A stretch of DNA of 64,000 nt from Phallusia mammillata. Taxonomy: Eukaryota. Position 1 is the first letter of the stretch, and the number at the start of each line of letters is the position of its first letter. Both the position numbers and the translations under genes were made by a program. Below, in pieces: positions 1 through 64,000 of the stretch. The stretch spans positions 25,482,001 to 25,546,000 of the forward strand of contig OZ281497.1 of NCBI GenBank assembly GCA_965637545.1, read 5' to 3'. The notes under the pieces are model-generated. The model had not been told where the DNA came from, searched no databases, and saw only the letters and a program-made list of their open reading frames with translations.

Positions 1-3000
1 GCACGACTTGGGCAAGACAGTCAGTGACAAATTGAACGCCTGTACACGGACTGGCAGTGACTTTTGCTTGCAAATGGTCTGACTTTGCAGCAAAATTATT
101 TTTAAAGAAAACAGTTTCAAGCACAGGGACGCAGTATTAACATATGATGTGTTCGTCTCACTAAGAAGATTTATACAAGGCTTGCTTATTCGTTGATAAC
201 TTTAACCTTGTTCTGTATATTGTTTATGAATGAAACATACAACAAAAACTCGATCTTAACTAGTTATATATTTAGTTAAGAAAGATTCTTGCAATATTCA
301 ACGCATATCCACAAAAATTGTGCAACAAGAATGGGCTTGAATTGCGCCTTGCATAACGACATATTGGCAACAGCTTAGTGTGTATAAAAGGGTGACCTCT
401 TTTGTATCGCGCAACCAAATAGCATCTGCCAGTTTGGGGCTTGATACCAGGTGCCTAACCGATGCTTATACAACACTTGTAATTGTCAAGCGGATGGGGC
501 CGAATCGATTGCAATTGCTTTAGATCGATGGTCGAATACAAACGACCGCGGGACATTCGCTGCTTTGGTCGATGCGATTCTGCAATTCGGCTTTGCAGGA
601 GGCAGTCAGCGCTATCTAACAAAAGGACTAGCATTCACATGCCACAGGATAATGATAAGCCTGCCCATGGAACAATTCACAAAAAGGAAACTAGACGTAA
701 TGACCCTCTTTAGCCAATGGATTGAATAGTGACATAAAAAGGCCTTTCAAATACGACAGCCTTTCGGTCCATCATGCAAGCGAACAAACGCGACCGCTGC
801 CCACCATTCTCCGACAGGGCCCTTCCTTTTCAGGGAACCCACTCCCATAGCAATTGTGCAATCGATTTCTTTTGGTCGGCGTCGCTGGCTCGAGCGCTTT
901 ATTTACCCGGGCCGTGCCCACGTGGGAGCGTTGGTATCGCGTCCCCCCGCGGGCCTCGTTAAACAGAGCAGATGCCGGGGCACCAACAATCGATTCGTGT
1001 GCTGGCAATCGCGTGGGACGCCGGTATCACAATTAGAAACAGGAATTGACGACGAGGCCGCGCGTTTATAGATTGAGCTATTGTGCAGCGGATCCGAAGC
1101 CTTGCGGAACAGCATAAGCTGCACCTTGCCCCCACCCCCCAACCCCGTTAGAGATTCGAGCCCAAAGCGTGGGCTGAGCAAGCAAAGCGCTTGGGTGCAT
1201 TTTATGGCGGTTTAAACACACATGCACCCACGCGTGTTGCCTTTGGAGCAACGTCAAGAGCAAGACGGAATGTATGTGGGTATGGGAACTGGCATTGATA
1301 TCAGATGAAAGATTTGATCCCACGCGTGTTTTTGTTTACAATCGCTTGAACGCATCAAAGCCGAGATCGATGCAGAATTAGTAGGTCGGCCATGCGAAAA
1401 TTTTCTACAGATTTTTGGCTCTCCAAACTCCGAGACGCTCAAAACAAAGAGACTGTCTGTGAACGCGAAAAGAAACAAAGTCGGGACGTCGTGAGAAAAG
1501 ATCGGATTTGATGGGAAAAACTCGCTATGGCATTTCAGGCGCGTTCGTCAACGGCTCGGTGGGGTCAACAATGGACGACTAGCGGTGCTGCGTACACGGG
1601 CCTATCGGTTTCCACAAAACTTCCTGTAACAGCACGTTGCAGTTGGGCCAGGCCAGGGGGTTGGAAATGAGCAATTTCTCATTGGCCACAATTGCTGCGC
1701 TATGTGGAGGGCACAAGGAAAGTGGGTTGAGAGTTTATAATCGCACGCTGGCAAGCCTCTCCGAGCGGCCTCTCGCCGCGCTGGTAAGTGCCGCGCACCC
1801 ATAATCGCGCTGCGAAAGAAAAACAGGCATACCGATCGCGCGGGATAATAAAGAAACAAAAAGAGTGAGGAGCGGTGACGTAAGAGAGGACGCCTCACTG
1901 ACGAGTGCCGTAAAGCTTGGCTTCCCCACGCCAAGCAGACCTTGCTGAAATGACCCCTGGGTTGGGCGGGAGTTAACGGACACATAAAGCGAATCGGCGT
2001 ACAGGCCACAGCGTTCCCATAAACGCCACAGCACAAAAGAAACAAACGAGCTTGGCGGCGTTGGGAAGCAGCTCGGGCGATGACAACGCAAACCCTGTTG
2101 CTATCTGCATGCCAACGCACATTCAGTGACACACGCTCAATTCACAAATGTCCCGGTTCTGAAAGCAAAGGTACACATTACAGATGTCACTCTTTTGGTC
2201 TGTAGGTCATAAATTCGTTTGACCTCGCAAGGCGAGTTTTGGACACAAGCTTGGTCTAGTTAAATAGTTAAAGAAGTGAAGGACATTAAATATGCCATAA
2301 TGAACAAAATAACTGTCTTTTAATGATCATAGTCATACATTATTGCACAACGCGGTTTTGTTCCATTACCCACTATTGTTTCAAAGGACTTTCGTAACAC
2401 GGTGGAACGTCGTTCAAATGGCGTTTTAGGCTTTCAATTGTAACAATGACTATTGTCCAGAAGCCAGCGACGATTGCTCGATAGTTGAAAGCAAAGTGCC
2501 TTGCCGTGATTCATCGCGTTGCGGGACCATTTCCCAAGGCAAACTGCGCATTAGAGGCGAGTGCAATGACCCCAGGCCGTATTGAATCAGCAATGAGGCA
2601 CGCAAACAGCCGCACATTTACCTACACAGCACTTCTGTATGGCGCGTTGGTCGCCATTTACCGCGGCGAAAGCGAACGGCGCCCAACGAATTGATAAGAA
2701 CGGAAACGAAGCAACCGCTTTCCTATCATTTACAGCGCTCCACACACCTGAATGACAATACTAGGCCCTCGAGAGTAGCTATGCGTGCGACAATTCCGAT
2801 TCATGATCACTGGTTCTGTATACCCAAGCTGGAAGATGTCGGGGTCTAGGTCTTTCATGGCGCCTTGTGGGAACCCAACCGTCCCGTGAGAGAGAGCGGC
2901 TCGAAAGGAAAATTCGATATTCGTTGCCGCACCACTGGAACGGAAAGCTCAATAAGGCGTGCGGGATTGCGGACGGGAAAAGAACAAAAGCTGTCGACGA

Positions 3001-5502
3001 CCGACTGTAAATCTTGCCAACGTTAAGAGGCATGGGAGCAGGCGTTGGAAAGACTCATACAGATGTGTATAGCCTTTTTAATCGATTGACAACTGAAGAA
3101 CTAAAAACCGCGAGTGTTGCCAGTGCGTGAGAATCCGTCTTGACGTAAAATCCACAAGTTTGGTGACCTCTGCGTGTTACGATCGAAGTCTTGTTGTACA
3201 GCGGCGTACAAAAATCGCGCTTTTCCCAGAAGGGTCATTAAGTTGGTGCTGTGGCGTTCCGCGGCTTCAGCACCCTGTAACGGTTGTTGAAAATCGGCGA
3301 GCGCAGAACAAAGCCCGCGAATGACGTGCAACCCGATCCCGGGCAGCACTGACTAAAGCCGCAAACATGCAGCAGCGCTTTTCAGCTTTAACTGTTGCTG
3401 GGCAAAGCCCTCAAAGGGGCACCCGGGCAACAGCCAACTCCCACAGGCTGGAGATTTGCCGTGGCGATATATTCGCGTTCAGAAGAGAGAAAGAGAGAGA
3501 ATGGTGGAGCGGTATCGGCCTTTCGTAGAGTTTTTTGTCGCCCCGGGGCAGAACTAAAGTCGCGCAATGCTGTCGAAGACTTGGTTCGTGGCCCTACGTT
3601 GAAAACTAGCAGTAAAACTCCATTTGCCTGCACCAGTAGTTTTTACATGATGATGGAAAGCCGGAAAAACGTGGCGTTAACGTAAACACTAATTTGGTGG
3701 AAAATGTAGTCTGCCTCTTCTGTTTAAAATACACAGAGGTCATTCGGCGCTTGGTGAAAAATTGCAATCGTCCAAACCGCGCCGTTCTTCCTATCATATT
3801 TCCCAGTTTCGGCCCAGTAATCGTCTCCAAGGGGCAACCGAGCGTAGATTCGATTGCCCTAAAGCACAGTCGAGTTGCCGCTTGGGAGATAAGCCCGCGA
3901 TTCGCCTTTACGCCGAGTGGAGAGAGAAGACAGGCTTCGGTTTCCGGCAAATCGGTCTAGAGCACGAATCAGCCAGCGCCGCAAATTTGGGCCAAAATTC
4001 GAGAGTCCTGAATTCGTTGCCCTAACGGTGCAGCGTAAGAGCCGCTCTGCTGCCTAATTAATAATGCAAGGCAGCAGCCGTCGGTAATGATTAGCGATTT
4101 TAACACGAACTAGAGTACGCGTCACCGCCCTATTCCCACATGAAATTGGACACGTAACAAGCAGGTCAACTATGGACCAAACCTAAGCGGTTGAAATGCC
4201 ACCCCAGCTTAAGTCGTGTGCAAAAAGCGGTTTACGTCGCCACTAACGCTATTACTTTTGACACCTCAGTGGCTGTAGGTCGCAATATAAGTCTAATCCG
4301 AAGGTCATACATCGCACAAGCCGGTACAGAGGGCTGTTTCACGACTTGACGTGTGTAGGAACAACACGCAGCGCACAAGGTACACGAACCATCCATCACT
4401 AGCTGCTAAAAATTTCGAAGACCAAAAAGATTGAAGCACAACTACTGCACGACTTTGGAAGGTCGATATGTATGAGATGCCCCAGGCAATCGACATGCCA
4501 GGAATCATCAATAGATCGTTACTGGGCTCCAAGTCAGTACAAAGGGTGCCGGTGTTTTGATTTGGAAGTTTCCTGTGTACCCTGGGACGATTTCCCAAAG
4601 ACGATTATATCAAAGCTCGACGCGTTGCCAGTGAAACAACACGAAACGCCCAGTAAATTAGAAAGAACGGCCGTGCCCATTACGACGTCCTGCCCTGCAG
4701 TAAAGCGACGGCTTCTGGGTAGTGACAGAGACAAGAGGACGTTTCCACGCTTGTCTCGTCTCGAGTTGTCAGGCAGACTGGCTAATGAACATTACACAGC
4801 ACGGCATACCAGTGGAAGTATGTTTCGAAATGATCCCTAACACTTCTCAAGTCATTGATGGTTAACGATGAAAATGCCCCAACCCTACATGAGAAGGATA
4901 TTGCAAAGCGGATCGTGTCGGCTTGATGCCGAACGTGTCACGCAGCGACCAAGGCATCCCTTTAATCACAGACCGTATCAGTATTGGAGCCAGTCAAACA
5001 AGGCCGGCCGCTGAATAATTCAACCTGATTTGACATCAGTCGATGGAATTCATTCTGTGGGTATACGAACACACAACCGGATGTTTGTTGAAGGTTGGAC
5101 GCTGTTCCAAACCAACAAGACGTTGTACACGACATGGCCTATCTAGTTCATTTTTGATTCCACTGCTTTGCTTCGCCATATACGTCCGTACTGATAGTTA
5201 CAGATCGGCACCCCACCCAACTGGAAGCAAATCGCGAAGCGAGACGTGAAATCGCAAGGAGATTGGCAATGAAACGCACTGACGCTTACTAACAGCCCAA
5301 CATATGCTCTCACGCTCTAGTTACGGTTCCCAGACAGACTGTTCTGTGTTATACTCTGCAGTTATGGGACCACGCCTCTAGTCGCACGAGCCTACGGCCT
5401 TACTGGCAATTTCTACCGTATCTCAGTCAACAGGTATTATTGCGTGCCAACGGTATAGAATACAGATGTACTTTGAAACTTTACACCAAGAAAAACCAGT
5501 AC

Positions 5503-7179
5503 CTGAATATCCGAAAGGCTTTCAATGGCTTGAATGATCGACTGTTGTGTTCCCTGGACGGTCGACTGTAATTAAGAAGGGCGAGTTATTACACAGGCGT
5601 AATGTACACTCTAAATAAAACAGGGCTTACTGCTGTAAAAAACACAGCATAGTGTTGTAAAATATTGGGAATTTCATCCAAATAAGTTTGTGATTCAAGG
5701 AAAAACAAATGTTCATTTGACACTTTTCCGGTTATGATTAAACGGAAAAGATTGGGATCTCGGACAGGCATTTCGTATTTAAAGGCTTTTCTACTTACAA
5801 CCTATTCAATTTAGTTGTACATAGTAAAATGAAACAGCGACTATCGGTTTTCATTAGAAAATTGTAGGGTCCTATGAATTCGCCAACGAACGACATAATA
5901 CCAATGTAGGTTTTAATTTCGACGATGCCGCGTGGCAAAGCGTTCGGACGACGTATTATCGCTGTCGAAATGGGGCCGCACCACTAATTGCGGCTTCCTA
6001 AAACACTGCAGGCTGTTTGTAGTACACGTTTTCAACGGGAAATCGCTTACCCAGAAACAAGGCGCACTAAACTCGCGCACGGTTAGAGGCTAGCATTTAT
6101 GCAATTATACGACAAAGTCCCCAAATCGCCACCTCCTATTGAAAGACGCACCAGTTGCCGATTTCACCTGCATTGTGAATAAATCCGCTTTGTTTCAAAA
6201 AACAATGCGCCCATAATGAATTATAGTCAGTGTCCTCTGTGCCAATGAGAACCCTGCGTCAGCGGGTCATGCGCGTGACGCGTCGCGACGGGATAGATTT
6301 TTAACGTCCGGGTTGTGACCATTCATAAACTAGCGCTAGCATGGGACCAAGTTAGTCACGCATACCGCTCAGCCTTTATTAAGTTAAGCCACGATTGTGC
6401 ATTACTGGTGACGCCATCACACGAAGGGATTTGCATTACAGCACAAGGCGAGACATGAAGAAATTTGATTGGCACCCAAAATTTCTTTGTCTTCCTAACA
6501 GAAAACAGACTAACCTTACCCAACCTAACCCTTACATACGGCTTTTGTTGCCACTAATCACCATTACACTTTTGTCAAAAGGCTAATACCAAATTTGAGG
6601 TTGGGTGTTTTGTTTTTGTTACCCAATATTTTGTGCGAAATAAACTTACTACTATGGGTGAAGAATAAATACATCGAAACCATAAGGCATAAACCTATTT
6701 ATGGCTTTTGGCTTTTGATTTGGTCTGCTTACTGAATTAAGTTTAACTTACAGAAAATCCACTTTCAATAGCTGGCAAAAGGGTCACCCTGTTTCCACTT
6801 TGTATGTTGTGCTCAGCTACTGTTCCAGACACAAGCACCCTGTCAAAAATAGCAACTGTTTTACCAAGTGAACATGTTCAGTTGTTCACCACACATACAA
6901 ATGTATATAAATGAGTAAAACAGAACCTTAGTAACTAGTTATAATTTGTTGTTAATATACAGCACATTTTACCCACTTTTCTTTGAACAAAACTTTGAGT
7001 CTATCTCTTGGTGTTTGCAGATGTCTTGAAATTTTCTTTAACAAGTCATCAATGCTATCACTTTGTCCAATTTCAACTTCGAATTGTCCGCCAGTAGCAG
7101 GACAAACAACAACTTGTATAGATTCATCTGAACAACTGCTACTGTCAGATTGGCTACTGTCTTCTTTTACATCCATCAT
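5503..7179 (-). CDS. MIDN: Midnolin-like protein, 5' partial (ubiquitin-like domain plus start of Catch domain); the gene continues beyond the left edge
   Basis: Exons 7179-6977, 6839-6752 and 5565-5503 have GT/AG ends and compatible phases (2, 0, 0). Spliced product: MMDVKEDSS...IQVVVCPATGGQFEVEIGQSDSIDDLLKKISRHLQTPRDRLKVLFKEKVLVSGTVAEHNIQSGNRVTLLPAIESGFSSTVQGTQQSIIQAIESLSDIQ. This matches the recalled midnolin Ubl (...LTLVPTVEAGL) and SRPEQSVMQALESLTETQ segments. I found no exon for the next expected segment (DFLSGRSPLTL) in 1-5500. Confidence 0.85.
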
Positions 7180-9282
7180 TTTTAGGGCTTTTGCTTCACA
7201 AAGTACCAAATGCTTGACAGATTTCGATCCAATTTCTGTTGCAGTTTTGTGCCCAAAAAATTACCAGGCAGTTTTGTAAGCCTACTCAAACAGTTTTCTA
7301 CTTTTTAGGCTTACAACTGAATATATTTTTCCTAAAAAATACCTGAAACATTATTTTGTATAGTCAGTTAAACAAAATATGTAACCTGGTAACAGAAAAC
7401 AGACCAACAGTACTAACCAAAAATGGTTTGTATTTGTATTAAGAATCAAGATACCATACCACAAAACTTTTTACAATCTTACTCATTTGGTACCCTTAAT
7501 CTTAATGTAGGGGTACTTGGTAATGGTAACCTAAATGCACACACCTACAACACATCTCACTCTATGTAACCTCGTTTAATGGCTCTACTAAAACACTTTA
7601 CATGTTACCTTACTGACTAAACCAATACGTAAAGCAGCACTCTCCCTACTTCGTACAACTGTGCAAGCATTTAACGAAGTGACACGAACGCACTAACAGC
7701 GGCTGCAAGCGAAAATGTAGGTTAATGCCAAAAGAAAAGCGGCGTACAGATTTAAAGCCGACATACAGCGAACCGAACTGCCAGAACGCATACTTCGTCG
7801 AGCCCATTTCCCAATAGCTCGAACCGACCCACTGCGTCGCACCACCGCGTACTGTTTGCAGAATAAAAGCTCACAGTGCGAGCGGGCTTTACAGAGAAGG
7901 CTGCCATACAAAGAACGGCTCGAACGAGGCGAGAGCAAAAAAAGAGAGAGGCACAGTGAGAACGGCCTGCTGCTGAGGACCGGACAAAAAAGGCTAGTCG
8001 CGTTGCGTCGTGAGTCGGCCAGTGAATCTTCGGGCTTCGTCACTGCGTGTTTGTTTTTGCGCTTTGTCGGCCAAACATCGTCAGCTGGCACGGTTCGGAT
8101 TTGCCAAGCTAGTCCGACCCGCACGCCCGTCATCAATTCGTGATTTGGCGGAATGCTTAAGTCAGCGCCTGATCTTACTTGTGTTAAATGGTAAGAGGAA
8201 AAGAATGCGCCATGCAGCAGAGAATATCAACAGAGGCTAGGTCAATATTTTTAGAGCCTGTTGAAAATCATTCAGCCGTCCCACTGCCATAACAATAAAA
8301 CGCTTCATAGCTTTTAACCCAAAAGTCTAGTTTAAATTTCTTTTCCTACAAAATACGAAGCAAAACCGGTCGACCTCTAAAAAGAAATTTCATCACTTAT
8401 GTACAACACAACATACAGGCACAGAAATGGCGACTGTTTATTACTTTTCGTGCTATATTATTTAACAGTGCAACCACCAATTTCGATAGCAGCGCCGTTA
8501 TTTTGTGGCTAATGTCACGCTAAATAATTCAAACGAGATCATTTTCCACCCAGAACTGTGACTGAAATTTGAGCCTGGAAAAATTAAATATAGGTCACGC
8601 ATCTCTTGCGACACCTCGAGGATTCTTGACACTCGAAGCTGAATCAGTCTCTGCGTACAGCATTTATTTTGTCACAACACCAGAAAGAAGTTATTGCAAG
8701 GCAAACAACAAGAAAAAATGCAAAATTAAGGCAAAATGAAACTTTCTCTATCAATTTGTAGGCAGCAACTGAAAACGGTCATGGGATGTACGATAATACA
8801 GTACAACAAATTGATAAATTTTCAGAAAAAATGTCAATCGGAAGAATTTTATGTTGGCTAGCACACAACGAAAACTGAACAAAAACAGGCTTATAAGTAA
8901 CAATGATATCCAGAATGAGAAAAAACAAACACTTCGGTCAAATTGAAAAACGAATGCACTTTGTAACTTTTTTACTCCAACGATAATTCTTTCGGTAACA
9001 GTGCGTTTATTTGCGCAAACAAAGTTAGTGAACTTTTTGAAAAGCCAAAATCTTGTTCTTGATTTTTCTCCCTACCCTTGTTTTAAATTAATCAGCAGAC
9101 AAGTAACATAATTCAAGGAAGGATTAGACAGACCCTAAACATAGTGGTTTTATGTAGTCAATTCGTAAAACATTGGAAATTAACACAGATTTTGTAAGAA
9201 CCTTGCTTTCCAATACAACCGTACTGCATATCACAACAAAAAAATAAAAGAACAAGAAAAAGCAAAAAAATGCGATAACAAG

Positions 9283-12200
9283 TTAACCAAACTTATCAAT
9301 GGGCACACAGCCATGCATACATCTTGATCTTTTCATTTTTATTTCTTCTTCAACGTTTCCAGTTTCGAAGTCGATGACAAGCATGTGGTTAAGAGTGGTG
9401 CTGCCTTTTTGTCCGCCACTGATCACCAATTTGCCGTTGAAAGCTGCCAGCCCTGTTGTACATTTTTTTCTTAATTTGACAAGTTTTATTAACAACATAA
9501 CTGCTTCTGTACAGTATAGATCGTATTGCAGTCATTTTGTGCTCCATATAATCACTACCTACATCTACATACGGGATGGGCCAAAACTGCAATTGTTTTG
9601 TTTGGTCGAGTACCGAGCATCTCACGTAAATGCTCGGTACATTGTGGCGTCATAAACATTCCCAATTACACGCTAGTTTTGCAGCATTTTAAGGTCCCTT
9701 ACGTCAGGGGTCCGCAAATACTTTTTGACGCGACCTTAAAAAAATTGCTCTAAATTCTCGCGACCCAAGCATTTTGTTAGCATGTAAGTTTGTACTAAAC
9801 AACTAAATATCAATATTAGTATTATGCTATTGCCAGTTCATATTTTCACATAAAACAGTAGGTAAACGAACGTATTTATTCTAACAAAAGAGAACTGCAT
9901 GTTTGCACAGGTGCGCTTAACTTATTGCATTTTGACATAGACAGTATGTAACAGTTACGCGTAACTACGCGTAGTCATACGTATGTAACAATGTAAAAAT
10001 TAATTAAAAGGTTGAAAAAAGCCGAAGTTCTTTATTAGCTGTAGATGCGATGCTCATATTGATGGAAAAAAAAATTGCGACCCAGACTGCAAGGTCTCGC
10101 GACCCAAATTTGGAAAATGTGATAAAAATGATACTAAATTTAACGTCAAGCCCGAATGAAGCCCGTTCCATTTAACATGTGCTGTAAGGTTAGCTACACC
10201 AACCCATACGGCCAAAAGACCACACCCGACTAACCCTGTCAATAACTATCAAAATTTGTTGAAAAGGGCCCGAAAGTTGGTAAAAAATGCGGCAAAAATG
10301 ATACTAAGTGTAAAGTAAGCACCGCATAAATCCCGTTTTTATTGAAACTCAAGACGGAGTTTGACCTAAACTAAACCGTAGTAGCCCGGCCTGACTTACA
10401 ACTCTACAACTAATTATAGGATTTGAACTCACCGGCAAACTCGAGATTGACTTCATGCAGTTCGCGCCACTGCTCCAATGTACAGGTGCTGGGATCGTAT
10501 CGAAATATCGAACTTGCGTTGTTTGAAATCATGTAGAAGTGGTCACGGTAGAGTGCACACGACAGTCTCGCCAGAGGGCGTCCGAGTGGCAACTGACTCC
10601 AACTGAAAAAAGGTAATTTTGATTTCTATGTTTCGAGATTAATATACTGTTTTCAGGCAAAATTTTCCGTTTTGTCCAACTGCCAATTCGATAGCCTTGC
10701 GATTATGACGTCATATATACATAGGGTGACGTCACTCTTTTACACGTTGTCGTGTATTACATACTAAGCGAGGTTAGCCTGTAGTACGTCATGTTTAAAA
10801 GTTTTTTTTTTCTATTACTGTACCAGTATATAGTATGATTTGAACACAACAGAATCAGCAGTCAAAAATGCTATTGTTAAAAAAAGTTATGATATATAGA
10901 CAGAGGGTCAAATAAAGAGTGTCCGACATTAAAAAATGAACTCAACTTGAATATTAAACGTATGTCAAGGTAGCGGATACTTCCTACGTAGGCACACCGC
11001 TTAAAATAGATTCATAGCAGTTACATCATGGCCTTATCACAATATGCAATGTAAACGCTACTATTTCCCATTATCAAAAGAACGCTGTTCCCCTATCATA
11101 TACTGCACAATGCAAATAGCTACTTCCACCTGACGTGTATTATGGTCGGCAAGCTATCGGTTATGTCAAAGTCAGCTGAACACGTTATTGGGCATGTTAA
11201 AGTATAACACATAAGAGATGACTTTGGCCCATGCCATATAAGCTGTTTTAGATACGTTAAGGCATAATAAACTAGTACTGCTCTTCCAGCAGTTTTTATC
11301 ATAAAAAAATTCGACGTTTCGACGTCCCATACAAGATGCCGTCATCAGGATAATGTCATATCTTGCAAAACAATTTTTACATAAAAAGGCATATTATAGT
11401 ACTTTACAATATTTGGGATTAGACATTGCTTCTAAAGCACAACAACACACATTAACATTATATGCTTTCAACAAACATTACTAAGGACCCCATTCCAGGG
11501 AATCAATACTGTCAAGTGGCTCGTATTTTCAGCCGAGAAGGCTACATTGGTTCAGCAAACCCAAATAGATCGAAACATGTGCCCACAAACCTGCGGGTTC
11601 AAAAACCGAAACCGGCTGTTTCCCTCCAGGTTGTACATCGGGTGCAATCCTACAGCAGAACTAACTACACAAGTACCATTGTAACTGGATCATGCACTTT
11701 AGTGTTGGGGGCCTGTGGGTGAACCTCTGGGCCAGACGGGGTTAAACTTTAGGAGGATCAAGTTTGGATAACTAACTAATATGTGTGTAAATTTGAATAA
11801 GTTTGAAGCAATCTTTCTTGACCAACGGTTGGAACAAGCCAGCCACAATTGATTCGATACTCCATGAATTTTTAGCGTGATTGCTGTTTTACGAAACCGT
11901 TCAACAAAGACAAATTTAGAAAAGTAACAATGCAACTAAAATTAGACTTTACTTGAGGCACCAAAAGTGTAGTAAAAGAAATAGCATGATGGCCCATTTG
12001 TTGCTGGCAACTAGATTGATCGACATAACACCAAATAGGTGCGAAAATGTACAAGAGATTTGAATTCATAACCAACCTGTCCTTAAGAGGGTCGTAACAT
12101 TGAATACAGTCGAGGATAATTTTGCTCGATGTGCTTGCCTCTTCCGTCATACTGACGCCACCAATGACGTAAAGCTTCTCTTTGTAAGAAAGAACTCCTG

Positions 12201-15200
12201 GATTTCAAAAAATAACTCTATTTAATTTTTACTCAAGATTTGTATCTAATGATATAGTGGGCCATTGTCGAAAAGGTTAATACTCAGCCGTGTTTCTCAA
12301 AGAATATTTTTTTACTTCAAACTTTAGTTGAGTCTGCTTATGGTCATGCTGAGAAAGAGTCCAAAAATAAAAGAGAAATAAACTAAAACTTAACAATTAT
12401 GTAAAATATGTATGGGCTAACAGTGTCTTATTAGGGTTTTTTTCTTTAAGAAAGTGTACCGACATTACAAGATATATTTGTAAAAACGTTTGACCAAGGT
12501 GTTTTTAGCGAAACTTTTTTGTTGTGCGGGCAAAATCTAAAGGCTAAAAACAGCAACCTAACTGAAAATCATGTTTTTTTTGTCATCTGCACCAGGCATT
12601 GAAGTCGCTAGTTTCTGTTATTTGATGCAACAAAATGAACTTACACCAGTTCACGAAATCCCCAAAGGCTACAACGCAAGGTTTTCGGACTAAAAAAAGC
12701 TTTTTTCGTGCAAGCGGTGCAAAAATTGCTGAAACCGTTTTGACAGTTTGTGGAAACTACACGACAGTTCAAAAATCCCCGCAAATCCGATAACCAAAAG
12801 CCCTAGAGGCATATTCATCGCCATATATACCTATTCTATGCAGCGTGCACGTCACGAAAACGGCATTTCCTAAAAACTAACGCTTTATTCTCTATTATCC
12901 AACACATTGCATAGACGAATTTTAATAAGAGCTCCTATCCTTTGCATCTATTCTTAAACAAAAAACGGCGTAATTTTTCGCACACCTCCCACACAGCTAT
13001 AGAGAATGGATCATGCAAATGGACAGCGGGTTCGGTTACCATTCTTTGGACCACTCACCACACGACGACTGGTTATTGCCTGTTTCCAGCGTTTCTGGCG
13101 AAAACTGACACCCACGACTGGACGTTGCAATAACTGCGGTATACCGTATACGGTGGCGGTAATTTCCACGCAAAGCTTCGGTGTCCATTGTCTTCGCGGT
13201 ACCATGGGGCATAATTTCTACGCAAAATACCCACGCCTTTGCCGCACAGTTTTCTATTGAGAAGCAAAACGGCCCAGTTTGGCAATATTGAGAAGATATA
13301 AAAACTTATTGCTGTCAGGCATAATGTATAAACGAGTATTTGCTCCTTCGGTAGTTTTTGTTCTAAATAATCGACGTTTCGATGTCCCATATAAGACGCC
13401 TTCTCGAGGATAAAGACATATATCGCCAGACACAGGTATTATTCTAACTGTCGTAGCTACTTTTCTATTTTGGTAACAAATAAGAATGCTGTTTACAATG
13501 GAAAAAATCTACATTATTGTTGATACATTGCCCAACGAACAAGGCTGATTTAACTGAACTGAAATCTTCAGTTGTTGCAACGATTATCTGCAGCTATGAA
13601 TGATATGCACGCCTTTAACTAATTAATAGTTGAGTTATAAGACAAGGACACACATGTGGTGACAACGTTGTTTTTGGTAGTCTTTTGAATTGGTATGAGC
13701 TGTTTGATTCAATGTAGGGTGTTTCATCAACAAAATGCCAATTACCTACCGCTTACATAGTGGCCACGTTTTGTCTGGTGAACTTTTTCTTTGTTTCTCA
13801 ACTTTGTGATGTGCACGATTTTACCAATTCTGTACTATTTGTTTGGTCAGCTTATTGTAACCCAAATTTAAAGTCAACGTTAAAAAGTGTACTTGCTACA
13901 TGGCTTTTAATTACACGTCCAATACAGAATATATAAATAGCCATATTTCCAAACATCTCGTAGGCACTAAAATATATATGGACATGGAAATTCGATTTAC
14001 CACGTCAATATGCACGTTAACGATCTCGTATAACCCATAACAAACAAAGGTCGGATACACGGTACAGCAGCAGGGCATACGCCGGTTGCATAACTTACCG
14101 GGAGAATAGCACCTCTTCGGGAGCGGTTTGACTTTCTCCCACCGGTTGAAGTCGGGCTTGTATCTCTCCACATTGTCGAGTACCCCGGGCTTCTTCCGGT
14201 TCTTCGGCGAAGCCATGAGGCCGCCTGCGCCGCGAAAAGAGCAATTAATCGCCGGGGTCGTGTGACACCGCATCGCGCGTGGATAAAGGTAGGAAGGATG
14301 CAGTGTAACCAGATAATACGGCGACATTTACATGCATACGCTCAGCATCGCACGCCGCGGTCGTTTGTGATGTCACAGTCGGTAAGGATGCGCGCCAACG
14401 GACGTTGCAATTCTGGTTAGCGCTTTAACGAATAGAGCAAGAATTGCCGCGTCACTGCAAGGCATAATTAGCAGCCTGACCGCGTTTTACGTGAGAATGC
14501 GTTTAAGTGGCGAATGTCCTAAGTAGGAATATAGGAAACAGCGTATATTCCTTATCTTTTAACCACACCGGGAACAGGTAGTTGGGGGGAATAGCTTTTG
14601 TGACGTTAAAAGGTCTGTGCATGTGCGCATTGTAAACGGTATTTTAAGAAACGTTTTAATCCAAAATCTTATTTTGCCATTGAATGACGAATTTCAAATT
14701 TCCAGCTTTTAATTTGTTTAATATGCATTGTGACGTAACAAACACGCGGTTCGTTTCCAATCACACATTTCCTCGGCGAAAACAGACGTTTTTCGTTTTC
14801 AACTCAAAGACCGCGTATTCTTTTTTCACTTGAATTGCACGTTACAACATATGGGCATTTGTTCTATTAAAAATAACATCAAAATTGCTTTATTTTCACT
14901 GTAATTGGTGTGGTGTACATTGAACTGGCAGTTGTCATATACTGGGTACTGTAACGACCATTAAACGGTTATTTGAGGCCAAGTGCTGAAGCCTTTCGTA
15001 CAGACTATTTTCAGAAAACCATTCCCAAATTAATGAATTCTTACATAACCGGTTCATTAAGCGCTTAGTGGAACACGTTTCGACGTTGTATACATTATCC
15101 TTTTCTGCTTTACCATTTTTCTGCTTTACGAGTTGTTTAAATTTAAATCCGTTCTTGCCAGAGTTATAAGCGGCCAAATCGTGTAGCGAGGCCGGAAACA

Positions 15201-18200
15201 TACCCTTTAACGTTAAAACACAACATCTCAAGGGGAACTACCTAATGATCTCCATTGAGAATTTGCTCCCTATGAGCTATGACGTAATTATTGCCCAAAC
15301 AAAACTCAAATGATTTAGGCAGTGACATAGGAGGTTGCAGAAACGACATTTTTGCAACAATGTTTGACGAAGCATTTTAAAAATCTTGAAATTTAAGCAG
15401 AAAAATATTTTTTAAGAAAAAAACGTTTTCAAACGCAGTGAACCATAAAAAGCTATTACGTGACGTCACGCACCTGCTACGTAGACAGCCCCGTCCACTG
15501 ATGCGGAACCGTGTCGTTCTCGGGGGTGATTCATACTGGCCAGAGGACTCCACTGGTCGATGTTGGAAAAGTAGACAGACACTGAATCCACTGTCATGCC
15601 GGAGTTGCTATGACCACCAGTGATGTACACGTCGTTCTTGTGCGAACACACACTACGAGAAGCGAAAGTTATGAGTAAATTTCGCCTAAGCAAATACATT
15701 TTTGGCAGTTTATTAAAAACCAATAAACCGTTCTTTGTGAAACAAAAAAGAATTGATCAATGCAGGAGATTTAAACACACTCTTTAGGACATTTTACAAA
15801 TACAGTCATACCATCTAATACAAAGTATCACATAATTACTGCTATGCAACTTCTAGCTCTTGGCGGCTTCGCCAAAATCCCTAGCAGGAAGTAACAGCGG
15901 TCCCAGTTTTGAAACCGCTGGTTTAGTTTACAAAAAAAAACAAAAATATCAAGGACCTTGCATATCGCACATGAATGAATAGACGTTGATGGCAAGAATA
16001 GCGATTGGTAAAAGGTTTTCTTAAATCGTAAGTTTATTTTACATACAGAGTTTTCAGTTTTACACGTCCAAAAACATAAGGTATTAAACTGTAAACATAT
16101 TTACTCGTGCAATTTGGATAATAAAAACACCGCGAATCCGATCATTTGGATGATAAAAAATGTTTAGAAATGTACATAAATATTTTTTGACCCGAATTTT
16201 CATTTCGTACACTTAAAAAAATAACGCTGAAATCTTCATATGCCTAGCAACCAACAGTAGTTACCTGTAGCTGTGCATCGATGCGTGACAAGTGGAAATA
16301 TCACCGAGTGAAATCCAATCGCGTTTTAATGGATGGTAACATTCTGTGTATAGGAGACGGCGGTTGTTGCAGATTCCTCCTACCACGACAAGTACTTCGC
16401 TGATGCCTGTTGGAAAATCACAGTAAATGTTAGGGATGTGTCAAAACTGCAAATGTTCTGTTTGGTCGAACACCGAGCATCTCGCGATGATGCTCGCTGC
16501 CAGCCCATTTTCAATTCTACGCTAGGTCCCAGAAGTACGCGTTTTTTTACCTACCAACGGATTTAAATAAACAGTCATTTTTGTTCATGGATATCTTTTC
16601 GAACACCAGTAACGTATGTTAGTTGAGTTTTGAGTATTCTGGTTTAGCTGGACATATGTTGAGGCAACTTTTGCTGAAAAATTTGGTAATTACCTGCTTG
16701 CAAACAAGACTTATTTTTCGGACTGTCGTCTGGTTGTGGTTAAAACGTTAAAAAACAATAAAATTAACATAAAAAGCGTTTTGGAACACGAGCTACGGAT
16801 TTGTTCATTAGTGAAAGCATGTCGCTTTAAACGTCTATTTGGGCCGTTGGTTTATCGTTAAACAAAAAGTGTTATGCGTTAAAAATCTTGATACAATGAT
16901 GCTAATTTTGTCGCAAGTAATTTACAAAATGGTTTTGATGCATGGAAAACCACATTGAACTTACGCATCACATACAAAACATGCGAAAGCAAAAACAAGA
17001 TCCAGTGTCGTTTTTTGTCTTGAACTAAGTTTTTCGACAACGACTCAATTTAAATCGTTTATTATGTTATAACAAAACATATATGTTTTCATTGATTTAT
17101 AGGTAAGCATATGACGCACTAAATTGTAAATGAAAGATTCTGACGAAAACGACGCTGGCGTAACCGACGATTATTCCGTTTACTGTATATTGTCCTAAGA
17201 CCTACTGTGTCACTTTCAATTAGTAAATATAATGACAACATGCTACAAATTTCGAAAAATGTACAAGGCTTTAATGGACTTTTCGAACCCATGTCTTTTT
17301 CGTAGACTACATTAAATTTTTTGGTTGAGGATATTTTAGAGTGTGATTCAGGGCCAATTCCACAGTATAGGTTATATCCACACTTCCTTTAAAATACAAT
17401 TGCATCCAACCGTCACCTATACATTACAAGTAGAAATTTGGACTTTATATCGAACAGTAGGCAAGGCTTGGCATCACATAGGCACTCAGTATAGCAAGGG
17501 CATAGGGGAGGTCATATGTGATAGGATGTCGACTCGTCACCGACCTTTGCTGCCAGGGTGCGTGCTTACCGTAGCAACGACGATCAATATTGCGCTACTT
17601 CCGTACGGAATTGAAAATCCCCTTTACGTGTGCTGGAAGTCGTACGTTACCGAAAAGTTAAGTGAGGTTGTATGATGAAGCGCTGATGGAAACTGACTAA
17701 CTATAGAAACTAAAACGTGACATCAAATGACACGAATTGATTCCAGTTTGGAGGAAATGAGGAAGTATAGGCGTTAAGAAGACGCAAATTTATTGTTCAA
17801 ACGTTTCGGCAGATGCTCATGCCATCAGCAGTGATACAAAGGGGCACATCTGTTATTTTTATCATTAACCTTTCGAACAGATCTGCATGTAGTGTTACCA
17901 AGTTCGAGGGTTTTGAAAGAAAAACTAATCAATACATTGACCGAACTGGTCGGTTTGAACTTACAACAAACCGCACTCGATTGCTGTAAAAGTTTTTGGA
18001 AGTCAACCACTTTATTTAAAATCCCACAAAAATGCTGCTAGTTGCAATAAAAATCAAATGACTTAGAATGTATGTCGCATTTTTACCAGGCGTTTGTCGT
18101 TACCCACAAAAACTTTACATAATACGACCAGCAACTGCTAAAATGTAATATTTGAGAGAAATTTTTACTAGACCCTCCGAACTGTTACGGCATGTCACAA

Positions 18201-21200
18201 AAACAACGCCAGCAACTGTTAGGTAAAAAACGCTAAAAGTTCATATTTTTTTATCAAACGCTTGAATTTACCCCCTAAAGAGTTAGAGCTATGTACAAAA
18301 ATTCCGCAATCATTTTTTAAGGTAAAATACCTCACAGGTCAAATTTTATTAGATGCTTGGATTTACCCCGTTAAGGCATGCTGTTAAAAATACCGCCAAT
18401 GACTGATAAAGGTAAAAAAAATATTGCAAGTTCGAATTTTAACAGACGCTTGGCACACCCTTCAAAACCGTTAGGTATGGGGTAACTCTAACTGCAACAA
18501 ATACCGCCAGCATTTGTGAAAAGGCGAAATGGGTTCGTTGCCACAGTCAACCCTAACAAAAATAGGAAACTACTGCATTAAGGGAAAACCCACCAGAAGC
18601 GGCTCGCGGTCGGGTGTGGGGAAGACGACTCTGTTTCCATTCACTACTTCCCCCAGCGTGATATTTACAAGCTTCGGCAATGATTTCCTGGACTTCGTCG
18701 CTTCCCTGCGCAAAAACAACCGGTTGGGTGAAGATAACAGGAAAAAATATGTCCGTTTTCGCTTCATGGGATTAGGAGAAACTGATAATGATATTCATAC
18801 AAAACATGTGGATTATAATTTATAGGCAAGACAGAACCGTAAGCTGGACCAGAGTTGTAAACGGGCCTGAAACTGGAGCCCGAACACGAATCGTTTTTAA
18901 GGAGGCCGTCTACACTTTTTTGCTTGGCGCGTCTTTTACAGTTAAGCGTTTGTATTGCACTAACATTTTTATTAGGGATGTGCCGAGCCGAGCCAGAACC
19001 CGAGTACTCAGTACCGAGCATCGCTGTTTGTAATGCTCGGTGCTCGGCCGAGCAGTTGCACAAACTGACCCGAGCGCTAAATTTGCATATTCATGACCTG
19101 CTAACATATGTAACTGGTGTTCGAAAGGGTGTCTATGAACAAAAACGAATGATTTTTCAAATGCACTAGGTGGTGGAAAAACGCCTAAAACGTAGAAAGA
19201 GGATTTTTTGTGACGTCATAATTCACCGAGCGTGCTCGGCCGAGCACCGAGCATTAAAGTGAGATGCTCGGTGCTCGACTAAACAGAACTTTTGCAGTTT
19301 GGGCACATCCCTAATTTTTATAGAATTTTAATTACTGTATCCCTTTTGGGTTTAATATTGTTACAAGCGTTAAAAAACGGTAAAGAATAAACAATTACAG
19401 TGGTTTGGTTTGCATAGTAGACTGGGTAAATATCGTTCAAACCTGACCATTCAACTGGTTCGCATTTTATTGCAATAAACTCAATAAATTGCATGGTTTG
19501 ATTAGTAGATTGTGTACTTTAGAGAAGCCCTTTTTAAATGCACAAAAGTTTTACAATTCCTATGTCGTCCCCTGTACAAATAACAAAGTTGCCAGCGATG
19601 TAGAATAAAACGTAGACCCATAGTGCCCTTTATAAAACATTTTCGCGGTGTAAAAAGGACTATAGAGATGTAGATGAGGGGAACTTTGGGTCGTTTTACA
19701 CGTTTCCGAACGTTTGAAATTTAACACGTGTTCAATGGTGTCTCCAGGCCTCATACTGTCACGGCAATAACCGGTTCCTATTCGTATTTACATGAAGTAT
19801 CTTCATTTTACTACAGTATCTGGCGGTGGTTTAATATTTCGGCTGGCATAAAAGGTCATTCAATACATTTTATCCTTTACTCGCAACGTTTTTTTTTGTC
19901 ACCAATATGTTTTGCAAGAAACGTGTTCTTACGATACTTTATATTAAAGTTTTTCGAAGAACAGTATAGATTCATAATACGTAATTCAAAAAGTAGTTTA
20001 ACCACGTTTCTTTCAAAACATAGTGGTGACAAAAAAACGTTGCGAGTAATGAATAAAGTGTACTGAAAACGTTTATGCAATATGTTTTTCAAGAATTTTA
20101 GGGTTTTACTATTTTTTTAATTGCGTAGTTTGAAGCTTCATACTAAAGATTAAAAACTAACTTTTTCAAAATAAATGTTCTATTTTGTAAAACAAAGTGT
20201 TTAAATAACTTTTATTAATGTAACTTTATATCAACGATTGTATTTTTTCAAGTGCTTTGGCGTTAGTCATTTACTCAGTTTAACATTTTTAATAAATCTT
20301 TGACAAAAGCAAAACGTGAAGGGAGCTTTTTGTCATAGCGATTATACTATGTTACAGATGTTTTAACAATCACTGTGGTCATTATTAGTACGGCTTTGTT
20401 TTCGAAGTCTGTACATACTGTTCCACTACCACCACTGTGCATAGCTTACACATTTTTTTTGATTTTTTGGGATCTGAGTTTAGACATAACAAGGCCAGTT
20501 TTGGGGGAGAGATAAGTTACAATAATGACACACACGCATTGGCCAAGTCTAAGGTCATTTTTTACCTGGAACATCGGATACTTTGCGACGACATCGAAGA
20601 GAAATCGAGGACTGACGAAAAAAAGTCGAACAGATCCGAGAACAGCTGCTGCATGAGACTTTCGTGATTCTTCAAACTTAAAAAACAACAAGGGATTAAA
20701 ATAGTACAACGCGGATATTTAAAAATACGGACTTGGCAACGTACCAGCAGCCAATATCTATTTTTGACCTCCTGTAGAGGATAGGCATGGCAATTTTAGA
20801 GCGTGTTCGGGGGTCTGTGTGGTATATTTAAATGCATATTTTGGCACAACTTCAGGTGAATAACTACCATGCGTGTAAATTTAAATGCATTTTTAAAACA
20901 TTCTTTGTTAGCCACAATGTGGCAATAGACAACAACATGTTACAATGCATAGTACACATACATGTCAACAATTACCGTTTTAATGGTTTCGTGTCTCTTA
21001 GCTACTATATAAAAATCTTGAATAATTTTATTTAGTACATGTGATGTAATAGTCGTTTTCAAATTTTATACTTTTTAAAGGGGGAAGGGGTTAAACTACT
21101 GGATCACTTGGGGTCAAAAGAGCTGCAGTGCGCACAACTTTAGGTCCCGATATTTTATGCGTTATACTACCCTTTTTTGACCCAATCAGAGAAAAAAAAA

Positions 21201-24200
21201 CGAGCGATAGTGCAGAGAAGGTACAATAAGAAACCAATAAAAAAGACATACAAAAAAGATATGGGTCCCATTATGTGTCGGGAACCCATTATAAGTAAAG
21301 AGTTTCCAACGTTTTCTAAGTTTCTATTAGTGGTTTTTACAGCTAAATCTAAAAAAACATGTAACGAATCGCATATTATCCAGAATAGTAATCCTGTACG
21401 ACACTCACCTCCAGCCAGCGGACAGCGGCGTTAAAGACGTGTTCCTCACGTGGTACAACCAGTGAATTGTCGGCAAGGTACTTTGAAAGGGTCGACAGTG
21501 GCAGACGAAGGAACTCGTCTTGTTGCGACACTTTGGCGAAGTTGCGAACGGCGAAATGCCTCGCTTTGCGGTGAAGGCGATCTGCATGAAAACGGACATT
21601 GCTCTTTAACGCCCACCAACGGCTAGATTTTTTTTTTATTTTGACCACAAGATGACGTTGAGTATCGGTGAGTGTACGTTGCTAAAGTTACCCAACGGGG
21701 CAAAGCAAGAAGTTTTAAATTTCCCATACTCTGTAATTAGGAATTGGCTAATAAAACTTTAAAAAAAACTTTTATTTGACATGCTTTCGTATATTTGACA
21801 TGTTTGTAACACCATACTTCGAAGAAATGTTATTTTAACGTTTGTTAATCAAAATACTCTTATTTTTTGACTAAAGTTGAGTTTATATCGCTTGGTGAAA
21901 AAAACATAGTGACACAATTGCACTAAAACAAACAAGCAAGAAATAGCTGCGCAACGTTATGGATCGCAAAAAGTGAGGGACACAATATAAAGTTAATGGC
22001 TAGACTCGCTGCAGCTACACCATATTATAAGGTGTAATGTGACTGGGGCTCATAAGAAAGTGAGGTACGTTCAGTGTTTTTTTAAGGTGTTTTGGGGGAC
22101 CGTTTCGGTTTAAGGTGTTTTGGGGGACCGTTTCAAATTTCTCCAGCGGTTTCCCAAAATTTGGACTTATGGCTATTTTTTTGCAAATATGGCTATTTTT
22201 TGTATTTAAATGAACACTTGCGGTCTCTTAAAACTACTTAGCGGTCACCCAAACCAAACCTTAAAAAAACCCTGGGTACATGCATTGTAGATTTGAGGTT
22301 TATTTAGGCCTTTATGTACACAGGCAACATTTTGCCCATTAATAAGGCACTTAAAGTTTAATAGCTTTTATGTAGCACATTTGTTTGACTTTTTTAGCCA
22401 AATGGACATTATATTTCCAACAAAAAATGTTTTGAATGTCGCCCGATTGTGTACTTTGTTGCAAGTTTGGCAGAATTTGCACTGGACATGGATTGGAAAA
22501 GCAGTTTAATCCAGAACAAAAATTGCCTTACATCTTGTGTATAGCGAATACATGAGCTATCGCCAGACTGCAATAATAAGTTATCACTATAAACATGCCC
22601 TTGTCAGTCTGTACAATTATTCAGGTATTTCTAGTACTTGTTTGGTACTGGATGCTTTTAGAGCATGATAAGCTTTCAATTTTTTCAAAATATTGAAAAA
22701 AAATAAGTACTTCAAATTTCTAAAAAATCAAATATATACCTAATCTTGAAATTGTTTGAAATATAACTCATGACAATTTAGACAAGAGAGTCTTTTGCCC
22801 AGCCGCTTTACGCTGTTATAAAAAAATGTAGACCATGGAACCAACTAACTCGTGTTGAAGTAATTGTATTGACAAAATTTGATAGATTAGTCAAGACTTA
22901 AACCCAGAACCTGTGACATAATACATGTGACAAATATGTGCTTACCAAGTGAATGTAAAGAAGCAAACTGCATGAGTCCCAGGCAGTTACTCTCAGCAAC
23001 TTGTCTTATGAGGAAATTCTCACAATGGTCTTTAAGAGTGTCCATCTGGAAATAATCAGCTGCCTCCACAACATCCTACATTTACAAAAGTTTTTCATTT
23101 AATTTTAAATCAAGTTGGTGTTGAAATGCAAGCAATCTAATAATTTTAAAAAGGGCCATATGAACATGCATTCAATGACATATATAATTCTTAAGTTCAT
23201 TACAATGATGCATAACAAAGTTTACTGCAATTAAACTAATGTTTGCTAGCTTACACCCAACATCCAAAAAAGGTCTTTATACCCCCAAAAGCTATTTTTT
23301 TGCCTTAGTCAACTGTCAAGTAGAGTAAAGTCAAGTCTTAGGATGATTACAACTAAACTTTTTCCTACACACAATATGAAACTGAATATTACTAGTTAAA
23401 TATTTGTGAAATTATATATTTAGCTAGTGACCAAATAATCCAAAACGTCTAAAACAAATCTAAATACATAAGTTGCCAGCAACTGAAGATCTTGGCAAAC
23501 AATGAAAACTAATGTAGGGATCAGTAGCACCTTGACAGCATGCCAAATCTGAGTGCAAAGCCATTACCAAATTGACACAAAAAATTCACTCTTCTCTCCA
23601 TGGCGGGAAAAAGTGGGGAAATGGGGATGCTCCATCCCGGGAAATCGGTCACATTTGCGGGAATTTTTTAGCTCATTGTGTAAAAGCGAACACAAAAGTC
23701 GAAAATAAGTTTTGCGGTCGAATAGCGCAACAGCGCCAGTTTTTGTTACTGGTTACATCCGGCGATGCAACAAAACGTGATTTAACTAAAACGCTGCGAC
23801 ACATAGGTCAACACACAAGGTGCTGAGTGTTTTTGTTCGCATTGCGTGTGTGTGCACACGAGCACAACAATACGCATTTGTTTCACAACAAGTATAGCAA
23901 TGGCGCGAAACAAAAACAAGCAGCAACATGAATGAAAAACAGAGGTAAATCCAGATGCACAGTAGTGATAGTACACATCGTTGTTACGAATTTTAATCTT
24001 TACTAATCGGCTGGAGTTATTTTCAGAACTTGACAGACTAATTATTGAGTTTAAAAATATACTGCATCTCAGTGGTTTGTTTTTTGAACACTTACGAATA
24101 GCGTAGTAGAAAGCATGAAAGCGCATAAAAAAGTTTGGAATACTCTTTGTGTGCGAAAATTACAACGTTGCTGCGTTAGTTTAGTGCTCCTGTTGCGTAT

Positions 24201-27200
24201 AACAACTTGGGGGATTTACCGGAAAAAGGCGGGAAATTTTGGTGGCTTCCCGGGAAATTTGCATTTTTTCTAGCCCTGCTTTTCTCATTTAAAGAGTGCT
24301 GACTCCTGAACTAATACATGTGAATAAAAGTAAACATTTTAAGATATTTTGTTCAGATCTTCATTCACTCAATAAGTATAGTGTCATTGCTACGCATATT
24401 TCATCAAAAGGGTAGTTGCTAGCTACTTGATTGCAAAAATACAATTTCTTTCGATTTACTAACCTGTGCATTACTGGTTGTAACTTTGATAGGTTCAGCA
24501 TATGCATGGCGCACAAGCATCTCCAAAATCTCCGGTTTATGGCCTTGGATGGTTACTTTCCCTTCCCTTTCTTCTTTCATTCTGAAAAATTTTGGAAAAT
24601 AAATAAATTTTTGTTTTAAAACCATTTTGTTAAAGACAAAAATTGCACCTCAGGGTCTGGATAGCATGTTCAATAGCTTTGGCTTATTCATTTATACCAA
24701 GCCTACTTAAGTTAACCCCAATTAGTGATGGGACGATAGCAGGTTTTGAAGCGAGTACCGATACCGAGTATGAGTACCACTTGTGTATACCTTCGATACC
24801 GAGTACCAAGTACTTAGGTACAGTGTTGTACTTAGTTGTATATCACTGGCTAATTTATCTGCAATGGCCAGGGTACAAGTGTGCACACACACATGCAGAA
24901 AAATGTAATCTCCATATGATAGCGAAAAAATATACGTAACCCTGCAGAACTTTTTCCCGATTTTGTGCTGTCCGAAGCAAATATTGGCATAAAGCTGCCT
25001 GTATTCTGATGGTGTAAATCGGCCTTCGGTACTCGCACGTTGGTATCGAAAACTGAGACAAAATATTTCGATACCGAGTATCGATACCACTGAAATCGTT
25101 TGATACCATCGATACCAAGTACTGGGTACCCGTCCCATCACTAACCCCAATAAAACTGAATTTATTTAGCAAGGAGTTCGGAGACATTGTATTACTGTAT
25201 ACTTAATTAAAATATTTATAACAGAAACAAGTGTTGATCTACATTCACATTGTGCATTAAATGCATGTTAGCTTGCAGTTTTTTAAGTTGGCATGTGATG
25301 TTTCACTTATTTTTAATTTATATCAAGTGTTGTTAGGTCTGATTTCCGAAAAGCCAAAAATGTTTGGTTCAGCTAGTCCAAGTACAGCAACCGAGTTATC
25401 AAAAACAAAATTATTGAACGAGCTTCAATCTGTTTTGTGATTTTTAATGGCTACATTTTATAATTATCAGTCCTACTAAAAAGCCCTGGTGTGCCGCTAG
25501 TCTTCAATAGTTACTTACTTTGAACTTAGTAGACCATGAAAGTAGGGACTGCAAGCAGCCAACACTACTTTGTGGCAGGGAATTTCATGGTCGTCCACCA
25601 CAAGAGTTACATCAGTGAATTCATTGCTCTGTATAGGAAAACAAAGCAAAAAACAAATTGTGATCATCATTCATATCAGTGCTCTATGGACTCTTGTTTA
25701 TTGACTCTTGCAACACATTTTGACAAAAGTGGTAGAGTAAATTTTTTTTTCATAAACAGAGAATGGGAAATTACAAAACTGAAGCAAGCTAGCTAGTTAG
25801 GAAAACTTTTTTAGCAAAACTACATTCCAGCAAAACTACATATACTTTGTCATGCTGTCCCAAACTTGACCAAAAGTGCAGCCACTTTTGAATGGCATAA
25901 TGGGACATTTGATCAAGTTAGATAACTTATAAGTAACCAAAAACAGATTTTTTTTGCATTTTCTTGGCAGCAAAAAAACTGTTTTAGCACCACCTTGGGT
26001 TAACCCAAGAATATATATAGCTTAAAATGTGTTTTATATTTGCATTTTAGCACTATAAATCTTTTTTTATTATTGTATTAGTGTGTGGCAACACTGAGTT
26101 CAGGGATAAAAAAAGCTGGAGAAAGGCATGATAAAAACATAAAAGATAGTTATAACTTAAGACATGGATGAATAGCTGGCATCAGCCATGCAGACCAGCG
26201 ATCATGGCACACTCATATAGTAATCATAATAAGACAGGTCTATTGAAGGGTGGGATACTGAATCAGCTGGTTATGAATGCTTGGTAACACCTTTTAATAG
26301 GCCTGGCGAACTATGATAAAAGATAACTGTTCCAAAATGCAATGTCTTTTAATGGTTATGGTCAGTGTTTTTTTAAGGTGTTTTCAAATTTCTCCAGCGG
26401 TTTCCCAAAATTTGGACTTGCAACTACAGTACTATTTTTTGGTATTTAAATGAAACACTTGTGGTCTCTTAAAACTACTTAGCGGTCACCCAAACCAAAC
26501 CTTAAAAAACCTGGTTATGGTAATGCAAAGACAGACCTAAAAAGATTGAGTTGCATTAGAACTGCTCTATTACAGACTTACACATCGCAAGTTTTGCAAC
26601 TTGTCGACCAAGACCGTCCGCTGATTTAAGCTCTGCAGGTGGTGAGACGACTGTTTTCTACATGGAACAAAAGAGTGATCCACTGATGAATCACTAGAAC
26701 TGCTTCCTGTCCTTGTCCTGTCACAAAATTTAGTTTGTTACATGGTTAGGTGAAGCACAAACAGGCAATAGCAAAATATGCAGTACATGAGTTTTTTTTT
26801 ACACCACAAGTACATGAAAAAGGTCTGTAAGGGAATTTCACAAATCTAAGGCCACAATGACGTACAAAAAATGTTTCACTCTCAAACTGTTTTGTTATTT
26901 CTTTATGTTTTTTACAAACAGGTATGCCAGTTTGAAACACTGTTTACGGATTTGTTCATAAGTTTCATGGTGAAAATAACAGCCCAAATAGACGTAAAGA
27001 GTGACATGCTTTATTGTTTAAACATTTCGGCAAATGTTCATTCCATCATCAGTGATATGAGGGCCACATCAGTTACACCCGTTTATATCCACTTAAATTA
27101 TGTAACAAATTAACAAAAAAGTGAATCTCTTTTTAAGTCCATTTGGGCCGTTTTTTTATCATTAAAGTTACACCGGTGTTTCTTAAACTGTTTTACTCTA

Positions 27201-30200
27201 TTATTAGTAATGCAGGGGGAAAACTTAGAGATCATATCAATAACCTTTAGGTTCTTGGGACACACCTATCTTTCTTGATTACCATATTAGAACCACTGGT
27301 TTATACTGTGACATATGCAGCTTGAGACATGAAATAAGTTTCATAACACCCATGATGCACCAAATTACCATGATCGCATGTATTAGTCACCCAACATACA
27401 TGAATAATAGTGCAAGTGTAGACATACAATCTTAAGCCATGAGTAATACCATTTGATTTTGTACATGCAATTTAAAGTGCATACTAATTCAGTCTTTCGC
27501 CTTTATGACCTACAATTTAAAAAGTGACAATGATATTTAAAACATACTTAAATTGTACAAATCAAAGTACACCAGGTCTATTGAAGACATGTATCGAATC
27601 AGCTGGTCTTCCAAGCACACCCATATGGCAATGCACAGGCTAGAAAAATCTAGCCTGCGGTGGGATTCGACCCCCCGACAGGAGTCTTTCTGGGACTCGG
27701 AAATGTTCATCATAAATTGTACAAAAACATTTTTACATACCGCTTGTGACTTTTAGAGGATCGGTTCAGTCTTTTAAGTACAGGATGAGCTGCTACAAGG
27801 TGTGATGGTTCTCCCATCCCTGCAAGGGGAATTGGTAGTCTATCTTCCAAGTCAGATATACTGCTTACACCATCTGAGAGGTCATGATCATCACCCATCA
27901 TAGAATCACTCGATAAACCATCAGGGCTTGATATCACTTGCATCATGTCATAGTTATTGCCATCATGGTCACTTGAGGGGGAATCGAAAAACCTTGCCTA
28001 TGATTATAGAACCTTTTTAACAATACATTCGCACTCATTTGAAAGCTGATGGTGTTTTGTGTATGCAAATTGTTAATACATGATTGTTTTCAGATTACAA
28101 TAAAATAATAGCACTATAACCAAGTAATTCAAGTTAGCACATCACCATAAAAGATAAAAAAAACATGTTTTTGTAAAATGTCAAAAGGTTCACAAATCAG
28201 TTGACAAAAACATGCATCAATTTGTTTCTTCGTAATCAGGATATTAATCAGCCAATCTTGTACTGATCACAAGTTAAGAGCTAGAGATGTCACGAAAAAT
28301 GTAATGATAGTTGTTTTCCCCTGTTAAACACATTTTGTACCAATTTACTGTACATACAATGGACTTTCTTTGTGAGAATCGTTGATGTGCCTTGTTCACA
28401 CCACAAAAAGCAGAACCAGTTTTTTGTTATGTAACAAAGAGTGATTGCTATGATCAGAACTTTAAGCTAATTATGCTTGTCAAAATAAAGAACTAGAATA
28501 GTGGTTTTCCTATATATTGCCAGTTTATATATACTACATCATATTTAACGATGTATCACATATACCATTTACTATATTTATAATGGATATAATGTGGCAC
28601 CTACATTTCATTGGGTCCCTATCTTTTTCCTGACACTTTATAACATAATTGTTTCTGCAAGCATAATCTAATGGGTCCCCACACATATGCATATTTGGTA
28701 ACAGTAAAAATAGGCCACAATCATTGTTAGATATTTACCAATTTACTATACACATTATTTGATCTACACATATGATTGTTTTTGCAAGCAAAAACGAATG
28801 GGTCCCCGCACGCGTGTTTGTGCGGATTTATGGTAAACAAACATCCTGGTTATTTTTAGATTCTAAACGAAAAACTTAACCAACTTTAGCCTTAAACCCA
28901 ACTTTAAAAGTTTTGTCCGTATTCTTTTTGCATCATTATCGTCATATAATTACAAAAAACAGTAAATAAGAACAGGACAATACTTTAAATTTAATCTCAT
29001 GCTTTGACCTTGATATTGTCGTTCAAGGTCAGTTTTTAAACACAATTTTCCAAAACTGAAAATGTGCTTGATAACTTAATAAAACGACATAGCATAGCTG
29101 CGCAAAAGCAGCTGATTTCTAATCACCAACACGAATGTCTCGTAAAACGTCCCTCCGGACGTCAAGCTGAGCACTCCCACTGCATTCACCCGCCTTAATT
29201 GTAAACAAGTGAATTCTGAGCACTCCTGCTGCATTCGCCTGCCTAAATCGTAAACAAGTGAATTACTACCTTGAGAGTTGAGACTTCTATCTGACTGACA
29301 GTGTACACACATTACGGGCTGCAAAAGTAACTATTTGGCCGATTAAGGCAATTTTTTTAAATATTAAATGAATAACCTACTGCAAACAATTGTTTAACAT
29401 TTCAGCACATTAGGGCTTGTATTTCTGGCCTAAAACTTATTATTTGGGGGTTTAAGGGGTAAAAATGGGTGAATCCAATAAAAAGTTAAAAAAATTCTTT
29501 AGAATAGCTTACATTGCACTAACCAACAAAGCATGAAACCCTCAGATTATGTATATATATACTTGGGTCAGTACAGCCGTTTTTAATTTTTTTCGTTTTG
29601 GGGGCCGGTGGGTGAACCGCTGGGTCGTTTGGGGTCAAACTTCAGGAGGATCAAATTCGGACCAATAACTAACATCTGTGCAAATTTGAAGAAATTTAAA
29701 GCACTCTTTCTTGACCAATCGCATTTAACAATCCAGCGTTAGACACAAACAAATATTTTGGGGTTTAAGGGGTAAAAATGGGTAAATCTTTTTTTAAAGT
29801 ATAAAATTGTTTACATAAATATCATGTTGTTTGTAGACAATCCGTAAATCCTTGTAATAATTTGTTAATGTGATCAGGAATTATAGCTCTTGGGAATGGC
29901 CACTTAAAATCTAAACCTTGATTCAAAAAAGGTGGGGCACAACCTGCTTTACACAAAAATTACTGATACATACAATATGCCATATTTTTTAATTGTACCT
30001 CATTTTCTTGTCTTCCACGATTTCTTAGCCTATGAATTCCTCTAATGCAAATGCGACGTCCTTGATTTCTTACAATCGCTATTCCTGGGTATCTTGAGTG
30101 ACCCTGGTAGCAATAAATGAAATGTGTGAATCAAGTAAAAAAACAAAACAGCTTTTAAATAGATGGTTGCCAACAAATCATCTGTTTCTATGCATAATGA

Positions 30201-30871
30201 TCGTAAAATAGTAGCTTATTACTAGTTATGAGTAGAAACATCTATTTAATAAAGCATGTTGCAACTACAGACACATCAGGTTAAGTATCTTAAGGTCGTT
30301 ATTGTCCCTGCTATGCAAATAATCTGATGTGACTGTAGCATATTCCTTCATGTAAGAATTGCATAACAATGAGAATAAAAACAAAACTGCTTTCTAGTAA
30401 AACAACTTGAGTTTGTGTTTTTTAATTCATATGTATTTCGAAAAAGTACTGAATCTGTTATTTTTCTAGATTACGGATATAAACAAATATGGAAACTTCG
30501 CGAAAATGTACATTTCACTTAAAGTCAATTAAAACAGTAAGGTAAATTGTATGAATATATTAGACTGCATATTCCAAATGTAATTGTTAGATCAGATTGT
30601 GTTTATATGAAGCTTGATAAAGGTACATAATGCCTTGCTAACACATATATATATTGCATATTTAGAGAACTTTGTATTAGTAATATTTTCGTCTACATAC
30701 ATTTGCATGGCGTAATGGTTAAAAATTTATACATACAGCTTCCACCAATTCCATGGGTACATCATGGTTACGGACTCCGTTTTCTGCTGAAAACCTTTGT
30801 CGATTTTCTTGTCCTGGTACTTGTCGACTGGGGCCAGGAGAATCAGATGCGCCATTATTACGATGAGCCAT
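9283..30871 (-). CDS. Kelch-like (BTB-BACK-Kelch) protein, 16 exons, 764 aa; probable CUL3 substrate adaptor
   Basis: Exons 30871-30737, 30103-29999, 27997-27741, 26717-26582, 25628-25519, 24581-24464, 23075-22946, 21581-21409, 20676-20566, 18705-18594, 16406-16265, 15652-15474, 14224-14099, 12197-12077, 10602-10433 and 9452-9283 all have GT/AG ends and consistent phases (2295 nt). BTB: [40 protein letters not shown]...EEHVFNAAVRWLE. Kelch repeats: LVVVGG, VYITGG, VYVAGG, LYVIGG, RYDP. C-terminus MHGCVPI. Exons 1-2 are less certain because they show no domain homology. Confidence 0.9.
11308..11353 (-). ncRNA. Minimal type I hammerhead-like motif (Penelope/retrozyme-type remnant)
   Basis: TTATC-CTGATGA-C-GGCATC...GACGTC-GAAA-CG-TC-GA on the minus strand; relatives at 13367-13415 (-) and 31388-31416 (+). 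Confidence 0.5.
18973..19313. mobile_element. hAT-type MITE
   Basis: TIR TAGGGATGTGCC; perfect 8-bp TSD ATTTTTAT; internal CCGAG(C/T)A subterminal repeats. Truncated relatives at about 9570-9640 and 16431-16500. Confidence 0.9.
19866..20060. mobile_element. Tc1/mariner-type MITE
   Basis: About 55-bp imperfect TIRs (...TTACTCGCAACGTTTTTTTGTCACC...), flanked by TA on both sides. Confidence 0.75.
21888..22060 (+). repeat. Dispersed repeat of about 200 bp; other copies at about 56738-56850 (+) and 59960-60170 (-)
   Basis: Shared TCGCTTGGTGAAA...ACACAATTGCACTAAAACAA...GCTGCGCAA core. Confidence 0.75.
22072..22274. mobile_element. hAT-type MITE (same family as 26363-26513)
   Basis: TIR CAGTGTTTTTTTAAGGT / ACCTTAAAAAAACCCTG; TSD GGTACGTT / GGTACATG (6 of 8 match); short internal tandem duplication. 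Confidence 0.8.
24723..25143. mobile_element. hAT-type MITE
   Basis: TIR TAGTGATGGGAC; perfect 8-bp TSD ACCCCAAT; repeated GATACC subterminal motifs. Confidence 0.9.
26363..26513. mobile_element. hAT-type MITE
   Basis: Same family as 22072-22274; perfect 8-bp TSD GTTATGGT. Confidence 0.85.
27015..27056 (-). ncRNA. Minimal type I hammerhead-like motif, second family
   Basis: TCA-CTGATGA-T-GGAA...TGCC-GAAA-TG-TT-TA followed by AATAAA; relative at 17797-17834. Confidence 0.45.
29167..29264. repeat. 49-bp tandem duplication in a Kelch intron
   Basis: CTGAGCACTCC...TGCATTC.CC.GCCT.AAT.GTAAACAAGTGAATT occurs twice in tandem. Confidence 0.85.
29625..29725 (+). repeat. Dispersed repeat; second copy at about 11735-11835
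   Basis: GGGGT(C/T)AAACTT(C/T)AGGAGGATCAA...AAATTTGAA...TCTTTCTTGACCAA is shared by both copies. Confidence 0.7.
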
Positions 30872-32717
30872 TATTTAACACCTAAAACAATAATGTAGTT
30901 TGTGTAACAATCGTTTTCATAATCAAAACTTATTTTAGTTGCAAGTGCAACTTGAATCAAGTGTAGTGTTAAAAAATAGCCTTATTTGTAATATTGTAAC
31001 AGAAAGAATACCACTAACGTTCCTGTTTAAATAATTCTTCATATTTCTTAAACAAATTAGGATTTGTTCCTCGAAAAACTAAAACAAAAGATGTCAAAAA
31101 CTCAAATAACCTCAAATCTCAAATAAAAACGACTGTATTTTTAAAAAACAGAAAATCTGAAATTGATCCACTATTACTATTCCACTCCAAAGAAATAGAA
31201 AATTTAGATCATTGAAACAACCGTATCATTCCATGTTACTTTAAACGTAGTGTCACATCTGATAATAACTTAAGTCAACTCTTTGCAAATAATTAGTATG
31301 TTCTGGCTCTGCTACTTCCAATAAATCGTATCAAAGAATAGTAGGAAATCTATTATTAGTTATTACATTATTATATAAGCTATTGCCTGTATAGGACGTC
31401 GAAACGTCGGAATAAAATTAGATTTGCTAGAAGAGTTCTACAAATTTGATTACATTATTAATTTATTATTATGCTGCTTTCAATTTCATTTCATTCGAGC
31501 AAAGAATAAACGGATGAGAGAAGTGAAAGTGGATTAGCGAAAGGCTATGGTGAAAGCAAATTTGCAAACCTTTCAATATATCTACTAAAGTATTTTGCCT
31601 CTAGTCATTACTTACTTAACAGCTAAATTGAACGTGATTGTGAACTATTTTTGTGTGAACATGTGGTACATGCACCACTGCGCATTGTTGAACAAGCACT
31701 TCATTGTTACGTAAAGTCTGGGCATGCGCGAACTGTCGCATGGTTTCGTTCTGGATTTCCAAGTCTCAGTAAATTTGTGGTTTGGTTTCTTACATTATCT
31801 GTGGTGATGAGTCAGGTATATTCGAAAAAAGTAAAAGTCTGTCTCACGTGAGCAAAATTATTCTCTCTACCACATGCAAGTGCAAATTAAAGTGACGAAA
31901 AAGACAGTTCAAAGGATATTGAATTGAAGCTGATTTGCCGCAGTGCTTTGCTCTGGTAACTGCTGGTGAGTCTATATATCGTTTGTTTTGTTACGGATGT
32001 TAATATGAGCTTAAACAAGGGAAATTATTGAACTTTGTGTATTGTTAATAATTAACGGCTCATAACTGTTAGGTCTATTAATTTTTCTCAAATACTACAA
32101 ATCAAAATGGGTTAAAAAACCACATTTTTAATTTTAGTAAAATATGACATTTTACTTTGTATTCTGAACATTTTTGCCAATTATCTTTTGTTTTTTATTC
32201 TATACAATGTTTTATCATTATAATGTACCAGCTATAATTATAATATGATTAAACCAAAATCTATGTAAGAAACAAGACGTTCAACCTATTGTTACGCATC
32301 AAAGAGTCGTGGACACCATTTTATTTTCAAAATCACACTGCGGGTATAGAAACACCAGTTTACTTTACTTTGTTGCGTACCAAACACGTTAATACTGAAA
32401 TTACAGCTACTATTGAAGCTTGCAAGTGATCCTAGCCGTATTGTCAGGTCACAGAATAATAGCACTGGGCGCATTGATCTGTTAAGAATAATATAGCCAT
32501 AGAAACAGAATCGCTCAATCTGCACTGAAATGATTCGGCGGGCCACACTTCGTTTGAAATCCAAACATCTCCGCAGCCATAGGTACTCTTACATGCAGTG
32601 TGATAAGTGTTCGATTTGTAAGTTTTTAGTTGTAATACGTTTGATTTTTGCGAAGCTAATTAATAATTAAAAACGAATCAAAGACAATGCAAAAGGAAAG
32701 CAGAATACTTCGATGCA

Positions 32718-34109
32718 TTATTTGTTTGAATCAAGTAGCGGAGTTTGAATGTTAGTTTGATTTGTTTCCACCTCCAATCTTCGATTTTTCGGCGACACCG
32801 AACAGCATAAAACAAGGCCTAGCAGTACGCCTACACATTGGAACACAAGTACACCGAGGCTTCCCCATGCATTAAATATACTTCTTCCCAATACACCCAA
32901 CAGCAAAGCGATCCCCGTTCTACTACCAGTGATCCATATGCTGACCAGCGTTTCGTCGATCGGATATGTCGACTGTGTGGCCGTTTCCAACAGCACCACA
33001 GAAACCAATCCCACAAATATACCAAATGATCCATTGGATATACAAATACCAATTGTGCTTTTGGATATTACACTCACGGCAATGGCAACTGTGCTTAAGA
33101 AAACAGCTATTATTTCAGATATTGCAAGAACTTTGTATTTTTTGCATCGGTCAACAACTTTTCCGCCAAGAATTAAACCGATTATATTCCCCAAACTGAA
33201 CGTGATCATAACATATCCGCTTAGTCGATCAGAAGTGATGTCATCAGCAATATTAACATCAGCAATCATTTCAGACATCATCAGGTTCTCCAACAACACC
33301 ATTTGCAACACCAACCCGATCGCGATGCATGTTATAACATATGACCAGTTCGTGAAAAGAATCTTATGCTCTTTCACAAAAGCTTTTAGTGTTTTAGTTG
33401 ATTGCTGTCTTTCGTTTTTTATGTCTTGCGCAAGAGTTGGTGGTGTGGGAGGTTTATCAGTGATGAAGATTGCAAACAAAATGGTTGATACAGCAGATAT
33501 ACCCAGCAACGAACCGTACAAGTAGCGCAATTGACGTTGACCCGATACAAGTTCACTAGGTGAAAAATTCTTGCTATTTGTCCAGGTTTGATTGGTAGAA
33601 GGCACAAGGTACGCAGGTAAAACGTAACCTGTTCCATCGCCAATAGGTATTCCCAGAATATTAGGTGCGATTGCAGTCCCAACCTGACTTTCAGGAAACC
33701 ACAAAACTGCAAAAGCTGCAGGCACAGCTATACCGACAGTCTCAGCTAAACCACATAAGATTTGCCCCATTACTATTAAAGCAAACAAAGATCGGTCAAC
33801 TAAAGACAATGTTACTAACAGAAGGCCGATTGTGGAGCTACCTGCGACAGTCAATATCATGTTTCGTAATCCAACTTTGCCTTTGAAGATTAACCATGCA
33901 AGCGGAAGAGTGATAAACAAAGCGTTGATGTTTCTTGTGTTGGTTATCCAATCCACTTGTTCGTGCGAGGCGTTGAAGAACCGAACGTAAAAATTGCTGA
34001 TTTGAGCGTAACTGGAAAATGAGATTCCGGAAAAAAACTGAAAAATTGTCAGTCCAACGAGAAAAGCCCATCTTCGTTTATACCACTGAAAATTATCCTG
34101 AGATTGCAT
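32718..34109 (-). CDS. SLC49/FLVCR-like MFS transporter, copy 1 (intronless, 463 aa)
   Basis: Intact ATG-to-stop ORF with about 12 hydrophobic segments; family motifs YKRRW (before TM1), LWFP, PPTPP (central loop), GGKVVD and TYP-E. Confidence 0.9.
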   Translation of the reverse strand: MQSQDNFQWYKRRWAFLVGLTIFQFFSGISFSSYAQISNFYVRFFNASHEQVDWITNTRNINALFITLPLAWLIFKGKVGLRNMILTVAGSSTIGLLLVTLSLVDRSLFALIVMGQILCGLAETVGIAVPAAFAVLWFPESQVGTAIAPNILGIPIGDGTGYVLPAYLVPSTNQTWTNSKNFSPSELVSGQRQLRYLYGSLLGISAVSTILFAIFITDKPPTPPTLAQDIKNERQQSTKTLKAFVKEHKILFTNWSYVITCIAIGLVLQMVLLENLMMSEMIADVNIADDITSDRLSGYVMITFSLGNIIGLILGGKVVDRCKKYKVLAISEIIAVFLSTVAIAVSVISKSTIGICISNGSFGIFVGLVSVVLLETATQSTYPIDETLVSIWITGSRTGIALLLGVLGRSIFNAWGSLGVLVFQCVGVLLGLVLCCSVSPKNRRLEVETNQTNIQTPLLDSNK

Positions 34110-34643
34110 CTTAAAAGATTCGCCCTCTTTAAAAGTTTTCGATTGTATTTCACCGCGATTGCTAACTTTCTACTGAACACTGGATCACATACTTTCACAT
34201 ATTGCTAATGTTCATTTGTGAACATAACGAAACAGGCTGTCAGCTCAAAAACATATATTCCAGGCAATGCTCACAGCTATTGGACGAACACTCGCCCAAC
34301 TCCCTATGTGGGCGTTGTAACATGCCGCGTTTGTCAAATGATTTGACAGGAGCATTAAAATGCTGTTCGTGTTGTTGGTCTATTCAAGGATTCCTCTCAG
34401 CTGTCAATCATCCAAATCTGTTATTTTTCGGAGAAAGTTCTGGCGGTGCGTTTACGCACCATGTTACCACCATCCGTAAAATCAATGGATTTCTGGCATA
34501 TAACGTTTGTTCGATACAAGCGTAATACATATTTTCTATTTATAACAGTTAAATAATATATCTTCAGAATAACTCGAAATCCAGTTAAGAAAAAGGCAAG
34601 AACACAAGTCACACCGAAAACCTACAATCAAATAAAGTTCGAT

Positions 34644-36041
34644 TTAGGACTTGTTTGTGGTAATTAGTGGAGTTTTAATGTCATTTTGAGTTGTTTCAAC
34701 TTCCAATCTTCGGTTTCGGGGCGAAACTAAGCAACATAACACAAGCCCCAGGAGCGTGACAGCACACTGGAAGGAAACTACACCAAGGCTTCCCCAAAGC
34801 TGAAACATGGTTCTTCCTAATACACCCAAAAGCAAAGCAACCGATGCTTGAAGGGGGGACATCCAAATATTGACCACCGTTTCGTCGATCGGATATGTCA
34901 GCTGTGTGACCATTTCAAACAGAACTACACTAGCCAATCCAACAAATATGCCAAATAATCCGTTGGATATGTACGTTCCTGTTGTGCTTTTGAACATGAT
35001 ACTAAGAGCAATTGCAACTGTGCTTAGAAAAACAGCTGCTGTTTCGGATATTGCAAGGACTTTGTATGTTTTGCAACGATCAACAATTTTTCCGCCCAAA
35101 ATCACACCAAATAAATCCCCCAAACTAAACACACTCATGATGTAACCACTTAGTCGCTCAGGAGAGATGTCACTTGCAATATTCATGTCTACTATGATTT
35201 CAGACATTATCATATTTTCCACCAACACCATTTGTATTATCAACCCGATCGTGATGCAGACTATGATATACGAACAGTTCGTGAACAGTATTTTGGTTTG
35301 ATTAAAAAAATTCTTAAATGTTCTTGGTTCCTGTTGTTCATCAGTTTTTATGTCTTGTGCAAGTGTGGGTGGTGTGGGAGGTTTGTCAGTGATGAAGATT
35401 GTAAACAAGACGGTTGCTACTGCAGATATACCCAGAAATGAACCGTACAAATAGCGTAAGTTACGTTGTCCTGATGCAAGCTCATTTGATGTTAGAATTT
35501 TTTGATTGGCTGAAGGGACAAGTAACGCGGGCAAAAAGTAACCTGTTCCATCGCCAATAGATATTCCTATCAAGTTGATTGCGATTGCAGTGCCGACTTG
35601 ACTTTCTGGAAACCAGAGAACAGCAAAGCTGGACGTCACAGATAAACTGACAGTCTCAGCCAATCCACATAAGATTTGTCCCATTACTATTAAAGCAAAC
35701 AAAGATCGGCTAACCAAGGACAAAGTTACTAAAAGAAGGCCAAGTGTGGAACTACCTGCGATTATCAATATTAGGTTTCTTGATCCAATGTCTCCCTTAA
35801 AGATGAACCATGCAAGCGGGAAGGTGATAAATATGGCGCTGATATTTCTTGCGTTAGTGATCCAATCCACTTGTTCTGGGGTTGCGTTAAAGAACTGAAC
35901 GTAAAAGTTGTTGATTTGACCATAGCTTGCAAATGAGATTCCTGAAAAGAATTGAAAAATTGACAGTCCAACGAGGAAAGCCCATCTTCGTTTATACCAC
36001 TTGAATGACCCTTGCCGAATTTCCCGTGCGTCAGAATTCAT
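34644..36041 (-). CDS. SLC49/FLVCR-like MFS transporter, copy 2 (intronless)
   Basis: Same motifs. The ORF-track start at 36047 is GTG; the first ATG is at 36041. Confidence 0.9.
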   Translation of the reverse strand: MNSDAREIRQGSFKWYKRRWAFLVGLSIFQFFSGISFASYGQINNFYVQFFNATPEQVDWITNARNISAIFITFPLAWFIFKGDIGSRNLILIIAGSSTLGLLLVTLSLVSRSLFALIVMGQILCGLAETVSLSVTSSFAVLWFPESQVGTAIAINLIGISIGDGTGYFLPALLVPSANQKILTSNELASGQRNLRYLYGSFLGISAVATVLFTIFITDKPPTPPTLAQDIKTDEQQEPRTFKNFFNQTKILFTNCSYIIVCITIGLIIQMVLVENMIMSEIIVDMNIASDISPERLSGYIMSVFSLGDLFGVILGGKIVDRCKTYKVLAISETAAVFLSTVAIALSIMFKSTTGTYISNGLFGIFVGLASVVLFEMVTQLTYPIDETVVNIWMSPLQASVALLLGVLGRTMFQLWGSLGVVSFQCAVTLLGLVLCCLVSPRNRRLEVETTQNDIKTPLITTNKS

Positions 36042-36180
36042 GTTCACTTCTAATTATGACTAGATTCTGTCGTAGTAAGATTTTGTTTTTTGAATAAAAT
36101 TTTCAGCAGAGTATGGTATTAACCAATTATAATGTATTTTCTGCATTCGGTCTGTGTTATACAATGCTGGTTGCTTTGTG

Positions 36181-36900
36181 CTAAAAACTGTATGTTTTGA
36201 GTGGCGAAGTTACCTTTTCTGAAAAACTTAATCTATTGCCTGAAAATGTCCTAATTCTGTGAAATTTCAGAACTTTGCAATGGTGGCTCATCGCATAATC
36301 CAAAATCATTTGCTTCAATTTAGCTTTTGTTGACGCGAGACTGATATTAAAAAGATTTGAAGAAATATGGCTGCAAAGGTCGCGTTGCAACTCACTACCA
36401 AGATCACGTTGCTGTACTGGGATATCGAAAGGAAATGCCTCAAAACAGGCTGCTTTCCTCCATATAAAACTTTGCTATCATAGGCGCAATGCATGCAATG
36501 GGTGTTCTAATTGTCCTTCAGGCAAGGTTATGCGAAACTAAGGTGCCCCAGGCACAATGCACTGAAAAACTGCATGTTATACTCGTTGGCGGTAAAGAAG
36601 CGAATAACTAAAAAATTGCAAATTTTGATTCAGTATGAGCTCAACCTAACTGTTGCTGGCTCACAGAAAGACTTTATTTGCGGGTAGTATGCTGCACCCA
36701 CAAGCCAATAGGCGGGTTTTTTCACAGCGTCTGGTGTTCACGTGTACAAGCATTTTAACGCAACAAGTCTTTCAACGCATTCATGAATTAATTTGACAGA
36801 AACTTTCACGGAAGCTTTGTGGTTGCTAAGTGTACTCGACTAAACCATTGCATTCAACTCGTTTAATGCTTTTTGAAGGAAGTTTGGACTATGTCACATG
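36181..36900 (-). pseudogene. Remnant of the N-terminal half of X, upstream of MFS copy 2
   Basis: Shares AATCTATTGCCTGA (36230 vs 39925) and TTCAAAAAGCA with the copy-3 remnant; its flank shares GTGCTGGCACGAAC (36919 vs 40458). Translation MHCAYDSKVL vs LKCSYNTKAL. Confidence 0.4.
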
Positions 36901-37425
36901 GTTGTTCGACCTTGCTTCGTGCTGGCACGAACTACTAAGAAATCGTTAAACTCTCAATTTGTACATTCCAAACCACTGTTTCAAATGAGACAAAATCAAC
37001 TTTGAAAAAGTCGTGGACAAACTAGATACTGGCTCTATAGCAAATACTTTTAATTTTAAATTAAACTTGTGCACGCCTTGGTTGTGAATGCATGGTGGCC
37101 GGCTGATTCGGTATTGCGTCTTTAAAATGCATGGTGTACTATGAATTCTATGCGGGTGTGCCGTGATCGCTGGTCTACATAGACGCTTCAGGGCTGATCC
37201 CAGCTATTTATCTTTGTCTTAACTGAAACTTGATTACTTTCGACACGAAAGGACTAAAGTCAAATGCCTATAGTTGCGCATAAAGGTTTTGTTTATTCAC
37301 GTCTTATAGTATACAAGCGATGATCATGGAACTACATGAGGCAATGACTGTGGGTTTCTGTTTACTACAGCAAAACAAACAAATTAACAATTGATCTATA
37401 AAAAAGAAAATAAACGCCGGATATA

Positions 37426-38817
37426 TTATTTGTTTAAAGCCAGCAATGGAGTTTGGATGTTGATTTGATTTCTTCCCACTTCTAATCTTCGATTTTTGGA
37501 CGAAACCAGACAACAGAAAACAAGACCTACAAATATGCCTGCACACTGAAAAGATAGAACACCAAGGCTTCCCCAGATATTAAAAGCACTTCTTCCCAAT
37601 ACACCCAAAAGCAAAGCGAACCCCGTTTGAATTCCAATCATCCAAGCATTGACCAGCGTCTCGTCGATTGGATAAGTCAACTGTGTGGCCATTTCCAACA
37701 GGACTACAAAACTTGACCCGACAAATATGCCAAATAATCCATTGCATATGTACATGCCAATTGTGCTTTTCAACATTACACTTAGAATAATTCCAACTGT
37801 GCTAAGGAAAACGGCTGCTATCCCAGAAATTGCAAGAACTTTGTAATTTTTGAAATGATCAACAACTTTTCCGCCCAAAATTAATCCGATCAAATCACCT
37901 AAACTAAACATACTCATGATGCAACCACTTAGTCGCTCATAAGATATGTTACTTGCAATATTTATGTCTACTATGATTTCAGACATCATCATATTTTCCA
38001 CCAACACCATTTGTATTCCCAACCCGATCGTAATGCAGATTATTATATACGACCAGTTTGAAAAAAGCAGTTTGGCATGAATTATAAAACTCTTGAATGT
38101 TCTTGGTTCTTGTTGTTTATCAGTTTTTATGTCTTGTGCAAGAGTTGGGGGTGTGGGAGGTTTATCAGTGATGAAAATTGCAAACAAGATGGTAACGCAC
38201 GCAGATATGCCCAGAAACGAACCGTACATGTAGCGCAGTTGTCGTTTTCCGGATGTGAGTTCTTGTGATGTCAGCTTTCCCCCATATGTCCTGGTTTGGT
38301 TGAAAGGTTGAATTAGGAAGGGTGGTAAAACATAACCTGTTCCGTCGCCAATAGCTATTCCTAAGGAGTTGATTGCAATTGCAGTCCCGATCTGATTGTC
38401 TGGAAACCATAGAACAGCAAAGATTGATGTCATAGCTACACCGATAGTCTCAGCCAAGCCACATAAGATTTGCCCCATTACTATTAAACCAAACAAAGAG
38501 CGGTCAATCAGAGATAGAGTTACTAACAGAAGGCCGAGTGTGGAACTGCCCGCCATTATTAGTATCATGTTTCTTGGTCCAATTTTTCTTTTAAAAATCA
38601 GCCAAACAAGCGGAATAGTGATGAAAATGGCGTTAATGTTTCTTGCGTTGGTGATCCAATCCACTTGTGAGTGCGAAGCATTGAAGAACTGAACATAAAA
38701 GTTGCTGATTTGACCATAGCTTGTAAATGAGATTCCGGCGAAAAACTGAAAAATCGAGAGTCCAACGAGGAAAGCCCATCTTCGTTTGTACCACTTGAAA
38801 ACGTCTTGAGACTCCAT
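37426..38817 (-). CDS. SLC49/FLVCR-like MFS transporter, copy 3 (intronless, 463 aa)
   Basis: Same motifs. The ATG at 38817 (MESQDVFK) gives 1392 nt, the same length as copies 1 and 4. Nearly identical to copy 4. Confidence 0.9.
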   Translation of the reverse strand: MESQDVFKWYKRRWAFLVGLSIFQFFAGISFTSYGQISNFYVQFFNASHSQVDWITNARNINAIFITIPLVWLIFKRKIGPRNMILIMAGSSTLGLLLVTLSLIDRSLFGLIVMGQILCGLAETIGVAMTSIFAVLWFPDNQIGTAIAINSLGIAIGDGTGYVLPPFLIQPFNQTRTYGGKLTSQELTSGKRQLRYMYGSFLGISACVTILFAIFITDKPPTPPTLAQDIKTDKQQEPRTFKSFIIHAKLLFSNWSYIIICITIGLGIQMVLVENMMMSEIIVDINIASNISYERLSGCIMSMFSLGDLIGLILGGKVVDHFKNYKVLAISGIAAVFLSTVGIILSVMLKSTIGMYICNGLFGIFVGSSFVVLLEMATQLTYPIDETLVNAWMIGIQTGFALLLGVLGRSAFNIWGSLGVLSFQCAGIFVGLVFCCLVSSKNRRLEVGRNQINIQTPLLALNK

Positions 38818-39006
38818 TCTAGTATAGAACTTTCTTATCACCTTTTTAATACTATTTAAGTGCTTCTTTGCAAAATACTGTAGCAAGTTACTATTTCAGT
38901 GGTTTTGTTTTAATTAAAGTGATAACCAAGCCCTATGTAGACAGATATTCTTAATTTTCTTTCTGCAGTATTTGTTTGTACAGCAGTGGTGGACATTTTC
39001 AATAAA

Positions 39007-40404
39007 TCAATTACAAATCGTATGTCTACTTTTGACTGGAAAAGTTTTGACTGCAAAAATTGTTAACTGCAGACGCGCATGTTGCACCAAGACGACTATT
39101 GAACAACATCCTGTAGAGTGTGTCGCTACACATTCATCAAAGGAATTGACAGGAACGACTAAGCAATGTTTGTAGTTGCCAAGTCTCTTCAAAACCCGTC
39201 GACAATCATAACCACTTTGTAACAATACTTCTGCATATGTTTGTAATGTGGAACCGTATTTATGCTTGTACTTTATTTAGCGGAATCTCTTGTGGAGGGA
39301 AGTTTTTTAATCTGAATCGATTACTTCTTTGGAAGTACGTGTCACCCGAAATGCGTCACAGACAGTTGAAATTGAAGCCTGGTTTAATCCGACAGGCGAC
39401 ACCCGATACTTTAGTAAGGGCACATGAATGGTATCATGCTTTTTTTGAATAGCATAATATCTTAACACGATTATGTACACTTTTAAACCAAATCTTTTTT
39501 TCTGCTTTAGTGCATTCAGTTTATTTCGACTTCGATACATATTCATATTGTTCCTGTTTCTTTCGCAACGTTCACTATGATTTTTGCTATTGAAAACCGT
39601 TTCTAAAGTACATTTTTTGACTTAAACCGTAATTTAAATTTGTCCCAGAGATAACTTTGCCACAGCCAACAATTTAATTCAGTCGTGTATGTACGACCTA
39701 GAACTACACTTTCTTTAAAAGCCACTGCTTTTTCTCAATTGTCATCAAAGATATTGCTTTAACGACTTGTAATGTAGTGTCTGCATTTGGTAACCATTCA
39801 GCCATACTGGTTTCTTAAGCTAAACACAGATTACCTCCATTGGTTGTCTTGTCATTTTTGTCAGTCACTGTCCCAGCAGTTTTTTGTGACGGTGTTAACT
39901 TCACATCGCAACCCCAGCCTAATCAATCTATTGCCTGAGACGGCGTTCCTATGTTTGCAAGGGTTCGAACTCTGCAATACCGATTTACAACAAAATTCAA
40001 TTAAACAACGCACTGTTTTAGCTGACGACACAATATTTCCATTACAACAATATATTTTTTTGAAAAAAGTCTTCGTTGCTACTTAATGCATTCAGAGAAA
40101 AAAGTTCTTAATACAAGTCACTGATGCCTTAATTAAAGCTTTGGTGTTATAGGAACATTTCAATGCAATCAGCTTTCCATTTTCAGGTAAGTTGCCACAG
40201 CACAAAATCTTCGAAAACAAATACTCGTGCCGGCAAAAACGCGAAGAATTGAAAACGAGCAAAGAAAACTTGGTTCGAGATAAACTCGACAAAGATATTG
40301 TAACTAGCAACAAGATGGAATAATTTACAGCATCCTGTTTTCACGCGTCGAGACGTGTTTGCGGTTTGTGATTGCTGCGTCTGTTCAGTTACTATGACGT
40401 TCAT
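39007..40404 (-). pseudogene. Decayed intronless ORF 'X' directly upstream of MFS copy 3; possibly a type II membrane protein
   Basis: Protein-like segments broken by stops and frameshifts: basic N-terminus plus hydrophobic stretch, then ...RFGLKVYIIVLRYYAIQ...TYAEVLLQSGYDCRRVLKRLGNYKHCLVVPVNSFDECVA...GCC. Paralogous sequence lies upstream of other MFS copies. Confidence 0.45.
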
Positions 40405-40577
40405 ATCGTTTGGTGCTTTTTGAAAAAGGTTTTGGCTAAGTCATTTGTAGTTGCTTTGTGCTGGCACGAACCACTGAGAAATCGTTACGCCATTGGATAA
40501 CCAAGTGTAGTGTATGCTGGAAAGTTATCTTGCTATGTGATACAGACTAGAGAACATAAATTACACGGCTCTTTTTG

Positions 40578-40779
40578 TAAGACTACAGGATATATATTAG
40601 TACGGACTTTTCATAAGACTACAGGACATATCTTATCATGGCCTTTTCGTAAAACTCGAGGACATATATTAATACCGCCTTTTTGTAAAACTGTAGGACA
40701 TATATTAACACTGCCTTTTCGTAAGACTACAGAACGTATATTAATACTGCCTTTTTGTAAAACAACAAGCCTATATTAA
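40578..40779. repeat. 36-bp minisatellite, about 5.6 copies
   Basis: Unit approximately TAAGACTACAGGACATATATTAATACTGCCTTTTCG, starting at 40578, 40614, 40650, 40686, 40722 and 40758. Confidence 0.9.
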
Positions 40780-41361
40780 GACGACTTTTTTTTAGAGTAC
40801 AGTACATACATAAATACATCTTTTTCGTATTGAAAAATGTTTGTGTATGTTCAACTGACTCTGTATGCAAAATTCACGCAACAATTTGAATCACATTTGT
40901 TGCTTTTTATGCAAATTGCTTCTTACGTTTCCGTGATCTTGTTTTCCTTTCGTTTTAAAAACCTCTGATTTTCCCCCTAGTTTAAATGATGCGTCTTGTT
41001 TTTGTGAAAGCACTTTTTCCAAATATTTGTTTGCAAATCTTAAATATACATTAAAGAGCCCCGGCACCGGAAAATTATTTTTTAATATGTTGTTTGTCGT
41101 ATTTTTATAAACACGATTTCAGGTTTAAAACCACAAAAATCAAAGTCACTAGTCAAATATTTACGTTTTAAATCTAAACACAGACACCTAGCGGATATTT
41201 TGTCACTTAGTTCGAACGTCATGTGACGTCACCTCGTACCAACTTGGTTTGGAGCTTGTTTGTAGTCGGTGGTTGTTAACGTTCTGCGACGCCAAATACG
41301 TTAGTCAGTTTAGCTATTTTGGTGTTTAAATGTTTTCATTTTTACACTCAAGTGTGCAAAA

Positions 41362-43390
41362 ATGCCTGCAGTGTGTTCTTTGTATGGTTGCAATTCGAGA
41401 GGAAATCAAAAGGCCAGCAAAATGACACTTTTTCGCTTTCCAAATATAAAGCGATTGCGGTCAGCTTGGATTAAATTTGTTAACGTGAAAAAAATGGAAG
41501 GGACCAACGGAATACAGTGTTCTTTGTAGCCTACATTTCACAGATGAATGTTTCACAAACAAAATGCAGTATGACAGGGGTATGGCAAAAGTTCTGGTGT
41601 TAAGGCCGGTTTACACCAAGCGCGTGCGAAGCGAGCAACGCGAAATTTCTTTCTCTGTTTAAGCAACGCGTGGGGAAGTCCCATTTCGCGCTTCTCTCGT
41701 TTGCGCGCTTCGCGTCTGGGTTGCTCCGTGAGCAACAGAAACGGCGCTTCGCGCGAGAATTTGGCCCAGAATATGTAGGAATGATCAGTCTTGCTCATTT
41801 ATGTCGGTTACTTTGTTGTCATAAGGAGGTTTAGGCGCTGCAACTTATTACACAATGTCAATTGATGCAAATTGTAAAAATATATCACTCATAAAAGTGC
41901 TGGACAGTCATAAATCGCGCTGTCATATCAAAAAGCACATGATCAATATACCACTTTGAAATGGTGATAGAATAGGTGCAGTGGTATCAGAATTAATATG
42001 TCTGGAACCAAGTTTTCCAATGTACAGACGCACCAGGTAGATTAAATAGGAAATAACATAGTTTTTGGAAACTTAAATAGGTATTAACTTTGTTGTATTT
42101 TATCCCCAAAAATGGTACATGTTAAGTTTTAGAGTGCAAACAATCAAGATAAAAAAGACGCACGAATACTTAAGAGAACAATTTCTTAAATTAGCTGCAC
42201 AGAGTAGTAGTTTAGCATTACATAAACAACGACTTTGGTTTAGGAGCGATTTTACTAGTATCAGTTGCAAAACCACATCTTTAATGGTCATAGGCTTTGT
42301 ATTGTGTATTATTGTTCGATTAACCCTTCACATGCAACAACTAAACACAATTCCATGAAATTAATTGCAAGTCTTATCATATATTGGCAGTGCATCACCG
42401 CCGGATGAGCGGACGAAAGAGCTTTGTTCGCAAAGTTCGCGCCTGGTGTAAACCTCGATTTTCGCGTCATTCGCGTGAGGAAAAAAAGAGCCGTTCGCGT
42501 TCGCGCTTGGTGTAAACCGGGCTTTAAAGCCAAATGCTATTTCAGCAAGAAATGCCATTGAGAGCAGCTGCAAGAAAAGTAGCCGCACAGCGTATGGTAT
42601 GCTTTAGTTAATTGTTTTATAATCTCATTTAACATTAAAGTCTTTAATATTACCATTATGTTATACTAATTTAGTTTATTGTCATGCCATTTACTTGGTA
42701 ATAACAAAAAAGTGTGGTTATGAAAAAAAAGGTGTAATAATATCAATACATTTTCATGTAGGGAACCACCCAATCTAAGCTATGAACCAAAATACATTGT
42801 GTGTAAAAAAAAACTTCTTCACCTCTTAAATGGTGTACCAGAAGTAAATTAACTGCAGATTTCTCTGGACACTCAGCTAAATTTGGTACATACACAATGA
42901 TGGATCTTTGCAACAATAAAAATGTTGCTATTAACCTTGTTCAGGTATTTAGATGGTATATAATATTTTCTAGAGTAAAGTGGTAAACAGCAATGATATG
43001 GAAAAAGAAGGATTCTTGGGATGCATTGAAAACATCACAAGCAAGTGATTGTTTATTAAAGCCTTTGTTACTGACAGGCGTCCACAAATCATTAAATACA
43101 TTGGTGAAGAATTGTCACAAACAAAACATTATTTTGATGTTTGGCATGTAGCTACAAGTATATATGTTAGAAATAAAAGATGAGCATACACCAGTATATT
43201 TGTTTTTATGGTTTTAATTTTAGGAATCCAAAAGAAACTGACAGCACTTTCTAACAAAGCATGTTGCAAAGAGTTGGGACCTTGGGTGAAAAGCTTATGC
43301 AACCACATGTATTGTTGTGCAGCAACGTCACAAGGCAATTCACAACTTATAGTTGACAAGTGGCTGTCAGTCTGGCAACGTAACTCTGAA
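41362..43390 (+). pseudogene. THAP-domain Kolobok transposase remnant
   Basis: THAP: MPAVCSLYGCNS...LFRFP...W...[+1 frameshift in an A7 run]...VLCSLHF...LKPNAI, split by a MITE. Later fragments: EPKYIVC, SGHSAKFGTYTMMD...LVQ, NSNDMEKEGF...*...VTDRRPQI...HYFDVWHVA and GIQKKL...CKELGPWVKSLCNHMYCCA...KWLS. One in-frame stop and internal deletions. Confidence 0.85.
41603..42523. mobile_element. PIF/Harbinger-type non-autonomous element nested in the THAP exon
   Basis: TIR AGGCCGGTTTACACCAAGCGCG / AGCCCGGTTTACACCAAGCGCG; 3-bp TSD TTA at 41600-41602 and 42524-42526. Removing it restores the frame V-L-K-P-N-A-I. Confidence 0.85.
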
Positions 43391-43744
43391 GTCTTCCCCA
43401 CCACCATTCAACAAATTTTCTGTAGGCAGTATATCTGTAACGCCTGAATACATAGAGGTTGCTGGTGGCATATTGCATGTTAGTGGTTAGTACAGTAAAA
43501 CTTACTCGTGATAGGTGTTACCCTCATCCTGATTTCCGAATTGACGTTTAAATCTATAACATGCTGCTTCTAATACATACACGTTGAGACATATAGATTC
43601 AAATCCAGGATGTGCTTTTATACAAAGCAGATTCGACTCAGAATATTCGTTGAACTTGGCTAACTGCTGTTGCACTTACTAATTTCATGGCAACAAACGC
43701 ATAATTTTCTCTCCTCCATTATCACACAGTTAGTACATAAACAC
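43385..43744 (-). pseudogene. KolX-like gene remnant (P2X7 cytoplasmic ballast-like Cys-rich domain)
   Basis: CLCTNCVIMEERKLCVCCHEI [frameshift] ...CIKAHPGFESICLNVYVLEAA... [GT-AG intron] RYRYTAYRKFVEWWWGRL. This matches the recalled CxCxxC...CC, HPGF..CLN..VL and RYxAYRxF.xW motifs. Confidence 0.8.
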
Positions 43745-44501
43745 CTACAATAATTCTGTTACGTGGAAAATAGCTTTTGTCAACAACAAAACACCTACCT
43801 TTTTAAGCAAACAGTTGTTATTTATTGCTTAACTGTCAACTAAGTATCTACGTTAATTTTATCAGTTGTAAACAATAAAAAAATGTACGCATCAAAGCTA
43901 AAACAACAGCTGATCAACGCCATTGTTAGAAGTTGGTACGAGGTGACGTAACAATCGCTGCTACATTTTGAACCAAGGTGTCGCTCGAGAGCTCATTGTT
44001 TGATTGAATATCTCGAAAACGACAAATCATAGGACCAAAAAAATTAGTGATTCGGAATCCCTGAATTATGGCAATTCTAAATATCTAAAATGTAGAAAAA
44101 GTCACATCGCCGCTGCTGGGGCCCTTTAAGTTATGGCCACATCCAGTAATGCTAATCCATTGACATTAATTGTTTCTTGAAGTAGAGTTAATGTTTGCAA
44201 TTTGCTCATCCAAATCAGACAAAATACACTTCGAAAAGTCGCGTACAAACTTACTAACTCATACAAAAGACTAATTTTCAATTAAACTTCATTATTATCG
44301 ACGCGAAAAGATTGAAGTTAGATGCTAGTAGTTTCGCATAAGCTTCTAATTCTTCATGGCTTATAGAACATACACGATGATCATTGAACTGCATCAGTTA
44401 GCAACTGTAGATTTCTGTTTACTACAGCAATACAAACAACAAACAAATCACAAAAATTATAGTAATCTGTATAATGAAAAAGACACGAAAGCTGAGCTAT
44501 A

Positions 44502-45893
44502 TTAATTGTTTGAAGCCAGCAGTGGAGTTTGGATGTTGATTTGATTTCTTTCCACTTCTAATCTTCGATTTTTGGGCGAAACCAGACAGCAGAAAACAAG
44601 ACCTACAAATATGCCTGCACACTGAAACGATAGAACACCAAGGCTTCCCCAGATATTAAAAGCACTTCTTCCCAATACGCCCAAAAGCAAAGCGAACCCC
44701 GTTTGAATTCCAATCATCCAAGCGTTGATCAGCGTCTCGTCGATTGGATAAGTCAGCTGTGTGGCCATTTCCAACAGGACTACAAAACTTGACCCGACAA
44801 ATACGCCAAATAATCCATTGCATATGTACATGCCAATTGTGCTTTTCAACATTACACTTAGAATAATTCCAACTGTGCTAAGGAAAACGGCTGCTATCCC
44901 AGACATTGCAAGAACTTTGTAATTTTTGAAATGATCAACAACTTTTCCGCCCAAAATTACTCCGATCAAATCACCTAAACTAAACATACTCATAATGTAA
45001 CCACTTAGTCGCTCAGAAGAGATGTTACTTGTAATATTCATGTCTACTATGATTTCAGACATCATCATATTTTCCACCAAAACCATCTGCATTACCAACC
45101 CGATCGTAATGCATGTTATGATGTACGACCAGTTTGAAAAAAGCAGTTTGGCATGAATTATAAAATTTTTGAATGTTCTTGGTTCTTGTTGTACATCAGT
45201 TTTTTTGTCTTGTGCAAAAGTTGGTGGTGTAGGAGGTTTATCAGTGATGAAAATTGCAAACAAGATGGTAACGAAAGCAGATATGCCCAGAAACGAACCG
45301 TACATGTAGCGCAGTTGTCGTTTTCCGGATGTGAGTTCTTGTGATGTCAGGTTTTCGCCATATGTCCTGGTTTTGTTAAAAGGTTGAACTAGGAAAGGTG
45401 GTAAAACATAACCTGTTCCATCGCCAACAGCTATTCCTAAGGAGTTGATTGCAATTGCAGTCCCGATCTGATTGTCTGGAAACCATAGAACAGCAAAGAT
45501 TGATGTCATAGCTACACCGATAGTCTCAGCCAAGCCACATAAGATTTGCCCCATTACTATTAAACCAAACAAAGAGCGGTCAATCAGAGATAGAGTTACT
45601 AACAGAAGGCCGAGTGTGGAACTGCCCGCCATTATCAGTATCAAGTTTCTTGATCCAATTTTTCTTTTAAAAATCAGCCAAACAAGCGGAATGGTGATGA
45701 ATATGGCGCTAATGTTTCTTGCGTTGGTGATCCAATCCACTTGTGAGTGCGAAGCATTGAAGAACTGAACGTAAAAGTTGCTGATTTGGCCATAACTTGC
45801 AAATGAGATTCCGGCGAAAAACTGAAAAATCGAGAGTCCAACGAGGAAAGCCCATCTTCGTTTGTACCACTTGAAAACGTCTTGAGACTGCAT
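44502..45893 (-). CDS. SLC49/FLVCR-like MFS transporter, copy 4 (intronless, 463 aa)
   Basis: Intact ORF; recent paralog of copy 3, with shared flanks. Confidence 0.9.
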   Translation of the reverse strand: MQSQDVFKWYKRRWAFLVGLSIFQFFAGISFASYGQISNFYVQFFNASHSQVDWITNARNISAIFITIPLVWLIFKRKIGSRNLILIMAGSSTLGLLLVTLSLIDRSLFGLIVMGQILCGLAETIGVAMTSIFAVLWFPDNQIGTAIAINSLGIAVGDGTGYVLPPFLVQPFNKTRTYGENLTSQELTSGKRQLRYMYGSFLGISAFVTILFAIFITDKPPTPPTFAQDKKTDVQQEPRTFKNFIIHAKLLFSNWSYIITCITIGLVMQMVLVENMMMSEIIVDMNITSNISSERLSGYIMSMFSLGDLIGVILGGKVVDHFKNYKVLAMSGIAAVFLSTVGIILSVMLKSTIGMYICNGLFGVFVGSSFVVLLEMATQLTYPIDETLINAWMIGIQTGFALLLGVLGRSAFNIWGSLGVLSFQCAGIFVGLVFCCLVSPKNRRLEVERNQINIQTPLLASNN

Positions 45894-45982
45894 TCTAGAC
45901 CAACTTTATTTCAGTGCCTCTTCGCAAAACTATTATAGCAAGTTCCTATTTCAGTGGTTTTGTTTTTAATTTAATTGATAAC

Positions 45983-46440
45983 TAGGGCAATTATTTTTTG
46001 ACCTAAAAAACGAAAAATTTTGACCTACAAATTGAAAATTTTGACAAATTTTGACCTTAAAAAACTTTTTTTTGACAAAATTTTGATCTATGAAGAATTC
46101 AAGTAGTTAAATTACGCATTATCGTTCAAAAAGTTAAAATATGGCTAGGCTAATCTAACTAGAGCGAAAGAATGTGCAAAAGTCTAACAGAAGGGCAAAA
46201 ATCTGAACATAGACCTAACCTATTCTGAAAAGGGAATGAGCTAATTAAAAATCACTGCCAAAAAACTGCAGCTAAGACACAACGAAAATTATTCAATACA
46301 TTTGTATAAACGAAAGATACATGAAGTATCTAAAGCAAAACCGAAGCAAGAGCTGCACCTAACCTGCAGCTGCCGTAAAATGACTTGGGACCTACCAAAA
46401 TTTTGCACGTTTTTTGACAAGTCAAAAAATATTTGCCCTA
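45983..46440. mobile_element. hAT-type MITE
   Basis: TIR TAGGGCAA; perfect TSD TTGATAAC. The paralogous flank of copy 3 (about 38917) shows the empty site. Confidence 0.9.
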
Positions 46441-46519
46441 TTGATAACCAAGCCTTATATAGTCTAGGCAGATTTTCTTTCTACAGCATTTGTTTATACA
46501 GTGGTTAACATTTTAAGAA

Positions 46520-46855
46520 AATCTGCAATTTACAAATCGTGTGTTTATTTTCAACTCCACGCTCTCACTGAATTCCTACAAAATCTGTTGAACTGCGACA
46601 CGCATGTTGCATCAAAAAGATTTTTTCCCAACATCCTGTTAAGTTTTTTTGCTGCACATTCATCAAAGGAATTGACAGGAACGATTAAGCAATGTTGTAG
46701 TTACCAATAAGTCTCTTCAACACTCGCCGACAATCTGCATATGTTTGTAAATGTAGATTTGTGTTTCTACGTTGTTTTGCAGATTTTTTGTCGAAGGATG
46801 TTTTTTAATCTGAATTGATTACTTCTTTGTTGGTACAAACCACCCGAAATGCGCA
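46520..46855 (-). pseudogene. C-terminal remnant of X, upstream of MFS copy 4
   Basis: Aligns by eye to about 39010-39355, including TCAAAGGAATTGACAGG; carries a short internal deletion. Confidence 0.5.
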
Positions 46856-47234
46856 ACAAACAATAACGATGCACTAATACAGAAATCGTCCTGATCCACG
46901 GTTGCTCAACAGACGATTCGTGTCACATATATAGACGTTAAATAGCTGACAAATTTAGCACACACTTAAATCAGTCTGTATATTTCTTATGCGAAACACT
47001 TCGAATTCGATTTCTCCCAAATATATGGGATCGTCAGTCCTAAACAGTAAATAAGTAAATCACGATATAAAATGATGAAAAATGTAAAATATTAACAGAA
47101 TAAAAACGGATACAGCTATGCTGCAGTTAAAACACACAAGACTCTGCAACGGCTACAACGCCACTACTGATTTGAGACTGAGAGTTTTCTCGGGGGAAAA
47201 AACAACAACGATAAGATAAGAACGTTTCCACAGG

Positions 47235-47609
47235 CAGTGCTGGATTAAGGGTCTGCTGGCCTGTAGGCACATTTTATAAGTGGATCGAAAATCAGGGTTG
47301 CCAACTAAAAAAATAGAATTATCAGTGTTGCCAAATCATTGTCACAAAGATCGTTATTGCAACTATAACATAGGGCACCGTGCAAAAACTTGGTCATATG
47401 CCTAACTAAATGACAACTTTGCGCGTTTTTGCTATTGAAAAGGCGTTAACTAGTTGTTGGAGGTCAATCAAACAGAGCTATTAAGATAAATACTTACTAG
47501 TTTAGAAAATAATTATTTTGAAAACATGACTAAATTTCTACTGATTTCAAAGTGGCCTGGATTTTTGACTGGCCTGTAGGCCTACTTTGCCTAATGGTTA
47601 ATCCGGCTG
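47235..47609. mobile_element. hAT-type MITE
   Basis: Imperfect TIR CAGTGCTGGATTAA / TTAATCCGGCTG; perfect TSD TCCACAGG. Confidence 0.85.
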
Positions 47610-48133
47610 TCCACAGGACACGCAAAAGAACGCAGTGGAAACAAAACAATCGAACAGTGCCTAAAGGACTACTTAAACTGTGTTAAAATCATCTTGGCAA
47701 TGTTTATCGTGGCATCAAGTTTACCAAACCATTTGTCCTCGCAAATATCCAACAAATGCATTTCGGGTTGCTCCAAGAACGTTAATCGAAAGCATTGTTC
47801 GAGCTTGTAGCGGTCACGTGTTTTTAAACCATCGTTTTGCCACTTTGGTTGTTTGGATAACGTGGCAAATGCTGCAATTCTTGCAAACATGTTTCTCACT
47901 ATTGTAATGTGTTCGTCTGCAATGAAATTGTCAACTTTGCAAGATTAACTTAGCAGAATTGTGAAATCCATGTGCCTGCTGGCGACATCGGACATCGCGT
48001 TGTGTTATTTACTTGCTCGTAACTTCTTGTGATTCAGTAACAGTTGGAATGTTATGTTCAGTGTCGCTATTCCCACACTAGTTCATGTACCCGTTTTCCT
48101 GTTGTGCCAGAGCCGCCTGGCCATATGCTGGGC

Positions 48134-48536
48134 CAGCGTGGTCCAACTGCACGCCCGCGGGCCAATTGTGGCCCGCGAGATAATTTTGTTGGCCCGCGAA
48201 CGTCCAACGTTTTAATGACAACTATAATTTTTGTTTTCAATGTTTCAAAATGTGATAATTAAGGAACACAAAATGCTGTAAAATATCCCATTGTGACGCA
48301 TGACCGGGCAACAAACCGTGTGGGCATTTTTTTGTACCAGATTAGAAGCATAATGATTTTAACGGTATACAACTATAACAAATAAAAGTAAAATTATCTG
48401 TTGATTAAAAACGGTGTATAGTCACCCTGACGTTTGTGCCAGAAACAAAGTTTTACTTGCGAAAATTTCAGACCTTGGCCCGCGAAGTAAGTTAACGATT
48501 TTATGGCCCGCAACACAATAAAGTTGGACCACACTG
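48134..48536. mobile_element. hAT (Charlie-like) MITE
   Basis: TIR CAGCGTGGTCCAAC / GTTGGACCACACTG; perfect TSD TGCTGGGC; GGCCCGC subterminal repeats. Confidence 0.9.
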
Positions 48537-48847
48537 TGCTGGGCAGTTGCGCAAGCTAGTTATTTCGAAATAGTTATTTCGGGCTTTGCATTTTTTGCAA
48601 GTTTTTAAGTTGCAAACGAATAACAAGTGTAAAAAACAAACGAATAACAAGTGTGGTTTAAAGAAGGGACTGCTTTGTAATAATCGTTGGAAAAAGGGAA
48701 AATTTCACTATAAAAACTAGTGTTTTATTCCATTTCGGCCTTCTATTTTACCTTGAGAAAATGAGACTTGGTGCGTAAATAAAAAATACAGAGAAGGATT
48801 AAATACCTTGTGGAGAATGTTATGCAGCACAGTTACGAGTTGCAATT

Positions 48848-49546
48848 TTGTCTACTGTTGATGATAACTTGATTACCCAAGAAGAAATCGACGAAGGCAT
48901 TTTAGAAGGCGAACTTAGTGATTCTTCGAACTACGATCTAACCCAAGCTGTGTCAGGCCCATACGAGCAGCTAGAAGAAAGGCAAGACGATCTGTCAGAT
49001 TTGGAAGATCCTTTAGATACGGCCCTAGAATTCTCTGATTCCGAGAGACGTTATCTAGGCAACGCCGTGGTGTCTCAACCCTTGTTTCCTTTATACAAGT
49101 GGTGTGTGCCTTCTCAAACCTGGCTGTTGTGTTTCAAGACCTGTGATCTCAGAAACGTTCCCAAATACACGGAATTTTACAACGCCACTATTTTTGGTCC
49201 TTGCTATCATCTGTTGAGGTACCTCCAGCAATTCCGCTCCATCCTGTATCAAAAGACGATTGCGAGTGTCGATTTCTCCCAGGTGGTACAAAGAGACAGA
49301 CGGTGTGTCAACAAGAAGGTGGCGCGACTCTGTCGTCGAGTGCATAAACAGAACGTTTTGCTGACGTTCGATTTTTCTGATCATGAAATACCTTTCGGGG
49401 CTCGACGCCCAGTTGAACGGCACTCGATTACTGGATTATCGGTTCCTGTGGTACGCGATACCTTCGTCAGGGAACGACGACCACGCTTTACAAACTACTT
49501 AAAACAATCTACATCTGCAGTTTACAAATCGTATATTTATTTGTAA
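48848..49546 (+). other. Unidentified 232-codon ORF (TTG start; acidic N-terminus, Cys/Arg-rich C-terminal part)
   Basis: A 699-nt stop-free, GC/CpG-richer stretch in AT-rich DNA; no motif recognised. Confidence 0.3.
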
Positions 49547-50080
49547 CTCGACAAACTCACAGTTTGCCTACAAGATCTGTTCCATTGCAGACACGCATGT
49601 TGTCTCAAGGCGTTTTTTTTTCACAACATCCTGTGGAGTTTTTCGCGACACATTCATCAATGGATTTGAAAGGAACGATTAGGCAATTTTTGTGGTTACC
49701 AAGTCTCTTCAAAACCCGCGGACAATCATAACCACTTTGTAACAATTCTTCTGCATATGTTAATTGTGCCGTGAATCCGTATTTACACATACACTTTGAA
49801 TAGCAGATACGTGTTTTTTGAGGAAAGTTTTGAAATCTGAATTGACTACTTGTTTGTTAGTACGTGTCACGCGAAACAGAAAGTTTCAATTGAAGCCTGT
49901 GTTTTTTTGACAGGCAACACCCGATACTTTCGTAAGGGCACATTAATGGTATCAGGCATTTCGTTGAATAGCATAATATCACAACACGATTATGCACACT
50001 TTTGAAACAAATCTGTTTTTCTGCTTTAGTGTATTGGATTTATGTCGACTTCGATACATATTTTCGTTGTTCCTGTTTCC
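49515..50080 (-). pseudogene. C-terminal remnant of X with no adjacent MFS gene
   Basis: Aligns by eye to about 39010-39560; translation TYAEELLQSGYDCPRVLKRLGNHKNCLIVPFKSIDECVAKNSTGCC. Confidence 0.5.
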
Positions 50081-50383
50081 AGTGCAAGACACCAATGCAG
50101 AGATTACCGTACTCTGTCCTGACAAGCCCAGGAGCTTGGGAGATTAAGGACGGTGGTATAAGTTATGTTTAGTTTGCAGTGCGATTTATCGCCTTAAGAT
50201 TTATTAGCAAACATTAAAATAAACCGATATCTCTATCTATCAATACATTATTACAAGTGTACATGTTTGAAACTAAATCAATGACACAACAAACACGATT
50301 TTTTGCTATTCGCTTTTGCGCCAAGGCCTTGATATAAAGTGAAGGACGATTGCAGTTTATTTAGTAACCAAGGAAAATATTAT

Positions 50384-51832
50384 TCATGTTATTTTCTGGT
50401 CAATTCCAGTTGATGATTTCCTTGGGTTCTTCACTTCAGGCAAGTTTCGTCCTGTCAATATGTCTTGCATTTCAAGTCTACGGTTTTTGGATGACACGAA
50501 GCATGTAAGGACAACACTAATAAACACACAAATACACTGAAACAGTAGAGCTCCGAAACGTTTGAATTGGTCGAACACAGCTCTGCCGATTACACCAAGT
50601 AGCAAAGCGATTGCTGTTTGAATCCCTGTCATCCAAGTGTTGACCAGCGTCTCGTCCACCGGATAGGTCAGCTGCGTGGCCATTTCGAACAGGACGACTT
50701 CAGTAAAACCAGAGAAAACTCCAAATAAGGAATTGCTGAAGTACACCATTGGAAGATAGTTTAATTGTACGCTGATCGCTATACCCACATTAGACGATAG
50801 CACCAGTGTTGTTCCGAGTATTGCGAATTGCTTGTAGTATTTATACTTGTCCACCAGCTTGCCGCCAAATGCTAAGCCTACTATGGAGCCGAGTGCAAAC
50901 GTGCTCATGATGTAACCACTCAAAACGTTTGGGTGGAGGCCGTTTGATGTTCTATGGGTCGTGTTGCTATTGTCATGTATAGTAACCGACCGTATAATCT
51001 CGGACATCATTAGGCTTTCAAGAATTACTATTTGAAAAATAATTCCGATTACAATTAGGATTTTCACGTACGAAGCATTTGTGAAGAGAACTTTAGTTTC
51101 AGTAAGAAAGTCCCGGAATGTGCGTATGGTTTCCGGTGTTTCCTCTCTTGCTTGGGTGGCTGTTGGCGGAGTTGGCGGTTTATCAGTAATAAATACCGCA
51201 AAAAACACGGTCGTTAGCAAAGTTACCACTGTGAAACAAGCAAACATGATGACAAGCCTACGTTGTCCCACGAGTAGTTTTCCTTCCGATAAAAGTGTGC
51301 TGTGATTTCCGCGGTGCGTTGGAAAGACAAGTGCGGGCGGTAAAATGTAACCTGTGCCATCACCCAAAAACAACCCGATGAAATTCACTGCTATGGCTGT
51401 ACCGACTTGCCTTTCTGGGAACCAAAACACGGCGAAAATGGAGGGCACACTCACTCCAACGGTTTCAGCCAGTCCGCTTAAAATTTGTCCAATCACAGCA
51501 ATGGAGATAAGGTTACGGTTGACAAGAGACGCTGTTACTAGAAGCAGTCCAAACGTCTGGCAAGTGCCTACCAGCAAAATGATATTCCGTAGACTGAATT
51601 TATGTTTAAAAATCAGCCATGCCAACGGAATTGTAATCAAGATTCCGCTGATATTCCTTGCGTTGGTGATCCAATCCACTTGGGCGTGAGAGGCATTGAA
51701 CAACTGAACGTAGAAGCTGCTTATTTGACCGAAACTGGCAAAGGAAATTCCAGACATGTACTGCAGGATAAAGAGAGCGCCAAGGAACAGCCACCTACGC
51801 TTGTAAAGGCGATAAGACTTGGTTTCAGCCAT
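50384..51832 (-). CDS. SLC49/FLVCR-like MFS transporter, copy 5 (intronless, 482 aa, most divergent copy)
   Basis: Intact ORF with YKRRW, WITNARNI, WFPERQVGTAIA, TDKPPTPP and TYPVDE. Confidence 0.9.
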   Translation of the reverse strand: MAETKSYRLYKRRWLFLGALFILQYMSGISFASFGQISSFYVQLFNASHAQVDWITNARNISGILITIPLAWLIFKHKFSLRNIILLVGTCQTFGLLLVTASLVNRNLISIAVIGQILSGLAETVGVSVPSIFAVFWFPERQVGTAIAVNFIGLFLGDGTGYILPPALVFPTHRGNHSTLLSEGKLLVGQRRLVIMFACFTVVTLLTTVFFAVFITDKPPTPPTATQAREETPETIRTFRDFLTETKVLFTNASYVKILIVIGIIFQIVILESLMMSEIIRSVTIHDNSNTTHRTSNGLHPNVLSGYIMSTFALGSIVGLAFGGKLVDKYKYYKQFAILGTTLVLSSNVGIAISVQLNYLPMVYFSNSLFGVFSGFTEVVLFEMATQLTYPVDETLVNTWMTGIQTAIALLLGVIGRAVFDQFKRFGALLFQCICVFISVVLTCFVSSKNRRLEMQDILTGRNLPEVKNPRKSSTGIDQKIT

Positions 51833-52971
51833 TTTGTGACTCTAAGCTAACTCAATACAAAGCCTTCATTAAAAAAACGTGTAAGCAATTGCAAGCGTAC
51901 ACGAATTTACGACACAAATGAGCTAAGTCAGGCCTAACTTTAATAAACTTTCGAGCTAATAAAACGTTTTTTTTTAATTGATAGACAAACGAACTTTAGA
52001 CAAATACATATTCAGACATTAAAACGCACTGTTACAATGCTGTTGATAACGTTTCTCAAAATTAATTTATGAGTTATGGACTGTAATAGTACATTTTTTT
52101 CCTGACTAAAACTTAACTACCACCAACTTTTTTTGCAGCAATACTGCTGTCTATTTATATTGTTACTTTTTATTGTGAAAAGTTTTTGAAGCCTGTTAAA
52201 ATCACAGTGACCATTTTTGGTCAAACCCCATCTATGCCCAAACACTGCATTTATCACCACTTGTTTTAGTGTGAGTCACTGCGTCGGGTTTTGTAAAATT
52301 GTGCATTGATTTCGCTATTCACTCTAAATAGGAAGTGACGGGCCAATTTGTATTTACAGGAATGTCTGTTCGTATTTACTATTGTAAACAAAACACGTTC
52401 TTTGTTTGTTTTTCCTTTATTTCATGTTAATTTTATTGTTGTATTCATGGTTAGTATAATTGTCTTTATTACTGACACATGTGCTTGTTTTTGACTTGCG
52501 TCCTTATTCTGTCTCTTTAAGCATTTCTTTCACCACACACTTTGTTGGCCTAGCAACTTGTATATTGGTAAGTTTAATTTTTCTGCAAGAAATGTTGGCT
52601 GAAGTAAAAGCCGATTGTTGAAACCGCTAGCCTTAACACTAAGATTTGCCAAAAAATTAATTGCTGTTGGTTTTGTAAGAAAACTCTAGATATTTTCTGG
52701 CCGTCTTTATTTTTGGATTTGTTAAGGATGACAACCCCAGTTAGGCTATATCTTTTTTTTCAAAGTTCTTTTTTATTGCGTCAAAGTTTCATTGTTCTTT
52801 TTGACATTGAACTATTGTTTCTGAATAACATGTTGTTGTATTTTTTGTAGACATTCATCTTTAGCACATTCTAGATTTCTATTAAAGTCAACATGTAAAA
52901 CAATAACAGATCATAAACAACACAAAATGCTTTACAACATAATACCGGTTTGACTATAATAACCGAAAGTG

Positions 52972-54381
52972 TTATTGTTGAGAGTTAAGCAACGGCGTTC
53001 TAGCATCTCGTTGTGTCTTCGCTCCACCTTTTTTCTTCTCAACTTCCAGTCTGCGATTCCTGGACGAGACTAACATCAATAACAGTATGCTCAAGAGCAC
53101 ACAAGCACATTGAAAGGCAAGCACCCCAATACTCTTCCAATGTTTGAACATAACCCTAGCAAGAATTCCCATCAGCAAACCTATTAAAGTTTGAATTCCG
53201 GTCATCCAAGTGTTGACCAGCGTCTCGTCTATCGGATAAGTCAACTGTGTGGCCATTTCAAACAGAACCACAGAACAAAACCCGGTCAAGAATCCAAACA
53301 ATGCGTTACATGCGTATAAGCCTGGAGTATTTCTGTATATTGCACTGATAAGGATTCCCAAAAGTGACAAGATGTCTGTAAACGTTCCACACAAAGCCAG
53401 AAGCTTGTATCGCTTACAACGGTCAACAACTTTTCCACCAACAGTGAGGCCAAGAATGGCGCCAACGCCGAATGTACACATGATGTAACCGCTCAACGTA
53501 GATGATGAAACGTGATGTGCCATGTGAAGATCAGCTATGATTTCAGACATCATCATATTTTCTATTAAGACAAGTTGAAACACAAATCCTATGATAATGC
53601 AAATTAGATCATATGAAGGTATGGAAAAAAGCTTTTTAGTTTCTAAGAAGAATTCCATTGTAGGCCTTTCAACTTTTTCTTCTTTATTCTTTAGATCTTG
53701 TGCAAACGTGGGTGGTGTGGGAGGCTTATCGGTCAAGAAAATCACAAACAAAATGGTTACAGCTGCAGATATGGCCAGAAATACTCCATACATGTAACGC
53801 AATTGACGTTGTCCTACTGCTAAAGCCCCAATGCTTAAAATTCCTTTGTGTTTTAATGTATGGTTCGAAGGTGTCACAAGATATGAAGGCAATGTGTATC
53901 CAACTTCATTTCCCACATACAGACCGACAACATTTAAAGCTATTGCTGTTCCGACTTGATTTTCTGGAAACCAAAGCACAGCAAAAGTTGATGGTGCTGC
54001 TACACCCACAGTTTCTGAAAGTCCGCAAAAGATTTGCCCAATTACTATCAGAGCAAACAACGAACGGTCAATTAGAGACAAAGTAACAAACAGAATACCG
54101 ATTGTCGAACTGCCAGCAATTATAAGCACCAATCCTCTTAATCCAATTTTATCCTTGAATACCAGCAAGGCAAGAGGAAATGTGATAAATATGGCGCTGA
54201 TATTTCTTGCGTTGGTGATCCAGTCCACTTGTCCTGGAGTTGCTTTGAAAAACTGAACGTAAAAAGTGTTGATTTGTCCGTAGCTGGCAAATGATATTCC
54301 GGCACAAAATTGTAGAACAAATAATCCGAAAAGAAGAATCCATCTCCGAGTATACAACTTCAACTGCTGGTCACTTTCCAT
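52972..54381 (-). CDS. SLC49/FLVCR-like MFS transporter, copy 6 (intronless, 469 aa)
   Basis: Intact ORF; most similar to copy 8. Confidence 0.9.
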   Translation of the reverse strand: MESDQQLKLYTRRWILLFGLFVLQFCAGISFASYGQINTFYVQFFKATPGQVDWITNARNISAIFITFPLALLVFKDKIGLRGLVLIIAGSSTIGILFVTLSLIDRSLFALIVIGQIFCGLSETVGVAAPSTFAVLWFPENQVGTAIALNVVGLYVGNEVGYTLPSYLVTPSNHTLKHKGILSIGALAVGQRQLRYMYGVFLAISAAVTILFVIFLTDKPPTPPTFAQDLKNKEEKVERPTMEFFLETKKLFSIPSYDLICIIIGFVFQLVLIENMMMSEIIADLHMAHHVSSSTLSGYIMCTFGVGAILGLTVGGKVVDRCKRYKLLALCGTFTDILSLLGILISAIYRNTPGLYACNALFGFLTGFCSVVLFEMATQLTYPIDETLVNTWMTGIQTLIGLLMGILARVMFKHWKSIGVLAFQCACVLLSILLLMLVSSRNRRLEVEKKKGGAKTQRDARTPLLNSQQ

Positions 54382-57300
54382 TGCTTATAAAATTGTGTAT
54401 TTATAATAAACTGCAATAAACGCTGATCCACTTTTGATGGACTTAGGCTATTCAGCTAACAGGTTTTTTTTCTATTCAACAAATTAGCTATAATTTTTTT
54501 GCAATTTTTTTTGCAAAAAAAAATAAATGATCGAAATTCTTTTTCCAACGAATTCAAAGGGGTTTCAAAATCCAAACAAACAATTTCATGTAAAATGTTT
54601 AAACAATTCGCAGGAATTTCAGAGCATGGAAGTCCTCGTCATTGGTGGATTAGCTCTTTTCCTGGATTTCAAAGAGAGTTTAGCAAAGTAATTAGAACTA
54701 AAAATGGAAGTCGACCAAAAACAGGAAGTTGGTATGATAGCCTTTAAAAAGCGACCGATATTCAGCAATAAAAACGCAAAAACTATAGTTTTAGGTTATC
54801 ATCCCGGATGCAACGGGAAAATATTTCAAAGTATTAAACCTGAAAAGTATACGGCCCGGTAACCAACTTCTCGCGGACCGGCACTGGACGGCGGACCGGC
54901 GGTTGCGACCATTGTTATAGCTTACATGTTTAAAAAATAAGAAACCGTTTTTGAATCACCGTAAACAGCAAAAATATAAGCTTCTTTCATCATTTTTATT
55001 ATTCGGTAAAAAGTTAGGCGTTAGTTTTTAACTTTTTTAGCGGCTCTCACCGGACGAATTTGTACTTGTTATTTCCGCAAAGCTGTGTAAGTGGTTACAC
55101 ATGCTTGTCGTACAACGACCGAATACTTAAACGGGAAACAGTCTGTTAAACTTATCTTAACCTTATTAAATACAATCTACTAACATTAAATTAACGCCTA
55201 ATTGCAGCTTGTAAGATATTTTTGACTTGCTGGCATAAAATGTGGCTTAAACCAATGCCTTCTCTTAGGTAAACAAGGCATGCCGGCTTTACCATAAAAC
55301 AATTCGCAGTGTCCGACAAAATAACAACAACATAAATACATAATAAGCTGATGGAAATCGTTTGGCAATCAGGTGTTAATGTTATCATTCCTAGAGGGTG
55401 ACAACATGTAAACGTCAACTTTTAGTAAACTAATTGGCAATAATAAACATATGTTTCACGAAAGGTTTAACTAAAGTTACCACATTCAATATTTTTTTAG
55501 AAAATTTTAATTATCAAGCGAAACTCATCGAGGCAATGACGTCAAGCGGAATTCCATAGAAATATTATTTTTGACTGAATATGAAACGCTCGTGAAAAGC
55601 ACAAAGAAACTTTCAAACTGGTTAGTACTGGTGTTGTAACGTTAAGCAAACATTTACACAAACAAAGAAATCGGTAGTTTTAAACTGTGCAGTCATTTCC
55701 GCTTCAATGTTGTCAACAAAAAAACAAAGGCTCGGTTGGCTATAATCATCTGTGAATATAGTAAGCCAGCCTAAGTTTGAACAAAACGGGCTTGATCCCA
55801 GCGTGACATTACGTTTGGCTACGTGTCGTAAAAATGTTGGCCCATGTAACTTTCGTGCTTTGCTTTTTAAATATATCGGCTTCGGGCTTGTACATTTGTA
55901 ACACGCCTTTGTAGTTCGGTGTAGACCTGTGGTTGTCACTTGTTGCAATGTTCATTAAAAGTATAAAAACCGGCGTATAAAATTTGATAGGTAAAACATA
56001 TCTGTCTTCCACGAGCACCAACCTACAGGTGCATTAACCTGTCACGGTGAGTGTCGCCGCTCACAAAACGAACACTGGGGACGCCACAGAACATGCGTGA
56101 CGTAATAATTGCGTAACACACTTGGATTCCTCTCTGCTAATAACTCAGCGATACAGCATTAGCACAAATGTTTTTTAGTCCAGCAAAGTGTTTGTTACGT
56201 TAGAAGCTGAAGAATTAAAATGTACCCATCCAGTTTGTGACTCTATTCATTACAATTATTCTTCAATTTGACGGGACGCATGTACAGTAAAGGAAATTAT
56301 TTCCAGACTACATGAATCTTGAATACAAAGATCCTATAATAAATCACATCGGCGATATGATAGCTGAATGGACCGAATTGTTTTGGCAGTCCTGGAAATG
56401 AATCCAACAGTTTCGGGTGGCGATATAACCTGTGTAAAACTCAAAGTTTTACCAATTTACCCAAAATTGTTAACATGCAAGATAGACCTTAACACTCTTA
56501 ATCTACCGAAGACTAATTTCTGTAGAAGGGCCAAAACCCATGGTACCAAAACTTTTCCAAGGCTAAAGTTAAGTACTTGCAAGAACGTCCATCAAAAACC
56601 GATCGATTGTTGTCCTTAAACTTCCAAGCTTATCAGGAGAGAATACTTGTATCTCCACACAGATATATCGCACTTCTTGTCCTTTGTGTATTGTTCTTTG
56701 ACAAAAGATTGCGACCGGCTAATGAGTTGAGTTTTTTTCGCTTGGTGAAAGACAACATAGTAACACAATTGCACTAAAACAATCACCAAGCCGGAAATAG
56801 CTGCGCAAGGTTAAAATGTTATGAAGCGCAAAAAATGTGTCGGGTACAATTGGTGGATACAGATGAATTTACAGATGAACTACATAATTAGAATAAAATG
56901 CCAGAAAACTGAACAATTGCCGTTTTACAATGTGGTAAAGGCTCTAAACTATACACATGTGCTCTTGCGATTGGCTCTCGTACAATTCCTGCACAAAGCA
57001 GCGTAAAATCACAAGACATGTCAAACTATAGTGTTGAAGCACGTAAACATAAGGTCAAAGAGTCACATCCGCACCTCAATTAACTGCCTGCTACGGGAAG
57101 TATTGCAAAGTCGGCGAAAGGATTAGGCAACGCATATGAATTAACTTGCTACACAATTTGACTTCCTTTCAGAACTTTGAGCTGGAATGTCGAAACGAGC
57201 GGATATGGTAAACAGCTATGGGAAAATCTGCACAAATTGTTTACATACATGCAAAGATTGATTGGTGTAGTTCTAGGCAGAAAAGTTGAGAATCGTTGCT

Positions 57301-58449
57301 ATAGTTGCGTTTGGAATATAAAGAAAAACTGTTATTCGTTACCTACTTGCACTCGCTGTGAGTGTTACGGTTTACGAATTTGCAACTAAACATATTTTTG
57401 CTGGGTTAACATTTATTTAATTGGTGTAGGCTAGTTCTGTTTGAAACGGTAACATAGTAGACAAAACCGTTTGCCGAAATCCTTATCATTAGTTGCATGA
57501 CTGCCGTCGGAAACAGGAATCGCTTTGCTTCTGTTGCTTGATTTTGCCTAAAACGTTTGGAGATATAGCAGGCCACCATTCGAATTCGATGCTGCCTGGT
57601 GTCTACAAGGATGCGGTTTCTATTCCTGTCGGATCGACATGGTTGCCCGAAGCAAGAATTTAGGTGAACAAGATCACCATGACCCCAAGCCGCATATTTG
57701 TACTAAAAAAGGCAGCCCGACGGCGGACGCATTGATAGTAAACGGCTTTTAGGGCAAGCGTTGCCAGTCTGCAGTGGAAAAAAATGACACCCCCGAACAA
57801 CTGGATTTGTGTGCACGATTTTCCAACGGTTCGTGCTGAAAAGAGTAAACCTACTCGCATGTAACCTCCGGTACTTCCTTCCAACAGCGACATGTTCGGA
57901 TGACTGACAACGTTTAAATGGACTTAGCAACCACAAATATTCTTTGAAAGTTTCTGTCATTTTTACTTGATCAATGTGTCACGCAAAAACTCAACACGAA
58001 CAAACAGGATGTAGCACAAAAATTCGTCGGATTTTTGCGTGTAGTGCCCACTGCCGTTAGTCGCAGTTCCCTTTGGTTTAGTGTCAAGCAATCTTGACTT
58101 TAAACTTTTGTCACTTACTGAAAAGCATTACAAATTCAGAAAACGAACTTAGAAATTTCAAACGGTGTCGATCTTTTTAGAAACTGTTTTCCAAGAAATT
58201 GATTTTCGGCAAACCGGACAACAACAGCTGTTATGAAAAGAGGGATATAAACGAAAGCGGAAATGAGTTAGCAGCTTATGTAGTTCTTTGGTTTAAAATT
58301 GTGCTGTAAACGATGATTTTGTACGCCTAGTATTTAAAAAGTTTATGCAAATGTAACACATGTAATGTATTATACCAGACTGCAAATTAAGCTAACCATA
58401 AAAGGTATAGATAAGCTTAAGGTGTAGCAACATTTTGTGACTAATATAA

Positions 58450-59865
58450 ATGCCAACAAAAAACATGACGCAAGTAAAGCTGTATAAGCGAAGATGGATT
58501 TTCCTTTTCGGAATATTTCTGCTGCAGTTTTGTGCTGGACAGTCGTTCGCCAGTTACGGGCAGATCAACTGGTTTTACGTTCAGTTTTTCAACGCAACAC
58601 CAGCACAAGTGGATTGGATCACCAACGCAAGAAACATCAGCGCCATATTTATCGTATTTCCTCTTGCCCTATTGATTTTTAAAGATAAAGTCGGATTGAA
58701 AGAACTTGTACTTTTAATCTCTGGTAGTGCGACAATTGGTTTTCTGTTTGTTACTTTATCTCTTATTAACCGTTCATTGTTTGCTCTGATAGTCCTTGGA
58801 CAACTTGTTTGTGGACTTGCCGACACTTTATGCTTGGCTCTCCCTGCGACGTTTGCTGTGCTTTGGTTTCCAGAAAACCAAGTTGGCAGTGCAATAGCGT
58901 TGAATACGCTGGGAATGTACTTTGGAACTGAGGTTGCTTATGTTCTTCCTTCGTATCTTGTAACACCTTCAAACCATACGTTACTGAAAGGCGAAGTTTT
59001 AAGCCTCAATGCTTTAGCTGCAGGACAAAGTAATTTGCGTTACATGTACGGTGCACTTCTGGCTATGTGTGCAGCTGTAACTACCTTGTTTGCAATTTTC
59101 TTGACTGATAAACCTCCCACACCACCAACATATGCACAAGAGCTAAAAAATAATGAGGTAAAGGTGCAAAGATCTACGATGGATTTTCTTGTGCAAACGA
59201 AGAATCTGTTTACCATACCTTCATATACTTTAATAACTGTCGCTCTCGGAATTGTTTTTCAACTGGAGTTAATTGAAAATATGTTTATGTCTGAAATCAT
59301 TGCTGAAATTCACATTTCGCACAACGTTGCACCTTCTACGTTAAGCGGTTATATCATGTGTATGGTTGGTGTTGGAGCCATCCTTGGCATTAGCATCGGT
59401 GGAAAAGTAGTTGATCGTTGCAAAAAGTATAAACTTCTTGCATTATGTACAACTGCATCTTTGTTTATTTCAACTGTGGGAATGGCAATTAGTGCACTCT
59501 GCAGAAACACCCCAGGAATATACGTATCCAACGCACTGTATGGATTCTTTACCGGGTTTTCTCTTGTAATACTGTTTGAAATGGTCACACAGCTGACTTA
59601 TCCCATCGACGAGACGCTGGTTAACACTTTGATGACCCCTATTCACACTATGATTGGTTTGCTGATGGGCGTAGTTGCAAGGGTCATGTTTCAGCATTGG
59701 AGAAGTATTGGGGTGCTTGCGTTTCAATGCGCTTGCGTGTTACTGGGTGTCCTGTTGCTGTTCCTAGTTTCGTCCAGAAATCGCAGATTGGAAGTTGGAG
59801 ACCAAAACGGGACTATTGCAAAACAAGAAAATGCTGAAACACCATTACTTAACTCTCAACAATAA
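58450..59865 (+). CDS. SLC49/FLVCR-like MFS transporter, copy 7 (intronless, 471 aa)
   Basis: Intact ORF with the same motifs, in the opposite orientation to copies 1-6. Confidence 0.9.
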   Translation: MPTKNMTQVKLYKRRWIFLFGIFLLQFCAGQSFASYGQINWFYVQFFNATPAQVDWITNARNISAIFIVFPLALLIFKDKVGLKELVLLISGSATIGFLFVTLSLINRSLFALIVLGQLVCGLADTLCLALPATFAVLWFPENQVGSAIALNTLGMYFGTEVAYVLPSYLVTPSNHTLLKGEVLSLNALAAGQSNLRYMYGALLAMCAAVTTLFAIFLTDKPPTPPTYAQELKNNEVKVQRSTMDFLVQTKNLFTIPSYTLITVALGIVFQLELIENMFMSEIIAEIHISHNVAPSTLSGYIMCMVGVGAILGISIGGKVVDRCKKYKLLALCTTASLFISTVGMAISALCRNTPGIYVSNALYGFFTGFSLVILFEMVTQLTYPIDETLVNTLMTPIHTMIGLLMGVVARVMFQHWRSIGVLAFQCACVLLGVLLLFLVSSRNRRLEVGDQNGTIAKQENAETPLLNSQQ

Positions 59866-61515
59866 CTGAAAACCTGGTTTCAGTGTGAAACCTTGGACGC
59901 CGAAACTTGTTATTTTGTTTATTATTTAACGAACCGTGTTTACCCACAATGCGACTTCTTTCTTGTGAGCCCCAGTCACACTACGCTTCTTAATTTGATG
60001 TAGCTGCAGAGCGTTTAGCCATGATGCACTAATGGTGCCCAACACAGTTTTGCTTCCATGTCGTTTTCACTTTGCGCAGCCATTTTCGGCTTGTGGTTTG
60101 TTTGCGGCTTGTGGATTGTTTTAGTGCAATTGTGTCTTTCACCAAGCGAAATAAACCCAAATCAAATTGCAATGTAGCTGCAGTGCGTTTAGCCGGATCA
60201 ATTGTGCCCTTTACTATTTTGTGTCCCATACGCTGTGCAATCATTTCCGCCTTGATTCTTGCTCTGCAATTGTGTGGTCATATGCTATTTCACACGAATC
60301 GAAATAAACTTTCTTCAACAAGTTCGACAAGTCGCTCATTATGCCATTTTCGCCATTCTTGAATTTCACAAGCCTCCATCGGTCATTGATCTCATTTCAA
60401 ACGACAAGTTATACGAAAAATTGCCCTAGTTTGAAACTATTGGAGTTTTATCGTTATATAAACTCATCAAATAAACTTTTGTATTGTACTTTTCTTTTGA
60501 TATGTGCGAATTGATGCAAGAAATTCAGCTTTTATCACGTACAACGGGATGCACGTTGTAAAGAATTTACTATTAAGCTGACCTTGCATTATTTCAGCAA
60601 GCCCAGAGAAGTCAAACTGAGAGTGAAATGGTGACAGAACCTAAATAACTTAGGTCTCAGTAGGCCCGTGCCTGATTTTTTGTTAAGAATAGCCCAAGAT
60701 TTAGTCGTAAAGTTAGATTTACCAATCTGAATCTACGACACAGATGTGGCAAAGTGCAAGGTTCTGAATTAAGCCCGTTTTTGTTCTTACTTTGGCCGAA
60801 CCAGAAAAGCTTGACTTAAAGGTTTGGTCCATAGCTAATAAATAGCTAAAACTTTGCACCAAATTTTTCGACTGCTGTTGCAAATATTGTACAGTTGACC
60901 AGAAAAGAGAAACCAAGCATTACTGACAACTCCAAAATTATGGCCAATACTTTTATGGGGACAATTTGATGTCGCTATTTTAGTGCTGCTGTCTAAATTT
61001 ACGATATCTAATCACCTTGAAATTAAAATCAACTAAAAAATAAATACAAACGTTTACCATAAAACGCGTTGACATAAAATGCTTCTGGCGCTTAGGCGTT
61101 GGCGCACGTTTTCTTGGAAAACAATGATGAGCTTTTAAGTTTAACAATGGAAAGGAACGAAAGCAAAAACAGAACATTAGTTTTCTGCTGCAAGCAAAGA
61201 AACGTCGATTTGTTGAAATTCAAATACTGTGTGTTCTGTGCATGAACGAATAATATGTCTCTGATTTATATCATTAGCGAGCATTTCACTCCTTTTTATC
61301 TGAAGTATTTTTGCAGTGCTGTACTATTTCTGAAACTGCTTTTGATGTTTAGAAATCCGATAGAGATATTTAGTTTGGGAGACTTGTTTTAATTTCTCTT
61401 GGCCACAATTTATGCTGAAACATTTTTTGTGCGTAAATTTATGAAATTAGTTTCAAGAGTATTAATGGTAAGCTTGTTTAAAGACATCCTTTGGCCTATT
61501 TTTTAAGTTGCTGGT

Positions 61516-61737
61516 TTACTTTAAACTCAGTATGTCGTTTTTGTTGGACAAGAAAAGAGCTGTACCATCAGCAAATAGGTTTGTTTTGAAATTGAAAATG
61601 GAAGGTAAGTCATTTATATACATGAGGAATAAAATTGGAGCGAGATCTGAGCCCTGCGGCACGCCACAAAAAATAGAATAGCATTTGTCAAGATATTGCG
61701 CCTTAACCGAGGTCACCTTACCATGCTTTACAAACAA
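61516..61737 (-). mobile_element. Non-LTR retrotransposon (CR1/L2-like) reverse transcriptase fragment
   Basis: GVPQGSDLAPILFLMYINDL...LFADG matches the RT motifs GVPQGSxLGP and FADD. Degenerate continuation probably extends toward about 60.7 kb. Confidence 0.8.
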
Positions 61738-62312
61738 ACACTAAATAATACTGGTAAATGCACAACAACATACACAAGCAATACAACTTAGATTTTATGT
61801 TCAAAGATGTTTTAAGTAACGTTTGCATAGACGTGGAACTCCATGAAAAGTTTCTGGGAAAAATGCGACAGTTCGTTGATTTACGTTGAAATAAACCGTG
61901 TGATGAATTCGTGGTCGGCGCGTGTCTTGTTCGACGCTGCGCGAGGATTCAACTTGATTTTGAAGTGGTTATTATGCAGTAATTCTATGTTGTTATTCGT
62001 GGTGTTGAGGCCCTACAGCAGACAGGGCAACTCAATTATGCGTAATCGAAACAGTTAACAAAATCCCGCATTAAAAACTTGTTGATCCCGCATAAAACAA
62101 AATCGTGGTGCCGCAACGAGTCTGTTAAGAAAGCAAATCGAGAGCAATCAAATTGCAGCAATAACTTGGATTTTCACACGAAAAGAAGTCCGACCATAGG
62201 TTTCATTTGTTACTGGATATTTACGTTCGGTTGTTTTTTTCGCAGAAATTGCAGTTCAAATTTAAAATAGGCTTTGCATTTGTCATATAAATAAATATAT
62301 ATTTCAATAGCA

Positions 62313-63725
62313 ATGGATGTGACCCAAGATCAATTTAAGTTGTACAAACGAAGGTGGGCATTTCTTTTTGGAATATTTCTTCTACAATTTTGTGCCGGAA
62401 TATCATTTTCCAGTTACGGACAAATCAACTGGTTTTATGTTGAGTTCTTCAAATCAACTCCAGCAACAGTGGATTGGATCACCAACGCAAGAAATATCAG
62501 TGCTATAGTCATAACATTCCCCCTTGCCTTTCTCATTTTCAAGGATAAAATTGGGCTAAGAGGACTCGTACTTGTCATCGGCGGCAGCTCTACCGTTGGT
62601 CTTCTGTTTGTTACTTTGTCTCTGATCGATCGTTCTCTGATTGCTCTGATAGTAATCGGACAAATCTTTTGCGGACTTTCAGAAACAGTTGCAGTCGGTG
62701 CCCCATCAACTTTTGCTGTGCTTTGGTTTCCAGAAAATCAAGTCGGAACGGCGATTGCTTTAAATGTTGTCGGTCTGTATGTGGGAACTGAAGTTGGATA
62801 CACATTGCCTTCATATCTTGTGACACCTTCGAACGATACCGTGGAATACAAAGGAATGTTAAGCCTTAAACATTTAGCAGCAGGACAACGTCAATTGCGT
62901 TACTTGTATGGGGCATTTCTGGCAATTTCTACAACTGTAACTTGCTTGTTTGTGATTTTCTTAACCGACAAACCTCCAACGCCACCAACTCATGCCCAAG
63001 ATTTGAAGAATAAGGAATTGAAACCTGAAAAGTTTGCGAAGGAGTTTTTTAATGAAACTAAACAACTTTTTTTAATGCCCTCTTATGCTTTAATCTGCAT
63101 AGTCATCGGATTTATATTTCAACTTGAACTAATTGAAAATATGATGATGTCTGAAATCATAGCTGATCTTCACATTGCGAAAAATGTTGAGCCATCTACA
63201 TTAAGCGGTTATATCATGTGTACATTCGGCGTTGGCGCTATTGTTGGCCTCACTTCTGGTGGCAAAGTAGTCGACCGTTTCAAAAGATACAAGCTTATGG
63301 CGTTATGCGGGGGTACTGCAGACTTCCTCTCGATTCTGGGAATTGCCATCAGCGCAATATGCAAAAACCCTTCAGGTTTGTATGCATGTAACGTATTGTT
63401 TGGATTCTTGACTGGCTTTACTATCGTAGTTCTATTTGAAATGGCTACACAACTGACTTATCCGATTGACGAGACGCTGGTGAACAATTGGATGACCGGA
63501 ATTCAAACTTTAATCGCTTTGCTGATGGGCATTCTCGCAAGGGTCATGTTTCATCATTGGAAGAGTATTGGGGTGCTTGCCTTTCAATGTGCTTGTGTGT
63601 TGATGGCTCTATTGATGCTAACCTTAGTTTCTTCGAGGAATCGTAGATTGGAAGTTGATGACCAAAGAGTGACAGATGAAAAACCAGAAGATGCTGAAAC
63701 ACCATTACTCAGCGCTCAAAAATAA
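62313..63725 (+). CDS. SLC49/FLVCR-like MFS transporter, copy 8 (intronless, 470 aa)
   Basis: Intact ORF with the same motifs. Confidence 0.9.
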   Translation: MDVTQDQFKLYKRRWAFLFGIFLLQFCAGISFSSYGQINWFYVEFFKSTPATVDWITNARNISAIVITFPLAFLIFKDKIGLRGLVLVIGGSSTVGLLFVTLSLIDRSLIALIVIGQIFCGLSETVAVGAPSTFAVLWFPENQVGTAIALNVVGLYVGTEVGYTLPSYLVTPSNDTVEYKGMLSLKHLAAGQRQLRYLYGAFLAISTTVTCLFVIFLTDKPPTPPTHAQDLKNKELKPEKFAKEFFNETKQLFLMPSYALICIVIGFIFQLELIENMMMSEIIADLHIAKNVEPSTLSGYIMCTFGVGAIVGLTSGGKVVDRFKRYKLMALCGGTADFLSILGIAISAICKNPSGLYACNVLFGFLTGFTIVVLFEMATQLTYPIDETLVNNWMTGIQTLIALLMGILARVMFHHWKSIGVLAFQCACVLMALLMLTLVSSRNRRLEVDDQRVTDEKPEDAETPLLSAQK

Positions 63726-64000
63726 TATAAAACACACCGATCTCTAAAACTTGTCTTATAATTATGTAGAGCAAGTCGTCTTTGTACATATTTGTTGTTT
63801 TACCATGCTGTTTCAATGCGTTTTTTTGTGGTTAGGAACTTTTGTTGAAATAAGATGATGAAAATGCCTAATTTTTTGTATGTATCTTAAACGAACGGTG
63901 AAAAACTTCAGACTTATTAAAGTTTACAGTATGCTGATATACACGCGACTGTTGCGTTTGATGTCATACAGTTTATAATGGTAAATCGTGATTATACCAT

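What the first reader, a model, noticed from the sequence alone, without database searches (positions are those of the whole stretch)
32718..63725. Array of eight intact, intronless SLC49/FLVCR-like transporters
Eight full ORFs with no introns sit beside intron-rich neighbours. They fall into subgroups (1-4; 5; 6-8), ranging from near-identical (3 and 4) to strongly diverged, yet none is disrupted. Vertebrate SLC49 genes are few and multi-exon. Inference: a retrocopy founder followed by tandem amplification under selection, giving a lineage-specific transporter repertoire (for example for small amines, metabolites or toxins). The array may continue past the right edge.
Basis: partly seen in the sequence, partly recalled or inferred. 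Interest (0 to 1): 0.7.

Follow-up and report, generated by a model that had tools for sequence, protein, structure and literature searches.

The report
Sea-squirt transporter family, rebuilt binding pocket
These eight genes are one end of a family of at least 77 sea-squirt transporters related to the human choline carrier FLVCR; they lack its choline-gripping residues, often carry a lysosome-type address motif, and likely move other small molecules across internal vacuole membranes.

Summary
The eight intact single-ORF genes are real and fold like FLVCR1/2 (SLC49). They are the left end of a 112-kb array of 18 intact and 13 broken or relic copies. The genome (ascidian; proteins 99-100% identical to Phallusia mammillata records) holds at least 76 intact single-exon-CDS paralogs on 7 contigs, one two-exon member and about 46 broken loci: birth-and-death evolution, dN/dS 0.1-0.4. 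Five ordinary multi-exon SLC49 genes coexist. The clade includes Ciona, Clavelina and Styela proteins, so it is old and ascidian-wide, not a young local retrocopy. AU tests reject either resident FLVCR as its sister. One copy has a 5' leader intron. The choline site is gone: essential Trp in 0 of 76 paralogs, against 28 of 36 FLVCR-like proteins. Pocket chemistry varies: the window genes have Arg+Glu/Asp, a C8 subclade has four Arg. Acidic dileucine motifs are enriched in the tails (36/76; 5.3 expected), as in lysosomal SLC49A4. Best reading: a diversified, likely endolysosomal or vacuolar, non-choline solute-carrier repertoire. Substrates and localisation are untested. FLVCR-like expansion has a precedent in a velvet mite.

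The parts
32718..34109 (-). Gene 1, SLC49-clade MFS transporter, 463 aa, single-exon CDS; pocket F/R/E; tail QTPLL
34644..36041 (-). Gene 2, 465 aa; pocket F/R/E; tail DIKTPLI
37426..38817 (-). Gene 3, 463 aa; recent duplicate of gene 4 (93.5% aa, dS 0.09, dN/dS 0.33)
44502..45893 (-). Gene 4, 463 aa; covered by contigs with 0-2 mismatches in 3 of 4 putative RNA runs (2 studies)
50384..51832 (-). Gene 5, 482 aa; most divergent (47-52% to the others); the only one without the C-terminal TPL[LI] motif
52972..54381 (-). Gene 6, 469 aa; tail DARTPLL
57259..57533 (+). Decayed relic of a ninth copy (3' part, stops in all three frames)
   Evidence: nhmmer E 7.9e-14; translation
58450..59865 (+). Gene 7, 471 aa; pocket F/R/D, with an extra Glu in TM7
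62230..62245 (+). Putative splice acceptor of a 5' leader intron of gene 8 (T-rich tract + CAG, 67 nt before ATG); inferred from the spliced paralog
62313..63725 (+). Gene 8, 470 aa; AlphaFold2 model pLDDT 88, 12-helix MFS fold, TM-score 0.81 to FLVCR1; pocket F32, R60, N61, E124, L155, E272, L273, T399

Best explanation
The eight genes belong to an old, ascidian-wide, single-exon branch of SLC49 transporters that keeps the FLVCR fold, lacks the choline-binding residues, and likely carries other small solutes across endolysosomal or vacuolar membranes. Shown: fold; clade; copy number; birth-and-death pattern; purifying selection; loss of W102/Y325/Q447 equivalents; varied pocket chemistry; enrichment of dileucine motifs in the tails. 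Inferred: (1) origin by retroposition or full intron loss in an ascidian ancestor, then tandem and dispersed DNA duplication; (2) rocker-switch transport as in FLVCR; (3) sorting to lysosomes or vacuoles by the tail motif, as shown for SLC49A4; (4) for the window's subclade, a zwitterionic substrate (amino acid, taurine- or betaine-like osmolyte), amine on Glu124 in TM4 and acid group on Arg60 in TM2; other subclades with 3-4 pocket arginines would carry anions.
For: Fold: Foldseek ranks 1-12 are FLVCR1/2 (E 1.6e-19 to 4e-17, TM 0.78-0.82); the next family is at 6e-9. The profile alignment to FLVCRs has probability 100 and is gapless through TM1, 2, 4, 5, 7 and 11, which fixes residue equivalences. 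Clade support 99-100 SH-aLRT. 76 intact single-ORF members; two further query searches and 187 kb of gap filling gave no new intact copy. 46 broken loci (53 listed, minus 6 exons of canonical genes and the two-exon member). dN/dS 0.10-0.44 for close pairs. W102 in 0/76 own and 0/101 other clade proteins versus 28/36 FLVCR-like; Y325 0/76; Q447 0/76. W125A abolishes FLVCR1 uptake (PMC10557757, passages), and FLVCRs do not bind betaine (PMC11168923, section 7). The eight pocket columns are near-invariant in FLVCRs (entropy 0.12 vs 1.04) but change chemical class more than other TM columns in the family (P 1e-4 uncorrected; P 0.009 by parsimony on the tree). R60 in 28/29 and E/D124 in 23/29 of the window's subclade. 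Strict [DE]xxxL[LI] in a tail: 36/76 own (shuffled 5.3), 61/101 other members (7.7), 3/36 FLVCR-like (2.4). SLC49A4 needs such a motif for lysosomal targeting (PMC9719028, passages).
Against: No transport, localisation or tissue data. The window's own tails are the non-canonical TPL[LI] form (7 of 8), without the acidic residue at -4, so their targeting is less certain than the family average. Counted as plain amino-acid changes on the tree, the pocket excess is not significant (21.0 vs 18.1, P 0.14). Loss of the FLVCR residues is not special to the pocket: only 35% of other FLVCR-invariant TM residues are kept. Pocket orientation rests on alignment, not on inspected coordinates. R60-E124 could be an internal salt bridge or a proton-coupling pair. 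No parent gene, poly-A tail or target-site duplication supports retroposition.
Confidence: 0.55

Rival explanations
1. Plasma-membrane or basolateral carriers of gut and branchial epithelia that take up dietary solutes or export algal and bacterial xenobiotics; the dileucine motif would serve endocytosis or basolateral sorting.
For: Birth-and-death arrays with varied pockets are typical of detoxification and nutrient families (own knowledge). FLVCR1/2 are plasma-membrane uniporters (PMC11168923). Window tails are non-canonical. Two genes labelled 'SLC49A3-like' are salinity-response hubs in an invasive ascidian (PMC10159005, passages and two supplement rows); whether they belong to this clade was not testable.
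Against: The strict acidic motif is strongly enriched and in C-tails is absent from FLVCR-like proteins (0/36). The closest tested example in the family, SLC49A4, is lysosomal.
Confidence: 0.25
2. Dosage amplification of choline/ethanolamine transport.
For: Database names read 'choline/ethanolamine transporter flvcr2a-like'. Trp to Phe in 41/76 could keep a weak cation-pi contact.
Against: Y153, Y349 and Q471 equivalents are also replaced, and an Arg sits in the pocket. Two canonical FLVCR genes with an intact site remain. 53 distinct pocket strings among 76 paralogs (nine positions).
Confidence: 0.06
3. Chemosensory 'transceptors': a receptor-like repertoire that senses rather than carries solutes.
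For: The genomic pattern (single exon, clusters, pseudogenes, variable pocket) resembles chemoreceptor families. That tunicates lack vertebrate-type odorant receptors is recalled, not checked here.
Against: Short tails (mean about 20 aa) with sorting motifs and no signalling domain; normal MFS fold; no expression evidence in sensory cells.
Confidence: 0.05
4. Origin rival: the clade is a deep fifth SLC49 lineage kept only in ascidians, or came by transfer from another eukaryote, rather than being a retrocopy of an ascidian FLVCR or SLC49A4.
For: AU tests reject sisterhood with resident FLVCR-C1 (p 2.7e-5; mixture model 0.0013), FLVCR-C8 (3.7e-5; 0.00065) and SLC49A3 (3.6e-4). The mixture tree places it beside all FLVCRs (88 SH-aLRT).
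Against: Long branches can pull a fast clade outward and bias the AU test. All 11 named members are ascidian. The genome shows a second, clear intron-loss event: two single-exon SLC49A3 copies sister to a multi-exon SLC49A3 (90-92 SH-aLRT).
Confidence: 0.3

Closest known systems
FLVCR1/FLVCR2 (SLC49A1/A2), choline/ethanolamine uniporters
   Same: Fold (TM 0.78-0.82), 12-TM layout, scaffold motifs RRW, WF, PPxPP, TYP; nearest branch in the mixture tree.
   Different: About 20-22% identity; W102, Y325, Q447 equivalents absent in 76 of 76; single-exon CDS versus 10-11 exons; at least 77 copies versus 2; tail dileucine motifs.
SLC49A4/DIRC2, lysosomal H+-driven pyridoxine exporter
   Same: SLC49 member with an acidic dileucine signal and no Y325 equivalent; sisterhood not rejected (AU p 0.43).
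   Different: DIRC2 keeps the TM1 Trp, has its motif at the N-terminus and is a single multi-exon gene here; the family's motif is mostly C-terminal.
FLVCR-like expansion of the velvet mite Dinothrombium tinctorium (PMC6275457, passages)
   Same: Lineage-specific amplification to tens of divergent FLVCR-like genes (clusters of 47, 27 and 21; about 25-30% identity).
   Different: Different phylum; the passages read give no exon structure, pocket analysis or sorting signal, and propose heme or circadian roles.

Membership tests
MFS | 12-TM, two six-helix bundles; MFS_1 profile | tested here: met
   Pfam MFS_1 76-104 bits vs cut-off 33.4 in 8 of 8; model pLDDT 88
SLC49 | Closest sequence and fold relatives are SLC49 proteins | tested here: met
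   5 of 5 PDB sequence hits and fold ranks 1-12 are FLVCR1/2; hhalign E 6.6e-65
SLC49 | Groups inside SLC49 in a tree | tested here: met
   Joins FLVCR + SLC49A4 to the exclusion of SLC49A3 and fungal rows, 98-99 SH-aLRT; outgroup limited to two fungal SLC49-like rows
FLVCR1/2 choline transporters | Cation-pi pair W125/W102 and Y349/Y325 | tested here: not met
   0 of 76 for each; kept in both resident FLVCR genes
FLVCR1/2 choline transporters | Q214/Q191 and Q471/Q447 | tested here: not met
   Q191 in 3 of 76, Q447 in 0 of 76; E or D at 191 in 8 of 8 window genes
FLVCR1/2 choline transporters | Orthology to chordate FLVCR | tested here: not met
   Outside the FLVCR clade in all trees; AU rejects sisterhood with resident FLVCRs; long-branch bias possible
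FLVCR1/2 choline transporters | Choline/ethanolamine transport | not testable with these tools
   needs uptake assay
SLC49A4/DIRC2 | Acidic dileucine lysosomal signal | tested here: inconclusive
   Strict motif in 36 of 76 family tails; window genes carry only the TPL[LI] variant
SLC49A4/DIRC2 | Orthology to SLC49A4 | tested here: inconclusive
   Neither shown nor rejected (p 0.43, LG+G4); the mixture-model test was not finished; a separate true ortholog exists on C3
SLC49A3/MFSD7 | Orthology to SLC49A3 | tested here: not met
   AU p 3.6e-4
Retrogene family | No coding introns while relatives are multi-exon | tested here: met
   76 single-ORF members vs five canonical genes of 8-11 modelled exons; one nested member has one intron at a position and phase not shared with them
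Retrogene family | Identifiable intron-bearing parent as sister | tested here: not met
Retrogene family | Poly-A remnant and target-site duplication | not tested
   not expected to survive at this age

The most novel reading that the evidence does not exclude
The clade is the solute-handling kit of the acidic storage vacuoles of ascidian blood and tunic cells: dileucine-sorted carriers, the four-arginine C8 subclade moving polyanions (sulfate, vanadate or its complexes, sulfated metabolites) and the window's Arg/Glu subclade moving aromatic amino-acid precursors of tunichrome-type peptides. That ascidians such as Phallusia store vanadium, acid and such peptides in vacuoles is established knowledge recalled here, not tested.
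Probability: 0.12. Interest if true: 0.8.

Novelty: new variant of a known kind. Interest (0 to 1): 0.5.

Why it matters
Vertebrates have four SLC49 genes, only recently assigned substrates. This ascidian adds at least 77 paralogs that keep the scaffold but carry 53 different pocket combinations, from aromatic-polar to four-arginine: a natural library for how the FLVCR fold sets substrate choice. Automatic annotation calls them choline/ethanolamine transporters, which the residues contradict. If vacuolar, they are ready candidates for unexplained solute storage in ascidian cells, and the LL-to-AA redirection used for DIRC2 makes that testable. Lineage-specific transporter expansion itself is a known phenomenon, which limits the surprise.

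Tried and rejected
Assembly artefact: rejected for the window (pairs differ by dS 0.09 to saturation; two DNA-like runs hold 94-95% of the words of 50001-60000, possibly the source sample). One pair on C2 is 100% identical and may be an artefact. Bacterial transfer: no support; all PDB sequence hits and Atlas clusters are eukaryotic. The two-exon member on C7 as parent: rejected; it nests deep and its phase-0 intron matches no canonical intron (nearest is a phase-2 SLC49A4 intron about two codons away). Expression: no RNA holder listed for 50001-60000. Genes 5-7 had no or only scattered contig cover in the 4 of 12 putative RNA runs laid, which is no evidence either way. Contigs over gene 8 differ at 5-6% and likely come from a paralog beyond the window. 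Genes 1-3 remain untested. The careful 31-row mixture tree did not finish and the quick tree is cited; three of five mixture AU tests were not run for time. Metagenome scan with one member gave 4 loci, single-ORF where held, with no informative neighbours. Literature: nine searches found no description of an ascidian SLC49 expansion; subscription papers are not covered, PMC13160678 had no relevant passage, and file 13 of the PMC10159005 supplements was not searched. The scan's earlier notes returned nothing. No codon-model test of positive selection was available.
Full report
OBSERVATION. Eight ATG-to-stop ORFs of 463-482 aa lie at 32718-63725, genes 1-6 on minus and 7-8 on plus. All eight pass the Pfam MFS_1 cut-off. 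The only PDB sequence hits for gene 8 are FLVCR2 and FLVCR1. A decayed ninth copy sits at 57259-57533.

ORGANISM. P0002 and P0003, named Phallusia mammillata proteins, are 100% identical to ORFs in the array's continuation; P0001 and P0031 are 99.4-99.6% identical to others. The genome is therefore this ascidian or an extremely close one.

EXTENT. The window is G000:C4:25482001-25546000. The array runs to C4:25626673, 112 kb, with 18 intact genes, 12 broken loci beyond the window (three under 200 bp) and the relic inside it. Some single-lesion copies may be alleles or sequence errors. Across the stretches fetched around all search hits I found 78 full-length single-ORF SLC49 genes (C4 34, C8 20, C2 8, C1 6, C6 6, C5 3, C7 1): 76 of one clade plus two SLC49A3-like. 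One more clade member has two exons. Of 131 homologous loci, 53 are not intact single ORFs; removing 6 exons of canonical genes and the two-exon gene leaves 46 broken or partial. Searches score only the best candidates, so these are lower bounds, but two more queries and 187 kb of gap filling added no intact gene.

GENE STRUCTURE. Five conventional multi-exon SLC49 genes were modelled by spliced alignment: two FLVCRs, two SLC49A3 and one SLC49A4, of 8-11 exons. The expanded clade shares none of their coding introns. P0001 joins two genomic pieces across a 64-nt GT-AG intron upstream of the conserved start, so at least some copies have a 5' leader intron. That these records derive from mRNA is recalled, not shown by a call. 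A member from a metagenome contig is also a single ORF.

PHYLOGENY. The clade has 99-100 SH-aLRT support. Every member that carries a name is ascidian: Phallusia 4, Clavelina 2, Styela 3, Ciona 2; most of the 101 non-own rows are unnamed. One member (C8:8002944) groups with or best matches single Clavelina, Styela and Ciona proteins, so the family predates the split of these lineages. The window's genes fall in a 29-member group made only of own-genome rows (FastTree; rows under 380 or over 760 aa and near-duplicates dropped); close relatives could be hidden by 50% clustering. The clade lies on the FLVCR/SLC49A4 side. AU tests reject sisterhood with SLC49A3 (p 3.6e-4) and with either resident FLVCR (2.7e-5 and 3.7e-5; mixture model 0.0013 and 0.00065), but not with SLC49A4 (0.43). 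No parent is identified. Retroposition is inferred from intron absence only, and long-branch attraction may be at work.

SELECTION AND EXPRESSION. Nei-Gojobori dN/dS is 0.11-0.33 in 24 of 28 window pairs (4 saturated) and 0.10-0.44 in family pairs with at least 70% identity and dS under 0.8. Ages run from dS 0 to saturation: continuing birth and death. Contigs of 3 of 4 putative RNA runs (2 studies) cover gene 4 with 0-2 mismatches (that these runs are RNA is the tool's guess).

POCKET. The AlphaFold2 model of gene 8 (pLDDT 88, pTM 0.85) matches FLVCR1/2 best. The profile alignment is gapless through the pocket helices. Published choline contacts are W125/W102, Y349/Y325, F348/F324, Q214/Q191, Q471/Q447, Y153, M154 and N245 (PMC11168923, passages and section 7; PMC10557757, passages). 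Both resident FLVCRs keep them, one with Tyr for F324. The clade keeps W102 in 0/76 and 0/101 rows, against 28/36 FLVCR-like rows; Y325 and Q447 in 0/76. All eight window genes have Phe, Arg and Glu/Asp at the W102, Y153 and Q191 positions, plus a TM7 Glu. Ten paralogs have four Arg/Lys among nine pocket positions and eight have three. Pocket columns change chemical class more than other TM columns (P 1e-4; tree-based P 0.009), but the plain amino-acid count is not significant (P 0.14), and much of the rest of the FLVCR-invariant set has also diverged (35% kept).

SORTING SIGNAL. A strict [DE]xxxL[LI] motif lies in a cytosolic tail of 36/76 own and 61/101 other members (shuffled 5.3 and 7.7) and 3/36 FLVCR-like rows (2.4). 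Seven of eight window genes end in the variant TPL[LI]. Human SLC49A4 depends on ERQPLL for lysosomal targeting (PMC9719028, passages).

MECHANISM. Most likely these are alternating-access carriers of non-choline solutes on endolysosomal or vacuolar membranes, each paralog tuned by its pocket; the window's Arg/Glu pocket fits a zwitterion. Fold, residue loss, motif enrichment and evolutionary pattern are shown; origin, location and substrate are inferred. Confidence 0.55. Rivals: epithelial nutrient or xenobiotic carriers (0.25), choline dosage (0.06), transceptors (0.05).

KNOWN VERSUS NEW. Member of SLC49: yes. Member of the FLVCR choline transporters: no, the defining residues were tested and are absent. 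A comparable FLVCR-like expansion is reported in a velvet mite (PMC6275457, passages). Nine literature searches found no account of the ascidian clade. Verdict: new variant of a known kind, interest 0.5.

Noticed in passing
G000:C1:12363976-12365448 and 12373520-12374998 (L084, L083): Two intact single-exon SLC49A3 copies, sister to the 8-exon SLC49A3 at C4:18427-18431 kb: a second, independent retrocopy-like event with an identifiable parent.
   Followed up: partly
G000:C8:15582205-15666294: Second large array of the family; many members have Arg at four pocket positions (TM1, TM2, TM5, TM7), suggesting anion binding.
   Followed up: partly
G000:C7:7518134-7519969 (L106): Family member with one 312-nt phase-0 GT-AG intron in the TM5-TM6 loop, nested among single-exon genes: likely intron gain.
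   Followed up: yes
G000:C4:25564823-25571197 (L032-L033): Pao/BEL-type retrotransposon with long ORFs (Peptidase_A17, integrase zinc finger, DUF5641) inside a recently duplicated block of about 6 kb (96% identity) of the array.
   Followed up: partly
G000:C2:14890009 and 14907330 (L011, L012): Two family genes 100% identical in DNA, 17 kb apart: very recent duplication or assembly duplicate.
   Followed up: no
G000:C1:11732067-11739227 (L099-L100): A second multi-exon FLVCR with an intact choline site, about 21 kb from a single-exon family member; the trees reject it as the family's sister.
   Followed up: yes
window about 9300-28000 (-) and 6955-7260 (-): Multi-exon BTB-BACK-Kelch gene, and an exon with a weak ubiquitin-like match (E 5e-4; midnolin-like by recall); the first 5 kb is GC-richer (0.49 vs 0.37).
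   Followed up: partly
window 47235-47580, 48134-48205, 54843-54882, 56723-56835: Short interspersed repeats between the genes, matched by many unrelated contigs in the putative RNA runs.
   Followed up: no
P0036, P0054, P0065: Unnamed proteins holding two or three FLVCR-like units that keep the Trp: fused models of tandem FLVCR copies in another lineage.
   Followed up: no
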